64,000 nucleotides of DNA from Actinomycetes bacterium (GCA_021792455.1 JAJYUP010000003.1:5669-69668), one strand, 5' to 3'. Shown: positions 1 to 64,000, counted from the first letter of the stretch. The notes: generated by a model not told the origin, from the sequence alone. Program-made: numbers and translations.

Positions 1-1
1 T

Positions 2-1801
<1,800 letters not shown>

Positions 1802-1832
1802 GCGAGGGTGGCCTTCTCTGCTCTGAGTGGGA

Positions 1833-1904
1833 CGGAAGCGCGCATGCGCGCTTCCGCGGCCTGGCGCATGCGCCAGGCCGGATCGCGGCGCATGCGCCGC
1901 GATC
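1833..1904. repeat. Three abutting perfect 24-bp palindromes with a shared GCGCATGCGC core
   Basis: 1833-1856 CGGAAGCGCGCATGCGCGCTTCCG; 1857-1880 CGGCCTGGCGCATGCGCCAGGCCG; 1881-1904 GATCGCGGCGCATGCGCCGCGATC. Confidence 0.95.
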
Positions 1905-1933
1905 TGAAGATGTCTCTGCAAAGGGGATCCTGA

Positions 1934-2341
1934 ATGGCGCATTCGAAGTTTCCAGTGCAGGTGCTCACCCCTGAGGGGGAGGTCTTTGGTGAGGATGTGG
2001 AGATGGTCTCGACGCGCACCGGGCTCGGTTCGATCGGCCTGCTCGCAAACCACGAGCCTCTGCTTGGAACGCTCGTCCCCGGCGAGCTCCGCCTCTACCG
2101 CTCCGAGACTGAGATCGTGCGCTTCGCACAGGCGGAGGGCTACATCCAGTTCCTGCACAACAAAGCGCTGCTGCTCGTCGAGGAGGCGCTGCCGCCAGAT
2201 CAGCTGGACCGCGAGCTGTTGAGCAGAAGGCTCGCAGATGCGAACGAGGCGGCGGCACGTGCTCCGGAGGGCAGCGAGGAGCAGGCGGCAGCGCTGCGGG
2301 AGGCGAGGCGCTGTGAGACGTTCCTGACGATCGGGGTCTGA
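1934..2341 (+). CDS. atpC: F0F1 ATP synthase subunit epsilon
   Basis: VLTPEG..., GSIGLLANHEPL motif, helical C-terminus, follows atpD. Confidence 0.95.
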   Translation: MAHSKFPVQVLTPEGEVFGEDVEMVSTRTGLGSIGLLANHEPLLGTLVPGELRLYRSETEIVRFAQAEGYIQFLHNKALLLVEEALPPDQLDRELLSRRLADANEAAARAPEGSEEQAAALREARRCETFLTIGV

Positions 2342-2397
2342 GCATTTCCGCGATCGGCTGGCCTTCCCGCTCCGATGCGCAGCTGCGTGATTGTCCT

Positions 2398-3705
2398 GTG
2401 AGCCCCAGCGTCCCACGCGAGCCCGTTGCGGTCATCGGGGCGGGCTATGTCGGGCTCGTCACCGCTGTCGGCTTCGCCTCCCTCGGCTCAGAGGCGTGGT
2501 GCGTCGACATCGACGAGAAGAAGGTCGCGATGCTGCGCAGCGGGCGCTGCCCGATATACGAGCCCGGCCTCACTCAGCTGCTGTCAGAGCACCGCGCGCG
2601 TCTGCACTTCAGCACTGAGACCGCGGATGCGCTGTCAGGTGCGCGTCTCGTCTTCGTTGCCGTCGGAACACCTCCGACGCATTCAGGCGACGCCGACCTC
2701 AGTGCCGTCCTTCAGGTCGTCGACTCGATGCCATCCTCGCAGCGGCATGCGCTCGTGATGAAGTCGACGGTCCCAACGGGCACAGGTGCCTCGGTGATGC
2801 GGATGCTTCAGCGGGAAGGCAAGGGGCAGCTGAGCTACGTCTCCTGTCCAGAGTTCCTGAAGGAGGGCTCAGCGCTCGCAGACTTCATGCACCCTGACAG
2901 GGTCGTGATCGGGGATGAGGGCGGCTGGGCAGGCGATGCCGTCGAAGCGCTGTATGCGCCGCTCGGCGCGCCGATCATTAGGACCGACGTGACGAGCGCC
3001 GAGATGATAAAGCTCGCCGCGAACGCCTTCCTTGCGACGAAGATCTCCTTCATCAACGAGATCGCGAACGTCTGCGAGGAGGTCGGCGCCGACGTGACCG
3101 AGGTCGCCTCCGGCATGGGCCTCGACGCCCGCATCGGTCCACGCTTCCTGCAGGCTGGGATCGGCTACGGAGGCAGCTGCTTCACGAAGGATGTGAGCGC
3201 GCTGAAGCTGCTCGCCGGCAACTCTGGGTACCACTTCCAGCTGCTCTCCGCGGTGATAGAGGTCAACGAGCTGCAGAAGCGGCGCGTCGTTGCCAAGCTG
3301 CAGCGCCACTTCGGGCAGCTCGCCGGCAGGCGCGTCGCGCTGCTTGGCCTCGCGTTCAAGCCGAACACCGACGACATGCGGGGCGCCTCCTCGCTCGTGC
3401 TCGCCTCGCGGCTGCGCTCAGAGGGGGCGAGCGTCGTCGCCTACGACCCGATCGCAGAGGACCAGGCGCGCGCGCTGATGCCGGACATCGACTACGCTGC
3501 CTCCGCGCTCAGCGCGGTGGAGGGCGCCGACGCGGCGATCCTCGTCACGGAGTGGGAGGAGCTCTTGGCGCTCGACTGGCGAAAGGTCGCGACCTCGATG
3601 AGGGGGCGGGTGCTGATCGACGGGCGAAACGCGCTTGCCCGCGACGATGTGGAAGCGGCAGGGCTCATCTACGAAGGGATCGGCAGGGGCACATGCAGGC
3701 GGTGA
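2398..3705 (+). CDS. ugd: UDP-glucose/GDP-mannose 6-dehydrogenase
   Basis: GAGYVG Rossmann motif, KSTVP, PEFLKEG, GYGGSCF, GLAFKPNTDDMR. Confidence 0.93.
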   Translation: MSPSVPREPVAVIGAGYVGLVTAVGFASLGSEAWCVDIDEKKVAMLRSGRCPIYEPGLTQLLSEHRARLHFSTETADALSGARLVFVAVGTPPTHSGDADLSAVLQVVDSMPSSQRHALVMKSTVPTGTGASVMRMLQREGKGQLSYVSCPEFLKEGSALADFMHPDRVVIGDEGGWAGDAVEALYAPLGAPIIRTDVTSAEMIKLAANAFLATKISFINEIANVCEEVGADVTEVASGMGLDARIGPRFLQAGIGYGGSCFTKDVSALKLLAGNSGYHFQLLSAVIEVNELQKRRVVAKLQRHFGQLAGRRVALLGLAFKPNTDDMRGASSLVLASRLRSEGASVVAYDPIAEDQARALMPDIDYAASALSAVEGADAAILVTEWEELLALDWRKVATSMRGRVLIDGRNALARDDVEAAGLIYEGIGRGTCRR

Positions 3706-4799
3706 TCCTCGTCGGTGGGCAGGGGACGCGCCTGCGGCCGCTGACATCGACGGTTCCAAAGCCCGTCCTGCCGCTCGTCGACAGGCCCTTCATCGCCTAC
3801 ATGCTGCAGTGGCTGCTGCGCCATGGCGTCGACGATGTGATCATGTCCTGTGGGTTCCTTGCGAGCAGCGTGCGAAACGTCCTTGGCGACGGCTCTCGCT
3901 ACGGGCTGCGCCTGCGGTTCGCAGAGGAGCCAGACCCACGGGGAACCGCGGGGGCGCTGAAGTTCGCGGAGCCGATGCTCGACGAGCGGTTCTTGATGCT
4001 GAACGGCGACGTGCTGACCGACATCGACCTGAGCGCCGAGGTGAGGCAGCACGAGGCGAGCAAAGCGAAGGCGACGCTCGCGCTCGTGCCCGTACCCGAC
4101 CCGAGCGCCTATGGGCTCGTGCACCTGAACAGCGGCAACGCGGTGCTCGACTTCGTGGAGAAGCCGAGCCCAGACCAGATCGACACCAACCTGATAAGCG
4201 CAGGCGCTTATGTGCTGGAGCGGGAGGTCCTGAAGCTCGTGCCGCCGGACAGGAAGGTCTCGATCGAGCGCGAGGTCTGGCCGCTGCTCGTCGGCGACGG
4301 GCTGTATGGCTATCCCTCCGAAAGCTACTGGCTCGACATCGGCACCCCTGATCGCTACCTGAAGGCGACGTTCGACATCATCGAGGGCAATGTCGCGACC
4401 GGGGTGATGGAGCGGCTTGGGCGCGACTATCTCTCGATCGCCCAGGGCGCGCAGGTCGAAGGCCGGGCGGTTCCGCCCGCGATCATCGAAGGCGGCGTGC
4501 ATGTGCGGCGGGATGCCCACGTGGGTTCTCTCGCAGTGCTGGGCAAGAACGTGAGCATCGCTGAGGGCGCAACCGTCGAGCGCGCGGTCGTTCTCGATGG
4601 CACAGAGGTCGGGCGGGGCTGCGTGCTTCGCAACTGCATCGTCGCCGCCGGCTGCAGGATCGGTGATCGCAGCGAGATCGTCGGCGGCGCCGTGCTGGGA
4701 GAGGGCGTGAGCATCGGCTCGGACAACGTGATCGCGGGTGGGGCGCGCATCTCTGCTTCGGTGAGCATCCCTGACGGAGCGATCACTTTCGAGACCTGA
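3693..4799 (+). CDS. NDP-sugar synthase / mannose-1-phosphate guanylyltransferase with C-terminal left-handed beta-helix
   Basis: MQAVILVGGQGTRLRPLT..PKP, NGDVL, FVEKP, YWLDIGTP; start placed at ATG 3693, overlapping the ugd end. Confidence 0.9.
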   Translation: MQAVILVGGQGTRLRPLTSTVPKPVLPLVDRPFIAYMLQWLLRHGVDDVIMSCGFLASSVRNVLGDGSRYGLRLRFAEEPDPRGTAGALKFAEPMLDERFLMLNGDVLTDIDLSAEVRQHEASKAKATLALVPVPDPSAYGLVHLNSGNAVLDFVEKPSPDQIDTNLISAGAYVLEREVLKLVPPDRKVSIEREVWPLLVGDGLYGYPSESYWLDIGTPDRYLKATFDIIEGNVATGVMERLGRDYLSIAQGAQVEGRAVPPAIIEGGVHVRRDAHVGSLAVLGKNVSIAEGATVERAVVLDGTEVGRGCVLRNCIVAAGCRIGDRSEIVGGAVLGEGVSIGSDNVIAGGARISASVSIPDGAITFET

Positions 4800-5085
4800 T
4801 GGAGGGCGTCATCACGTGAGGGACTGCAGGGCTCCGTGAGGCAGGGCTCCGTCAGCTCCCACGCTCCCTCACGAGTCGAGGCCTGAGGCGGAGGCGACGA
4901 TCTCGGGCAGCGTGCGATGCGGCGCCCTCGAGGGGGCGTGGGCAGGCTCCGCCGCCAGGCGGGATGAGGTGCTTGGAGTGGAGGGCGATACGGCATCGCT
5001 GCCCTGGGTACGATCCACCGACCTCGACGGCAGCGCCAGAGCTTCGATCGCTGCAAAAGCCACGACAGGGACAGGAGATGAGAAG

Positions 5086-6168
5086 ATGAGTGAGGGCGGA
5101 TCAGCCGCCACCCCGACGACGGACTCGCTGAGCCGGGAGGCGATCGCCCGCGTCGATTCATCCCACCAGCTGGATGACGTCCTTGCGCTCCCTGAGCATC
5201 TGCGGGACGCTCTGTGGCGCGTGGAGTCAGCGATCATCGAGCAGCGGGACACGCCCGCAGGCCTCGTCGTCGCGGGGATGGGCGGCTCAGCGATCGGCGG
5301 AGCACTCGCGAGGGCGGCGCTTGGAGACCACTCGTCGCGGCCGATCTTCGTCACCCGCGCGTACGGGCTGCCGCCGTGGACGACCCCAGATACGACCGTG
5401 CTGTGCGCGAGCTACTCCGGCAACACAGAGGAGACGCTGGCCTGCTACGAGTCCGCTGGGGCGCTCGGCGCCCACAGGGTTGTCGTAACGACGGGAGGCA
5501 GGCTCGCTGAGATGGCCCGGCGGGACGGGGTGAGCGTCATCCCACTGCCTGGAGGCTTCCAGCCGAGGGCGGCGGTCGCGTACATGACGGTTGCGGCGCT
5601 CGAGGTTGCAGCGCTGTGTGGCGCTGGGCCGCGGCTGACCTCTGAGATCGACGTCGCCGCCTCCCACACGGAGCAGCTCGCCTCCGAGTGGGGACCTGAT
5701 GCACCCGAGGAGTGCGTCTCGAAGTCGCTTGCGCGCACGCTGCATCGCACCGTGCCCGTGATCGCCGGCTCTGGCCTGACGGCTCCGATCGCCTACCGCT
5801 GGAAGACGCAGATCAACGAGAACGCGAAGCAGCCCGCCTTCTCCCACGAGCTGCCGGAGCTCGACCACAACGAGATCGTCGGCTGGGAGGGGGCGCCTGA
5901 GGTTGGGCGCTTCTCCGCCGTCTTCCTCGACGACTCGGACACCCACCCGAGGGTGAAGAAGCGGATCGATCTGACGGAGCGGTTGATCGCGAGCGGAGCC
6001 GCGAGCTGCGCGACGGTCCAGACGCGAGGCGAGACGACGATCGAGCGCGTCATCTCGCTCGTGCTGCTCGGTGACCTGATCTCGATCTATCTCGCTGCGC
6101 TGAAGGGCGTCGACCCTGGGCCTGTGCCGGTGATCGAGAAGCTGAAGGCAGACCTCGGGAGGCGGTGA
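5086..6168 (+). CDS. Bifunctional phosphoglucose/phosphomannose isomerase (SIS fold)
   Basis: GMGGSAIGG, SYSGNTEET, RWKTQINENAK, PELDHNEIVG; start placed at ATG 5086 after AGGAG. Confidence 0.92.
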   Translation: MSEGGSAATPTTDSLSREAIARVDSSHQLDDVLALPEHLRDALWRVESAIIEQRDTPAGLVVAGMGGSAIGGALARAALGDHSSRPIFVTRAYGLPPWTTPDTTVLCASYSGNTEETLACYESAGALGAHRVVVTTGGRLAEMARRDGVSVIPLPGGFQPRAAVAYMTVAALEVAALCGAGPRLTSEIDVAASHTEQLASEWGPDAPEECVSKSLARTLHRTVPVIAGSGLTAPIAYRWKTQINENAKQPAFSHELPELDHNEIVGWEGAPEVGRFSAVFLDDSDTHPRVKKRIDLTERLIASGAASCATVQTRGETTIERVISLVLLGDLISIYLAALKGVDPGPVPVIEKLKADLGRR

Positions 6169-6217
6169 GGCACGCAGCTGGCGGCGCCTGCGGGCACGTT
6201 GCTAAGGTGATGCGCTC

Positions 6218-7687
<1,470 letters not shown>

Positions 7688-7742
7688 GCGGCGTGGTGCC
7701 ACCTCGCGCCCGCAGCGAGCGCTCGCATCGGAGCGCTCTGCG

Positions 7743-8732
7743 ATGAAGGCGATGGTTCTCGCCGCAGGCCTCGGCACGAGGCTGCGGCCCATCACCCACC
7801 AGATCAGCAAGCCGATGATCCCAGTGCTCGACAGGCCCGTGATGGAGCACATCCTCGACCTGTTGCACCGCCACGGGTTCGACGAGGTGATCGCGAACCT
7901 GCACTGGTTTCCGGAAGCGATCAGAGAGCATTTCGGCGACCGGATCGCATACCGCTGCGAGCGCGAGCTGCTCGGCACCGCGGGCGGTGTGCGCAACGTC
8001 GCAGACTTCTTCGATGGTCAGACGTTCCTCGTCATCTCCGGGGACGCGCTGACGGACATCGATCTGAGCGCGCTGATCGAGACACACAGGCGCACGGAGG
8101 GCGTCGCGACGCTCGCGGTCAAGCGCGTCGCCGACACGCGAGAGTACGGCGTCGTGCTGCACGACAGGAGTGGCAGGATCACGGGCTTTCAGGAGAAGCC
8201 GGAGCCGGACGAGGCGCTCTCAGACCTCGGAAACTGCGGCATATACGTGTTCGAGCCGGAGATCTTCGACTATTTTCCGCCGCGAAGCTTCGTCGACTGG
8301 GCGAAGGATGTCTTTCCTGCTCTGCTCGACGCCGACGTGCCGTTCCACATCCACGAGGTGCGGGAGTACTGGAACGACATCGGGTCGCTCTCCGAGCTGC
8401 GTCGAGGAACCTTCGATGCGCTCGAGGGCGCGGTTGCGCTCGAGATGGACGTGCAGGAGCCGACGCCGGGCGTGCTGCTCGCGCGCGGCTCTTCGCTGGC
8501 AGAGTCAGTTGAGATCGAAGGAGGCCCGATCTGGATAGGGCGAGACGTCGAGCTTGGGGTCGATGCGAAGTTGATGGGCCCCGTCGTGCTCGGCGACCGC
8601 GTGAGCGTCGGCGCTCGGTGCCAGCTGCGCTCGACGATAGTGCTCCCAGGGGCGGAGGTCGCGGACGGCTCGATCCTCGTCGATGCGATCGTGGGACACG
8701 TTGACATCGCCGAGAGGATGAAGCGACGGTAG
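7743..8732 (+). CDS. Second NDP-sugar synthase / nucleotidyltransferase
   Basis: MKAMVLAAGLGTRLRPIT..KP, SGDALTD, FQEKP, YWNDIG. Confidence 0.88.
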   Translation: MKAMVLAAGLGTRLRPITHQISKPMIPVLDRPVMEHILDLLHRHGFDEVIANLHWFPEAIREHFGDRIAYRCERELLGTAGGVRNVADFFDGQTFLVISGDALTDIDLSALIETHRRTEGVATLAVKRVADTREYGVVLHDRSGRITGFQEKPEPDEALSDLGNCGIYVFEPEIFDYFPPRSFVDWAKDVFPALLDADVPFHIHEVREYWNDIGSLSELRRGTFDALEGAVALEMDVQEPTPGVLLARGSSLAESVEIEGGPIWIGRDVELGVDAKLMGPVVLGDRVSVGARCQLRSTIVLPGAEVADGSILVDAIVGHVDIAERMKRR

Positions 8733-8843
8733 GGACACGGGCGAGGCGATGGCGCCGCTGCGACCCGATGCGAGGCTGGACAGCCGCCGGCGATCCGGCT
8801 ACCATCGAAGAGGACCCCGTCTCTCAGACCAGAAGGGAGGCCA

Positions 8844-9221
8844 ATGATGCAGATCGACATCAAGGCCCGCAACGTCGAGGTCAGCGACGAGATGCGTCGC
8901 CATGCCGAGCACCGGCTCGCGAAGGTCGCCCGCCAGGTCTCGCCGCTTGCAAGGGTGGAGCTCGAGTTCTCTGAGGAGCGTAACCCGTCGATCGCTGAGC
9001 ACGCGATCGTGGAGGGCATCCTCCATCTGAAGGGCGCGACGCTCCGGGCGCGCGGATCCTCGGCGGACATGCGGCGCTCGCTCAACATCGTGGCGGACGA
9101 GCTCGAGAGGCAGGTGAAGCGGCACGGGGTGAAGCGGCGGCACCGTCGAGAGCAGCGGCGTCTCGCGGCGCTCGAGCGCGAGCAGCTCCGTGAGGCACCT
9201 CTGCCTGCCCTCCCAGGCTGA
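8844..9221 (+). CDS. hpf: Ribosome hibernation promoting factor (RaiA/HPF family, short form)
   Basis: MQIDIKARNVEVSD..., DMRRSLNIVADELERQVKR; GGGAGG SD; upstream of secA. Confidence 0.88.
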   Translation: MMQIDIKARNVEVSDEMRRHAEHRLAKVARQVSPLARVELEFSEERNPSIAEHAIVEGILHLKGATLRARGSSADMRRSLNIVADELERQVKRHGVKRRHRREQRRLAALEREQLREAPLPALPG

Positions 9222-9380
9222 TCTGAGCGCCGCCCTGCTCTGCAAGTTCGCTTGCAGGTGTTGAGGCGTGCCGCGAGGGTCCGTAAACATCCGCAGCGTC
9301 CGGTAGTGTGCGCAGCGGCTGAGCGGACGCTCGTCTTAGTCGGCCTGCAAAAAACGCAACAGCTTCGGGAAGGAGACAGC

Positions 9381-11633
9381 GTGAGGCGCATCTTCGCGGT
9401 GACTACGGCGGCAGCTCTGATCGGGACGGTTGCGCCGATTGCTGCTGCGTCGGCCTCTGGCAAGCATCGCTCTGCCCCCACTGCCGCCAAGGGCAAGACA
9501 CCCGCGTGCGTGCAGACAGAGCTCGGCCCAAACACGGTGTGCGCGCGCGATCTCCAGCATGAAGCTGTCACCTCCAGCCACATCGCAAAGGAAGCGGTGA
9601 GGGCGGGCAAGGTGCACAGCTCCGCGATAACCACCGAAAAGCTGAACGCCGGAGCGGTCACGACGTCGAAGCTGCACAAAGAAGCAGTCACCTCCGGCAA
9701 GCTCGCGGCTGCCGCCGTGATCGCAGGCAAGATCGCCGACGGCGCCGTGCTCTCCGGCGACCTCAGCGCAGGTTCTGTGATCGCGGGCGACCTCGCGTCC
9801 GGCTCTGTGATCGCCGGAGACATCGCGCCCGGCGCGGTTGGCGGTGCGGACATCGCCTCCGAAGCGATCACCTCCGTGCAGATATCCAAGACCGCAGGCA
9901 TCCTCGGCACCCAGCTCGCCGCCGAAACGATCGCGACCGGCCAGCTCGCAAACGGTGCGGTGACCGAAGGCAAGCTTGCAGCCGAAGCCGTCAACACCGG
10001 CCAGCTTCACAAGGCCGGCGTCAGCGCCGAAAAGATCGCCGCCGAAGCCGTGACCGCGAGCAAGCTCGCAGCTGAAGCGGTCGGCACGGCTGCGCTCGCG
10101 GATGAAAGTGTCACTGAAGCAAAGATCGGCAAAGAAGCCGTCAACACCGGCCAGCTTCACGCCGAAGCGGTGACCGAAGGCAAGATCGGCAAAGAAGCCG
10201 TCAACACCGGCCAGCTTCACGCCGAAGCGGTGACCGAAGGCAAGATCGGCAAAGAAGCCGTCAACACCGGCCAGCTTCACGCCGAAGCGGTGACCGAAAG
10301 CAAGATCGGCAAAGAAGCCGTCAACACCGAACAGCTCAAGAACGGCTCGGTCACAGAAGGAAAGCTCGCAAGCGAAGCGGTCGGCACGACGAAGATCGCC
10401 AAAGAAGCGGTCACGGGCGAAAAGGTCGCCAAAGAAACGATCACCGCGGCCCAGCTCGCAAGCGAAGCGGTCACCACTGCAAAGATCGCCAAAGAAGCCG
10501 TCACCGAAAGCAAGATCGGCAAAGAAGCCGTCAACACCGAACAGCTCAAGAGCGGCTCGATCACAGAAGGAAAGCTCGCAAGCGAAGCGGTCGGCACGAC
10601 GAAGATCGCCAAAGAAGCGGTCACAGGCGAAAAGGTCGCCAAGAACACGATCGAAGGCGGCACCAAAGCCGGCAACATCAAGGCGGGCACCGTCACTGGC
10701 GGAAGCGAAGGCGACCTCGCCGAACACACGGTCGAAGGCGCCGCGGGGACCTTCGACAACGTCAAGAAGGGAACCCTCGACCACGAAGACCTCAACGCCA
10801 AAGCTGAAATCGAAGGGGGCCAGCTCTCTGCCACAGCGAACATCCTCGGCAGCCAGCTCTCTGCCACAGCGAACATCCTCGGCAGCCAGCTCGACGCGAA
10901 AGCTGAAATCTCTGGCGAACAGCTGAAGAGTGGGACCATCACGGGCAGCGAGATCGCCGAACGCACGATCGCCGCCAAGAACATCGAACTCGGTGCAGTC
11001 GGCAGCGCACAGCTCGCCAGCGAAGCGGTCACAACTGAAAAGCTCGCCAGCGAAGCGGTGACAGCCGCGAAGATCGCAAAAGGCACGATCACACACGAAC
11101 AGATCGCCTCCACCGCAGGGATCCTCGGCAGCCAGCTCGCCGCCGAAGCGGGGATCACAGGCAAACAGCTCTCAGCGACCGCAGGGATCCTCGGCAGCCA
11201 GCTCGCCGCCGAAGCGGGGATCACAGGCAAACAGCTCGCCGCTGAAACGGTCGAAGGCAGCGCAGGCACGCGCCCTGAGATCAAGCCAGGTACGGTCGGC
11301 CTCGGCAGCCTCACGGGCACCGAAACAGGGTTCAAGACCTATGCTCTCGAACCCGTCGAAGCAGGGGTGACGAGCGCGAAAGCTGAAACCTGCATCGAAT
11401 ATGACAAGGCGGTGAGCATCCCGACGGGCGACACCGTCGCCTCGATCGTGCTCACCAAGGCGCCTGAATCCGCGCTCGAACGGCACCTCGAGGTCGGGCC
11501 TCCTCACCTCAACTTCAACGACACGCTCGTGCTGCTGAAGGTGTGCAACATCGAGGCCGCTGCAGGCACCGAACACGAACCGATCACCGTCACGAACACC
11601 CCCGAAGTCGGTCTGCTCATCCTCGGCAAATAG
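9381..11633 (+). CDS. Secreted fibre/adhesin-like protein with 10-residue EAVTxxKIxx repeats
   Basis: GTG start after GGAAGGAG; signal-peptide-like N-terminus ending AAASA; long run of decapeptide repeats; distinct C-terminal domain. Confidence 0.8.
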   Translation: MRRIFAVTTAAALIGTVAPIAAASASGKHRSAPTAAKGKTPACVQTELGPNTVCARDLQHEAVTSSHIAKEAVRAGKVHSSAITTEKLNAGAVTTSKLHKEAVTSGKLAAAAVIAGKIADGAVLSGDLSAGSVIAGDLASGSVIAGDIAPGAVGGADIASEAITSVQISKTAGILGTQLAAETIATGQLANGAVTEGKLAAEAVNTGQLHKAGVSAEKIAAEAVTASKLAAEAVGTAALADESVTEAKIGKEAVNTGQLHAEAVTEGKIGKEAVNTGQLHAEAVTEGKIGKEAVNTGQLHAEAVTESKIGKEAVNTEQLKNGSVTEGKLASEAVGTTKIAKEAVTGEKVAKETITAAQLASEAVTTAKIAKEAVTESKIGKEAVNTEQLKSGSITEGKLASEAVGTTKIAKEAVTGEKVAKNTIEGGTKAGNIKAGTVTGGSEGDLAEHTVEGAAGTFDNVKKGTLDHEDLNAKAEIEGGQLSATANILGSQLSATANILGSQLDAKAEISGEQLKSGTITGSEIAERTIAAKNIELGAVGSAQLASEAVTTEKLASEAVTAAKIAKGTITHEQIASTAGILGSQLAAEAGITGKQLSATAGILGSQLAAEAGITGKQLAAETVEGSAGTRPEIKPGTVGLGSLTGTETGFKTYALEPVEAGVTSAKAETCIEYDKAVSIPTGDTVASIVLTKAPESALERHLEVGPPHLNFNDTLVLLKVCNIEAAAGTEHEPITVTNTPEVGLLILGK
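10122..10330 (+). repeat. Near-exact 60-bp tandem repeat (about 3.5 copies) inside the fibre gene
   Basis: Sequence lines starting 10141, 10201 and 10261 are identical except for one base; encodes KIGKEAVNTGQLHAEAVTEG. Confidence 0.95.
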
Positions 11634-11636
11634 GGG

Positions 11637-12464
11637 ATGGACGAGGGCGCGCAGCGAGCGGCACCAGGGTCCTCGCCCCCCGCGCAGGGGGGCGGCCCTC
11701 CGCTCGCTGGCCCTGAGTCCCAGCTGCCGCTTCCCCCGCCGAGCGGGGGCATCGCACTGAGCGGCGGGACGGAGGCGACGGGCAGCGCGGGGCAGGGTCA
11801 GAGCTCCCCGTCAGCTGCCTCGCCGCAACCGCAGCGGCGGGCGCGGCGCCCCCTGCGTCTGACGCGTCGCTCGCTCAGTGTCGCCGCCATCGTCCTCGGC
11901 GCTGCGGTCATCGCCCTCGTCGTGGTTGCGATCACAGGCGCCTTCAACTCTCACCCTTCCTACACGAGGATCACCGCGAAGCCGTCGGCTCAGGCGAGCA
12001 CTGAGGCGAGGGAGGGTGTCAGGCAGCCTGGGCTCGTGACGGTTCGGGGCGCCGCCCCCTTCACCCTCCACTACCCAAAGGGGTGGCGGGTGATGTCGGC
12101 GGCGCAGCTTGCGAAAGCGGGCAGCGGGGCGGCAGCGGGGATCGTCTCAGAAGGCGGCAGGGCGGTGCTCCTCGTGCGTCCGAAGAAGCCGCTGACGCAG
12201 CCGATATCGAAGCTCTCAGAACAGCTGACGCGCTCGCTCAGCAGCCGCTTCACCGACTTCAAGCTTCTCAGCGTTGGGACGACGACGACGCTTGCCGGCC
12301 CAGCATGGGTCTACACCTTCGAGCGCAGCAGGGTTGGGCTCGTCCAGAGCGAGGTCGTCGTCTCGACGAAGGGCGCCGCCTACGAGATCGACGTTGCGCT
12401 GCACGCGGGCGCTGACAGGGCGGCGTCGCAGATAGGGGAGATCATCCACTCCTTCGAGGACTGA
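11637..12464 (+). CDS. Single-pass membrane protein with extracytoplasmic PsbP/DcrB-like domain
   Basis: Pro/Gly-rich N-terminus, TM segment VAAIVLGAAVIALVVVAI, FTLHYPKGW motif, ends IIHSF. Confidence 0.6.
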   Translation: MDEGAQRAAPGSSPPAQGGGPPLAGPESQLPLPPPSGGIALSGGTEATGSAGQGQSSPSAASPQPQRRARRPLRLTRRSLSVAAIVLGAAVIALVVVAITGAFNSHPSYTRITAKPSAQASTEAREGVRQPGLVTVRGAAPFTLHYPKGWRVMSAAQLAKAGSGAAAGIVSEGGRAVLLVRPKKPLTQPISKLSEQLTRSLSSRFTDFKLLSVGTTTTLAGPAWVYTFERSRVGLVQSEVVVSTKGAAYEIDVALHAGADRAASQIGEIIHSFED

Positions 12465-12564
12465 GGGTCGGCTTCGCCGTCGCGCGCTCACGCCGCGCCT
12501 CAGGCTCGCAGGGTCGTGCTGAGTGGCGCCACTTCGAGAGGCGCACAGCCGCTACGCTGGGGTC

Positions 12565-15438
12565 GTGTCCATCCTAGACAGAGCCCTGAACATCGGGGAA
12601 GCGAAGAAGTTCAAGGAGTACGAGAGTCGCGTCTCGCGGATCACTGCCTTTGAGCCTGAGCTCGAGCACGACACCGAAGAGGAGCTGAAGGAGCGGATGG
12701 ACCTCCTGCGGGAGCACGCAGGCAAAGGCGAGCCGCTCGATGAGCTGCTGCCAGAGTGCTTCGCAGTCGTGCGTGAGACGGGCAGGCGGCTGCTTGGCAT
12801 GCGCCACTTCGACGTTCAGCTGATCGGTGGGATGGCCCTTCACGACGGCCAGATCGCGGAGATGAAGACCGGTGAGGGCAAGACGCTGACGGCGACCCTC
12901 GCCGTAGTGCTCAACAGCCTCGCGGTGTGGGGTTCTGACCACAGGCGCTCAGGGCAGCGCAAGGGCGTCCACGTCGTCACCGTGAACGACTACCTCGCCC
13001 GGCGCGATGCGGAATGGATGGGCCCGATCTACAACGCGCTTGGCGTCTCTGTGGGGGTCCTGCAGAACATGCAGTCCTATGAGGACAAGCATCAGGCCTA
13101 CAGCTGCGATGTCGTCTACGGCACGAACTCCGAGTTCGGCTTCGACTACCTCAGGGACAACATGGCGAAGGACCTCGCAGAGAAGGTTCAGAGGGGGCAC
13201 CCCTTCGCGATCATCGACGAGGTGGACAACATCCTCATCGACGAGGCGAGGACGCCGCTGATCATCTCTGGCGCCCCTGAACAGGCTGCTGACCTCTACG
13301 CCACCTTTGCGCGCCTCGCACCCACACTGACCCAGGGCAAGACCCCTGAAGGCCTCGATCCGAGGACGAGAAAGGAATTCGTCGCCGACTTCGACTACGA
13401 GGTCGACGAGAAGAACAAGACCGTCTCGATCACTGAGCAGGGCGTCGGCAAGGCGGAGCGCTTCCTCGGCATCGACCATCTCTACAGGGCGGAGAACGGC
13501 CACCTCGTCAACCACCTCATCCAGGCGCTGCGCGCAGAGTCGCTCTACAAGCGCAAAGTCGACTACGAGGTGATCGATGGCGAGGTGAAGATCATCGACG
13601 AGTTCACAGGCAGGATCCTGGAGGGCAGGCGCTGGTCTGAAGGGCTGCACCAGGCCGTCGAGGCGAAGGAGGGGGTGCGCGTCCAGGAGGAGAACCAGAC
13701 GCTTGCGACGATCACCTACCAGAACTACTTCCGCCTCTACGAGAAGCTGTCCGGGATGACGGGGACGGCGCTGACCGAGGCGACGGAGTTCATGAAGATC
13801 TACGAGCTGCCCGTCGTGCAGATCCCGACGAACATGCCGATGGCGCGGGTGGACCGCAACGACCAGGTCTACAAGACGAAGGAGGGCAAGTGGACGGCCG
13901 TCCTCCGGGAGATAGAGGCACGTCACCAGATCGGTCAGCCGGTGCTCGTCGGCACGATCTCCGTAGAGGTCTCTGAGCTTTTGTCCGACCGTTTGAGCAG
14001 GCGCGGGATAAAGCACACCGTGCTGAACGCGAAGCCAGAGCATGCGGCGAGGGAGGCGGACATCATCGCGGAGGCGGGCAGGCCCGGCGCGGTGACGATC
14101 GCGACGAACATGGCAGGTCGCGGCGTCGACATAAAGCTTGGCGGCAACGCTGAGCACATGAGCCACCTCGAGCTGCTGAAGGAGGGGATCGCGCCTGGCG
14201 AAGAGCGATACGACGAGCGCTTTCAGCAGCTTCTGCCATCGATCGAGGAGAGGGTCGCCGCCGATCGCGAGCGCGTGCTCGCCGCCGGCGGGCTGTTCAT
14301 CTGCGGTACGGAGCGCCACGAGAGCAGGCGGATCGACAACCAGCTGCGCGGTCGCTCTGGCCGTCAGGGCGACCCCGGCGAGAGCAGGTTCTTCCTCTCC
14401 GCTGAGGATGACCTGATCAGGCTGTTCGCGGGCGACCGGATCTACAAGATCCTCGATCGTCTCGGCAGCGTCGATGAGGAGGGCAACGAGGAGCCGATCG
14501 AGGCGAAGATGCTCTCGAAGCAGATCGAGAAGGCCCAGCGCAAGGTCGAGGAACAGAACTTCCTCACTCGCAAGCGTGTGCTCGAGTACGACGACGTGAT
14601 GAACGAGCAGCGGCGCATCGTCTACGCCTACAGGGACAACGTTCTCGAAGGCAAGGACATGAGCGAGGAGGCGCGCGAGCAGATCGACGCCGTCATACAG
14701 CGCACGATCGAGCAGCACACTGAAGAGGAATACGTCGAGGACTGGGATCTCGACGGGATGCTGCTGGCGCTCGAACAGTTCTTCCCGCTCGAGATCGGAT
14801 CTGATGAGCTCGACCGTGAAGGGCTCGACCGGATCACGCTGGCAGAGGAGATCTCAAAGAGTGCGATGGAGCGCTATGAGCAGCGCGAAGATGAGCTTGG
14901 GCCGGAGCTGATGAGGGCGCTCGAGCGCTTCCTGCTGTTGCAGGTCATCGACGAGCGCTGGCGCGAGCACCTCTATGACATGGACTATCTGCGCGAGGGC
15001 ATCCATCTGCGCGGGTTCGCGCAGATCGACCCGCTCGTCGCCTACAAGAACGAGGCATACACGCTCTTCAACGACCTGATGAACACGATCTGGACCGACT
15101 TCGCTCGGATGATCTTCAACGTGCAGGTGAGCGTGCAGGAGCAGGGCGGTCCCCCCGCGCCGCCGCCGTTGCCGCTTGCAGCCGCTGGCAGTGCGACTGC
15201 GCCAGGCAGGGTCTCCTACTCAGGCGGCAGCACCGTGATGGGCGCAGGCGCGATCGCGGCGGCGGCGATGGCTGCCGGCGCGGGCGAAGCCGGCGGCGAG
15301 CTGCCGCAGCAGCCTTCAGAGCTCGCGGAGGCTCTGATCGTTGAGCAGCGCACCGTAGACGCAGAGCACCAGCTGGGGCGAAACGAGCCATGCTGGTGCG
15401 GCAGCGGGAAGAAGTTCAAGAAGTGCCATGGCGCGTAG
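12565..15438 (+). CDS. secA: Preprotein translocase subunit SecA
   Basis: MKTGEGKT, VTVNDYLA, DEVDNILIDEARTPLIISG, QLRGRSGRQGDPG, SEC-C motif CWCGSGKKFKKCH; start GTG 12565 inferred. Confidence 0.99.
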   Translation: MSILDRALNIGEAKKFKEYESRVSRITAFEPELEHDTEEELKERMDLLREHAGKGEPLDELLPECFAVVRETGRRLLGMRHFDVQLIGGMALHDGQIAEMKTGEGKTLTATLAVVLNSLAVWGSDHRRSGQRKGVHVVTVNDYLARRDAEWMGPIYNALGVSVGVLQNMQSYEDKHQAYSCDVVYGTNSEFGFDYLRDNMAKDLAEKVQRGHPFAIIDEVDNILIDEARTPLIISGAPEQAADLYATFARLAPTLTQGKTPEGLDPRTRKEFVADFDYEVDEKNKTVSITEQGVGKAERFLGIDHLYRAENGHLVNHLIQALRAESLYKRKVDYEVIDGEVKIIDEFTGRILEGRRWSEGLHQAVEAKEGVRVQEENQTLATITYQNYFRLYEKLSGMTGTALTEATEFMKIYELPVVQIPTNMPMARVDRNDQVYKTKEGKWTAVLREIEARHQIGQPVLVGTISVEVSELLSDRLSRRGIKHTVLNAKPEHAAREADIIAEAGRPGAVTIATNMAGRGVDIKLGGNAEHMSHLELLKEGIAPGEERYDERFQQLLPSIEERVAADRERVLAAGGLFICGTERHESRRIDNQLRGRSGRQGDPGESRFFLSAEDDLIRLFAGDRIYKILDRLGSVDEEGNEEPIEAKMLSKQIEKAQRKVEEQNFLTRKRVLEYDDVMNEQRRIVYAYRDNVLEGKDMSEEAREQIDAVIQRTIEQHTEEEYVEDWDLDGMLLALEQFFPLEIGSDELDREGLDRITLAEEISKSAMERYEQREDELGPELMRALERFLLLQVIDERWREHLYDMDYLREGIHLRGFAQIDPLVAYKNEAYTLFNDLMNTIWTDFARMIFNVQVSVQEQGGPPAPPPLPLAAAGSATAPGRVSYSGGSTVMGAGAIAAAAMAAGAGEAGGELPQQPSELAEALIVEQRTVDAEHQLGRNEPCWCGSGKKFKKCHGA

Positions 15439-15459
15439 GCGCTGATATCGTCCACGCAG

Positions 15460-16570
15460 ATGCCAAGCGCCCCTTCTGAGTCGACGCCCCAGCGTCTTCA
15501 GTCAGTCCGCGATCAGCTGAAGCTGCTCGCGGACTATCTTTGACCCTCCTGCGCTGCGGGAGCGCTGCGGCGCCCTCGAGGAGCGGATGGAAGACCCATC
15601 CTTCTGGGAGGATGCAGAGAGCGCGGCGAGGCTCTCATCCGAGCATGCGAGGTTGTCGAGGCGCCTTAGGACCTTCGATGAGCTGAGCAGCGATATCGAG
15701 GAAATCGACGGGCTGATCGAGCTTGCCCTCGACGACGAGGGCATCGCGAGCGAGCTCGAGGAGCATCTGGAGCAGATCGAGCGCAAGCTCGGGGCGCTCG
15801 AGGAGCAGCGGCTGTTCTCAGGGGACTACGACGCCGGCGATGCGCTCGTGAGCGTGAACGCAGGCGCAGGCGGCACCGACGCCCAGGACTGGGCGGAGAT
15901 GGTGCTGCGCATGGAGATGCGCTACGCGGAGAGCAGGGGCTTCACCGTGGAGCTTCTCGAGGTGAGCGCAGGCGAGGAAGCTGGGGTGAAGTCGGCGACT
16001 TTCAGGGTGGATGGGGAGAACGCCTATGGGGTGTTCGGCGCTGAGCGCGGGGTGCACAGGCTCGTGCGCCTCTCGCCATTCGACGCGGCCCACCGTCGCC
16101 AGACGAGCTTCGCGGGCGTCGAGGTTGCCCCTGTCGTCGAGGATGCGGGCGAGATCGAGATATCAGAGGACGATCTGCAGATCGACACCTACAGGGCCTC
16201 AGGCGCAGGTGGGCAGCACGTCAACAAGACGGACTCCGCGGTGAGGATCACCCACAGGCCGACAGGGATCGTCGTGCAGTGCCAGAACGAGCGCTCACAG
16301 TCGGCGAACAAGGCGACGGCGATGAAGATGCTCGCCTCGAAGCTGCTGGAGCGCAGGGAGCGCGAACGGGAAGCGGAGATCGCCCGCGAGAAGGGAGAGG
16401 CCCAGGACGTGAACTTCGGGTCGCAGATCCGCTCCTATGTGCTGCATCCATACACGCTCGTGAAGGACCACCGCACAGGGGTGGAGGTCGGCGATGTGCA
16501 GCGCGTGCTCGACGGCGATCTCGATCGGTTCGTGCGCGCCTATCTCTTGACAGCGGCAGCAAAGCGCTGA
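15460..16570 (+). CDS. prfB: Peptide chain release factor 2, translated through a +1 programmed frameshift at CTT-TGA-C (15538-15544)
   Basis: ATG 15460 gives 27 codons ending YL-stop; +1 frame continues DPPALRER into the ORF containing SPF and GGQ motifs. Confidence 0.96.
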
Positions 16571-16636
16571 GCTGCCGCTCTGCGGCAGGCAATCTCCAAC
16601 CCGCCGACATCTGCGCCGCTTTCATATCCTCTCTGC

Positions 16637-17476
16637 ATGCAGGCGGCAACTCTCACAGAGCTCGTGGAAAGGGCTCTCGCTGAGGATGTCGGCTCCGGCG
16701 ATGTGACGACGGAGGCGACGGTCCCTGCAGACGCGCGTGCAAGCGCGCTGATCAGCCAGAAGGAGCCTGGCGCGATCCACGGCCTCGAGGCGGCGGAGAC
16801 GGCGTTCAGGCTGCTCGACCGGAAGGTGCGGCTCGAGCGGCTCGTGCAGGAGGGGCGCTGGCGCGGCGACGGGCCTGTGCTCGCGGTCGAAGGGTGCGCG
16901 AGGGCGCTGCTGAGCGCTGAGCGGACGGCTCTGAACTTCCTCTCCCATCTCTCAGGCGTAGCGACGCTCGCCGCCCGCGCTGTCGAGGCGGTGCGGGGAA
17001 CACCGGCGAAGGTGCTCGACACCCGCAAGACGACACCAGGACTGAGAGCGCTCGAGAAGGAAGCCGTGCGGGCCGGCGGTGCGCTGAATCACAGGCAGGG
17101 GCTCTACGACGGGATCCTGATAAAGGAGAACCACATCGCCGCCGCCGGCGGCATCGCCGCCGCCGTCATCCTCGCAAGGGAACGTGCCCCAGCCCTCGCT
17201 GGCGCGCTGCAGGTTGAGGTGCGCAACGAGCTCGAGACGGAGGAGGCGCTGCGCGCGGGCGCGCCGCGCCTCCTGCTCGACAACATGAGCGTGCAGCAGC
17301 TGCGCGCCGCAGTCGAGCAGGTGGCTGGCAGGGCGACGCTCGAGGCGAGTGGAGGCATGAGGCTCGAGCGCCTGAGGGAGGTCGCCGAGACAGGGGTAGA
17401 CTTCATCTCGATAGGTGCGTTGACACACTCTGCGCCAGCCCTCGACCTCTCGATGATCCTGCAACAGGCGAGATGA
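16637..17476 (+). CDS. nadC: Nicotinate-nucleotide pyrophosphorylase (quinolinate phosphoribosyltransferase)
   Basis: [32 protein letters not shown]. Confidence 0.97.
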
Positions 17477-18564
17477 ACCTGCCAATCGGCAAGACGGAAG
17501 GCGACGCTCGCGCGCGACGCGCCGCCGGGGTGCCCTCGATCGCGCTGCCTGAGCGCGCAGGTGCGACGGAGGACCCTGAGCGAACAGCCGCCCTCCAAGA
17601 GCAGGTGAGGCAGCTCGCGGCGGAGCGCGACGCCCTGATCCTCGCCCACAACTACCAGCTGCCTGAGATTCAGGACGTTGCGGACTTCATCGGCGACTCG
17701 CTCGCGCTCTCTCGGAAGGCGGCGAGCGCGAGCCAGCAGACGATCGTCTTCTGCGGGGTGCACTTCATGGCGGAGACCGCCTGCGTGCTCTGCCCAGAGA
17801 AGACTGTCCTCATCCCCGACCTGGCGGCAGGCTGCTCGCTTGCGGACACGATCGATGCGGCGCAGCTGCGGGCCTGGAAGGAGCAGCACCCTGAGGCGAT
17901 CGTCGTGATGTACGTGAACACCTCCGCAGAGGTGAAGGCGCTGACCGACTACTGCTGCACATCTGCGAACGCGGTCGATGTCGTCGCCCACATCTACGAG
18001 ACCCGCGGCGAGGACGTCGAGATCCTGTTCGGGCCTGACATGTGGCTCGGCTCCTACGTGGAGAAGAGCCTCGGGCGCAAGATGCACATCTGGGATGGGG
18101 AGTGCCACGTGCATGCATCCATCCGGCCTGCTGACATCGAGCGCACGATGGCAGAGCACGCCGATGCCGACCTGCTCGTTCACCCAGAGTGCGGGTGCAC
18201 GACGAGCGTGATGGAGTATCTCGCATCGGGGGAGCTCCCCGAAGGGCGCGTGAAGATGCTCTCAACAGGCGGGATGCTCTCCTACGCAAGCGGGGCGGCA
18301 AACGGAGGGGGGGGTGCGTGTGGGGGAGGTGAGAAGGAGGTGCTCGTCGCGACCGAGACGGGCATGCTTCACCCGCTGCGTCGTGCTGCTCCTGGGGTGA
18401 GCTTTCTGCCTGTGCATGCGGAGGCGAGCTGCAGGTTCATGAAGATGATCACCTTGCAAAAGCTGCGCGACTGCCTGCAGAGTGGGCGCTTCGAGGTCGA
18501 GGTCGACAGCGAGATCGCAGCGGCGGCACGCCTGCCGATCGACCGGATGATCGCGATCGGCTGA
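17473..18564 (+). CDS. nadA: Quinolinate synthase
   Basis: [29 protein letters not shown]. Confidence 0.97.
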
Positions 18565-18591
18565 CGACGCCATCCCCGTGGGCGTCCTGCC

Positions 18592-19848
18592 TCACGCCTG
18601 TTCGAACTCCTCGGCCTGATGGGGCCCTACGCAGGCGATCGCAAGCCGCTCGCTGATCCCCGCCGCGACCTCGCACACCTCCTGATGGGTGACGGCGTCG
18701 AGCGCTGCGACAGCGGCGTCAGGGTCTGTGTCCTGCCCGAAGACGATCGCCTCCCCTGCGGCGTGACGTGCGACGGCTCCTGTGCTCTCGAACGCGAGCA
18801 CGAGCCTGCCCGCCGCGTAAGCTTTCGCGCGCGCAACCTCCTCCTCCGTTGGGCGATCTCGCAGCTGCTGCACGATCTCGGCCATCCGCTTGAACGCCTC
18901 GATGCACTTGCTCGAGTCGAGTCCTGAGCCGAGCTGGAGGATCGGCACGTCCGCGAAGGCGTGATCGAAGGCATAGACGGAGTAGCAGAGGCCGCGCTTC
19001 TCCCGGATCTCCTCGAACAGGCGCGAACCCATCGATCCGCCAAGCAGAGTCGCATAGATGCTGAGTGCAGCCCGCTGCCTGACGTCGCTGACATCGATCG
19101 ATGGCTGATAGATCATCCGCAGGTGCGACTGGTTGGTCTGCCTGTGCTGAACGAGCGTTCGCCCCAGCAGCGAAGGCGCCGGCAGGTACGGCTCTGGGTC
19201 GGGGAGAGCGGGGAAGCGGGAGAGCATCTCATCGATCTCAGCGGCCTCGGGCAGGTGATCGAGGTTGCCGGCGAAGAATGCACCCCCCCTCTGCGGCGCC
19301 CACCGCCGTGCCCTGAACTGTGTGATCGTCTCGCGCTCGAACGTGCGCAGATGCTCGGCCGGTCCGAGCACGGTGCGTCCAAGCGGATGCTCGCCAAAGG
19401 CCGCTTCATCGATGAGGTGCTCAGCGACTGTGGATGGCTGGTCGTAGGCACGGTTGATCTCCTGGATGACGACACCCCGCTCTCTGTCGATCTCCTCTGG
19501 CCGGAGGCGGGGCATCGCGACGAAGTCCGTGAGCAGGTCGAGCGCGGCTGGTGCCGCCTCCGCGCGGACCGTGATGTGGAAGGCGACGAGATCGTGGCTT
19601 GTGTAGGCGTTGAGCACGCCGCCAAGTCGCTCAGCCGTCTGGTTGATCTCGCGATGCGTCGGATATCTCTCGCCACCCTTGAAGACGAGGTGCTCGAGGA
19701 AGTGGGCGACGCCGTTCTCCTCCGCGCGCTCTGTGCGCGCTCCAGCGTCGAAGGCGAGCAGGATCGTCACCGCCCTCGTTCCCGGCAGCTGAAGGAGGTG
19801 CAGCGGCATCCCGTTCGACGGTATCGATCTGGAACTGACGGTTGCCAT
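18592..19848 (-). CDS. M16 (pitrilysin-family) zinc peptidase
   Basis: HFLEH (HxxEH) motif, NAYTS, SRLFEEIREKRGLCY. Confidence 0.93.
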   Translation of the reverse strand: MATVSSRSIPSNGMPLHLLQLPGTRAVTILLAFDAGARTERAEENGVAHFLEHLVFKGGERYPTHREINQTAERLGGVLNAYTSHDLVAFHITVRAEAAPAALDLLTDFVAMPRLRPEEIDRERGVVIQEINRAYDQPSTVAEHLIDEAAFGEHPLGRTVLGPAEHLRTFERETITQFRARRWAPQRGGAFFAGNLDHLPEAAEIDEMLSRFPALPDPEPYLPAPSLLGRTLVQHRQTNQSHLRMIYQPSIDVSDVRQRAALSIYATLLGGSMGSRLFEEIREKRGLCYSVYAFDHAFADVPILQLGSGLDSSKCIEAFKRMAEIVQQLRDRPTEEEVARAKAYAAGRLVLAFESTGAVARHAAGEAIVFGQDTDPDAAVAALDAVTHQEVCEVAAGISERLAIACVGPHQAEEFEQA

Positions 19849-19877
19849 CGCCCTGCACAATAGTCTCTGTTGTCCTG

Positions 19878-21071
19878 ATGTCAGCCGTTCGTCGCCAGGT
19901 CCTGCTCGTTGCGCTCTCGATTGCAGCGGTGCTCGGGCTGCTCGCGCTTGGCCTGTGGCTCGGCGGCCATCCCGAACAGCTCCCTGGGTTCCTGCGCAGC
20001 GCCTTCGTGTCAGGGCCGAAGGTTCAGCCGATCGACGAATCGATCGAAATCATCACGAAAAGCTACTACCGGCCTGTGCGAGAGCGCTCGCTGTTGACCG
20101 CTTCGATCGACGGCATGGTTGCAAGCCTGCATGATCCCTACTCCGACTACCTGAGCCCAAGCGAACTGAAGAGCTTCGAGAAGCCGTCGACCTTCACGGG
20201 GATCGGCGTCTCCGTGAGGCAGGCGAAGCAGGGGCTTCTGATCCTGCACGTCTTCAACGAGTCCCCAGCGATGCGGGCGGGCCTTCAAGCCGGCGATGTG
20301 ATCGTGAAGGCGGATGGCCGCACGCTGAGCGCACTGCCCATCGATGAGTCGGTGAACCTGATAAAGGGCCCACCTGGGAGCGATGTGCAGCTGGAGATCT
20401 CACGTGAAGGGCGCACCCGAGCGGTGACGATCACGCGGGAGACGATCTCTGCGCCCGTCGTCGCCTCAGAGATGCGCACCTACGAGCACGTGAAGCTCGG
20501 GTGGGTATACCTCGCGAGCTTCAGCGAAGGCTCACATGGTCAGGTCGCAGAAGCTGTCCACTCCCTGCTGCGGCAGGGGGCGAGGGGCCTCGTGCTCGAT
20601 CTGCGCGGCAACGGGGGCGGGCTCGTCAGCGAAGCGCAGCTGATCGCGAGCCTGTTCCTGGCACGGGGGGATGTGATCGTGACGACGAAGGGGCGCGCGC
20701 AGCCGACGGTTGTGCTGAGGGCGCTTGGCGGCAACATCCCAACCTCGATCCCCCTCGTCGTGCTCGTCGATGAAGGCACCGCATCAGCGTCGGAGATCCT
20801 CACCGCTGCGCTGCAGGATGATCATCGCGCGACCGTCGTCGGCACCCACACCTACGGCAAGGGGGTCTTCCAGGAGCTCGAGCCGCTTGCGAACGGTGGC
20901 GGCCTGAAGATCACGGTCGGCGAGTACTTCACCCCCGACGGGCGCAACCTCGGGGGCGGCGGGGTGAAGAGGGGCGCGGGCATCACGCCAGAAGTGCAGG
21001 TTGCAAGAGGTGTCGACACCAACCACGGCCTGCAGGTCGCGCTGCAGACGCTTGTGAGCAGGCTGCGATGA
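19878..21071 (+). CDS. S41 carboxy-terminal processing protease with PDZ domain
   Basis: N-terminal TM, GIGV PDZ motif, DLRGNGGG, TASASEI, TYGKG. Confidence 0.93.
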   Translation: MSAVRRQVLLVALSIAAVLGLLALGLWLGGHPEQLPGFLRSAFVSGPKVQPIDESIEIITKSYYRPVRERSLLTASIDGMVASLHDPYSDYLSPSELKSFEKPSTFTGIGVSVRQAKQGLLILHVFNESPAMRAGLQAGDVIVKADGRTLSALPIDESVNLIKGPPGSDVQLEISREGRTRAVTITRETISAPVVASEMRTYEHVKLGWVYLASFSEGSHGQVAEAVHSLLRQGARGLVLDLRGNGGGLVSEAQLIASLFLARGDVIVTTKGRAQPTVVLRALGGNIPTSIPLVVLVDEGTASASEILTAALQDDHRATVVGTHTYGKGVFQELEPLANGGGLKITVGEYFTPDGRNLGGGGVKRGAGITPEVQVARGVDTNHGLQVALQTLVSRLR

Positions 21072-21084
21072 GGCGCCCCGCTCC

Positions 21085-23010
21085 TTGATCTGGACGGTTC
21101 CCGCGATCCTGCAGCGCAAGGGCCGGTTCTGGGTTGCTGAGCCGATGTTCGCCGCGCCTGCGCGCGGGGAGGGGCGCGACCGCCGGCTCGCAGCCCGGCT
21201 GCCACTGCCCTCAAACCGCATCGCAGGGAAGGGCGGCGCCGCAGCGAGGGAGGGCGACATCGTGCTCGTGCAGCTGCCAAAGGCGCGCCATCGACGCGCC
21301 GATGCTCGCAGGGGCGGGGCGAGGCCTGAGCTGCTGCGCGTGATCGGACGTCCAGAGGTTGCATCCGACGTGATCGAGGCGCTGATGCTGAACGCAGGCC
21401 TGCGCCGCGGCTTCCCAGGCAGCGTGGAGGAGGAGGCGCGGCAGGCGAGTCGTGGAGGGCGAGCGCGCTCAGGCCGCAGGGACCTGCGAGAGCTTCTCAC
21501 CTTCACGATCGATCCGCGAAGCGCGAAGGACTTCGACGACGCGATCTCAGCGCAGCGGCTCGGAGGCGGCGTGGCGCGGATCTGGGTGCACATCGCGGAC
21601 GTCGCCGCCTACGTGACAGAGGGCTCTGCTCTCGATGAGGAGGCGCGTCGCCGCGCGCTGAGCGTCTACCCGCCGGGTGCCGTCGAGCCGATGCTGCCAC
21701 CTGCGCTCTCAGAGCAGGCCTGCTCGCTGATCCCTGGCGAGGACAGGCTTGCAGTCACCGTCGAGATGACGATCGAGGGCGCCGCGCTGAGAAGCAGCTC
21801 CTTCTACCGGTCAGTCATCCGTTCAGATGCGCGGCTCGACTACGACCGCGTCGACAGGATCTTCGCCGGATCTGAGCGCGCTGAGGGACCGTGGGCCGAG
21901 CCGCTGCAGACCGCGCGCGAGGTCGCCGCGGCGCTGCGTGCGCAGCGTGAGCAGCGCGCCGGCGCAATCACGCTGAACGCCGCAGAGCCTGAGTTCAGCT
22001 TCGACGCCACCGGGCAGGTCACTGAGATCACGGCGCGCATCCAGACGGAGTCCCACTCGCTGATCGAGCAGCTGATGATCGCGGCGAACGAGGCGGTCGC
22101 GCAGCACCTGCAGCAGCGGAGGGTGCCCTGCCTCTACAGGGTGCATGAGCAGCCGAAGCCAGAGCGCGTGGAGGCGCTGATCGACCAGCTCGCCTCGCTG
22201 AACGTCCCGACGCCGCCGCTGGCCGAGGGCCTGTCCCCTTCGCAGGCGGGAGATCTGATCGCCGATGCCTCCCGCCTGGTCGAGGCGCACCTGCGCGGTG
22301 CGGTGGCCCGCGCGCGCGCAGGTGATCGGTCGATCCCAGCGAGCGGCGGCAGGCTCGCCCTGAGCGCGCTGCTGCTGCGTGCCCTGCAGCAGGCGGCATA
22401 CTCCCCGAGAAACATCGGCCACGCAGGTCTCGGCTCGACCTGCTATTGCCACTTCACCTCGCCGATCCGGCGCTACCCAGACATCATCTGCCACAGGGCG
22501 CTGCTGAGCAGCATTGGGGCGGGGGAGCAGGCGCCGCAGGCCTCTTCGCTGACAGAGCTCGGCGTCTGGGTCTCAGAGCGCGAGCGGGAGGCGATGGGGA
22601 TCGAACGGGACGCGGGAGGCGTTGCGCGAGCGTTCGCCCTGCAGTCGCTGCTGCTGGAGGAGGGCTTCGATCAGCCCTTCGATGGCGAGATCGTGGGGCT
22701 GATCTCCGCCGGCGCGTTCGCAGCCTTCGGGCCGACGGTGCGATCTGCTCCTGAGCTTGGAGCTGCTGCGCCCGCCTTTGAGGGGATGCTGCCTGTGCGC
22801 ACGCTTCGCAGCGCCGACGGAGAGCGGGACTGGTGGACGCTGAACGAGCAGGGCACGGTCCTCTCAGGGGAACGCACAGGGCGGACGCTGCGCCTCGGAT
22901 CCGCCGTCTCAGTTCGCGTCGCGCGAGTAGAGCCCATCCGCGGCCGTGTCGACCTGATGATGTTGAGCGCTGAGATGCCTGCGGCAGATCGCCGTGCGCT
23001 GAGGTGCTGA
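21085..23010 (+). CDS. rnr: RNase R / RNB-family exoribonuclease
   Basis: TIDPRSAKDFDDA, HFTSPIRRYPD, C-terminal S1-like domain; upstream of smpB. Confidence 0.88.
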   Translation: MIWTVPAILQRKGRFWVAEPMFAAPARGEGRDRRLAARLPLPSNRIAGKGGAAAREGDIVLVQLPKARHRRADARRGGARPELLRVIGRPEVASDVIEALMLNAGLRRGFPGSVEEEARQASRGGRARSGRRDLRELLTFTIDPRSAKDFDDAISAQRLGGGVARIWVHIADVAAYVTEGSALDEEARRRALSVYPPGAVEPMLPPALSEQACSLIPGEDRLAVTVEMTIEGAALRSSSFYRSVIRSDARLDYDRVDRIFAGSERAEGPWAEPLQTAREVAAALRAQREQRAGAITLNAAEPEFSFDATGQVTEITARIQTESHSLIEQLMIAANEAVAQHLQQRRVPCLYRVHEQPKPERVEALIDQLASLNVPTPPLAEGLSPSQAGDLIADASRLVEAHLRGAVARARAGDRSIPASGGRLALSALLLRALQQAAYSPRNIGHAGLGSTCYCHFTSPIRRYPDIICHRALLSSIGAGEQAPQASSLTELGVWVSEREREAMGIERDAGGVARAFALQSLLLEEGFDQPFDGEIVGLISAGAFAAFGPTVRSAPELGAAAPAFEGMLPVRTLRSADGERDWWTLNEQGTVLSGERTGRTLRLGSAVSVRVARVEPIRGRVDLMMLSAEMPAADRRALRC

Positions 23011-23058
23011 GCGCTGAGATGCCTGCGGCAGATCGCCGTGCGCTGAGGTGCTGAGCGC
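22964..23058 (+). repeat. Exact 44-bp tandem duplication across the rnr stop codon
   Basis: TGAGCGCTGAGATGCCTGCGGCAGATCGCCGTGCGCTGAGGTGC at 22964 and 23008, plus TGAGCGC. Confidence 0.95.
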
Positions 23059-23113
23059 CGCGCGTGCGCCGTGACGAGGCGTTCGACGAGGCGCAGGGTA
23101 GGCTCATGGTGCG

Positions 23114-23599
23114 ATGGCGAAGGGCAAGGGCAACAAGCGCAAGGTCCGCGCGGGCGACGTGGCCTCCAACCGCTACGCCTCCTACAGATACGAGCTGCTC
23201 GAGCGCCTGGAGTGCGGGCTCGAGCTGCAGGGCACGGAGGTGAAGGCGCTGAGAGAGAGCGGCGCTCAGCTGAAGGACGCCTATGCGACGGTGAGGGGTG
23301 GCGAGCTGTGGCTGCACGGCGTGCACATCCCGCCCTACAGGCCCGCCGCGCGCGAGAATCACGACCCTGACCGTGCCCGACGGCTGCTCGCTCACCGCAG
23401 TGAGATCGACAGGATCGGCAGCCTCGCTTCGCAGCGCGGCCTGACGCTCGTGCCGACGAGGATCTACTTCTCAGGGCCGAGGGCGAAGGTGGAGATCGCC
23501 CTCGCGCGCGGCAAGGACCTCTACGACAAGCGCGAGGCGATGAAGGAGCGCGAGTCGCGGCGCGAGATGGAACGGGCGCTTCGGGAAGCGCGCCGCTGA
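23114..23599 (+). CDS. smpB: SsrA-binding protein
   Basis: GLELQGTEVKALR, RRLLAHRSEI, LARGKDLYDKR. Confidence 0.97.
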   Translation: MAKGKGNKRKVRAGDVASNRYASYRYELLERLECGLELQGTEVKALRESGAQLKDAYATVRGGELWLHGVHIPPYRPAARENHDPDRARRLLAHRSEIDRIGSLASQRGLTLVPTRIYFSGPRAKVEIALARGKDLYDKREAMKERESRREMERALREARR

Positions 23600-23642
23600 C
23601 CTCGCGAGGCGAGCAGGCGGCGCTCCTGCGCACCGTCGTCGC

Positions 23643-24539
23643 TCAGGTGATCGCGCGCGACACGAAGGAGGCGTCCATGCCAGCGGCGAGCAGAGCGATC
23701 AAGGAGATGTAGACGACGCCGACGAGCATCCTCGTCCTCGCGGGAACCCTGTAGTAGGCGGCGCTCTGCAGGGTGCGCGAGCGTCGGTGCTGCCAGCGGC
23801 GCCACAGCTCGAAGCCGGCGAACAGGATGATGAGCAGGAGGAACGGGTTCGGGAACACGATCGCGGCGGCGATGATCGCTCCAAATCCGAGAAACCAGAG
23901 GCCCGGCGCCATCGCCGCCATCGCCCTGCCCCCGTCGAGCGGCACGACGGGGATGAGGTTGAACAGGTTGATGAGGAAGCCGACGTAGGCGAGGCCGAGC
24001 AGCAGCCCGCTGCCAGTCACCTCGCCGATCGCCAAGCAGAGGCCGGCTCCGGCGCTCCCGAGGATCGGGCCTGCAAGCCCTACGCGCGCCTCCGCTGCCG
24101 CGCTGTCGCCGAGCGAGCGCGAGGCGATCACCGCGCCGAGGAACGGTATGAACGTCGGCGCGCTCGCGGAGATGCCCTCGCGGCGAAGCTGGATGACGTG
24201 GCCGATCTCGTGGATGAAGAGCAGGGCGACGAAGCCGATCGCAAAGCTCCAGCCCCAAAGCATCGCGTAGGCGGCGATCGACACGAGAGCCGTCCCCGCG
24301 GTGAGCAGGAGCTTCAGGTTCGGCAGAAGCAGCAGCAGCGCCTTCAGCTGCGCGGCGAACTTCGCGGCGAGCGCGCCGGCACCGGCGAGCGCGCTTCCCA
24401 CCCGGCGCCGGAAGGACCGCGAGGCCGTGCGTTCGCCTGACGGCTGCGCATGAACGTCGAGGGCCGCGCTGAGGGGCTCCTGCTCTGTGTGCGTCTGGGA
24501 TTGAAGCGCTGTTTCAGGCCAGATGAGTCGAGGCTCCAT
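23643..24539 (-). CDS. Site-2 protease family (M50) membrane metalloprotease
   Basis: HEIGH (HExxH) and NLIPVVPLDGG motifs, multiple TM segments; start uncertain. Confidence 0.9.
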   Translation of the reverse strand: MEPRLIWPETALQSQTHTEQEPLSAALDVHAQPSGERTASRSFRRRVGSALAGAGALAAKFAAQLKALLLLLPNLKLLLTAGTALVSIAAYAMLWGWSFAIGFVALLFIHEIGHVIQLRREGISASAPTFIPFLGAVIASRSLGDSAAAEARVGLAGPILGSAGAGLCLAIGEVTGSGLLLGLAYVGFLINLFNLIPVVPLDGGRAMAAMAPGLWFLGFGAIIAAAIVFPNPFLLLIILFAGFELWRRWQHRRSRTLQSAAYYRVPARTRMLVGVVYISLIALLAAGMDASFVSRAIT

Positions 24540-24676
24540 GGGATCATTCTGACAGCAGCTCGAAGGGCTCCAGGTCGCTGCTTCTCGCTCGTGAATGCCG
24601 CGAAGCCTCCCGCTGCTGTTGGGCACAATCCCTCCCACCTGCGTCTGGCATGGACCGCGCACTGGCGGAGGGCCTG

Positions 24677-24705
24677 TTGTCGACCTCCTCACCTGTCGCT
24701 ACAAT
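24677..24705 (+). promoter_or_regulatory. Sigma-70-type promoter of ssrA
   Basis: TTGTCG-17 bp-TACAAT, ending 19 nt before the mature tmRNA 5' end. Confidence 0.7.
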
Positions 24706-24724
24706 CGGTTCGAACACACTGAAC

Positions 24725-25086
24725 GGGGACGACAGGCTTCGACGCGGTTGGATTCGTTGGTGTGGTTGCGAGTCGAGGTCCCAGGAGGCCTCGTAAAACA
24801 CCTGGGAAAACAATAAGTGCGGACTCTCACGAGTACGCCCTCGCTGCCTGATTAGAAACCAGGCATGAGGTCTCGGGCTTCGCTCGCCTGCGGCGGAGGC
24901 ACCCGGGATCAGACAGCAGGCTCACCCAGCGAGGTCCGCTTCCGCCGAGCTGGGAACATCTCAGGAAGCTGGCTCTGCGCAACCCAGCCGGCTAGGCGAG
25001 CGCAGGGCGAGATCAGAGAGCCGGCTACGCTCGTAGAAGCCATGCTGACGCAGCCGCGGACGCGGGTTCAATTCCCGCCGTCTCCA
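24725..25086 (+). ncRNA. ssrA: Transfer-messenger RNA; tag reading frame ADSHEYALAA at 24819-24851
   Basis: 5' GGGGACG pairs with 3' CGTCTCC-A (G-U alanine identity pair); T-arm GCGGGTTCAATTCCCGC; ATAAGT before the resume codon; tag ends ALAA-stop; close to smpB; full CCA not encoded. Confidence 0.97.
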
Positions 25087-25097
25087 CTGGACCAGTT

Positions 25098-25140
25098 AGA
25101 CGCTTCAGTTTCCAAATAAGGGAACTGGGGCGTCTTTCTC
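25098..25140 (+). terminator. Probable intrinsic terminator after ssrA
   Basis: AGACGCTTCAGTTTCC / GGGAACTGGGGCGTCT stem with G-U pairs, followed by a short T-rich run. Confidence 0.65.
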
Positions 25141-25242
25141 GTTGCGGCGGGCTCCGGGGCGGTGTGAGGGAGCCGCCGGCGCCGCTGCGCAACGGTAAAG
25201 AACGGTAAAACGGCCCCAACCGGCAGCAAGGCCGCCCGTGGG

Positions 25243-25900
25243 TCATCCCCGGGGCAGCCGGCGTGCTGTCAGCTCGTGGTCGTGGCGGCGGTCGTCGCCG
25301 CCGCCCGGCCGGAACGGGAAGACCGGTGCCGTGCCGTTGGTCGTGCACTTGTTGAACGCGGAGACGATGGAGAGCCCCTTGTCGCCGATGGCCGTCTGCG
25401 GTGTGGCGCCGATGAGCTCGCACACGAGGTCGCACTGGCGCTCGAAGATGGTGTGCTCGCGGAGGCTGGCGCTCGCGACGATGGGGATGACCCCGCCGGT
25501 GAAGTGTCAGATGGCCTTGCCGTTGTAGTAGCCGTGCCAGAAGCGCTTGGCACCGCGCGGGCCCATGTAGGCGCGGATGCCGGCGCCGAGGTCGAGCGTG
25601 CAGTACCAGCAGCCGCCGACCTTCACGCACTTGACCTGCCGGCTGCCGCGCCGGGTGAGCTGGACGGTGTCGGGTGCGTGCGCCTCGCTCTCGCGCTCGA
25701 CGATCTCGGGGTCAAGGCCGCCGAGCTGGTGGCGCTCCTCGCGGAAGGCCTTGGTGTCCTGGCGCTGCGGGCGGCGCCCGGCGCCAGCGCGGCCGCGACC
25801 GGACGCGTGGCCCTGGCGGCGCATCGGGGAAGCGCTCGGCCTGCCGTGGGCGACGGTCTGGAGGCTGGCGTTCAGGGAAGGGCGCGCGCGCAGGTCATCG
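25243..25900 (-). pseudogene. DDE transposase remnant (IS4/IS5/IS1182-like) with internal TGA at 25509-25507
   Basis: Reading through the stop gives KRFWHGYYNGKAI*HFTGGVIPIVASAS...PQTAIGDKGLS, matching the wfGYK..D..G and aDkGy transposase motifs; truncated. Confidence 0.6.
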
Positions 25901-26126
25901 CCCTGGGGGCGGCGCAGGCGCGGATCGTTGGGGGCGGGTAGAGCCAACCAACCCAACGCTGAGACAAGCGCCGCGTCGCAGTGTCATCCAAGTGGCGCTC
26001 TGAGGCGTCACGCCAGTCGCGCGAGTTGCGGCGTGTGGGTGGTCATCTGAGGGTCATTTCGCCAGCGGCATACTCAGGAGCGTGGCGCTCACGCCCAAGT
26101 CGCGACATGCCGATAGTCTTGTGCTG

Positions 26127-26158
26127 GTTCGCAAGATGTGCTATTAGTTCTTGCGAAC
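26127..26158. promoter_or_regulatory. Inverted-repeat operator upstream of the TA operon
   Basis: GTTCGCAAGA-N12-TCTTGCGAAC, a perfect 10-bp IR around an AT-rich -10-like TGCTATTAGT. Confidence 0.6.
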
Positions 26159-26196
26159 TCCTGGCAATGAGCGCAGCTCGCGCCTAGAACGGAGAC

Positions 26197-26727
26197 ATGG
26201 CCATGCACGCCTCCAGCACCATTTACCAGCCTTCCGACCTCAATCGTCGCGGACGGGCCATCTTGGACGCGGCTCGGGCCGGCCTTGCTCGCATCCGTGA
26301 CGCCGATGGAGCAGGCCTCGTCCTGACGCGCGAAGAGGAGTTCGAGGCCATGCGTGGCCGGCTTGCGGACATGGAGGATCTCACTGAAGCCATGGCGAGC
26401 TTCATCATCCTCGACCGAGCCGTAGGCCATGAACATCGTGAGCCCTCCCTAGTGGAGCTCGGCCCTTGGACGTGGGTCCGACACCTTCCCAAGGAAGACG
26501 CGATGGCGTTCATCACCGACATCGGAGAGGCGCTCTACGAGGGCTGCCGTGCCATGTCAACGGCACCGCTTGTCGCCGCTGTCGATGACTGGAAAGCCAC
26601 TGCTGAGGCTCTCAGCGACTCGCTAGCGCGCGAAACCCTCCTCGGTGACAACTCCGCGAGCGACTACACCGAGGTCGAACGTCCCGAAAGCGCGGTCGCC
26701 ACGGGCGTCGCTGCGACCGCCTGCTGA
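26197..26727 (+). CDS. Phd/YefM-like antitoxin with actinobacterial helical C-terminal domain (DUF6247-like)
   Basis: SDLNRRGRAILDAA...IRDADGAGLVLTREEEF Phd-type N-terminus; WVRHLP...WKATAEALSD C-terminus; GGAG SD. Confidence 0.65.
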   Translation: MAMHASSTIYQPSDLNRRGRAILDAARAGLARIRDADGAGLVLTREEEFEAMRGRLADMEDLTEAMASFIILDRAVGHEHREPSLVELGPWTWVRHLPKEDAMAFITDIGEALYEGCRAMSTAPLVAAVDDWKATAEALSDSLARETLLGDNSASDYTEVERPESAVATGVAATAC

Positions 26728-26783
26728 CGGCATCCCGGGTGTGAAACCCGGCATCTGTCTCACAGCTCTGCTTGTATCGCTGC

Positions 26784-27200
26784 ATGGTCCCTCCACCGGA
26801 AAGTGGTGGCGCTGCCACGAGCGCCTGCAAGCCGTACACGAATACCCGCCGTCCAGGAGGCAAGCCCGACTACGGGCCTCGCTTCCGCGTCCTCGTTCAC
26901 AACCGGCATCAGGGCCGGTGGAGCGAGCTCGGAGAGCGCATTGGCTTGGACCAGGCTCAGCGCTTCTACGACCATGTCGCACAGCACCCAGGCGAACCCG
27001 CCGGTGGCATCAAAATGAATGTTCTGCGTGGCAAGGCCGGGAATCCCGACGAGGATGGCTTCTCGCGAACCATCCACTGGCGGGTCCCCGGAAGGGCCGC
27101 TCGGCTCGACTACCAGTACAACGCGAAGTACACAGGCGGCAGCGACGGCGACGAGCATGGCGTAGTCCGCGTGGTTGCCATCGCGTTCAGTAGTCACTGA
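26784..27200 (+). CDS. Putative RelE/ParE-fold toxin
   Basis: Small ORF after the antitoxin; helix pair followed by LRG, HWRV..ARLDYQY..VVRVVAI, ending in H. Confidence 0.5.
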   Translation: MVPPPESGGAATSACKPYTNTRRPGGKPDYGPRFRVLVHNRHQGRWSELGERIGLDQAQRFYDHVAQHPGEPAGGIKMNVLRGKAGNPDEDGFSRTIHWRVPGRAARLDYQYNAKYTGGSDGDEHGVVRVVAIAFSSH

Positions 27201-27277
27201 GATGGCGAAGGCAAGGCATCCGGGGCCGGGCCTGGGCGCGACGCGCGGCTCCGCAGCGGCTTTGCCCGTTGCGTCTG

Positions 27278-28006
27278 TCACTCTGTGGGAAAGTCGGCCT
27301 CCACGCGCAGTGGCCGCTCCGGCTCGCGCAGGACGCGGACCTGGCACGTGACCGGGAAGCCCGCGGCGTGCGCCTCCTCCAGCCGCCGGTAGCTCCGACC
27401 GGACAGCACGCCGAGTTCGCGTCCGTCGAGTACGACCGCCCAACGCCCGTCGCGAAGGACAAGCTCGGCGGTCCGCACGACCCGCTTGGACATCGCGCGG
27501 TGACCGAGGATGACGTCGTCGAGGTAGGCGACGACCTCGTCGCTGAGGTCGAGCCGCTCGCCGAGCGTGGGAGGCAGGAACGGGTCGTCCTCCGCCCGCT
27601 CGCACGGCTTGCCGCAGAGCCACACGTCCACGTACTCGCCGACGTCGACGTCGAGCATGGCCCGGCAGGTGGCGGGCTGGCCGGCGGCGTCGAGACGGTG
27701 GATGACCTCCCGGAACTCGTCCGCCAGCTCGTGGGGGACGGACCCGAGCTGCGCGCCGCCGACGTACACCCGCACCGCGCCGGCGTACTGCCCCTCCTCC
27801 TCGATGCGCAGCTCCGCCATCACGAGGCGGCCGTGCCGGGCGGCGATCGCTCGGAGAGCGTCCTTGTGATAGCTCACGCCGGCGGTCTTGATTTGAGCGC
27901 TTCCGCTGTAGGTGAGCGTCTGCCATGCCAGCCAGCTGGCGTCCGCCCACGGCCGCGCCGGCGCCAGCGTCGGCGCCTTGGTCCGTCGACGTCTGAGGAA
28001 CCTCAT
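27278..28006 (-). CDS. Protein with tandem HIRAN-like domains
   Basis: AGVSYHKDALRAI..AELRIE..AVRVYVGGAQLGSVP..ATCRAML, then a second TAELVL..WAVVLDGRELGVL..VTCQVRV unit. Confidence 0.6.
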   Translation of the reverse strand: MRFLRRRRTKAPTLAPARPWADASWLAWQTLTYSGSAQIKTAGVSYHKDALRAIAARHGRLVMAELRIEEEGQYAGAVRVYVGGAQLGSVPHELADEFREVIHRLDAAGQPATCRAMLDVDVGEYVDVWLCGKPCERAEDDPFLPPTLGERLDLSDEVVAYLDDVILGHRAMSKRVVRTAELVLRDGRWAVVLDGRELGVLSGRSYRRLEEAHAAGFPVTCQVRVLREPERPLRVEADFPTE

Positions 28007-28299
28007 CCTTGGGCAATCCTATCCGCCGTCGCGGACGATCGCGGTCGGCGTGAGGCGGAGTTGGCCGGAGTTGCGCTCGGTCCATCCAGAGTCGAACACA
28101 AGCCGCCGGGCAGACGAACAAACGTGCCGCCACAGGGCCTGCAAAGCCGGCCGCTGCGCATTGGAAACTGTTCCACTGAGGGGTGGGAGACGCCGGCCGT
28201 TCCCGCGTGAGCGAGCTCAGCCGGGTTTGATGCTGCAAGTTCCGATGCGGTTCGCGGGCCGAGAAGGAGCCGCGAGCTTCCGCGGCGAACTCGCCTGAG

Positions 28300-28866
28300 A
28301 TGGGAATGGACAGCGCGCGGCTGTCTCGCCGCGCAAGGCAGCCGGGGCATGACCGCACGTTCCTCACCTCGGAGCGCAACTTTGTTGAGGCGGCCCGACG
28401 CTGTCTCGACCCGGCGCGCTATGCGGTGGACGCCAAGCCCCGGGATCTTCTGGGGTGCTTCGGAACGGAGATCGGGGCCCGGGCGCTTGGTCTCCGGCCA
28501 GAGGCATCCATCACGTCCAATGAGACGGGGCGGAAGTTCTTCGTGGAGGTCAAGAAGCAGGGGCCGCATGGCAACGCCGAGGAACGCGGCTTCGAGCACC
28601 ACACAGTCCAGTTCTATCGGCTGATGCACGAGCTCTACGGCTACGATTACCACCCGTACGTGACCATGTGGTGCGAGAGCTTGGCCGTCCTGCCGCGCTG
28701 CACGCGAGAGGCGGTGCATCTGATGGAGCCAGACCAATACTTCCTCTGGAAGGACTACGAGTTGGGGCCACTGTGCGAGTATCTGCGCGCCCGCTGCGTG
28801 GCTTGGCTGGACGACCAGAAGAGCGCCTGCTGCACGTCCGCGGTGTCTGTGGGCGCAAGTCCGTGA
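28300..28866 (+). CDS. MunI-family type II restriction endonuclease (PD-(D/E)xK fold, PE..EVK variant)
   Basis: GLRPEASITSNETGRKFFVEVKKQG..GNAEER and YFLWK parallel the recalled MunI GVSPDFAIENTETHKILFGEIKRQ..GNAHER and YFMWR. Confidence 0.7.
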   Translation: MGMDSARLSRRARQPGHDRTFLTSERNFVEAARRCLDPARYAVDAKPRDLLGCFGTEIGARALGLRPEASITSNETGRKFFVEVKKQGPHGNAEERGFEHHTVQFYRLMHELYGYDYHPYVTMWCESLAVLPRCTREAVHLMEPDQYFLWKDYELGPLCEYLRARCVAWLDDQKSACCTSAVSVGASP

Positions 28867-29891
28867 ACCGCGGCGTCGAGCGCCGCCTGATCCGGACCGA
28901 CGACGAAGAGCAGCTCCCTGTTGCGCAGGTGTGAGACCTGCCCGACCTTCTCACCGCTCGGGTTGAAGATGCCGATCTGGGCGCCGACGTAGCGCTTGAA
29001 GTCGATCGCGACCGACCAGAGGCAGCCCTTCTCCGAGAGCAGTGCGGCGACGTCGTCTGGGTCGTGGAAGCCCTCGTTGTTGAACGAGACGATCATCCAC
29101 GGCGTCGGCAGGCGCTCGATGAGGCTGCTGAAAGCCTGCCAGGCGCTGCGCCTGAGGTTGTAGGCGCTCTTGGTCGTCTTGCAGTCGACGCGCTTGCACG
29201 CGACCCCATAGTGCTCCGGGGCGTCCCAGCGCATCAGCGTTTCCCAGATGTGGTAGTTCGAGAAGTAGGAGTGCTGGTTGTACGGGGGATCGAGATACGC
29301 GCAGTCGAAGTCGCCGAGGCTGCCGACGAGCTCGTTGGCGTCCCGCCGAGACACGGTGCCAGCAGGACCGGGCACAGGCTTAGGCTCACGCAGTTCGAGG
29401 TCGTTGAAAGAACGGGCCGCCCATCTCTTCAAGTAGGCCATCTGCAGCCCACACGTCGAGTCGACACGGTCTGCAGCCTCCATCAGGCTCGTGAGCAGGA
29501 CACCCCGCTCGACGGGCGACAGGTCGAGGCGCTCGATCTCGTTGCGGATGGCATCGACACGCATGCCGTTGTGCGGCTGAAAGAACCGCGACTGGATGCA
29601 GAAGGTCTCGGTGAAGTAGCCGTGCTCTGGGGGCAGCCCGCTCAGGTGGTCGAGCAGCTCGCGGATGCGGGCGCGATCGAGGGTCTCGTCTGCGGCGATG
29701 TACGCGAAGCCGAGGGCTTCGCTGTAGGCGGCGAGGTCGTTGCAGTGCACGCTGAGACCGGCCCGGCGAAGACCCTGGCTGACGCGCGTGGTCCCGGCGA
29801 AGAGGTCGCAGACGGTCCGGACGGGCAGCTGCCGCGCGAGCTTCTCGATGACTGGCACGAGCACCCGCTTGGAACCGATGTACTTGACCAC
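28755..29891 (-). CDS. DNA adenine (m6A) methyltransferase, D12/alpha class (M.NlaIII/FokI-like)
   Basis: KYIGSK, CDLFAGT (motif I), NDL, YLDPPYN (motif IV), SNYHIWET. Confidence 0.92.
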   Translation of the reverse strand: MVKYIGSKRVLVPVIEKLARQLPVRTVCDLFAGTTRVSQGLRRAGLSVHCNDLAAYSEALGFAYIAADETLDRARIRELLDHLSGLPPEHGYFTETFCIQSRFFQPHNGMRVDAIRNEIERLDLSPVERGVLLTSLMEAADRVDSTCGLQMAYLKRWAARSFNDLELREPKPVPGPAGTVSRRDANELVGSLGDFDCAYLDPPYNQHSYFSNYHIWETLMRWDAPEHYGVACKRVDCKTTKSAYNLRRSAWQAFSSLIERLPTPWMIVSFNNEGFHDPDDVAALLSEKGCLWSVAIDFKRYVGAQIGIFNPSGEKVGQVSHLRNRELLFVVGPDQAALDAAVHGLAPTDTADVQQALFWSSSQATQRARRYSHSGPNS

Positions 29892-30090
29892 GGCGGCAGC
29901 CTACGCGCGGGGTCGGATGGCGCGGCGAGCTCCTCGGCCGCAGCCGACGGGCTTCTCGTGACGAGACAGGTCGGCGAGGATGCTCTGCTGCACCGAGCCG
30001 CCTGCTCGGTTCGACCTCCGCGAAGATCAGCCATGAGCGGCTCGGCGGCGCGCGCTACGATCGAGCTCGGATGCTGTTCTCAGGGGCGCA

Positions 30091-30306
30091 ATGATCGTCG
30101 CCTGGATCTTCCCGTTCGTATTGGCGATCGCGATCCTGTGCATCGCGGCGGTGGTGCTCTGCCTGATCCTGCCGCTGCTCCGTCTCTACCGCCGCGCTTT
30201 CGAGGTGCTTCGCCATCGCCGGGTGCTCGTGAAGCCCACCTCCGATTGGTGGCCTGAGTTCGAGCGAGATCTTCGTCGCTGGATCGACCGCGCCTCGAGC
30301 CGCTGA
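30091..30306 (+). CDS. Small membrane protein, hypothetical
   Basis: Hydrophobic N-terminal helix, basic/aromatic tail WWPEFERDLRRW; AGGGG SD. Confidence 0.5.
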   Translation: MIVAWIFPFVLAIAILCIAAVVLCLILPLLRLYRRAFEVLRHRRVLVKPTSDWWPEFERDLRRWIDRASSR

Positions 30307-30388
30307 GCGGCTGGTCGCTCTGCGGCTCGTGTGCGAGGTGCGGCCCTGTTCAGGATCCCCGTGGCCCCGGGCTCGGCGGCTGGTTGCG

Positions 30389-31042
30389 CTACCGCTTGTG
30401 AGCGAGAAGCAGGAATCCGCTCTTGCCTGGGGCGCGGATGTCGATGCGCGCAAAGCCGCTGTCGCGCATCAGCGCCTCGAGGCCTCGACGACTGTAGTTG
30501 AAGATCGGGCAGTCGCCGATGACTTCGTAGCGGATCTTGCGGATCGGGCCCTTCAGGGGCGACCAGGCAGGAAACGAGCCGACGAGGCATCCGCGGGGCG
30601 CGGTGAGCTCGAAGATCCGCTTCGTGAACGGGCGAGGGTCTGGGAGATAGTCGAACAGGCCGAGCGCAAGCACGACGTCGAACTCTCCCTCGAGCGGGCA
30701 GGCGAGGAAGTCTCCGAGGATCAGCTGGGTGCGGTCGTGGAAGCGCTGCAGCCGGGCACGGGCGAGCTCGATCATCGGCTCGGAGAAGTCGATCCCGACG
30801 TAGTGGGAGCTCCCCGCCTCCAACGCGAGCTCGCCGATGCGCCCCGATCCGCAGCCCACGTCGAGCACTCTCGCGCCAGGAAAGGCTTCGATCGTCTCGA
30901 TCGCAAGCGATCTGCGCCGAAACAGCCCAGGCCTCAGCAGACGCGCAAGCGGGCGCTCATCCTCATAGAGGTCGTCGAAGGCCTTCGCCTTCGTTCGGAA
31001 GCGCTCCTGGACGCGCGCATCTGCTGGCCTCGAGCTCGGCAT
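30389..31042 (-). CDS. Class I SAM-dependent methyltransferase
   Basis: VLDVGCGSG, GIDFSEPM, FDVVLALGLFDY; start placed at ATG 31042. Confidence 0.88.
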   Translation of the reverse strand: MPSSRPADARVQERFRTKAKAFDDLYEDERPLARLLRPGLFRRRSLAIETIEAFPGARVLDVGCGSGRIGELALEAGSSHYVGIDFSEPMIELARARLQRFHDRTQLILGDFLACPLEGEFDVVLALGLFDYLPDPRPFTKRIFELTAPRGCLVGSFPAWSPLKGPIRKIRYEVIGDCPIFNYSRRGLEALMRDSGFARIDIRAPGKSGFLLLAHKR

Positions 31043-32069
31043 GCGCCTCACGATACGTGATGAGCTCGAAGTGCTGCGCGATCGCCCTGACGATCGGTGC
31101 CGCCCTGCGTCGCGCTGCATTGCGTCGAAGCTCGCGCGCCCGTGCGCGCACCCTCTGGGAGGGGCCTGCGCTGTGTGAGAGCCCGCTGCGCAGCGGCTGA
31201 GGGTCGAGCTCATGCGGGTGCAGGTACAGCGCGGGCATGGAGCCTGCTCTGTGCAGGCCACCGAGGACGACGCTTCGCGGGAGCAGGCTCCAGTAGGAGG
31301 CGCCCCCGACCGGCAGCGGCATTCCTCCGATGCGCCAGACGGCGAGCGGGAGCTCCCAGATGCTGCCGCCCGGCAGCTGCACGAGGTGGGGCGAGGCGCT
31401 TGGCGGCGTGATGCGTCGACGGATGCGCGGAGAGTCGTGCACGCTGGAGTCGTAGTCGAACCCCTCCGCGACGAGAACCTCATAGGCCCAGCGTGCCGAC
31501 TGCGTGATCGAGAAGGCGGGCGCTCTGTAGCCACGAGGAGAGCGACCCGTGATCTGCTCGATCGTCTGGCGCGCGGATCGCAGATCAGCGGAGAGCTCGG
31601 CGATGGTCTGGGTGTGCACGGGCCGATGCTGGTCGCCATGAGATGCGATCTCGTGCCCATCGGCGGCGATGAGCTCGACGAGCTCTGGGTAGGCTCGCGC
31701 TGCGATGCCGAGCACGAAGAAGGTCGCCTTCACGCCGAGCTCGTCGAAGAGGGCGAGCAGCCGGTGCGTCTGGCGTGGCAGCGCGTCCGTGCGCTGGCGC
31801 CAGCCGGCGTCCCCGAGACGCCGGCGGACGAGCTGATGCCAGTCCTCGAAGTCGACGCTGAGCAGCGCTTGGGGACGGGGCTGGCGCTGCGTCTTCACCT
31901 GATGCTGAGGCTGCGCCTGGCACTGCGTCTGCGTCTGATGCTGTGCCTGCGCCTGTTGACGCCGCGCCCCGCTCGCGACCTCCTCGCTCATCGGAGCTCG
32001 GCGTCGGATCGGCTGCGCCGACGATGCGGGCCCCAGAGCTGGGCGGACAGCCCTGAGATCGGTGCTCAT
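30963..32069 (-). CDS. Polysaccharide deacetylase family protein (CE4/NodB, DUF3473-like C-terminus) with Gln-rich N-terminal extension
   Basis: SVDFEDW, ATFFVLG, HEIASHG, GYRAPAFSI, YLHPHELDP; ATGA overlap with the upstream gene. Confidence 0.88.
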   Translation of the reverse strand: MSTDLRAVRPALGPASSAQPIRRRAPMSEEVASGARRQQAQAQHQTQTQCQAQPQHQVKTQRQPRPQALLSVDFEDWHQLVRRRLGDAGWRQRTDALPRQTHRLLALFDELGVKATFFVLGIAARAYPELVELIAADGHEIASHGDQHRPVHTQTIAELSADLRSARQTIEQITGRSPRGYRAPAFSITQSARWAYEVLVAEGFDYDSSVHDSPRIRRRITPPSASPHLVQLPGGSIWELPLAVWRIGGMPLPVGGASYWSLLPRSVVLGGLHRAGSMPALYLHPHELDPQPLRSGLSHSAGPSQRVRARARELRRNAARRRAAPIVRAIAQHFELITYREAHAELEASRCARPGALPNEGEGLRRPL

Positions 32070-33304
32070 GCGCGCTGGGTCGTCGCTTCAGGGCTGGCGT
32101 GCCTCTGCAGCTCGCGCCGGGCGATGCTGAGCTTGTGCACCTCGTCAGGACCGTCTGCGATGCGCAGCGTCCGCACATGCGCATAGGCGGCGGAGAGGCC
32201 GAAGTCCTCGCAGATGCCGGCGCCGCCGTGGACCTGGATGGCGCGGTCTATCACCTTCAGCGCGACGTTCGGGGCAGCAACCTTGATCGCTGCGATCTCG
32301 ACGCGTGCGCCCCTGTTGCCGACCGTGTCCATCAGCCAAGCCGCCTTCAGCGTCAGCAGGCGCGCCATCTCGATCTCGACACGCGACTCAGCGATCCAGT
32401 CCTGGATGTTGCCGCGCGCAGCGAGGGGCTGCCCGAACGTGACCCGGGAGGCGGCGCGCCTGCACATCGCCTGAAGTGCCCTCTCTGCGATTCCGATGCA
32501 GCGCATGCAGTGGTGGATGCGGCCTGGCCCCAGCCTCGCCTGGGCGATCATGAAGCCGTCGCCCTCTCCTCCGATGAGGTTCTCGGCGGGCACCTCGACC
32601 TCCTCGAAGGCGATTTCGGCGTGGCCCTCCTTGTCCTCGTAGCCGAAGACCGGCAGCCCTCGCAGCACCTGAACGCCCGGGGTGTCGATCGGCACGAGGA
32701 TCATGCTCTGCTGGCGGTGGGGAGGCTGATCTGAGCCTGCAGGTGAGGTTCTGCCCATGACGATGAGCAGGCGACAGAGGGGGTGAAGCGCGCCCGATGC
32801 CCACCACTTCCTTCCGTTGAGCAGGAAGCTGTCTCCCCGCCGCTGCATCGAGAGCGCGATGTTCGTCGCATCCGAGCTCGCTGTGTCAGGCTCGGTCATC
32901 GCAAAGGCGGATCGGATCTCGCCTGAGAGCAGCGGCGCAAGCCACTCTCGCTTCTGGCGCTCGCTGCCGAACTGCCGCAGAAGCTCCATGTTGCCGGTGT
33001 CAGGCGCAGAGCAGTTGCATGCCTCCGGTGCGATCGGCGAGCGGCCGAGGATCTCCGCAAGCGGCGCATACTCGACGTTGGAGAGGCCAAGTCCGAGCTC
33101 CTCATCAGGAAGGAACATGTTCCACAGACCCTCCCTCCTCGCGCGCGCCTTGAGCCTCTCCATCACCTCCGGCTGGTGATGGGGGTCGCCCGCCTCGATG
33201 ATCTGCTGCTCGTGGACCTTCTCTGCCGGCAGCACGTGCTCCTCCATGAATGCCTGCAGCTGCCCTGTCAGCTGCAGGCAGCGGTCCGTCGGGTTGAAAT
33301 CCAC
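32066..33304 (-). CDS. Acyl-CoA dehydrogenase
   Basis: NCSAPDTGNME, AMTEP..ASSDATNI, RLGPGRIHHCMR, RIADGPDEVH; GTG 33304 after GGAGG. Confidence 0.94.
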   Translation of the reverse strand: MDFNPTDRCLQLTGQLQAFMEEHVLPAEKVHEQQIIEAGDPHHQPEVMERLKARARREGLWNMFLPDEELGLGLSNVEYAPLAEILGRSPIAPEACNCSAPDTGNMELLRQFGSERQKREWLAPLLSGEIRSAFAMTEPDTASSDATNIALSMQRRGDSFLLNGRKWWASGALHPLCRLLIVMGRTSPAGSDQPPHRQQSMILVPIDTPGVQVLRGLPVFGYEDKEGHAEIAFEEVEVPAENLIGGEGDGFMIAQARLGPGRIHHCMRCIGIAERALQAMCRRAASRVTFGQPLAARGNIQDWIAESRVEIEMARLLTLKAAWLMDTVGNRGARVEIAAIKVAAPNVALKVIDRAIQVHGGAGICEDFGLSAAYAHVRTLRIADGPDEVHKLSIARRELQRHASPEATTQRA

Positions 33305-33390
33305 AGTCTCGCCTCCTGCTGTCGATCGTCGGCCGCCTGCCTTCGCAGACCCTCCGCCTGCCACGATCTCACAGCTTCGCATCTGTCGTA

Positions 33391-33519
33391 TCCGACGGTG
33401 CACGCAGGCTTCCTCGATGCCCCCTCGGGGCCTGAGCGGGGCATCGTCTCCGACGGTGCGCAGGCTTCCTCGATGCCTCCCCTCGGGGCCTCGAGGGGGC
33501 CGTCGTCTCCGACGGTGCG
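33391..33519. repeat. Degenerate 58-59 bp tandem repeat (about 2.2 copies) with internal hairpins, in a divergent intergenic region
   Basis: TCCGACGGTGC recurs at 33391, 33449 and 33508; GATGCCCC..GGGGCATC inverted repeat in unit 1. Confidence 0.85.
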
Positions 33520-33527
33520 GGTAGGCT

Positions 33528-34649
33528 GTGGACGTGCAGGAGCAGAGGTCGTCTGAAAGCAGCTACCGCGACGCCGGCGTCGACTACGACCTGCTCGACG
33601 CGGGCAAGCGCCTCGCGGTCGCCTCCGCCCTGAAGAGCTCGCCGCTGCTTCGCGCGCGGGGCGGGCAGGCGATCGACGCTTCGAGAGGGGAGCCCGCGTT
33701 CGTCTTCCAGCACGGTGGCGCGACGCTCGCGACGGTGATCGAGTGCCTCGGAACGAAGTCGGTGATCGCGCGGGAGGTGCATGAGCAGCTCGGTCTCGAC
33801 GGCTGGTCAGCGGTCGCCTACGACACTGTTGCGGCGATCGTGAACGACCTCTGCTGTGTCGGTGCGCTGCCGCTCGTCGTCTCCGCCTACTTCGCGACGG
33901 GCAGCTCAGAGTGGCACGTCGCAGCCGACCGGAGCGCGTCGCTCGTGAGCGGATGGCTCGAGGCGTGCGAGGAGGCGGGATGCGCGTGGGGCGGGGGGGA
34001 GTCCCCAGCCCTGAAGGGCCTGATCGCCGAAGGGGAGGTGGAGCTCGCAGGCTCGGCGGTCGGCTCGGTCGTGGGCGGCGGCGCGCCGATCCTCGGCGAG
34101 GATCTGCGCCCAGGCGATGAGATCGTGCTGGTCGCCTCGAACGGCCTGCACGCGAACGGCGCCTCGCTCGCGCGCCTCGTCGCATCGCGGCTGCCAGACC
34201 GGTACGAGACGGCCCTGAGCGATGGTCAGAGGCTTGGCGAGGCGCTGCTGAGGCGCTCGCGCATCTACGTGAGGCTCGTCGAGGCGATGCTCTGCGCGGA
34301 CCTGCCGATCTGCTACCTGAGCCACATCACAGGGCATGGCCTGTTGAAGCTGATGCGCGCGAAGGCGTCGCTGACCTATCGCATACGGTGCCTGCCACCT
34401 GCGCCAGAGGTGCTCTCCCTGCTCGTCGAGAACCTCGACATGGATGCGGCGACCGCCTACAGCACCTTCAACATGGGGGTGGGGCTTGCCGTCTACTGCC
34501 GTCCTTCCGCAGGCGCTGAGGTCGCAGCGCTTGCTGCTCGCCTCGGATTCGATGCGGTGCGCGCCGGGGTCGTCGAGGATGGTCCTCGCGAAGTCGTGCT
34601 CGAGCCCGTCGGCGTGCGCTACTCAGGCGAGCGCCTGCGTCTGTCTTGA
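33528..34649 (+). CDS. purM: Phosphoribosylformylglycinamidine cyclo-ligase (AIR synthetase)
   Basis: SYRDAGVD, LGTK, NDLCCVGALP, GGESP, SNGLHANG, HITGHG, TFNMGVG. Confidence 0.85.
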   Translation: MDVQEQRSSESSYRDAGVDYDLLDAGKRLAVASALKSSPLLRARGGQAIDASRGEPAFVFQHGGATLATVIECLGTKSVIAREVHEQLGLDGWSAVAYDTVAAIVNDLCCVGALPLVVSAYFATGSSEWHVAADRSASLVSGWLEACEEAGCAWGGGESPALKGLIAEGEVELAGSAVGSVVGGGAPILGEDLRPGDEIVLVASNGLHANGASLARLVASRLPDRYETALSDGQRLGEALLRRSRIYVRLVEAMLCADLPICYLSHITGHGLLKLMRAKASLTYRIRCLPPAPEVLSLLVENLDMDAATAYSTFNMGVGLAVYCRPSAGAEVAALAARLGFDAVRAGVVEDGPREVVLEPVGVRYSGERLRLS

Positions 34650-34770
34650 CGCAACTCTCAGCCTGAAGCTGAAGGTGATGCAGCAGACGCGGCGAGCGAT
34701 CGCTGCCCGTCTGCATGCTGAGGAGACGACTTGGTTGGATGACGATCGTTATCTTGCTGACGGTCGCAAC

Positions 34771-34799
34771 TTGAACAGGTCGGGATGTCGAGGTATCGT
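34771..34799 (+). promoter_or_regulatory. Candidate sigma-70-type promoter for the secreted-protein/mce locus
   Basis: TTGAAC-17 bp-TATCGT about 130 nt upstream of ATG 34929. Confidence 0.45.
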
Positions 34800-34928
34800 T
34801 TGTGGTCAGATTGCCGCTTTCCCTTCAGCCGTCGGCTTGGGGATCTCGATGTCGCCGGACCGTCGAAGGTCGCGAAGCTGCGCGGATCGAGGCGGGTTCT
34901 GTCAACCGAACAGAGGAGAGAAGAGCCG

Positions 34929-35801
34929 ATGCGAAGAGCATCAATCTTTACGGCTGCGTGTGTCGCTCTGGGCTGCGCGCTCCCGGCGGCGGCCACTGCG
35001 GCCCCGACGGTCACGTTCAAAGCGAGGGCCGTGCCAGTCCCGAAGAACCTGACGAGCAAGCACAGCCCAGCCTGGCCGCACACCGGCAACATACTTGGCG
35101 CGCCAGCCGCCGTCGAAGCCACCTTCACGATCAAAGGCAGCGAATACAACGGCTTCCCGGCACCGCTTCGCCAGGTCGTCGTCTACCTGCCGAAAGGCGT
35201 GAAGCTGCACCCCCAGGCCTTCAAGACCTGCCCTGAAAGCTACGTGAAGGCGAACGAGCTGTACAAGTGCCCGAAGGCATCGCTCGCGAGCCCGCCCGGG
35301 GAAGCTCGCGGTGAGGTCCAGTTCGGGACGCAGGCGCCTGTGAAAGAGACCGTGAAGGTGCAGGCCTACTTCCTGCCGAAACGGGGCCTCGGCTTCTGGA
35401 TCGAAGGCAGGGAACCCGTTGTGATCGAAGAAGCGGCGACAGGGCAGATCAAGCCGAGCTCAGGCGCCTTCGGCCTGCGCGAGGTGACTGAAGTGCCGCT
35501 GATCGTGCCGACGACGGATTCGCACGCCGCCTCCGCCGAATACATCAGCGTGAAGATCGGCGCTGCGATGAAGAAGGGCAAGAAGCTGATCTCCTATGGC
35601 ACGATGCCGACGAGCTGTCCAAGGGGTGGATTCCCAGCGAAGGCTGAACTCACGTTTGGCGTGAAGGAAGGCGAAAAGGGTGCCGCAGGCAACTCGCCGA
35701 CGGAAACGGTGAAGGTGACGACGACCGCCCCCTGTCCGAAGGGCTCGGTTGCGAAGGGCAAGGGCCACAAGAAGGGCAAGGGCAAGAAGAAGAAGAAGTA
35801 G
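34929..35801 (+). CDS. Secreted hypothetical protein with paired Cys residues and a poly-Lys C-terminal tail
   Basis: AGAGGAG SD, signal peptide ending ATA-A, four Cys in the mature part, ends KGKGHKKGKGKKKKK, triple TAG stop. Confidence 0.8.
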   Translation: MRRASIFTAACVALGCALPAAATAAPTVTFKARAVPVPKNLTSKHSPAWPHTGNILGAPAAVEATFTIKGSEYNGFPAPLRQVVVYLPKGVKLHPQAFKTCPESYVKANELYKCPKASLASPPGEARGEVQFGTQAPVKETVKVQAYFLPKRGLGFWIEGREPVVIEEAATGQIKPSSGAFGLREVTEVPLIVPTTDSHAASAEYISVKIGAAMKKGKKLISYGTMPTSCPRGGFPAKAELTFGVKEGEKGAAGNSPTETVKVTTTAPCPKGSVAKGKGHKKGKGKKKKK

Positions 35802-35972
35802 TAGTAGAGGAGAGATGATGCCGCCGGGGCGCTGGAGCGCCCCGGCGGGGTCGCGCAGAGGCGGCGTGGGGGCGGCTCTGACCATCAGGCAAGAGCTGCC
35901 CCCACCGTCGCTCGGGATCGATGAGCCCGGATTGGGGACCAAGGAAGGATCGGGGACCGAGGAAGTGTCGGG

Positions 35973-37655
35973 GTGAACAGCAAGAGCGGCGGGCGGCGGA
36001 AGGGTGCAGCAGCGGCGGGACTCGCGGCCGCCGCACTCATCGCAGGCGTGGTTGCGTTCCTGCTGCTCGCGGCGCCAGGCGGCTCGAACGGGTCCTACAC
36101 CGTGCGTGCGATCTTCGACGATGCCGCGAACCTGACGGTCGGCGAGGACGTGAAGATCGCGGGGGCGAAGGTCGGCAAGGTCGGCACCGTCGAACCGACG
36201 CCAGAAGGCAAGGCGGCCGTTTCGCTGCACATCGAAAACCCCGGCTTTCAGGATTTCCGCGCCGACGCCAGCTGCGAAATCGCGCCCCAATCGCTGCTCG
36301 GCGAGCAGTACGTCAACTGCTCGCCGACCCAGCCCCGTCCCGAAGGCGCACCGCTTCCACCGCCCCTGAAACGCATCCCTTCGGGCAGGCCCGGCGCAGG
36401 GCAGTGGCTGCTGCCGCTGGCGAACACCTCGAGCCCAGTTGGCGTCGACCAGCTCCAGAACATGACACGCATGCCAGAAGAGCAGCGCCTTCGCATCATC
36501 CTGAACGAACTGGGCGCGACCTTCGCCGACCGCGGACCGGAGCTCCACGAAGTGATTCTGCGGGCGAACCCTGGGCTGAAGGAGTTGGAAAAGGTCCTCG
36601 ACATCTTCGCAAGCCAGAACAAGCTGCTTGCGAACCTCGCCGTCGAATCGAACAGGGCGCTTGCGCCGATCGCCGCCGACCGCGCGCACGTCGAAGGCTT
36701 CATCACCCACAGCAGCGAAGTCTCAGCGGCGAGCGAGCGCCATCTGCCCGAACTGGAAGAAGACCTGAAGGGCTTCCCCGCATTTTTGCGCCAGCTCGGG
36801 CCCGCGACCGAACGGATCGGCCAGTTCGCGGAAGCAACGACCCCGACTGCGAAGGCGCTGAGCACGGCCGCCCCGGCGATCGACAGGGCCTTCGAAGACC
36901 TGCCGGCGTTCTCACGCAGCTCGAGCAGCTATCTGATCAGCCTCGGCAGCACAGCGAAGGTGACAGGCCCGGCGCTGAAGGCGGCGACGCCCCTTCTGAA
37001 CCGCCTGGAGGCGCTGGGCGCCGCGAGCAGGCCGTTCGCGTCGAGCTTCGCCGAACTGCTCGCAGGCAAGCACGGGATTCGGGAAACGGGCGGGCTCGAG
37101 CGCATCATGGACTTCATCTATCTCGGCGCGGGGACGACGAACGGCTACGACAAGCTCGGACACTTCCTGCGCGCGGAGGTGGTGGGAGACATCTGCGTCA
37201 GCTACGTGACGAAGCCGAACGGCACCTGCCCTGCGACCTTCCACGGCGAAGCGGGCTCTGTGCCCGCAGGCGAAGAACGGGCGCCGTCGCGGGGGCGCCA
37301 CGGGCGCGCAGCGGCTGCATCGAGCGGCGAGCATGGGGCATCCGCATCGAGCGGCGAACCTGCCTCAGCCAGCTCGCGCACCGCGGATTCTGCCGCGTTT
37401 GCGAAGGCGCGTTCAGTGCGCAGCGGCGGGCTGATCGCTGAGCGCACGATCGCCGTCCTGGAAGGCGCAAGCCCTGCGCAGGCGATCGCGGAGTTCCCCG
37501 GTCCTGAAGAAGGTGCGCCCTCGAAGCACTCAGGCCAGCCAACACGAGCGGCGACGCCTGTCGGCGGCGCCGCCTCAAAGACGACCTACTACACGCCTGG
37601 GCAGGAACCCGCCGGCGTGAGCGCACGGCTCCTCGAATATCTGCTTGGCGGATGA
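35973..37655 (+). CDS. MlaD/Mce family protein 1
   Basis: N-terminal TM, GEDVKIAGAKVGKV, SLLGEQYV, long helical region. Confidence 0.9.
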   Translation: MNSKSGGRRKGAAAAGLAAAALIAGVVAFLLLAAPGGSNGSYTVRAIFDDAANLTVGEDVKIAGAKVGKVGTVEPTPEGKAAVSLHIENPGFQDFRADASCEIAPQSLLGEQYVNCSPTQPRPEGAPLPPPLKRIPSGRPGAGQWLLPLANTSSPVGVDQLQNMTRMPEEQRLRIILNELGATFADRGPELHEVILRANPGLKELEKVLDIFASQNKLLANLAVESNRALAPIAADRAHVEGFITHSSEVSAASERHLPELEEDLKGFPAFLRQLGPATERIGQFAEATTPTAKALSTAAPAIDRAFEDLPAFSRSSSSYLISLGSTAKVTGPALKAATPLLNRLEALGAASRPFASSFAELLAGKHGIRETGGLERIMDFIYLGAGTTNGYDKLGHFLRAEVVGDICVSYVTKPNGTCPATFHGEAGSVPAGEERAPSRGRHGRAAAASSGEHGASASSGEPASASSRTADSAAFAKARSVRSGGLIAERTIAVLEGASPAQAIAEFPGPEEGAPSKHSGQPTRAATPVGGAASKTTYYTPGQEPAGVSARLLEYLLGG

Positions 37656-40393
37656 TGAGAGCCTGCTGCGACAGATCTCGCCAGTGGCTCTCAGGGCTTG
37701 CGATCGCGACCATGCTGAGCGCGGTGAGCCTCGCTGCATGCGCGGCGTCCACTGCGGAGGCCTCTGCCGATGGGTTGATCCTCGGCTCAGGCGGCCCCTT
37801 CGCGACACCGGAGATCGTGGAGGCCGCAGGCTCGCACATCTCGACCTCGAGGGCGGACAGCGCGAGCTCGAGGTCGAGCAGAGCAGGGACTGCGAGAAGC
37901 AGCGAAACGGCGACGAGCACCGCGGCCTCGAGCTCGAGCACGACGGAATCAGGTTCGAGCACCTCCTCGAGCACGACGAGCACGACGAGCACGACGAGCA
38001 CGGCGACCACGACGAGCACGACGAGCACGACGAGCACGGCGACCACGACGAGTGCGACGAGCACGACGAGCGAACGCAGTGAAGTGAGCACGTCGACGGG
38101 GACGAGCTCGACGACTTCGCAGGCCGAAGGGGAGGCGCCAGGCGCAGCGGGGTCCCCGGGCCTCACCTCGGCTGAGAGCACGAGCACGGCGACCACGACC
38201 GTCACGACTGCGGGCAGCCGCTCGGGGTCTTCTGAGGAAGGGCAGAGGGCGAAGCCCGGCGGCGGCAGCGGTGCGAGCCGCACCGCCGGGACCGCGAAAG
38301 GGCAGAGCCTCAGCGGCGTGAAGCGCGGCGCAGGCACCCGCGCCGCAGGGCAGAGCGGCGAAGGCGCGAGCACGGGAGCGGTGAGCCTCGGCACGCCGCC
38401 GCTGCCCTTCTCGCTGCGCGCGCCGATCACAGGAGTCCCCGCCTTCTTCATCGAAACTCTGAGCGTGCCGCCGTTCCTGCTGCCGATCTATGAGGCGGCA
38501 GGAATCGCCTACGACGTTCCTTGGGAGGTGCTCGCGGCGATCAACGAAGTCGAGACCGACTACGGCCGCGACCTGAGCATCTCGAGCGCCGGCGCGGAGG
38601 GCTGGATGCAGTTCCTGCCGCAGGAGTGGCGGATCTACGGAGTCGACGCGACAGGCAGCGGCTACGCCGACCCGTACAACCCCGCAGACGCGATCTTCGC
38701 GGCAGCTCGGTATCTCGCCGCCGCCGGTGGAAGCTCCCACATCCGCGCGGCGGTATACGCCTACAACCACTCCGAGGCATACGTCGCAGCGGTGATGATG
38801 CGCGCGCAGCTGCTCGCAGGGATGCCGCCGCAGCTGCTCTCCGCCCTGATGAGCCTGACCGAAGCACGCTTTCCGGTGCACGCCCCCGCGCACTTCTCCG
38901 ACGGCTTCCCTGAGGTGGCCTCGCCGAAGGGTCACCTTCACCCGATCGCAGGGACGACGATCTACAGCGTGCCGAGGGCCCCAGTGATCGCGGTCGCGGA
39001 CGGCACGATCACCGCGATCGGGCGATCAAGGGCGCTTGGTCTCTACGTGCGGCTGAGGGACGCCTACGGCAACCGCTACACCTACGCCGACCTCGGCAGC
39101 ATCGCAGGTCTCTACCCGGTGCTCTCGCCGCGCAGGCTGCTTCCGGCGCGGAGCAGGCGGCTGCCAGTCGGCCCGCCGCCGAAGGCGCCGGCGAGCGCGG
39201 GCGTGCAGCGCCACTCCCCGCTGAGCGAAGCAGCGACGAGGTCAGGACTGGCCTTTGGGCTCGTCGAAGCGCTGCGAGAGCCCCCAAGGGGGATCTCAGC
39301 GAGCGGTGGGCGGCAGCGGCCTCTGAGCAGAGCGGCGCGAGAGCAGTCCCGAAGCTTCACCGCCGGCATCGAGCGCGTGACCCTGCGCCCGCTGAAGGTC
39401 GGCGCCCACGTGATCGCAGGCACGATCCTCGGGCACCTCGCCGGTGGGGGCGATGGCCACCCTGGAAGCGGGGTGCAGCGTGGAGGCGAAGGGCACCTCG
39501 AAGGCGGCGGTGAAGCACACATGCTCTTCCAGATACAACCCGCCGGAGCCGGCCTGATCGATCCGAAGCCGATCCTCGACGGCTGGGTCGCGCTCGAAGA
39601 CACGCAGATATTCAAAGCGAAGGGCGAGAACCCCTTCTTTGCCACCTCACCGACCCCTGGCCAGGCGCTGTTGGAGTCCGCGGGCCAGCTGCAGCAGCAG
39701 GTGCTGCGCAACAGGGGGATCCGGCTGGAGGGCTGCATGCGGGCGGAGGTGGCGGGCGGTGCGATGGAGCGGCAGGTGCTCGCGATGCTCGAGCTGCTGT
39801 CGGTTTCAGGGTTGAACCCGACGGTGAGCGGCAGAGGCTGCAAAGCGCTGCGGGCGTCTCTGCGACCTGGCGCTCGCTTCGGCGTGAGCGCAGCTTCCAA
39901 CGATGGGCCAAGCGCGCGGAGCAGCGGCGCTGCAGCAACCGCGCTCGCGCTGCAGCCAAGCGCCGCCGCAGGGTCGGCGCTGAGGCGGGCGGCGAGTGGC
40001 GAGACGGTCGTGATCACCGCGATAAACGGCCTGCCCGTCGCCTCACAGACAGGGCTTGGCGGCCTCGACGACGCCGTAGAGCGCAAGCTGATCGGCCTGC
40101 AGGCGACGATGAAGCCTGCGGCGATCGCGGGACCGGTGCGCTACCCAAGCGCAGAAGGCGTCGACATCGAACACGCCGCGCGCTCGCTGAGGGTCTCCTT
40201 CGCGCCGCCAGTTGCGGGCGGCAGGTCGAGCGGCGCGGTCGCTGCCGCCGCAAGCGCGAGCTCAGGGCTCTCTGCCTCGGCGTGGCAGGCGCTGATCGCG
40301 CGACTCGCGCAGATCCCAAGCCCTGCGGTTGCGAGCACTCCGAGCGCAGCGGCGATCCCAGATGCGCAGCTTGGGAGTGAAGGGGGCCCCTGA
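37652..40393 (+). CDS. Secreted lytic transglycosylase fused to a degenerate M23-like domain, with Ser/Thr-rich linker
   Basis: VPWEVLAAINEVET, AGAEGWMQF, AAARYL, YAYNHS (SLT); PVIAVADG..YTYADL and AHMLFQI (M23 fold without the metal ligands). Confidence 0.85.
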   Translation: MMRACCDRSRQWLSGLAIATMLSAVSLAACAASTAEASADGLILGSGGPFATPEIVEAAGSHISTSRADSASSRSSRAGTARSSETATSTAASSSSTTESGSSTSSSTTSTTSTTSTATTTSTTSTTSTATTTSATSTTSERSEVSTSTGTSSTTSQAEGEAPGAAGSPGLTSAESTSTATTTVTTAGSRSGSSEEGQRAKPGGGSGASRTAGTAKGQSLSGVKRGAGTRAAGQSGEGASTGAVSLGTPPLPFSLRAPITGVPAFFIETLSVPPFLLPIYEAAGIAYDVPWEVLAAINEVETDYGRDLSISSAGAEGWMQFLPQEWRIYGVDATGSGYADPYNPADAIFAAARYLAAAGGSSHIRAAVYAYNHSEAYVAAVMMRAQLLAGMPPQLLSALMSLTEARFPVHAPAHFSDGFPEVASPKGHLHPIAGTTIYSVPRAPVIAVADGTITAIGRSRALGLYVRLRDAYGNRYTYADLGSIAGLYPVLSPRRLLPARSRRLPVGPPPKAPASAGVQRHSPLSEAATRSGLAFGLVEALREPPRGISASGGRQRPLSRAAREQSRSFTAGIERVTLRPLKVGAHVIAGTILGHLAGGGDGHPGSGVQRGGEGHLEGGGEAHMLFQIQPAGAGLIDPKPILDGWVALEDTQIFKAKGENPFFATSPTPGQALLESAGQLQQQVLRNRGIRLEGCMRAEVAGGAMERQVLAMLELLSVSGLNPTVSGRGCKALRASLRPGARFGVSAASNDGPSARSSGAAATALALQPSAAAGSALRRAASGETVVITAINGLPVASQTGLGGLDDAVERKLIGLQATMKPAAIAGPVRYPSAEGVDIEHAARSLRVSFAPPVAGGRSSGAVAAAASASSGLSASAWQALIARLAQIPSPAVASTPSAAAIPDAQLGSEGGP
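37968..38072 (+). repeat. 9-bp (AGCACGACG)n minisatellite encoding a Ser/Thr linker
   Basis: Repeated ACGACGAGC units giving STTSTTSTT. Confidence 0.9.
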
Positions 40394-40397
40394 GTCG

Positions 40398-41801
40398 ATG
40401 GCGACGATCACGCGCGAGACGAGACCGCAGCCCAGCCGGGATGCACCCGAGCGACCGCCTCACGAGCGCAGGCGCGCAGGGGCGTGGCTTGGCAGGGCGA
40501 TCGCCTTCGGCCTGCTCGCAGCGCTCGTCGGGGCGATCGCCTACCTCATCGCCTCCGGCGGCAGCGAAGCCGAATACCACCTGATGTTCGCAAGCGCCGA
40601 CGAACTGGTGAAGGGCGATCAGGTCGAGGTCGGCGGCGTGCCCGTCGGCAGCGTGAAGGCGATCGCCCTCACCCACGACTACGAGGCCGATGTGACGATC
40701 ACCGTCGAAGGGCGGCTCGTGCCGCTGCACGAAGGCACGACCGCGCTGATCAGGGTGCCTTCGCTCTCGAGCGTGGCGAACCGCTACATCTCGCTTGCCC
40801 CAGGGCCGAACAGCAACCGCCCCCTGCGCTCAGGCTCGACGCTGCCGACGAGCAGGACTGAAGGCGCCGTCAATCTCGACCAGCTGTTCAACACGCTGAA
40901 CCCGAAGACCCGGCACGGCCTGCAACAGCTGATCGAAGGATTCGCGAGCCAGTACGAGGGCGCAAGCCGTGACGTGAACATCTCTACGAGGTTCTTCCCA
41001 CCTGCGCTGCAGGCGACCGACCATTTCTTCAACGAGCTCGTTCGCGACGAACACGTCTTCAACGGCTTCCTCGTCGAGGCGGCGAAGGCTCTGAGCACGC
41101 TCGCCGAACATCGCAGCGAGCTCGCCGGGGTCGTGAACAACGGAGCCCACGCCTTCGCGGCGATCGGCTCAGAGGCGGAAAGCCTCGAAGCGGGGATAAA
41201 GGAGCTTCCAGAAGCCTTCAAGGAAGGCAACCGCACCTTCGCGCGGCTGCCAGCGGCGCTTGCGGCGCTGCGGAAGCTCGTGAACGTCTCGAAGCCGAAC
41301 ACGAAGAAGCTCGCACTGTTCTTCGAACGCCTGGATCCCCTGCTGAAGCTGGCGACGCCCGTGCTGAGGCAGCTGAGCACTGCGATCTCGAAGCCTGGGC
41401 CAAACAACGACCTGACCGAATTCGCGCTCGCCCTGCCAGGGCTTGCGAAGTCGCTGAAGAGCGCCTCGCCAAGCGGGGTGAAGGCTCTGCACGAATCGGT
41501 GCCGGTGACGGCGTTCTTCGGCCCCTACTCGCCCGACCTGATCGGGCTCTTCCACGACTTCGGGCAGGAGGCGGGCTACTACGACGGCAACGGCCACTAC
41601 GTCCGGGTGAGCCCTGACTTCGCCGATTTCAGGTACGCAGAAGAAAAGCTGATCCCCGTCACCCCGCAGGAAGGCCTCGAAGGGCTGAAGACCGGTCAGC
41701 TGACGCGGTGCCCCGGTGCCGCGACCCAGCCAGCCGCCGACGGCTCCTCGCCCTACACCGACGAAGGCAAGCTCGGCTGCAACCCGCAGGAGCTTCCATG
41801 A
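40398..41801 (+). CDS. MlaD/Mce family protein 2
   Basis: TM, LVKGDQVEVGGVPVGSV, RYISLAPGP, LDQLFNTL. Confidence 0.9.
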   Translation: MATITRETRPQPSRDAPERPPHERRRAGAWLGRAIAFGLLAALVGAIAYLIASGGSEAEYHLMFASADELVKGDQVEVGGVPVGSVKAIALTHDYEADVTITVEGRLVPLHEGTTALIRVPSLSSVANRYISLAPGPNSNRPLRSGSTLPTSRTEGAVNLDQLFNTLNPKTRHGLQQLIEGFASQYEGASRDVNISTRFFPPALQATDHFFNELVRDEHVFNGFLVEAAKALSTLAEHRSELAGVVNNGAHAFAAIGSEAESLEAGIKELPEAFKEGNRTFARLPAALAALRKLVNVSKPNTKKLALFFERLDPLLKLATPVLRQLSTAISKPGPNNDLTEFALALPGLAKSLKSASPSGVKALHESVPVTAFFGPYSPDLIGLFHDFGQEAGYYDGNGHYVRVSPDFADFRYAEEKLIPVTPQEGLEGLKTGQLTRCPGAATQPAADGSSPYTDEGKLGCNPQELP

Positions 41802-41945
41802 GCGTTCGCGACGGATCGCTCCCAGGCAGGTGGACGATGAGGGGCTCTCACGGCAAGCTGCGGGAGGCGCAATGAACCGCGAGCGTGGATCGACCGCGGG
41901 CAGTCGACTGCGCACCGGCTGGCGCTCAGCGCGGGAGCAGGTGCA

Positions 41946-43421
41946 GTGAACCGCCGGCGTGGATCACTCGCAGGCAGCCCGCTGCTGATCGGTGCGCTGA
42001 CGGTCCTGATCGTGATCGTCGCCGTATACATCTCCTACAACGCGAACAGCGGCCTTCCGTTCGTACCGACCTACGACATAACGGTCGAACTGCCAGAAGC
42101 GTCGAACCTGCTTCCCGGCAACGAGGTGCGCCTCGGGGGGGCGAGGGTGGGGATCGTCGAAAAGATCGTCCCCTACGAGAATCCGCGAGACGGACGGCTT
42201 GCGGCGATCGCGAGCCTGAAGCTGGAAAAGAAGGTGGAGCCGCTGCCGGCGAACACGAAAGCGATCGTGCAGTCTGTCTCCTCCGTCGGCCTGAAGTACC
42301 TCGAACTGGAACGTGGGGACTCGAAGGCGACGATCCCCGATGGAGGCAGGATCCCGATCTCGCAGACGCGGGAACCAGTGGAGCTCTCTCAGCTGTTCAA
42401 CATGTTCAACAAGAAGACACGCGTCGCCAACCAGCAGAACCTCACGAACTACGGCAACGGCTTTGCCGAACGCGGTGCCGGCCTGAACGAAGCGATCCGT
42501 GAACTGAAGCCGCTCCTGAACCGGCTCGTGCCCGTGATGCGCAACCTCGCATCGAAGGCGACGAACCTGACGAACCTGTTTCCTTCGCTGGATCGGGCGG
42601 CGAGAGAAGTAGCTCCCGTCGCCGAAGACCAGGGCAGGCTCTACACCGCGCTCGACACGTTCTTCGGCGCCTGGGCGAAAGTGTCGCAGTCGCTTGAAGC
42701 GTCGATCGAAGGCGGCCCAGCCGCCCTGCACGAGGCGACCCACTCCTTCGCGTATGAGGCGCCCTTCATGCGCAACAGCACGGAGTTCATGCGCCTGCTG
42801 CAGCCGAGCGCAGAAGCTCTGATCAAAGCGGCGCCACCTCTGAGCCATGCCTTCGAAGCGGGCTCGAGGACGCTTGCGAGCGCTCGTTCCCTGAACAGCG
42901 AGATCGCCTCCTCCTCGCGCTCCGTCCAGGCCTTCGCCGAAAACCCGATCGTGGAGCTCGCCCTCGAAGACCTGACGCACACGGCGACGATCGGCACGCC
43001 GTTCATCTCTTCGCTTGCCGCCGACCAGGTCGACTGCAACTACATAACGCTCGCCTTCCGCAACGTCGCAAGCGCGTTCTCCGAGAGCATCGGCATAGGC
43101 ACGCTCGCCCGCGCGAGCGTCGTGCTGCCGCCGGATGGGCCTGACGCGGAAGGCAGCCCCTCCTCTGCGCCCGCGAACGGCGGCGGCTCAGCTCTCTATG
43201 CGGAAGCGAATCACCTCCACTACAACCCCTACCCGAACATCGCGACCTGCGAAGCGGGCAACGAGCGCTACGCGGCGGGGCAGACGGTGATCGGGCACGC
43301 CCCAAGCTCAGGTACAGGGCGGGAATTCACGAAGCGCACCGAAAACCTCTTCGGCGAACCGTATCCGAAGTCGACTCTGAAGGACCTGTCGACAAAAGCA
43401 GCGTCAGGTGGCCACCGATGA
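41946..43421 (+). CDS. MlaD/Mce family protein 3
   Basis: TM, LLPGNEVRLGGARVGIV, GLKYLELERG. Confidence 0.9.
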   Translation: MNRRRGSLAGSPLLIGALTVLIVIVAVYISYNANSGLPFVPTYDITVELPEASNLLPGNEVRLGGARVGIVEKIVPYENPRDGRLAAIASLKLEKKVEPLPANTKAIVQSVSSVGLKYLELERGDSKATIPDGGRIPISQTREPVELSQLFNMFNKKTRVANQQNLTNYGNGFAERGAGLNEAIRELKPLLNRLVPVMRNLASKATNLTNLFPSLDRAAREVAPVAEDQGRLYTALDTFFGAWAKVSQSLEASIEGGPAALHEATHSFAYEAPFMRNSTEFMRLLQPSAEALIKAAPPLSHAFEAGSRTLASARSLNSEIASSSRSVQAFAENPIVELALEDLTHTATIGTPFISSLAADQVDCNYITLAFRNVASAFSESIGIGTLARASVVLPPDGPDAEGSPSSAPANGGGSALYAEANHLHYNPYPNIATCEAGNERYAAGQTVIGHAPSSGTGREFTKRTENLFGEPYPKSTLKDLSTKAASGGHR

Positions 43422-44920
43422 GGCCGCGCTTCTGGAGAAGGCGCGACCGGGTGCCCGTCTCTGAGCTGCGGCGGACCAACTCGCTGCGCTTCGGCTCCGG
43501 GCTTCTGATTCTGCTTGCGATCGGCGTCTACTTCGGGTTCGCCCAGCACATCCCCTTCACCCACGGCTATCGCCTGAAGGCCGTCTTCGCCTCTGCACAG
43601 AACATCGCGCCGAGATCGCCAGTGAGGATCGCGGGCGTGACCGTCGGCGATGTCGTCTCCGTGCAGCGCGAGGGAGAAGCCGGGTTGGTGACGATGGAAA
43701 TCCAGCAGAGCGGCCTGCCGATCCACCGTGACGCGACCCTGAAGATCTGGCCGCGCCTGTTCCTCGAAGGCAACTGGTTCGTGGAACTTCGCCCAGGCAC
43801 GCCATCCTCGCCGACGATCAGCTCCGGGTCGACGATCCCGATCACCCAGACGGCTGACCCCGTGCAGCTCGATCAGGTGCTCGACATCCTCCACAAAGGC
43901 ACGAGGGCTGACCTCCAGGTGCTGCTCCAGGAATATGGACAGGCCCTGAGCAGCAGGCCAACGAGCGCTGAAAACGCAGAACAGGCGCCAGAAGTGAGGG
44001 GCAAGACAGGCGCGGAAGCGCTGAAAGAAGCCGCCCGCCACGGTCCTGCAGCGCTGCGCGGCGGTGCGATCGTCCAGCAGTCCCTGGGCGGAGTCGAACA
44101 GCACGACATATCGAAGCTGATCTCCGGCATAGAGCGGTTCACGAAGGGCTTGAGCGCGAACGAGGCCGCCCTTGGCGCGTTCGTCGACCACTTCGACACC
44201 TTCCTCGAAAGCTTCGCAAACCAGTCCTCGAGCCTTCGCGCCGCCGTCGCGCAGCTGCCTGGCGCGCTGAGATCGACGCGGGGAGCGTTCGCCGCGCTCG
44301 ATGGAGCGCTTGCGCCGATCGAATCGTTCTCGAAGGCGATCACCCCCGGCGTGAGTGAGACAGGTGCGACGATCGATGCGGCGCTGCCATGGATAAAGCA
44401 GCTGGACGCGCTGCTCACCCCACACGAGCTCGGCGGCCTGGCCGAAAGCCTGAGTGAAGCAAGCCCTGCGCTCGCGGGCCTGATCGGCGGCCAAAAGGCG
44501 TTCTTCAAGCAGTCGAACCTGTTCAGCAGGTGCCTGACGAAGGTCTTCTTCCCCGCCGGCGACGTGAAGCTGCAGGACGGCGCTGCAACGACAGGCAGCG
44601 AGGCCTACAGGGAATTCTGGTACCTGATGACCGGACTTGCAGGCATCGGTCAGAACTTCGACGGCAACGGCGCCTTCTCACGGTTCCTCGCGGGCGGCGG
44701 CGGGCACACGCTCGTCTCAGGGCCGACCTCGATCGTCGGCGTGACAAGCAGACCGGGATCGAAGCTGATCGCGCGGGCGACCCTGAGCCCCGAAGGAACG
44801 AGCCCACGCTTCCCAGCGACCGAGCCTCCCTACGAGCCGATGGTCGCCTGCGACACGCAAGCGGTGCCTGACCTGAACGGGCCGCTCTCCCATGGGCCGG
44901 CAGATGGGAGCGGCGGATGA
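43418..44920 (+). CDS. MlaD/Mce family protein 4
   Basis: TM, SPVRIAGVTVGDV, GNWFVELRPG, VQLDQVL. Confidence 0.9.
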   Translation: MRPRFWRRRDRVPVSELRRTNSLRFGSGLLILLAIGVYFGFAQHIPFTHGYRLKAVFASAQNIAPRSPVRIAGVTVGDVVSVQREGEAGLVTMEIQQSGLPIHRDATLKIWPRLFLEGNWFVELRPGTPSSPTISSGSTIPITQTADPVQLDQVLDILHKGTRADLQVLLQEYGQALSSRPTSAENAEQAPEVRGKTGAEALKEAARHGPAALRGGAIVQQSLGGVEQHDISKLISGIERFTKGLSANEAALGAFVDHFDTFLESFANQSSSLRAAVAQLPGALRSTRGAFAALDGALAPIESFSKAITPGVSETGATIDAALPWIKQLDALLTPHELGGLAESLSEASPALAGLIGGQKAFFKQSNLFSRCLTKVFFPAGDVKLQDGAATTGSEAYREFWYLMTGLAGIGQNFDGNGAFSRFLAGGGGHTLVSGPTSIVGVTSRPGSKLIARATLSPEGTSPRFPATEPPYEPMVACDTQAVPDLNGPLSHGPADGSGG

Positions 44921-44957
44921 GCTCGCAGGGCGCTGACGATGGACGCGGGAGCGGCGG

Positions 44958-46403
44958 ATGAGCTCGCAGGGGGCTCACCACGGACGCGGCATAGCGGACC
45001 AGATACGGCGCTACCGCACCGCGTTCATCGCGGTGGTGACGATCATCGTGATCGCCGTGTTCGTCGGCGGATACGTGCTCGTGCACGAGCGGCTGCCGCT
45101 GCCAGGTGAAAGCACCTTCGTGCTGAAGGCCGACTTCAGCAGCGCCTCAGCGATCGCCCCAGGCCAGGGTCAGGCGATCACGATCGCGGGCGCGAAGATC
45201 GGCGAAGTCGCCGCCGTCGAGCTGCGCCATGGTGTCGCAGAGGTGACGATGGACATCACCCCGAAGTACGCCCGCTACATCTACCGCAACGCGACCCTGC
45301 TGCTGCGCCCAAAGACGCAGCTGAAGGACATGACGATCGAGATCGACCCTGGCAGCAGATCGAGCGGGCGCATCAAAAGCGGTTACACCTTCGGGCTTGC
45401 GAACACCGCCCCCGACATCGACTTCGACAAGTTCCTCGCCGCTCTCGACGTCGAAACGAGGCAGTATCTGCAGGCGCTGATCGCCGCGGCAGGCGAAGGC
45501 CTGAAGCACAACGGCAGAGCGCTGTCCGCCGTCTTCCGGCGCTTCGACCCGATCACGCGCGCGATCGAACGGATAACGAGCGAGCTGCAGCACCGCAACG
45601 TCGAGATCGAAGACTCGATCCACAACTTCCAGCTGCTGATGAGCGCCCTGGGCAACAAGGACAAGCAGATCGCAGAAGTCGTGCAGTCGGCGCAGAAGGT
45701 GCTCGGCGTGTTCGCAAAGCAGGATCGCGCCGTCGAACAGACGCTGCATCTGCTGCCTGGGGCGCTGGGCAAGACGAGGCAGGGCCTCGGCAAGCTGACA
45801 GTCGCCGCGGAAGCGCTTGGGCCGGCGCTTGGCAGGCTGCACCGCTTCGCGACCGCGCTTGCGCCCGCCCTGAAGGCGAGCAGGTCGCTGTTCAAGAGCA
45901 CGACGCCTGTGATCGGCAACGAGATCGCCCCGTTGACGAGGCAGATCACCCCCGTCTTGAAGAAGGTGACGCCCGCGACGAAGCAGTTCGATGAAGCTCT
46001 GCCAAAGCTTCAGAGCAGCTTCGCGGTGATAAACGAATTCTTCAACGAGCTCGCCTACAACCCGTCGCCGAAGCAGGCGGGATTCCTGTTCTTCCTGCTG
46101 TGGGCCGACCACGACTTCAACAGCGCCGTGAGCTCTGCAGATGCGAACGGGCCCGTCGGTCGCACGCTGCTGTACCTGAACTGCGAAGTCGCCTCGATCC
46201 TCGGAGGAATCGCTGAAGTCAACCCTGACGTGCGGCTTCTGATCGGGCTGCTGAAACCACCGGAACGGGCAGAATGCGAGGCGAAGGGGCTGCCCGTCGC
46301 CGGCAGCACGAGTGCAAGCAGCGCAAGCGTGCGCAAGGGTGGGCGCGCGAGCGCGGCGGCGAGCTCGAACGTGGCCGGCAAGAACGTGGGCGGGAAGAGA
46401 TAG
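44958..46403 (+). CDS. MlaD/Mce family protein 5
   Basis: TM, GQAITIAGAKIGEV, LRPKTQLKDMTIEIDPG. Confidence 0.9.
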   Translation: MSSQGAHHGRGIADQIRRYRTAFIAVVTIIVIAVFVGGYVLVHERLPLPGESTFVLKADFSSASAIAPGQGQAITIAGAKIGEVAAVELRHGVAEVTMDITPKYARYIYRNATLLLRPKTQLKDMTIEIDPGSRSSGRIKSGYTFGLANTAPDIDFDKFLAALDVETRQYLQALIAAAGEGLKHNGRALSAVFRRFDPITRAIERITSELQHRNVEIEDSIHNFQLLMSALGNKDKQIAEVVQSAQKVLGVFAKQDRAVEQTLHLLPGALGKTRQGLGKLTVAAEALGPALGRLHRFATALAPALKASRSLFKSTTPVIGNEIAPLTRQITPVLKKVTPATKQFDEALPKLQSSFAVINEFFNELAYNPSPKQAGFLFFLLWADHDFNSAVSSADANGPVGRTLLYLNCEVASILGGIAEVNPDVRLLIGLLKPPERAECEAKGLPVAGSTSASSASVRKGGRASAAASSNVAGKNVGGKR

Positions 46404-47909
46404 ATGCAGAAGCGCGCGCCAACGCTTGCGAACATCCTCGTGATCTGCCTGTTTGCGCTGAGCGTGTTCGGCCTGCTGCTGTTCCTGTGGGAGACGTTCG
46501 GCGGCAGCGCGCCGCTGCAGGCGCGCGGCTACCGCTTCACCGTCACCTTCCCGCGCACGCTCGAGCTCGCAGAACAGTCGGAAGTGAAGATAAGCGGCGT
46601 GCCAGTCGGCCACGTGATATCGCTTGCGTCGAGCAGGGAAGGGCTGACGCGGGCGACGATCGAAATTGACAGCCAATACGCGCCTCTGCACGTCGACGAT
46701 CACGTGATCCTGCGTCAAAAGACGCTCCTCGGCGAGACCTACGTCCAGGTGAAGCCAGGCAGTCGGAGCGCACCCGTGCTGAGGAGCGGCGCCGAACTGG
46801 GGCGCGCGAACGTCGAACCGTTCGTGACCCTCGACGACATACTCTCGACGTTCAACAAGAAAGTGAGGGAAGCGTTCAGGACGTGGATGATCGCAAGCGC
46901 TGAAAGCTTCAACGGAGAGAGTGAAAACCTGAATCTGTCGTTCGCTGACATCCCCCCCTTCGTCGAAAGCGCGAACCGCGTGCTGAAGCTGCTCGTCTCC
47001 CAGCAGGGCGCGGTGCGCGCGCTCGTACGTGACACTGGGGATGTGTTCGACGCGCTGACGGAAAGATCCGGCCAGCTGCGCGAATTCACGGTCGCCGGCA
47101 GCGAGGCCTTCAGTGCGGCGGCGCGCGCGAGCAGTCAGTGGGCAGCCGCGTTCAAGCAGCTGCCCGCATTCGAGCGCAACTCGAGCGCCGCCCTGCGCAG
47201 CCTGAACAGGCTGGCCGCCGACGCAAACCCGCTGCTCGTGCAGCTGAAGCCCGCAGAGCGCGCGCTCACCCCGCTCGTGCGGCAGACGGAGCGCTTCGCG
47301 CCCACCTTCGACTCCTTCCTGACGGCCCTCGGCCCGTTGACGAAAGCGGCGAAGAGCGGCCTGCCGGCTCTGTCGAAGTCGCTTGCGCTGACGACCCCTC
47401 TGCTCGAAGCGCTGCGGCCAGTGCTCCACAACATCGATCCCTTCCTTCAGTACACAGACGAATACCTGCCTTCGCTGCAGTCCTTCTTTGCGAACCTGAC
47501 TGCCGCAAGCGAGGCGATCATCGGCAACTCGAACGTGAAAGGCACGACGGTGAGACAGCACTACGTGCGCGCCGAGCAGTACGTCGGGCCCGAATCGCTT
47601 GCGGTGTATGGCAAGCGGATCGGCACGAACAGGGCAAACCCATACAGCCACCCAGGCGCGTTCAGCGAACTTGCAAGCGGGCTGCAGGTGTTCAGCTCTG
47701 CGAGCTGCGCAAACAGCGCGCCATCGGTCGAAGACCGTCCAAACGAACAGGTCTCACAGCAGCTGATCGAACAGCTGATTGCACTGAAAGTGGTGAACGC
47801 TCCTGGAAGCACGACGAACTCCGTACCTGCTCCCGCATGCAGGCAGCAGGCGCCGTTCACCTTCAACGGCAAGACGAGTGAATTCCCGCACGTGAGCGCC
47901 TCAGAATAG
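46404..47909 (+). CDS. MlaD/Mce family protein 6
   Basis: TM, SEVKISGVPVGHV, KTLLGETYVQVKPG, VTLDDIL. Confidence 0.9.
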   Translation: MQKRAPTLANILVICLFALSVFGLLLFLWETFGGSAPLQARGYRFTVTFPRTLELAEQSEVKISGVPVGHVISLASSREGLTRATIEIDSQYAPLHVDDHVILRQKTLLGETYVQVKPGSRSAPVLRSGAELGRANVEPFVTLDDILSTFNKKVREAFRTWMIASAESFNGESENLNLSFADIPPFVESANRVLKLLVSQQGAVRALVRDTGDVFDALTERSGQLREFTVAGSEAFSAAARASSQWAAAFKQLPAFERNSSAALRSLNRLAADANPLLVQLKPAERALTPLVRQTERFAPTFDSFLTALGPLTKAAKSGLPALSKSLALTTPLLEALRPVLHNIDPFLQYTDEYLPSLQSFFANLTAASEAIIGNSNVKGTTVRQHYVRAEQYVGPESLAVYGKRIGTNRANPYSHPGAFSELASGLQVFSSASCANSAPSVEDRPNEQVSQQLIEQLIALKVVNAPGSTTNSVPAPACRQQAPFTFNGKTSEFPHVSASE

Positions 47910-47910
47910 G

Positions 47911-48870
47911 ATGATGAGGATGGCGGAGGGCGCAGGAGAGCAGGGAGAGGTGCACAGGGCAGATGAGGCCGATGTCGGCGAAAGCGGGCAGCCGGACGGT
48001 GCACGGTGGAGAGCTGGGGGCGATGGTGATCGAGCGTTGCCAACCGACGAGGAGGCGGCCGCCGCCTCCTCGTACGACCACCACCCCGAGCAGGTGGTGA
48101 GCGGCGCGCAAGACGGCAGATGGTCGATCCGGTGCATAGACGTCGTGAAGCGGCTTGGAGGCGTGCCGGTGCTGAACGGCTTGAACGTCGCGTTCCCAGA
48201 CGACACGATCACCGTCGTGCTTGGACCGTCAGGTACGGGAAAGAGCGTGCTGATAAAGCACGTGATCGGGCTGATGTTCCCCGACGCTGGGGATGTCCTG
48301 GTGCATGGGCAGTCGGTGCCGAAGATGACCCTGCCGCAGCTGCTTCAGATGCGTCGCAAGATCGGAGTCCTCTTCCAGGATGGCGCTCTGTTCGGGTCTA
48401 TGAGCGTCTTCGACAACATCGCCTTCCCTCTGCGCCAGCACACAGACCTTCCTGAGGCGAAGATCGCAGAGATCGTGACGCAGCGGCTCGCCGACGTCGG
48501 GCTCTCAGAGGCGATCAACGACATGCCATCGCAGCTCTCAGGCGGCATGCGCAAGCGGGCGGGCTTTGCGAGGGCGCTGGTGATGGAGCCTGACATCGTG
48601 ATCTTCGATGAGCCCGACTCAGGGCTCGACCCTGTGCGCACCGCTCTGCTGTGTGAGCTGATAAAGGAGATGCATGAGCAGCACAAGGGCACCTATCTCG
48701 TAGTGACCCACGACATCGCCTCCGCGAGGCGCATCGGCGAGCACATCGCACTGCTTTGGCGCGGGAAGATCGTCGAGTCTGGTGGGGCGGAGCGGATGTT
48801 CTCCTCAGAGAACCCATTCGTGCGTCAGTTCCTGAGCGGTGCTGCAGCAGGGCCGCTGGGGATGGACTGA
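47911..48870 (+). CDS. Mce-associated ABC ATPase (MlaF/Mkl/MceG family); start uncertain
   Basis: GPSGTGKS, LFQDGALF, LSGGMRKR, FDEPDSGLDP, VTHD. Confidence 0.93.
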   Translation: MMRMAEGAGEQGEVHRADEADVGESGQPDGARWRAGGDGDRALPTDEEAAAASSYDHHPEQVVSGAQDGRWSIRCIDVVKRLGGVPVLNGLNVAFPDDTITVVLGPSGTGKSVLIKHVIGLMFPDAGDVLVHGQSVPKMTLPQLLQMRRKIGVLFQDGALFGSMSVFDNIAFPLRQHTDLPEAKIAEIVTQRLADVGLSEAINDMPSQLSGGMRKRAGFARALVMEPDIVIFDEPDSGLDPVRTALLCELIKEMHEQHKGTYLVVTHDIASARRIGEHIALLWRGKIVESGGAERMFSSENPFVRQFLSGAAAGPLGMD

Positions 48871-49054
48871 GAGGCTTCCTGCTCACGCAGATCACCTGGG
48901 CGTGATCGAGGGTCCTGAGGCGAGCTGATGGCGCACTCTGCGATGAGGCGACTTCGGTGCTCGCATCGAAGGCGGCGATGCGATGGCGAGCTCGAGATGA
49001 GCTGCCCGCTGATGGCTCCTTGGCGCCTGCCTTGATATCCACTGCGATCCTATG

Positions 49055-49068
49055 CGAACATGTGTTCG
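49055..49068. promoter_or_regulatory. LexA/SOS box (CGAAC-N4-GTTCG)
   Basis: CGAACATGTGTTCG, 3 nt before the imuB-like ATG. Confidence 0.9.
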
Positions 49069-49071
49069 CCA

Positions 49072-50340
49072 ATGGTCGTGTGCCTGAACTTCCCCCGCTT
49101 CGAGCTTGCGGTCGCCTTGGGCGGCCGGGAGCAGAGATGCCCCCCTGAGTGCAGGCGAAGCGCAGTGGGGCGTTCTGAGCCCTGTGCGATCGCGCCGACA
49201 CCTGGGGGACGAAGGCTGATCGGGGAGGTCTCAGAGGCGGCGGAAGCAGATGGCGTACGCGCTGGGATGGAGTTGGGTGAGGCGCTTGCACGCTGCCCCT
49301 CTCTGTGCCTGCTTCCCGCGAATCCGCTTGGAGCGGCAGAGGCGTGGGAGGTGATTCTGGATGCGCTCGAAGGCATCGGCGCGGAGGTGGAGGCGTCGAG
49401 GAGAGGGCTTGCCTTCTTTCAGGCGGACGGTCTGCTTGGCCTCCACCACGGCAGGATCGATTCGGTGATGAAGGCGGCGAGGATCGCATGCGCAGAGGCG
49501 CTGAGCACCGCTCCGCCTGGCACTGAGGTGAGGCTCTCGCCTGAGATGGGGGTGGGGCCGACGCGCTTCTGCGCGCTTGCGGCAGCCCTCTCTGCTCCCC
49601 TGCACGATCGCACGCTCGTCGTGCACGATGGGGAGGCGCCTCGCTGGCTGCGCTCCCAGCCAGTGGAGCTGCTGCGCTTTGAGGCGCAGACGGAGCACCT
49701 GCCGCTGCTGCTGCAGAGGCTTGGCATTCGCACGCTTGGGGACCTCCTCGCGCTTGGGCGCGACGCGATCGCCGACCGCTTCGGTCGCGCGGGCGTGCTC
49801 GCCTGCAGGCTTGCATCTGGAGAGCAGGAGCCGCTTGCGCGAAGGCGCAGAGAAGAGCGGCTGCAGGAGACGCTGCAGCTCGATGGGGCTGACTCAGGGC
49901 CTGCATTGAAGAGCATCCTGTCGGTTCTGATAGAGCGGCTGCTGGCGAATCGATCGCGACGGGGTCGGACGCTGCGTGCGGTGAGTCTCTCAGCGCAGCT
50001 GGTGGAGAGAGGCACATGGCGCAAGCGGGTCGTCTTCAGGGAGCCGCTGGGCGAGGCGGAGCGGATAGGGGCAGCGCTGTCCACGAGCCTCGAGGGCCTG
50101 CCCGCTCCCGTCGAGGCGCTGTGCCTGAGCGTCGACTGCTTCGGACCACCTGCAGGGGAGCAGCGTGACCTGCTCGGCGATGGTGCCGATGAGAAGCGGG
50201 CGCGGCTCGGTGAGGCGGTGGTCCAGGCACAGGCGTTTGCAGGCCTCGATGCAGCCTCGAGGGTGGTGCTCGTCGACCCCGACTCCCGTGTGCCTGAGCG
50301 CCGCACGATGCTTGCACCTTTCGAGGCACCGCCTCTGTGA
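49072..50340 (+). CDS. imuB: ImuB-like catalytically inactive Y-family polymerase
   Basis: VSEAAEADGVRAGMELGEALARCP, LGIRTLGDL..RFG HhH; no DxD/SIDE catalytic motif; upstream of dnaE2. Confidence 0.75.
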   Translation: MVVCLNFPRFELAVALGGREQRCPPECRRSAVGRSEPCAIAPTPGGRRLIGEVSEAAEADGVRAGMELGEALARCPSLCLLPANPLGAAEAWEVILDALEGIGAEVEASRRGLAFFQADGLLGLHHGRIDSVMKAARIACAEALSTAPPGTEVRLSPEMGVGPTRFCALAAALSAPLHDRTLVVHDGEAPRWLRSQPVELLRFEAQTEHLPLLLQRLGIRTLGDLLALGRDAIADRFGRAGVLACRLASGEQEPLARRRREERLQETLQLDGADSGPALKSILSVLIERLLANRSRRGRTLRAVSLSAQLVERGTWRKRVVFREPLGEAERIGAALSTSLEGLPAPVEALCLSVDCFGPPAGEQRDLLGDGADEKRARLGEAVVQAQAFAGLDAASRVVLVDPDSRVPERRTMLAPFEAPPL

Positions 50341-50542
50341 GGGGGATGAAGCGGTGGCTTCTGAGGGCAGGTACTGGAGCGGTGGGGATGTGGGCGGTGG
50401 TCCTGGCGGTGGATCTGGCGGCAGCGCCCCCAGGCGCGAGATCCAAGGCGGCGACGGCCAAGGCGACGGCCAAGGCGGCGGGGGACTGGGTGGCAGAGGC
50501 ACAGGCGGCAAAGGCGGCAGGGGACAGGGTGTCAGCAGGCGT

Positions 50543-50788
50543 GTGCTGAACAAGCCGCGTCCCGTGAGCGTGAAGGTCGGCGATCGCAGGCATGGCGAAG
50601 AGGGCGTCCCTGTCGAGGTTGGCGGCGAACGGATCGAGGCCGTGCGTGAGACCTGGCTCGTAGAGGATCGGTGGTGGACGGAGAGCCCAGTGCGACGTCG
50701 CTACTGGGAGGTGGTGAGCGCAGGCGGCCGCAACCTCGTCGTCTTCCACGACCTGCTCTCAGGCCGCTGGTTCTCTCAGGCGGCGTGA
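50543..50788 (+). CDS. Small dnaE2-associated protein (DUF6504-like); alternative start at GTG 50354 would add a Gly-rich extension
   Basis: IEAVRETWLVEDRWW...RRRYWEV...VFHDLLSGRW pattern typical of the imuB-dnaE2 accessory module. Confidence 0.7.
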   Translation: MLNKPRPVSVKVGDRRHGEEGVPVEVGGERIEAVRETWLVEDRWWTESPVRRRYWEVVSAGGRNLVVFHDLLSGRWFSQAA

Positions 50789-50822
50789 GCGCGGGAGATG
50801 ACGCCCAGGCATGTGTTCGCAG

Positions 50823-53800
50823 ATGCGATGCCCACCACGATACGCAGAGCTGCACAGCCACTCCGCCTACTCGTTCCTGGATGGCGCCTCGAGGCCAGAG
50901 GAGCTCGTAGAGAAGGCGCTCGAGCTCGGCTATGAGGCGCTTGCGCTCACAGATCACGACTCGCTCTCAGGGGCGATGGAGCTTGCGATCGCCGCGAAGG
51001 GCACGCCGCTGAAGCCGATCTTCGGGGCGGAGATGACGGTGCAGATCGAGCGGCGCGAAGGCGAGGGGTCGCATCGTCGCTTCAGGCGGCGCGAAGGCGA
51101 GGGGCTGGATTGTCGCTGCGAGCGGCGCGAAGGCGCTCTCGAGGAGCCTTTCGGTGATCGGGGCGCATTCCGGCACATCACGCTGCTCGTAGGAGACAGA
51201 CGTGGGTGGGCCAGCCTCTGCAGGCTGATCACGCTTGCTCACAGCCACACTCGGAGCGGCCCTGGGCGCAGGGCTGGGCAGCCGAGCGTGACGCTGGAGC
51301 AGGTAGTCGATCACGCCGATGGGCTCGTCTGCCTGAGCGGGTGCGCTGGTCGTGGAATCGAGGATGAGGCGTCTCTGCGCAGGCTGCTGGAGGCCTTCGG
51401 CCCGAGGTCTCTGTACATCGAGCTCCAACGCACATACGCTCGCCACGACAGGGCGCGCGCGATGATGCGCGAGCGGCTTGCGCGACGGATCGGCTTGAAG
51501 ACCGTTGCGAGTGGAGATGTTCACGCACACAGCAGAGAGCGGGCGCTGCTTCAGGACGCATTCGTTGCGATGAGGCACAGGCTGACGCTCGACGGCTGCG
51601 AGGCTCACCTGCGCCCGAACCACACCCACGTTCTCGCGAGGCCAGAGGCGCTTGCATCGCGCTTCGCCGGTCACGAGGACGCCGTCGCTGAGAGCGCTGC
51701 TCTCGCTGAGACGCTGAACTTCGACCTCTGCGCAGATCTCGGCTACAGCTACCCAGGAGCAGAGAGGGAGGACGCTGCGAGGCGGCTGAGGGAGGTTTGC
51801 GAAGCGGCCTTCGATGTGCGCTACGCGCCAGGCTCGAAGCGCAGGGGGGAGGCGGCGCTGCGTCTCGAGGAGGAGCTTGCGGTGATCGAGAAGCTGCGGC
51901 TTTCCGGCTTCTTCCTGCTCCACCACGAGATATTCGAGCTCGCAGGCGAGGCGGCTGCCGCTGTGCGCAGAGGGGGCTCAGCGAGCACGCTGCTCACGCC
52001 AGGCAGGGGTCGCGGCTCCTCAGTGTCTTCGATCGTCTGCTATCTGACGGGGCTCTCCCACATCGACCCAGTGGAGAACGGCATCGCGATCGGACGCTTC
52101 CTGCACGAGGAGATCGAGTCTGTGCCAGACATCGACCTCGACTTTCCGAGAGATGTGCGAGAGAGGCTGATACCGATGATCCACGAGCGCTACGGGCGCG
52201 ATTGCTCTGCGCTCGTCGCCGCCTTTCCAACCTTCAGGGCGCGTGGTGCGATCAGGGAGATCGGCAGGGCGCTTGGACTGCCGCCAGGCGAGATCGAGCG
52301 CGTCGCGCGCACCGCTGATGGGTGGGGGGGAGAGGGGGCGGTTGCAGAGGCGGCGAAGTCCGTCCTCGGCAGGGAGCGCTCGAACACAGGGAGGTGGCGA
52401 TGGCTCGTCTTTCTCGCCGAGCAGGCACAGCGTCTGCCAAGGCACCTCTCCCAGCATTCAGGCGGGATGATCGTTGCGACGAGGCCGCTGGTCGACTGCT
52501 GCCCGATTGTGCCTGCGGCGATCGAGGGGCGCCAAATCGCCCAGTGGGACAAGGACTCCTGTGCTGACGCGGGCTTCTTGAAGATCGACCTGCTTGGCCT
52601 TGGGATGCTCTCCGCAGTCGAACGATGCGTCGAGACGATCGCGAGTCGCACCGGCGAGCAGGTTGATCTGAGCAGGATCCCATTCGACGACGAGGCGACG
52701 TTCAAGTGCATCGAAGAGGCGCAGACGACAGGCGTCTTCCAGATCGAGAGCCGCGCTCAGATGAGCTCCCTGCGCCGCACGAGGCCAAGGACGCTTGCAG
52801 ACCTGACGATCCAAGTGGCGATCGTGCGCCCAGGGCCGATCGTAGGTGGTGCGATCAACCCCTACATCGAACGGCGCCAGAGGCTGCTCGCCGAGCCGAG
52901 CCTACGCTCAGAGATTCCCTACCCTCACCCTTCGCTGCGGGAGCCGTTGTCTGAGACGCTTGGGACGATCGTCTTCCAAGACCAGGTGATCGAAGTAGCG
53001 GTCGCCTTTGCAGGGTTCACGCAGGGCAGGGCGGAGGGCCTGCGCAGGGCGATGTCGAGGAGACGCTCAGCGGAGGCGATCGAGCGTCACCACAGAGAGT
53101 TCGTAGAGGGAGCGATGTCAACTCACGACGACGTCGACGAAGCCCTCGCTGAGCGGGTGTGGCAGATGGTCGCAGGCTTTGCGGGGTTTGGCTTTCCGAA
53201 GGCTCACGGCGCGGCCTTCGGCCTGCTCGCCTACCAGTCCGCTTGGCTGAGGGTCCATCACCCCGCTGAGTTCCTCTGCGCCCTGCTGAACGAGCAGCCG
53301 ATGGGCTTCTACGCTCCAGACAGCCTGATCCACGAGGCGCAGCGGCGTGGAGTGAGGGTGCTGCCGCCTGAGGTGTGCGAGAGCGATATCGACTGCACCC
53401 TGAGGCATGACGGCGCGATCTCAATGGGCCTGCGCTATGTGAAGGGGCTCGCAAGGAGGGACGCCGAGGCTCTGGTCGCAGCGAGGAGGTGCGCTCCATT
53501 TCGCAGCCTCTCTGATCTCGCTTCGAGGTCAGGGATGAGCAGGGCGGCGCTCGAGCTGCTTGCGAGCGCAGGGGCCTGCGACATGCTTGCGAGCGGTGGC
53601 GATGTGGCACGGCGGAGGGCCCTGTGGCAGCTGGGGATGGCAGCTGCCGCTCACAGGTTGAAGGACGGGCGGATGGAGCAGGGCGGGGCGAGCGTGCCCA
53701 GGCAGGGCGGTGGCAGGAGCGTGCCCAGGCAGGGCGGGGCGAGCGTGCCCAGGCGGGGCGGTGGGGCTGTGGGCAGGGCTGTGGAGGGCGAGCGGCAGGT

Positions 53801-54305
53801 TGCGATCCAGCTCGCGCTCGAGCTCGATCTTCCAGATGCGCCTGCTCTGCCTCCTGTGGGGGAGTGGGAGGCGATGCTCGCCGACTATGCGACGACAGGC
53901 GTCTCGATAGAGCGCCATCCGCTTGGGCTGATGAGGCGAAGTCTGCGTGGCGAGGGTGTGCTCTGCTCTGCGGAGCTCGAGGGGGTGATGCACGGCGAGG
54001 CAGTGAGGGTTGCAGGTCTCGTGATCGCAAGGCAGCGGCCAAGCACTGCGAAAGGGATCACATTCATGCTGCTCGAGGATGAGGCTGGCACGATCAACGT
54101 CATCGTCTCAGCCCGCCTCTATGAGCGACGGCGGACGGTCGTGCGGACAGAGCCGCTGCTGCTCGTAGGAGGACGGCTCGAGCGTCATGAGAGCGGCGGG
54201 GGGACGGTGAATGTGGTCGCGTCCGACCTGGAGGCGCTCGATCGCAGCTTCGCGGCTGGCGCGCTCCGACGCAGCGCACCTCGCCCCCGCGGGCCGCTCT
54301 CCTGA
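50823..54305 (+). CDS. dnaE2: Error-prone DNA polymerase III alpha-like
   Basis: YAELHSHSAYSFLDGAS PHP domain, GRGSS, PDIDLDF, SQHSGG, FPKAHGAAF, QPMGFYAP, RQRPSTAKG OB fold. Confidence 0.95.
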   Translation: MRCPPRYAELHSHSAYSFLDGASRPEELVEKALELGYEALALTDHDSLSGAMELAIAAKGTPLKPIFGAEMTVQIERREGEGSHRRFRRREGEGLDCRCERREGALEEPFGDRGAFRHITLLVGDRRGWASLCRLITLAHSHTRSGPGRRAGQPSVTLEQVVDHADGLVCLSGCAGRGIEDEASLRRLLEAFGPRSLYIELQRTYARHDRARAMMRERLARRIGLKTVASGDVHAHSRERALLQDAFVAMRHRLTLDGCEAHLRPNHTHVLARPEALASRFAGHEDAVAESAALAETLNFDLCADLGYSYPGAEREDAARRLREVCEAAFDVRYAPGSKRRGEAALRLEEELAVIEKLRLSGFFLLHHEIFELAGEAAAAVRRGGSASTLLTPGRGRGSSVSSIVCYLTGLSHIDPVENGIAIGRFLHEEIESVPDIDLDFPRDVRERLIPMIHERYGRDCSALVAAFPTFRARGAIREIGRALGLPPGEIERVARTADGWGGEGAVAEAAKSVLGRERSNTGRWRWLVFLAEQAQRLPRHLSQHSGGMIVATRPLVDCCPIVPAAIEGRQIAQWDKDSCADAGFLKIDLLGLGMLSAVERCVETIASRTGEQVDLSRIPFDDEATFKCIEEAQTTGVFQIESRAQMSSLRRTRPRTLADLTIQVAIVRPGPIVGGAINPYIERRQRLLAEPSLRSEIPYPHPSLREPLSETLGTIVFQDQVIEVAVAFAGFTQGRAEGLRRAMSRRRSAEAIERHHREFVEGAMSTHDDVDEALAERVWQMVAGFAGFGFPKAHGAAFGLLAYQSAWLRVHHPAEFLCALLNEQPMGFYAPDSLIHEAQRRGVRVLPPEVCESDIDCTLRHDGAISMGLRYVKGLARRDAEALVAARRCAPFRSLSDLASRSGMSRAALELLASAGACDMLASGGDVARRRALWQLGMAAAAHRLKDGRMEQGGASVPRQGGGRSVPRQGGASVPRRGGGAVGRAVEGERQVAIQLALELDLPDAPALPPVGEWEAMLADYATTGVSIERHPLGLMRRSLRGEGVLCSAELEGVMHGEAVRVAGLVIARQRPSTAKGITFMLLEDEAGTINVIVSARLYERRRTVVRTEPLLLVGGRLERHESGGGTVNVVASDLEALDRSFAAGALRRSAPRPRGPLS

Positions 54306-54392
54306 AGTGAACTGTCGGCAGGGGGCCGTGAGGCTTTTCCTGAGAATCCCTGCTCCCTTGCCGCCGGCCTGCCAGAGCGGTCTGCCAAGAGG

Positions 54393-55061
54393 TCAGCGAG
54401 GCAGTCTCGCTGCGAACTCTGAGAGGGCGTCCGGGTCCCGCAGCGGCGGTCCATGGCCAAAGCACACGAGCTCTGGCCGGAGCGCCGCGAGACGCCGCGC
54501 GGAATCCCTGTTGCGGGCAGGGTCAGGCGTGAACATCGCCGGCGGCTCGTGGAGTCCAGGGCGACCTGTGAGCAGGTTCATGTTGTTCAACACGTCGCCA
54601 AGCACGAGCACCCTGTCAGCCTCCCGCCACAGCGATATGTGGCCGATGGTGTGCCCAGGGGTCTCGAGCACCGTGAACCCCGCGAGCTCATCTCCCTCCG
54701 CGAGCGCCCTGTCGACTGGATGGGCAGGCCCAGTCCACCACCGCGCCTGCACCGAGTTCAGCCACCGCGGCGCGTTCGGGTTGCGCACGCCACCCTCCGT
54801 CTGCACTGCGTCGAGATCATCTCTGCCGCACCAGAGCGGAATCTGCAGCCGCTCGCAGATCGCGTGGCTCGAGCCCTGATGGTCAGGGTGAGCGTGTGTG
54901 AGCGCGTGCGCAGATACAGGCGATCCAGCGATCTGTCTGAGGATCCTGCGCTCCGCCTGACGGGTGCCTGCATCGATGAGGACGTCGCCGAGCAGATAGA
55001 TGTTGATCGCGTTCGGCGGAAATCCGCTGAGCATGAACACCCCCTCAGCGAGGCGCTTCAT
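54393..55061 (-). CDS. MBL-fold metallo-hydrolase
   Basis: THAHPDHQG, TPGHT, LGD, FGHG. Confidence 0.92.
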   Translation of the reverse strand: MKRLAEGVFMLSGFPPNAINIYLLGDVLIDAGTRQAERRILRQIAGSPVSAHALTHAHPDHQGSSHAICERLQIPLWCGRDDLDAVQTEGGVRNPNAPRWLNSVQARWWTGPAHPVDRALAEGDELAGFTVLETPGHTIGHISLWREADRVLVLGDVLNNMNLLTGRPGLHEPPAMFTPDPARNRDSARRLAALRPELVCFGHGPPLRDPDALSEFAARLPR

Positions 55062-55149
55062 CTCGCTCCCTTCCGCGACGCCCCGAGCACGAAGCCCGCA
55101 TGATCGTGGTCGCAGACGCCGTGGTCGGCGGATCGCTCTTGCCCGCGAG

Positions 55150-57150
55150 CTACCAATGCACGCCTCTCATCAGGTTTGCCATCGCGATCTGCTCGAGGTT
55201 CGCGCGCTCCTCTGCGGTCACCCGCTCACCCTTCGCCGCGGCGGAGTCAGGGAACACCTGGTAGGCGAGATGCAGGATGCGATCGACCGCGCTCGGCGAG
55301 ATGGCGTACGCGACTTCTCCGAAGGTTCCAAGCCTCGTGCCTATGTGCTTGCTGCGAGTCCGCAGAGCCTCACAGATCATCTCAGCTGCCTGCTCTGGGC
55401 TGATCGCGGGAAAGGCGTCATAGATCTTCGTGGGCGCGATCATCGGCGTCTTGACGAGCGGCATGTGAATCGTCGTGAAGATCACGCCGTCGCCGATCAC
55501 CTCAGAGGCGACGACCTTCGTGAAGGCGTCGAGCGCCGCCTTCGAAGCGACGTATGCAGAGAACCTCGGTGGGCTCGTCTGAACGCCGATCGAGGACACG
55601 TTCACTATGTGGCCGGAATGCCTCTCACGCATCGTCGGCAGGAGCCTGAGGATCAGCCTCACTGCGCCGAAGTAGTTGAGCTGCATCGTGCGCTGATAGT
55701 CGTGGAACCGGTCGCAGCTGAGCGCGATCGACCGCCTTATCGAGCGCCCCGCGTTGTTGACGAGCACGTCGACGTGGCCGTGATCAGAGAGCACCCTCTC
55801 CACGAGACGGTCGATGTCATCCATGTTCGAGATGTCAGCCGAGTAGACGTAGGCGACGCCGCCGTTTGCGACGATCTCTGCCCGCACCTGCTCGAGCTTC
55901 TCGACGTCCCTGGCAACGAGCAGCGGCACCGCGCCGGCAGCGGCGAGCTTCAGCGCGGCCGCACGGCCGATCCCAGAGGAGGCGCCAGTGATGAGGATGT
56001 GCTTGCCTTCAACGACCTCCTGCAGCGTTCTGTGCCTCCTCGCCGCCGCGTCCATCTCCCGCTCCCAGTAGCCCCAGATCTTCTCGACATACTCCTCGAA
56101 TGCAGGCGGGCGCTGAAACGGCGTGCCTGCGAGTGCACTGCGGGCGCGGGTCGTATCGAAGGAGGGCGCGAGCTCGATGTGGCGCAGGACCTCCTCAGGG
56201 ATGCCGAGCTCCCGCAGCGCAACCCGTCTCGCCCAGCTGAGTCCCGGCAGCTTCCAGGGCAGCGAGAGCGCCGATGTCGGCAGCGGGTCGAGGACCCTCC
56301 TGTCGATCGTGAGCGCGATCTTCGGGGCCCTCGCCGCCTCAGCGAGGAGATTGAACATCTTCGCGACCTCGATGCCATCGGGGTCGGTGAGGTGGAACGA
56401 GCTGCCGTCGAGTCCGTCCTGATGCGCGATGTGGTCGAGTGCCGCAGCGACCCAGTCGACGGGCACGACGTTCGTCTTGCCGAGGTCGAGCCCTATGAGC
56501 GGCAGCCAGTGAGGCAGAACGTGCCCGACTCGCTGCAGCGTCTTGAAGAAGTAGTAGGGGCCGTCGATCTTGTCCATCTGCCCAGTCCTCGAGTCGCCGA
56601 GAACGATCGAGGGCCTGTACACCCGCCATGGCACGTCGCACTGCTCCCTGACGATCCGCTCAGCTTCGAACTTCGTCCTGTGGTAGGGGGATGGCAGCGC
56701 CTGTCCCACCTCGAAGTCGTCCTCTGAGAAGACGCCCCGCTTCGTGCCGGCGACCGCGATCGAGGAGACGTGGTTGAACCGTGTGACCTGAAGCGACCGT
56801 GCAAGCTCGACGGCGTGTGTTGTGCCGCCGACGTTGAGCTCAGTGTTGCTGCGTGCTGAGGCGGTCATGTCATAGAGCGCGCCGAGATGGAACATCTGGC
56901 TGACCTCGCCCCGCAGCGACTCGATGCTCGCCTGGGCGACACCAAGCAGGGGCTGTCTGAGGTCACCGCGCAGCACCTTTATGCGCGCAGGTGCGTCATC
57001 CCTGTGCTCTGCGAGGTCTCTGACGAGCTCGGCGGCCTTGCGAATCGACTGGTCGCGGACGAGGATGTGGATCTCGCCATCGCGCTGAAGCAGCCGCTCA
57101 ACGAGTCGCCGACCTATGAACCCCGTTGCTCCTGTGACCAGGTAGGTCAT
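55150..57150 (-). CDS. Two-domain SDR oxidoreductase, fatty acyl-CoA reductase-like; possible coupled start at 57282
   Basis: N-domain TGATGFIG and YHRTK; C-domain TGASSGIG, NNAGRS, YVASK. Confidence 0.88.
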   Translation of the reverse strand: MTYLVTGATGFIGRRLVERLLQRDGEIHILVRDQSIRKAAELVRDLAEHRDDAPARIKVLRGDLRQPLLGVAQASIESLRGEVSQMFHLGALYDMTASARSNTELNVGGTTHAVELARSLQVTRFNHVSSIAVAGTKRGVFSEDDFEVGQALPSPYHRTKFEAERIVREQCDVPWRVYRPSIVLGDSRTGQMDKIDGPYYFFKTLQRVGHVLPHWLPLIGLDLGKTNVVPVDWVAAALDHIAHQDGLDGSSFHLTDPDGIEVAKMFNLLAEAARAPKIALTIDRRVLDPLPTSALSLPWKLPGLSWARRVALRELGIPEEVLRHIELAPSFDTTRARSALAGTPFQRPPAFEEYVEKIWGYWEREMDAAARRHRTLQEVVEGKHILITGASSGIGRAAALKLAAAGAVPLLVARDVEKLEQVRAEIVANGGVAYVYSADISNMDDIDRLVERVLSDHGHVDVLVNNAGRSIRRSIALSCDRFHDYQRTMQLNYFGAVRLILRLLPTMRERHSGHIVNVSSIGVQTSPPRFSAYVASKAALDAFTKVVASEVIGDGVIFTTIHMPLVKTPMIAPTKIYDAFPAISPEQAAEMICEALRTRSKHIGTRLGTFGEVAYAISPSAVDRILHLAYQVFPDSAAAKGERVTAEERANLEQIAMANLMRGVHW

Positions 57151-57274
57151 CTGCAGTCGAGCATAACTGCTCTGCAGCGGAGTCGCCGCAAGCCCCCGCT
57201 TGCGCCGTTGTGCGCGGAGCGGTTGGTGAGCGGCGAGGGTCCGCGAGGCGCGAGAGCTCGCGAAGCGCGAGAGC

Positions 57275-58114
57275 TCACTCATGCAGCGGGCGCCCGCTGC
57301 GTCCCGCTCCCGCGGCGAAGCGGGCCGCGCCGGCGCGCGCCTGGTCGAGCAGGGCAGGGCCCGACCTGGACTCGAGCTCGAGGCCCGCTGGAAGCGGCAT
57401 GTCGAGCCCTGAGATCGCCGCTGTCCTGTCTGCGAGCATCGTCTGCTGGGGGAAGGATGCGATCTGCTCCGCGAGCTCGAAGGCGCGCTCGAGGTGCGCT
57501 CCTTCGCTGACGATCTCGTTGACGAGGCCGATTGCGAGCGCCTCCTGCGCATCGATGACGCGCCCGGTGAGGATGAGCTCGAGGGCGCGGCCAAGGCCTA
57601 CGATCCGCGGCAGCCGCTGGGTCCCGCCATCGATGAGCGGCACACCGAACCTCCGCTCTGTGAACCCGAGCTTCGACCCTGACGCGGCGATCCGGAGGTC
57701 GCACCAAAGAGCGATCTCGAGGCCGCCAGCGACGCACCAGCCAGAGATCGCGGCGATCGTCGGCTTCGCTGTGGTGAGGCGCGTGAAGCCGAGCGGCCCC
57801 GCCGGTGCGTTCACCCTGCTGGCGAAGCTGTCGATCCGCTTCAGGTCCGCGCCTGCGCAGAAAGCCTCCGTGCCCGCGCCGGTGATGATGAGCACCTGTG
57901 CTGAGGGATCGGATTCGAACCGCCTCACCGCACGCTCGAGCTCCGTGGCGGTGTGCCCGTCGATCGCGTTGCGGCAGAACGGGCGGTTGATCGTGACGAG
58001 CGCGCTGCGGCGATGACGCGTATAGCTCACCGGCTCGCGCTCAGAGCGCTCCTCTGGGCCGGCTTCACGGGCCTGGCCTGAGCGAGTCCCCTCCTGGTCT
58101 TCACTGCTCATCAC
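57275..58114 (-). CDS. Enoyl-CoA hydratase/isomerase (crotonase family)
   Basis: FCAGADLK, AGGLEIALWCDLR, GVPLIDGGTQRL. Confidence 0.93.
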   Translation of the reverse strand: MMSSEDQEGTRSGQAREAGPEERSEREPVSYTRHRRSALVTINRPFCRNAIDGHTATELERAVRRFESDPSAQVLIITGAGTEAFCAGADLKRIDSFASRVNAPAGPLGFTRLTTAKPTIAAISGWCVAGGLEIALWCDLRIAASGSKLGFTERRFGVPLIDGGTQRLPRIVGLGRALELILTGRVIDAQEALAIGLVNEIVSEGAHLERAFELAEQIASFPQQTMLADRTAAISGLDMPLPAGLELESRSGPALLDQARAGAARFAAGAGRSGRPLHE

Positions 58115-58147
58115 AGAGCCTCCCCGAAGGCCCCGCCGCCGGTGCTG

Positions 58148-58462
58148 CTACCAGCCGCCGCGCCAGTAGGCCTCGGCGAGCGACGCTTTCTCTGCGGCTT
58201 TGTGAGCCTCTTTGCGCTTGTCGAGCCGCCACTGGATGAGGCTGAAGGCGAGAATCAGCAGCGGGAAGCCGGCAATCATGATCAAAGCGAAATAGACGAC
58301 GACTTCGTCGGTCGTCGTGCCCCACAGCCCGCGGCCATGCGCTTTCTCCGCGAGGGCGCTCGGTGCGATCAGCAGCAGCGCTGCGCCCGCCCAGCAGAGC
58401 GCTGCGAAGAGCTTGCCAATCCTGGCCTTCGAGGTGCCGCCCGCTGCGGTGATCCTGCGCAT
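58148..58462 (-). CDS. Small membrane protein with signal peptide and one TM segment
   Basis: Signal ending SALA, then GRGLWGTTTD, TM helix, basic tail ending WRGGW. Confidence 0.6.
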   Translation of the reverse strand: MRRITAAGGTSKARIGKLFAALCWAGAALLLIAPSALAEKAHGRGLWGTTTDEVVVYFALIMIAGFPLLILAFSLIQWRLDKRKEAHKAAEKASLAEAYWRGGW

Positions 58463-58609
58463 CGGCGTGGATCCTACAGAAGCGGCAGCGGCGCGTGCGG
58501 CGCAGCGGCACGCAGCGGCACGCGGCGGTGAGGTGCTTTCTCCTCGCAGGCGGCACTTCGTCGGGAGCGGCCTTCGGCGGTCGCGATGAAGCTCATACCA
58601 TGGCGGTCT

Positions 58610-60754
58610 GTGGCACTGCTGATCGCATCGGACCTGCAGAAGGACATGGCTGGCAGCCCGCTGCTGCGCGGGGTCTCCTTCAAGCTCGAGCGCAGGGATC
58701 GGATGACGATCGCCGCTCGCAATGGCGCCGGCAAGACGACCCTGTTGCGGATGCTCGCGGGGGAGGAGTCGATCGACGGTGGCGAGCTGAGGGTGGGCAG
58801 GGGTGTTCGCGTCGCATTGCACGACCAGCGCCCGCCACGATGGGGCAGGGGTCGCGGTGACGCAGTCGGCGGCGGTGAGGTGCTCTGCCTGCGGGACTAC
58901 GTCCTGTCCGGATGCCGCGAGGAGCTTCAGATCGAGGCTGAGCTCGCCGAGCTGGAGGCTTCGATGGGAGGTGGCGTCGCCGACGAGTCGACCTTCGACC
59001 GCTATGCACGAGCCCAGACGAGGCTCGAGGCGCTCGGAGGGTACCTCTGGCGCGATCGCGCGACGCTGACGAGCAGGGGGCTTGGCTTCGCTGAGGAGGA
59101 TCTGACACGTCCGTTGTCCACCTTCTCTGGTGGCGAGCTGACGCGCGCTTCGCTTGCGAGGGCGCTTGCGACAGGCGCTGAGGTGCTGCTGCTCGATGAG
59201 CCGACCAACCACCTCGACATCGAGTCGCTCGAGTGGCTCGAGCAGACGCTGACGACGATCGATGCCGCCGTCGTTCTCGTTGCCCACGACCGGTGGTTCC
59301 TCGAGGCGGTCGGGACCTCGGTGCTCGAGATCGACGGCGGGCGCTCACGATTCTTCGCCGGCAGCTGGCACGCCTGGCGCCGTGAGAAGGCGGCGAGGGA
59401 GCTCGCGCTCGGTCGTGCGATCGAGTCGCAGCAGGCGGAGATAGCGAGGCTCGAGCGGTTCATCGCACGGTTCCGCTACAAGGCGAGCAAGGCGCGTCAG
59501 GCGCAGTCGCGGGTGAAGCGCCTCGCGAAGATGGAGAAGCTCGGCGGCTCCGACGGCCGACAACAGCGGAGCCTCGAGTTCGACTTCAAGGCACCTGAGC
59601 GCTCTGGTCGGGTGATCTTCGAGATGAGCGGCGCGCAGATCACTGTCGGCGGCGATGATCGCCGGCCTGAGCGGGTGCTGATCGAAGACGCAGAGCTGTG
59701 GCTCGAGCGGGGTGAGCACGTCTGTCTCGTCGGTCCGAACGGAAGCGGCAAGAGCACCTTGATCGACACGCTTGCCGGCAGGCGTGAGCTGCAGCGCGGC
59801 AAGCTGAGCATAGGCCACAACGTGAAGGTCGGATACCTCTCCCAGCACGCGGAGGAGCTCGGCGTCGGTGGTGATCCCGGGCAGAGCGTCCTCGATGCGG
59901 CAGCGCGGGCGACAGGGCTGAGCCCGAACAAGGCGCGCGCCCTGCTCGGCGCATTCCTCTTCTCCGGCTCCGACGCGGACAAGCCGCTTGCGGGGTTGTC
60001 CGGCGGGGAGCGGCAGCGGCTGGCGCTGGCGATCCTCGTGCAGTCTGGCGCGAACGTCCTGATCCTCGACGAGCCGACGAACCACCTCGATCTCGACAGC
60101 CGCGAGGCGCTCGAGGATGCGCTGCGTGCCTTCGAGGGCGCGATTCTGCTCGTCTCTCACGATCGCGCACTGCTCGATGCGGTCGGCGCTCGCACGATCG
60201 CGTTGGAGGGTCAGGGCCTGCGGAGCTGCCTCGGCGGCTGGCCTGAGTATGTGCGCCTGCGCGAAGAGATGCGTGGGGCAAGCGGACAGTCTCTGAGCGA
60301 AGCAGGTGAAGCCAAGCGCTCAGCGGTCCCGAACGGTGTGGCCCCGAACCGCGCAGCCCCGAACGGCGGAGCTCCGAGCGGCGCAGCCCCGAACGGCGGA
60401 GCCCCGAGCGGAGCGGCCGCAAACGGTGCACCAGCCAACGGCGGCGCGAGAGCCGCGAGCACGGCGCCGGGGCGCTCGCGCGCGGGTGTGGTCGCGGGCG
60501 CTCACGCTCAGCGCGCGCCCGCGCGAGATGGAGGGCGGCGTCGCGGTCCATCGAAGAACCGTCTGCGCGAGCAGGCGCAGGCGGAAGCGGCGATCGAGGC
60601 CGCTGAGCAGTCTCTGCGCGATCTCGAGGACGAGCTCTCGGACCCAGCGGCTTGGGCGACGAAGTATGAGACCGCGAAGTCAGAGGCCCGCCACACCGCG
60701 GCGAAGCGCGCCGTCGAGCAGGCATATGAGCGCCTTCAGGCCCTCGTTGACTGA
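58610..60754 (+). CDS. ABC-F family ATP-binding protein
   Basis: Two ABC cassettes (NGAGKTT/FSGGE/DEPTNHLD and GPNGSGKS/LSGGE/DEPTNHLD), FRYKASKARQAQSR linker, C-terminal coiled coil. Confidence 0.95.
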   Translation: MALLIASDLQKDMAGSPLLRGVSFKLERRDRMTIAARNGAGKTTLLRMLAGEESIDGGELRVGRGVRVALHDQRPPRWGRGRGDAVGGGEVLCLRDYVLSGCREELQIEAELAELEASMGGGVADESTFDRYARAQTRLEALGGYLWRDRATLTSRGLGFAEEDLTRPLSTFSGGELTRASLARALATGAEVLLLDEPTNHLDIESLEWLEQTLTTIDAAVVLVAHDRWFLEAVGTSVLEIDGGRSRFFAGSWHAWRREKAARELALGRAIESQQAEIARLERFIARFRYKASKARQAQSRVKRLAKMEKLGGSDGRQQRSLEFDFKAPERSGRVIFEMSGAQITVGGDDRRPERVLIEDAELWLERGEHVCLVGPNGSGKSTLIDTLAGRRELQRGKLSIGHNVKVGYLSQHAEELGVGGDPGQSVLDAAARATGLSPNKARALLGAFLFSGSDADKPLAGLSGGERQRLALAILVQSGANVLILDEPTNHLDLDSREALEDALRAFEGAILLVSHDRALLDAVGARTIALEGQGLRSCLGGWPEYVRLREEMRGASGQSLSEAGEAKRSAVPNGVAPNRAAPNGGAPSGAAPNGGAPSGAAANGAPANGGARAASTAPGRSRAGVVAGAHAQRAPARDGGRRRGPSKNRLREQAQAEAAIEAAEQSLRDLEDELSDPAAWATKYETAKSEARHTAAKRAVEQAYERLQALVD

Positions 60755-60858
60755 CGGATCCGACCTACACTCAGTTGCGTGCTCATCCGAGCGACAGAGA
60801 TCAGCCGCGCAGATGAGACAAAGGTGCCGCGAGAGACAAAGGTGGAGTGAGTCAGGGG

Positions 60859-61218
60859 ATGAGCAGATCTCAGACGATCCGCAACGTGCTCATCCTGCTT
60901 GCGATCGCCGCGCTCGTGCAGTTCGTGCCTGGCGGCAGCAGGGGCGCCGCGGTCGTGGAAGCTGTGCTCTGGACTGCTCTCGGCGCGGCAGTCGGCTATG
61001 TCGGAGTCCGCCTGTATCGCGAACATCGCATAAGCCTCGACAGCCTCGGCCCGAAGCACAGGGCGCTGCTCTACGGTGCGCTCGCGCTTGGCGCGGTGCT
61101 GCTTGCAGGCCGCGCTGAAATGTGGTCCACGGGCGGGGGCGAGGTGCTCTGGTTCGTGCTGCTTGCGCTCGCGATATATCTGCTCGTTGTCGTCTACCGG
61201 TTCTGGCACAGCAGTTGA
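60859..61218 (+). CDS. Four-TM membrane protein, hypothetical
   Basis: Hydrophobic helices; TTGA overlap with uvrC. Confidence 0.65.
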   Translation: MSRSQTIRNVLILLAIAALVQFVPGGSRGAAVVEAVLWTALGAAVGYVGVRLYREHRISLDSLGPKHRALLYGALALGAVLLAGRAEMWSTGGGEVLWFVLLALAIYLLVVVYRFWHSS

Positions 61219-63083
61219 GCTTCGCTGACCAACGCCGGCAGCTGCCTGATCAGCCGGGGGTGTACCTGTTTCGCGACGAGCGCGGTCGCGTGATCTACGT
61301 CGGCAAGGCGAAGTCGGTGCGCAAGCGTGTCGCCTCTCACTTCTCGAAGGCAAGCTCGCCTTCCAGCCCTGGCCACGAGGAGATGGTCGCGCAGGCGAGG
61401 CACGTCGAATGCGTCGTCGTCGGCAGCGAGACGGAAGCTCTGCTCGCTGAGCAGAGCTTCATAAAGCAGTATCGGCCGCGCTTCAACGTCAAGCTCCGCG
61501 ACGACAAGTCCTATCCCTACATCGCGGTCTCGCTCGATGAGGATTTTCCTCGGGTCTACTTCACGCGCGAGAAGCACCGTGAGGGGCGAGCCTACTTCGG
61601 GCCCTACTCGAACGCAAAGCGCGTCCGCGGCACGCTCGATCTGCTCGGCAAGGTGTTCATGTTCCGCACCTGTGATGGCGCCGTCCCAGGGCGTCGCAGC
61701 GGCAGCCCCTGCCTCGACTACCACATCAAGCGCTGCGAGGCGCCATGCGTCGGGTACATCTCGAGGGAGCAGTACAGGAAGAGCATCGACGCGGTGGTTG
61801 ACTTCCTCTCTGGGCGCCTTCAGGCGGTCGAGTCCGACCTGAGAGAGAAGATGGAGGCGGCAGCCGCCGTTGAAGACTTCGAGCAGGCGACTCTCGAGCG
61901 CAACCGCCTGAGGGCGGTGCGATCGCTGTTGGAGCATCAGCGGGTCGTCGGCGCCGCCGGCACCTTCGACGTCGTCGCTGTTGCGCTCGACGGCGTCGAT
62001 GCGAACGCCCAGGTCTTCCAGGTTCGCGACGGTGTCCTCTCAGACCGCCAGTCCTTCTTCCTCTGCAACGAGGTGGAGCGGACGCCTGGTGAGGTGATCG
62101 AGGAGTTCCTGCTTCAGTACTACGCCGGCAGCGCTGCGATACCTCCAAAGATCATCGTCCAGCGCGCGCTGCTGCAACGCGAGCAGGGTGAGCAGGATGC
62201 GATCGCGGAGGTGCTTTCCGCGCGCCGCCGCGCGCCCGTCCAGATCAGGGCCGCTGAGCGGGGCGAGAAGCGAAAGATCTCAGAGCTCGCTGAGCGCAAC
62301 GCGGTGCTTGCTCTCGACGCTGAGCGGCTGCGGCTGCAGCGCCGCCGGCAGAGCAGGATCGAGGCGCTTGAAGGACTGCGGCAGGCCCTCGGGATCGCCG
62401 CGCTGCCGTTGCGGATCGAGTGCTTCGACGTCTCGAATCTCGGCGGCACGCACACCGTCGCTTCGATGGTCGTCTTCGAGAATGGCACGGCGAAGAAGGC
62501 GGACTATCGCCGCTTCACGATCCGCACCGTCGAAGGCTCTGACGACTATGCCTCACTGGAGGAGGCGCTTCGCAGGCGGGTCGCGAAGTGGCAGCAGCTC
62601 GCTTCGGTCCCCCCGCATGAGACGGCCTGCGATTCGAGCTTCGCGACGCTGCCGAGCCTCATCGTCATCGATGGCGGGAAGGGTCAGCTGACAGCAGCGT
62701 TGCGCGCTCTTGGCCCGCTGCTCGACAGAGGTGTCGCGGCCATCGCGCTTGCGAAGCGGATCGAGGAGGTGTTCCTCCCCGATCGCAGGGAGCCGCTGCT
62801 GCTCGACGAGCGCTCCGCCCCCCTGCAGCTGCTGCAGCGGGTGCGCGACGAGGCTCACCGGTTCGCGCTCGCCCACCATCGCGTGCGGCGCGACCGCGCG
62901 ATGAGTGCGTCCCTGCTCGACGGTCTGCCAGGGGTCGGGCCGGCACGCAAGCGCGCTCTGCTCTTCCACTTCGGATCTCCAGAAGCGATCCTCGAGGCCT
63001 CGCGCGAGGAGCTGCAAGCGGTTCCCGGTGTGCCGCCGAAGGTTGGGAGAAGCCTGCATGCGCTTCTGCACAAGACGGGTTGA
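61215..63083 (+). CDS. uvrC: Excinuclease ABC subunit C
   Basis: PGVYLF..IYVGKAK GIY-YIG, RDDKSYPYI, IECFDVSN, IDGGKGQ, RDEAHRFA, HhH; TTG start at 61215. Confidence 0.97.
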   Translation: MSFADQRRQLPDQPGVYLFRDERGRVIYVGKAKSVRKRVASHFSKASSPSSPGHEEMVAQARHVECVVVGSETEALLAEQSFIKQYRPRFNVKLRDDKSYPYIAVSLDEDFPRVYFTREKHREGRAYFGPYSNAKRVRGTLDLLGKVFMFRTCDGAVPGRRSGSPCLDYHIKRCEAPCVGYISREQYRKSIDAVVDFLSGRLQAVESDLREKMEAAAAVEDFEQATLERNRLRAVRSLLEHQRVVGAAGTFDVVAVALDGVDANAQVFQVRDGVLSDRQSFFLCNEVERTPGEVIEEFLLQYYAGSAAIPPKIIVQRALLQREQGEQDAIAEVLSARRRAPVQIRAAERGEKRKISELAERNAVLALDAERLRLQRRRQSRIEALEGLRQALGIAALPLRIECFDVSNLGGTHTVASMVVFENGTAKKADYRRFTIRTVEGSDDYASLEEALRRRVAKWQQLASVPPHETACDSSFATLPSLIVIDGGKGQLTAALRALGPLLDRGVAAIALAKRIEEVFLPDRREPLLLDERSAPLQLLQRVRDEAHRFALAHHRVRRDRAMSASLLDGLPGVGPARKRALLFHFGSPEAILEASREELQAVPGVPPKVGRSLHALLHKTG

Positions 63084-63213
63084 ACGGAACGCTCTGCGCA
63101 GTGCGACGGGGTCGGCAGAGGTTGCACAGATCCGGCGGCGGTTGACCAGGCCCCGCCCCACCCGACGGCGAGGTCCCTCGCTCGTCCGCAAAGCGCGGCA
63201 CAATCAGTGGTGA

Positions 63214-64000
63214 ATGGCTTCATTGGATGCGCATCCGTCGCAGCAGGACGCTCGCAGGCGAGGCGACGCCTCGCGTCTGCAGAACCTCGTCGTGATCACT
63301 GGGTTCTCTGGTGCGGGCAAGTCGACCGCGATGAACGTCTTCGAGGATGCCGGCTACTTCTGTGTCGACAACCTGCCTCCTGAGATGATCAGCTCGCTGC
63401 TTCAGCTGTTCATGCATCAAGGCTCGAAGGTCGAGCGGGCCGCTGTGGTCTCCGACGTGCGGGGAGGCGTCTACTTCGAGGCGCTCGAGGAGGTCGTCGC
63501 CGACCTCAGGGGCCTTGGCGTCAACCACACGCTGCTGTTCCTCGACGCCTCTGAGCAGACTCTCGTCGACCGCTACAAGGAGACACGTCGGCGCCATCCC
63601 CTCGCGCCCGATGGCAGCGTCGCCGCCGGGGTTGCGGCGGAGCGGGCGCTGCTCGAGCCGCTGCGCGCACGCGCGGACCTCGTGATCGACACGACCGGAT
63701 TCTCCACTGGGATGCTTGCGCGCAAGATCGCCGAGGAGCTGCTGCCCCAACAGCCTGCAGGCAGGCTCGCCGTCACGTTCATGAGCTTCGGCTTCAAGTA
63801 TGGTCCGCCTCGCGGTGAGGACCTCGCCTTCGACGTGCGGTTCCTGCCGAACCCCCACTACCAGGAGGACCTGCGCGAGCTCACGGGGCGCGACGATCGC
63901 GTCGTCCGCTACATCGCCCGCGATGATCGGCTCGAGCGCCTGTATCAGCACCTCCATCCGCTGCTCGACTTCCTGTTCCCGCAGTATGTGGCGGAGGGCA
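63214..64000 (+). CDS. rapZ: RNase adapter RapZ (YvcJ-family P-loop protein), 3' truncated by window edge
   Basis: Missing from the ORF track because it has no stop; own translation gives VVITGFSGAGKS, GYFCVDNLP, RYKETRRRHPL, SFGFKYG, DVRFLPNP; follows uvrC. Confidence 0.95.
   Translation, partial: MASLDAHPSQQDARRRGDASRLQNLVVITGFSGAGKSTAMNVFEDAGYFCVDNLPPEMISSLLQLFMHQGSKVERAAVVSDVRGGVYFEALEEVVADLRGLGVNHTLLFLDASEQTLVDRYKETRRRHPLAPDGSVAAGVAAERALLEPLRARADLVIDTTGFSTGMLARKIAEELLPQQPAGRLAVTFMSFGFKYGPPRGEDLAFDVRFLPNPHYQEDLRELTGRDDRVVRYIARDDRLERLYQHLHPLLDFLFPQYVAEG

Follow-up and report, generated by a model that had tools for sequence, protein, structure and literature searches.

In Streptomyces, the targets of bldA (tRNA-Leu UAA) carry one or few TTA codons, which act as switches. 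In Candida, ambiguous reading of the codon CUG is linked to cell-surface variation. The Codetta screen reports no case involving GAA (bioRxiv 10.1101/2021.06.18.448887). The converting enzymes recognise tRNA-Sec by its unusual D-arm, and a hairpin inside the D-loop is absent from the tRNA structures listed in the same review (PMC7609411). In Magnaporthe oryzae, AA-ending codons (AAA, CAA and GAA) are found in secreted effector genes and depend on tRNA thiolation (PMC11705076; bioRxiv 10.1101/2025.11.10.687658). Synonymous codons are usually assumed to give the same protein; here, GAA and GAG are divided by membrane side and apparent exposure. The analysis confirmed that an uncultured Solirubrobacteraceae bacterium and its genus place GAA at residues exposed outside the cell and GAG at inside or buried residues. 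No published description of a GAA/GAG split by cell side was found in the literature.

Glutamate codons in the window and in the genome

The window, i.e. the whole stretch of DNA analysed, comprises 64,000 nucleotides (GCA_021792455.1 JAJYUP010000003.1:5669-69668). The source genome is a metagenome-assembled genome (MAG), 83% complete and in 242 contigs, and its best DNA match is a mine-drainage metagenome. The following features are used below, with counts given as GAA/GAG and odds ratios (OR) taken across the genus.

308..1801, plus strand: atpD, ATP synthase beta subunit, cytoplasmic; 4/37
1103..1105, plus strand: GAA codon, read from the sequence, at an invariant Glu of the AtpD motif MAEYFRD; 16/3 in the genus
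9381..11633, plus strand: exported fibre protein with repeats of about 10 residues, the extreme GAA user of the window; 67/5
12523..15438, plus strand: SecA (Pfam SecA), cytoplasmic, with site-specific GAA and AAA columns; 16/94
19878..21071, plus strand: membrane-anchored protein (N-terminal anchor) with intermediate GAA use; 10/12
34929..35801, plus strand: secreted protein, no family assigned; 14/4, one Asp
35973..37655, plus strand: mceA, exported protein of the Mce/MlaD family with an MlaD domain; 29/12, OR 52
37652..40393, plus strand: exported SLT transglycosylase/M23 protein (Pfam SLT and M23); 15/21 in the part 38084-40393
40362..41801, plus strand: mceB, Mce protein; 21/14, OR 37
41946..43421, plus strand: mceC, Mce protein; 24/11, OR 82; columns aa251 20/0 and aa380 0/18
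43418..44920, plus strand: mceD, Mce protein; 17/9, OR 27; Lys column aa48 AAA 15/2
44958..46403, plus strand: mceE, Mce protein with an MlaD domain; 15/9, OR 38
46404..47909, plus strand: mceF (mce6 of the initial annotation), Mce protein; 21/10
47911..48870, plus strand: cytoplasmic ABC ATPase of the same operon as the mce genes, serving as internal control; 1/19, 24 Asp

The counts given by eye in the initial annotation for the fibre gene, the secreted protein with its single Asp, mceF and atpD were right; the adjacent ATPase, whose core was given there as 12 of 12 GAG with many Asp, has 1/19 and 24 Asp over the whole gene. The fibre protein has an N-terminal signal or anchor and no match in a Pfam search; its GAA and AAA codons (18 AAA, 41 AAG) are in register with the repeat.

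Among 2510 genes of our own calling in this genome, the GAA fraction of Glu codons (fGAA) was 0.166 overall with a bimodal distribution; approximately 200 genes had values of 0.4 to 0.9, and the over-dispersion was var(z) = 6. Genes with a signal peptide or N-terminal anchor contained 1629 GAA and 3257 GAG codons, compared to 4862 and 32122 in cytoplasmic genes (OR 3.3, p = 3e-244, obtained despite a crude predictor for signal peptides and anchors). The preference of exported genes for GAA and of cytoplasmic genes for GAG, as described in the initial annotation, is stronger than was stated there, and the Asp depletion of exported proteins was found as well (0.031 Asp per residue, versus 0.051 in cytoplasmic proteins). 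The GAA-rich genes make up a functional class. Relative codon usage (RSCU) was equal between GAA-rich and GAA-poor genes for every family except Glu (GAA 0.67 vs 0.10) and Lys (AAA 0.18 vs 0.05), the class difference being weak for Lys compared with Glu, and CAA was used to the same extent in both classes. Many families shifting together, as in an expression-type bias, were not observed: only Glu and Lys differ, and the atpD and SecA genes are rich in GAG.

The codon switch is also seen inside single genes, where it coincides with membrane-spanning segments. Loops predicted to lie outside had an fGAA of 0.38 and those predicted inside one of 0.185 (paired Wilcoxon p = 5e-6); in proteins with two transmembrane segments the counts were 145/193 outside and 69/519 inside. 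In a sensor kinase, 10 of 13 Glu codons in the loop were GAA, compared to 0 of 39 in the cytoplasmic parts. This comparison of inside and outside loops of the same protein, proposed in the initial annotation, places the split at the residue level and not just at the gene level.

Conservation of GAA and GAG sites across the genus

More than 20 further genomes of the genus, including several single-contig assemblies, reproduce the split. In an alignment of 21 species, the pooled site-wise OR for GAA/GAG was about 52, with 32 for serine AGC versus TCN and 1.3 to 3 for the other synonymous pairs. Eight exported proteins had site-wise ORs of 27 to 184 for GAA/GAG, versus 0.8 to 1.8 for GAC/GAT in the same genes; the highest value belongs to the secreted protein at 34929-35801 (236/43 in total, GAC/GAT 0.8). 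Of 129 Glu columns, 56 were >95% GAA and 27 were <5% GAA, both kinds being interspersed along one polypeptide. In mceF, for example, the all-GAA columns aa57 and aa174 (both 21/0) are interspersed with the all-GAG columns aa111 (0/20), aa257 and aa285 (both 0/21). Synonymous sites other than GAA/GAG are saturated across the 21 species, and rare A-ending codons other than GAA lack site-specific conservation (OR 1.5-3.6). Lys AAA behaves similarly but less strongly (OR 6; 0.51 in flagellin). The exchange enrichment between GAA and GAG (5.1) is like that of E and Q (4.9) and of D and N (6.1). In their evolution, GAA and GAG resemble codons for different amino acids and almost never replace each other.

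All-GAG columns include catalytic Glu positions. In the SLT/M23 protein, columns of the SLT region are all-GAG (0/19, 0/19) and the flanking columns all-GAA; in the ABC ATPase the Walker-B Glu column is 0/19, and over the whole gene GAA and GAG behave like a synonymous pair (OR 2.3). Flagellin (369/125) has all-GAG columns in the conserved helix motifs RELAVQ and SEIDRV and all-GAA columns elsewhere. A phage of the genus has a GAA-rich virion module (385/120), in contrast to its replication genes (134/371, p = 3e-58), with no such split for Asp. Since flagellin, which uses type III export, and phage virion proteins obey the rule, it tracks final exposure outside the cell and not passage through Sec. 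Selection is shown to keep GAA at polar acidic residues that come to lie beyond the cytoplasm, whether in flagellin, in virion proteins of the phage or in domains exported by Sec. GAG is kept inside the cytoplasm and where a residue is catalytic or seems to be buried.

Cytoplasmic proteins contain single GAA sites as well. Three invariant Glu sites of AtpD prefer GAA genus-wide (aa266 16/3, aa365 14/5, aa446 15/4) and are GAG in five outgroup genomes. In SecA (site-wise OR 16, versus 3.1 for GAC/GAT), columns aa253 (21/0) and aa220 (18/3) are GAA and Lys column aa646 is AAA (12/0). Universally invariant Glu sites of both proteins have thus changed from GAG to GAA, and conserved Glu sites of cytoplasmic proteins carry both codons about equally (GAA 0.54, GAG 0.56). 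It follows that the residue at GAA can function as Glu.

The split is absent from the six outgroups sampled (G019, G025, G051, G116, G125 and family f5). GAA is barely used in high-GC sister lineages, with 1.3% of Glu codons in G051, 1.7% in G125, 1.8% in G025 and 7% in G116, and it makes up 0.3% of codons in outgroup Mce genes. In outgroups, conserved GAA columns hold E in 29%, D in 14% and Q in 12% of cases, with other residues making up the remainder. The ranges were 0.24-0.38 for E, 0.14-0.16 for D and 0.07-0.09 for R, a profile between those of Glu and Asp, and no non-Glu standard residue dominated. GAA columns align to Asp in 14-16% of cases, compared to 4-6% for GAG columns; several all-GAG columns are L, I, V or A in outgroups, whereas GAA columns never align to hydrophobic residues. 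Since GAA columns are mostly acidic in outgroups, GAA is not reassigned to another standard amino acid. Mce proteins contain less Asp than in outgroups (0.033 vs 0.057), and their charge balance is kept only with an acidic residue at GAA (0.083/0.086 v 0.103/0.108).

The tRNAs reading GAA and GAG

GAG has a canonical tRNA-Glu(CUC) as its reader. For GAA, a five-armed tRNA(UUC) of 96 nt, present in eight genomes and in the phage, is the sole reader found in the genus. Pattern searches and BLAST of the near-complete genomes G005, G134 and G002 (one or two contigs each) gave no canonical tRNA-Glu(UUC); other genera have one (G116, G125, G032, G019 and G025). The odd tRNA is mis-called by standard tRNA finders, which hides the anomaly in automatic annotation.

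The body of the odd tRNA stems from tRNA-Arg, with 79% identity to tRNA-Arg(ACG), a 5' part identical to that of tRNA-Arg(CCG) and the acceptor stem of tRNA-Arg(CCG). It has lost the marks of Arg identity: a hairpin occupies the place of A20, C35 is changed to U and G73 to A. The D-stem is GCTC/GAGC, and the 31-nt D-loop contains a 7-bp hairpin; a D-arm and acceptor stem of the tRNA-Glu type (TCGTCTAG..GGAC D-arm, as in the bacterium's own tRNA-Glu(CUC)) are missing. The anticodon loop reads C-U-UUC-A-A in seven of seven copies, with U34, U35, C36 and A37 as in canonical tRNA-Glu, and is compatible with recognition by GluRS. Eight compensatory pairs were found, four of them within the extra hairpin. 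Contigs compared for an intron-type joint look like DNA, with the hairpin present and no joint across the insertion.

A second GluRS-type gene was not found (one PF00749 gene per genome in the genus), nor was an extra EF-Tu-like gene in comparison with outgroups, nor a candidate modifying enzyme beside the odd tRNA, whose neighbours are ordinary metabolic genes. The tRNA-Lys(UUU) looks canonical; since AAA nevertheless parallels GAA, a single special tRNA does not explain everything.

Readings of the split and comparison with known systems

The reading we favour, with a probability of roughly 0.35, is that GAA was taken over by the dedicated remoulded tRNA and that its residue is altered or mixed and not equivalent to that of GAG on the finished protein. 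GAA would have been nearly lost in the high-GC ancestry and then captured (partial codon capture). The residue delivered would be Glu-derived and still acidic, unlike ordinary Glu: it may be altered while on the odd tRNA, with the extra arm as handle, or GAA may stand for a deliberate mixture of residues. The difference from ordinary Glu would be an advantage on outward-facing surfaces. It is a rather doubtful proposal that the captured codon places a Glu-derived non-standard acidic residue, or a programmed mixture, specifically at solvent-exposed outside positions, shared with the phages of the genus. That a new residue should be encoded is very improbable a priori, and from the GluRS-compatible anticodon loop, charging with plain Glu is the simplest expectation. 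The initial annotation had suggested that GAA is decoded differently from GAG and pointed to tRNA-Glu and GluRS. The odd tRNA in place of the canonical one and the near lack of interchange between the codons speak for this indirectly; a different standard residue at GAA columns and a second GluRS-type gene did not emerge.

Possibly, though we would not count on it, GAA encodes plain Glu and selection acts residue by residue on decoding, through the speed or accuracy of the U34 isoacceptors or through their availability. The odd tRNA and, less so, tRNA-Lys(UUU) would decode slowly or differently, which would be good at surfaces of outside proteins without chaperones or turnover, and GAG or AAG would be retained at accuracy-critical sites. 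The anticodon loop, the lack of a second GluRS-type or an extra EF-Tu-like gene, the working GAA codons at invariant Glu of AtpD and SecA, the mostly acidic GAA columns and the AAA parallel with its normal-looking tRNA all agree with this, and GAG at catalytic sites is what selection for accuracy predicts. However, there is no concrete reason for decoding to matter only at outside residues, and flagellin and virion proteins skip Sec yet obey. Moreover, other rare A-ending codons are not conserved by site, CAA is unaffected, and a synonymous change would have to be under strong selection at each of thousands of sites.

A translational regulon at the gene level, in which GAA-rich mRNAs (exported proteome, phage late genes) are adjusted to how much of one dedicated tRNA is supplied or charged, has parallels in bldA/TTA, in starvation-robust isoacceptors and in the AA-ending codons of fungal effector genes. 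The functional class formed by GAA-rich genes and the phage carrying both the odd tRNA and GAA-rich virion genes would fit, but a gene-level dose is indifferent to codon position, and position follows topology: domains of one mRNA differ, as in the sensor kinase, and all-GAA and all-GAG columns are interspersed in one exported protein. A regulon is improbable, and these observations speak against it as the full explanation.

The initial annotation itself favoured a lineage-wide replacement of Asp by Glu in exported proteins via GAC>GAA, e.g. avoiding acid-labile Asp bonds, in which case GAA codons would be young. The Asp depletion, the excess of Asp at GAA columns in outgroups and the mine-drainage match are in its favour, but it explains only a minority of sites. 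At most GAA columns the outgroup residue is Glu, Gln or something other than Asp, none of the remaining codon families has the look of young codons, and neither GAA held against GAG in 21 species, at otherwise saturated synonymous sites, nor the change from GAG to GAA at invariant Glu of AtpD and SecA is accounted for. As sole cause the replacement is refuted; very improbable overall, it stands only as a contributor to Asp depletion. Bin contamination, horizontal transfer, expression level or chromosomal position, for which only the incomplete and fragmented state of the MAG speaks, can be dismissed: other codon families are identical between the classes, the split occurs within operons (an argument against transfer already made in the initial annotation, which holds) and within genes, and it recurs throughout the genus.

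If the altered-residue reading is true, an actinobacterial genus widespread in soil and mine drainage has a code with one more meaning, and a captured GAA would extend the genetic code for the extracellular proteome. Otherwise, decoding may mark proteins lastingly and residue by residue, by a mechanism that has yet to be described. In both cases, codon usage, annotated genomes and predicted secretomes of such lineages would have to be read differently.

Among known systems, tRNA-Sec and tRNA-Pyl likewise are dedicated tRNAs of non-canonical architecture, and the D-arm of tRNA-Sec as handle for SelA/PSTK offers an analogy for the extra arm. They differ in that a sense codon is read here and in that PF00749 genes, EF-Tu-like genes and the neighbours of the odd tRNA yielded neither a converting enzyme nor a special synthetase or elongation factor. 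In the Ser/Leu ambiguity of CUG in Candida and Ascoidea yeasts (10.1101/2023.07.05.547863), a remoulded hybrid tRNA of mixed ancestry also reads one sense codon; mixed charging is a trait of CUG and here only a proposed alternative, and CUG is not known to be placed according to the side of the membrane. The M. oryzae effectors are secreted proteins similarly rich in A-ending Glu and Lys codons read by U34 tRNAs, in a eukaryote, however, at the gene level and with CAA included, whereas the split described here is residue-level and site-conserved, excludes CAA and involves a replaced tRNA. With bldA it shares a rare A-ending codon in a high-GC actinobacterium, one dedicated tRNA and enrichment in extracellular or developmental genes, but here hundreds of genes have mostly GAA for Glu, placed by topology. 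Codon capture (Osawa-Jukes) is alike in that high-GC relatives have almost lost GAA, the original tRNA did not turn up in the three genomes searched, and a new tRNA with the same anticodon arose from another isoacceptor family, followed by re-expansion of the codon. It differs in that GAA still corresponds mainly to Glu and Asp in homologues and has re-expanded only at residues exposed to the outside.

Glutamate codons in exported and cytoplasmic proteins

The genome under study, an 83%-complete metagenome-assembled genome of 3.15 Mb and 67.7% GC, for which a mine-drainage metagenome is the best-matching DNA dataset, was analyzed with our own gene calls (2510 genes). The window lies at 5669-69668 of its contig C131. 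Over these genes GAA accounts for 16.6% of the Glu codons. The per-gene fraction GAA/(GAA+GAG), hereafter fGAA, is bimodal, with a second mode of about 200 genes at 0.4 to 0.9. GAA-rich and GAA-poor genes differ in Glu (0.67 vs 0.10) and in Lys AAA (0.18 vs 0.05); the remaining codon families, including CAA, are alike. The GAA-rich genes encode solute-binding proteins, FtsQ, LytR_C, pilin-like, collagen-like, NHL, ASST, PASTA and Mce proteins, every one of them exported. The initial annotation had counted GAA/GAG by eye for five genes of the window, and the counts were accurate:

9381-11633, fibre gene, 67/5
34929-35801, secreted protein, 14/4, with one Asp
46404-47909, mceF (mce6), 21/10
47911-48870, ABC ATPase of the mce operon, 1/19
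atpD, 4/37

The fibre gene consists of a long series of repeats, each of approximately 10 residues, with which GAA and AAA keep register, and its extreme GAA count is therefore in part a product of repeat amplification. No fibre orthologue adjoining SecA was found in 20 other species.

The codon choice also changes inside single genes. In a sensor kinase, 10 of the 13 Glu codons of the outside loop are GAA, compared to 0 of 39 in the cytoplasmic parts, and in anti-sigma-like and anchored proteins the codon switches at the single membrane-spanning segment. With topology assigned by a crude predictor (hydropathy and positive-inside rule), fGAA was 0.381 in outside and 0.185 in inside segments (paired test, p = 5e-6), and proteins with two transmembrane segments had GAA/GAG counts of 145/193 outside vs 69/519 inside, which bears out the relation to membrane side proposed earlier. 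Since only Glu and Lys codons differ, foreign DNA, bin contamination and ordinary expression-linked bias are excluded; together with the split inside operons and genes, this upholds the earlier argument against simple horizontal transfer.

Of 41 genomes examined from the genus, 20 have flagellin genes; the genome under study has none. These genes contain 369 GAA and 125 GAG as well as 138 AAA and 130 AAG codons, while GAT and CAA are normal; their Glu columns are either all-GAG, in the RELAVQ and SEIDRV helix motifs, or all-GAA. In a 51.7-kb phage fragment, which carries the odd tRNA(UUC) described below within a tRNA array, the GAA/GAG counts are 385/120 for the virion, baseplate and tail genes vs 134/371 for the polymerase and helicase genes (odds ratio 8.9, p = 3e-58), with no split in the Asp codons. 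For the phage alone, late-gene timing is a possible alternative. Flagellin and virion proteins bypass Sec, which argues against co-translational translocation or mRNA membrane targeting and for a rule that follows destination, not route. Among other routes, no Tat substrate was clearly identified in the 83%-complete genome (two sub-threshold PF10518 matches, ambiguous motif scans), and WXG100/type VII substrates were found in one of the 41 genus genomes.

GAA and GAG at aligned sites

The mce operon was compared with that of 20 other species of the genus (approximately 55% protein identity), the odds ratio expressing same-codon use at columns where both species of a pair have Glu. In the eight exported proteins of the operon the GAA/GAG odds ratio is 27 to 184, and GAC/GAT in the same genes gives 0.8 to 1.8. 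For the cytoplasmic ATPase of the operon the GAA/GAG value is 2.3. Pooled odds ratios are 1.3 to 3 for synonymous pairs, 52 for GAA/GAG and 32 for serine AGC vs TCN; the two serine codon groups are not interconvertible by one silent change. Of 129 Glu columns, 56 are >95% GAA and 27 are <5% GAA, and both kinds are interspersed on one extracytoplasmic polypeptide, as in MceF (aa57, 21/0; aa111, 0/20; aa174, 21/0; aa257, 0/21). When GAA is scored as a letter of its own, its rate of exchange with GAG-Glu is close to that of Glu with Gln or of Asp with Asn. No local sequence motif separating GAA from GAG sites was found; nucleotide context effects are weak, with GAA less frequent before hydrophobic codons. 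A young-codon or mutational origin is ruled out by 21/0 columns beside saturated GAC/GAT.

Against 20 outgroup mce operons, in which GAA makes up 0.3% of codons, conserved GAA columns face E (29%), D (14%) and Q (12%), followed by A, R, T and K, and never hydrophobic residues. Conserved GAG columns face E in 48% and also L/I/V/A. The columns of the SLT region and of the Walker-B Glu are all-GAG. GAG thus marks catalytic and apparently buried Glu, and GAA polar, surface-type positions. A Codetta-like table over the whole genome gave the same picture as Mce (E > D >> R at GAA), and this profile excludes reassignment of GAA to another standard amino acid. Arginine, hinted at by the tRNA body, is ruled out by its share at GAA columns (9% vs 11% at GAG) and by the charge balance, as the acidic:basic balance of Mce proteins is preserved only with an acidic GAA residue (0.083/0.086 vs 0.103/0.108). 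Asp and Gln are ruled out because GAC/GAT and CAG do not turn up in all-GAA columns in the way expected of synonyms. The replacement of Asp by Glu suggested in the initial annotation agrees with the D opposite 14% of conserved GAA columns, but covers only a minority of sites.

Site-specific GAA is also found in the cytoplasm, where GAA/GAG odds ratios across 21 species are 7 to 48 for atpD, atpA, SecA and others. Universally invariant Glu columns favouring GAA (GAA/GAG) are:

AtpD, MAEYFRD, 16/3
AtpD, IAEKGIYPA, 14/5
AtpD, VAEQF, 15/4
SecA, aa253, 21/0

All of these sites are GAG in five outgroup genomes. In the window, positions 1103-1105 are GAA at an invariant-Glu site. Whatever residue GAA specifies must hence be capable of functioning as Glu. 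Over the cytoplasmic proteins as a whole, GAA and GAG occupy conserved Glu sites at similar rates. A weaker version of the pattern is seen for Lys AAA (odds ratio 6), which dominates some columns of SecA, MceD and flagellin, although tRNA-Lys(UUU) looks normal.

The tRNA with anticodon UUC and the phylogenetic range

The genome encodes a canonical tRNA-Glu(CUC); a tRNA-Glu(UUC) of canonical type was not found in it, nor in three genus genomes assembled in one to two contigs, and is present in other genera. The following gene was found instead:

C154:236-331 (contig of the same genome, outside the window), odd tRNA(UUC), 96 nt

Its acceptor stem (GCGCCCG/CGGGCGC), D-stem (GCTC/GAGC), anticodon loop (CU-UUC-AA) and normal T-arm are joined by a fifth arm, a 7-bp hairpin with a UNCG-type loop borne on the D-loop. 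The five arms are backed by RNAalifold on seven copies, with compensatory changes in eight pairs, four of them within the extra hairpin, the sequence of which is wholly different in the phage copy. The body derives from tRNA-Arg, the 5' part being tRNA-Arg(CCG) up to G18G19; the insertion occupies the site of the Arg identity base A20, and C35 is changed to U, G37 to A and G73 to A. Full-length copies were detected in this genus alone (G000, the genome under study, and G002, G005, G086, G134 and G140). Aragorn labels the gene 'tRNA-??? (ggga)' with a four-base anticodon, and its score against the Rfam tRNA model is 65.5 bits; annotated automatically, the genus would seem to lack a GAA reader. 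The neighbouring genes encode an enoyl-CoA-hydratase-like protein, transketolase and transaldolase, without an aaRS-like gene. One GluRS-type gene was found, GlnRS is absent, and no GluRS paralogue or extra EF-Tu was detected. Contigs from runs labelled RNA contained no joint across the hairpin; those contigs look like DNA.

In phage IMGVR_UViG_3300050821_006825 (L252:5843-9491) at least 15 tRNA genes accompany the odd tRNA(UUC), and a further Aragorn prediction there is a tmRNA-like gene whose tag peptide is long. The genome under study further carries a tRNA-Sec (anticodon TCA), so that its organism probably uses selenocysteine.

A 200-kb sample of G005 shows the split (0.50 vs 0.13). It was not seen in G051, G116 and G125, which belong to other genera of the same family, nor in G019 (family f2) and G025 (family f3). 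Of these, G025 contains both a canonical tRNA-Glu(UUC) and a second UUC tRNA-like gene (L040:1339-1541) with a D-loop insertion of approximately 125 nt and a 3' half like that of the odd tRNA, the lineage of which may therefore predate the genus. Mce genes of family f5, taken alone, have an fGAA of approximately 0.3 at a GC of 0.62 and no clear signature. In G051 (family f1, genus g16; loci L086-L095) only 1.3% of Glu codons are GAA, and neither a pattern search nor BLAST recovered a tRNA with anticodon UUC; the codon may be near-unassigned there. In six Solirubrobacterales/Thermoleophilia MAGs (L302, L305, L306, L309, L310, L325), atpD, with approximately 75% identity to that of the window, has AAA366 and GAA446 despite a GC3 of approximately 0.95. 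As both sites favour A-ending codons in the window's genus also, part of the phenomenon may extend past the genus.

Candidate explanations and known systems

The reading we prefer, at a probability of roughly 0.35, is that the product at GAA differs from that at GAG and would be either a Glu modified while on the odd tRNA or a mixture. A single principle would then account for the conservation of sites, the bias towards outside exposure (non-Sec proteins included), the replacement of the tRNA and the avoidance of GAA at catalytic sites. This reading has no enzyme candidate and a very low prior, and must accommodate the AAA parallel as well as GAA at invariant Glu. Only slightly less probable is that GAA is plain Glu under selection on decoding, which the Glu-like anticodon loop of the odd tRNA and the AAA parallel would fit; such selection does not explain why decoding should matter at outside-exposed residues alone. 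The remaining weight lies with mechanisms not yet thought of. Gene-level explanations (regulon, expression level, starvation-robust codons) fail on the within-gene and column data, and mutational ones on the saturation of other synonymous sites.

The literature searched yielded no account of codons being chosen according to membrane side, of anomalous GAA use in Actinomycetota, of GAA being reassigned, or of a tRNA that bears a hairpin in its D-loop. Among the closest published matches are codon capture, the fungal effectors with AA-ending codons, which differ in acting at the gene level, and tRNA-Sec, the unusual D-arm of which is a handle for converting enzymes.
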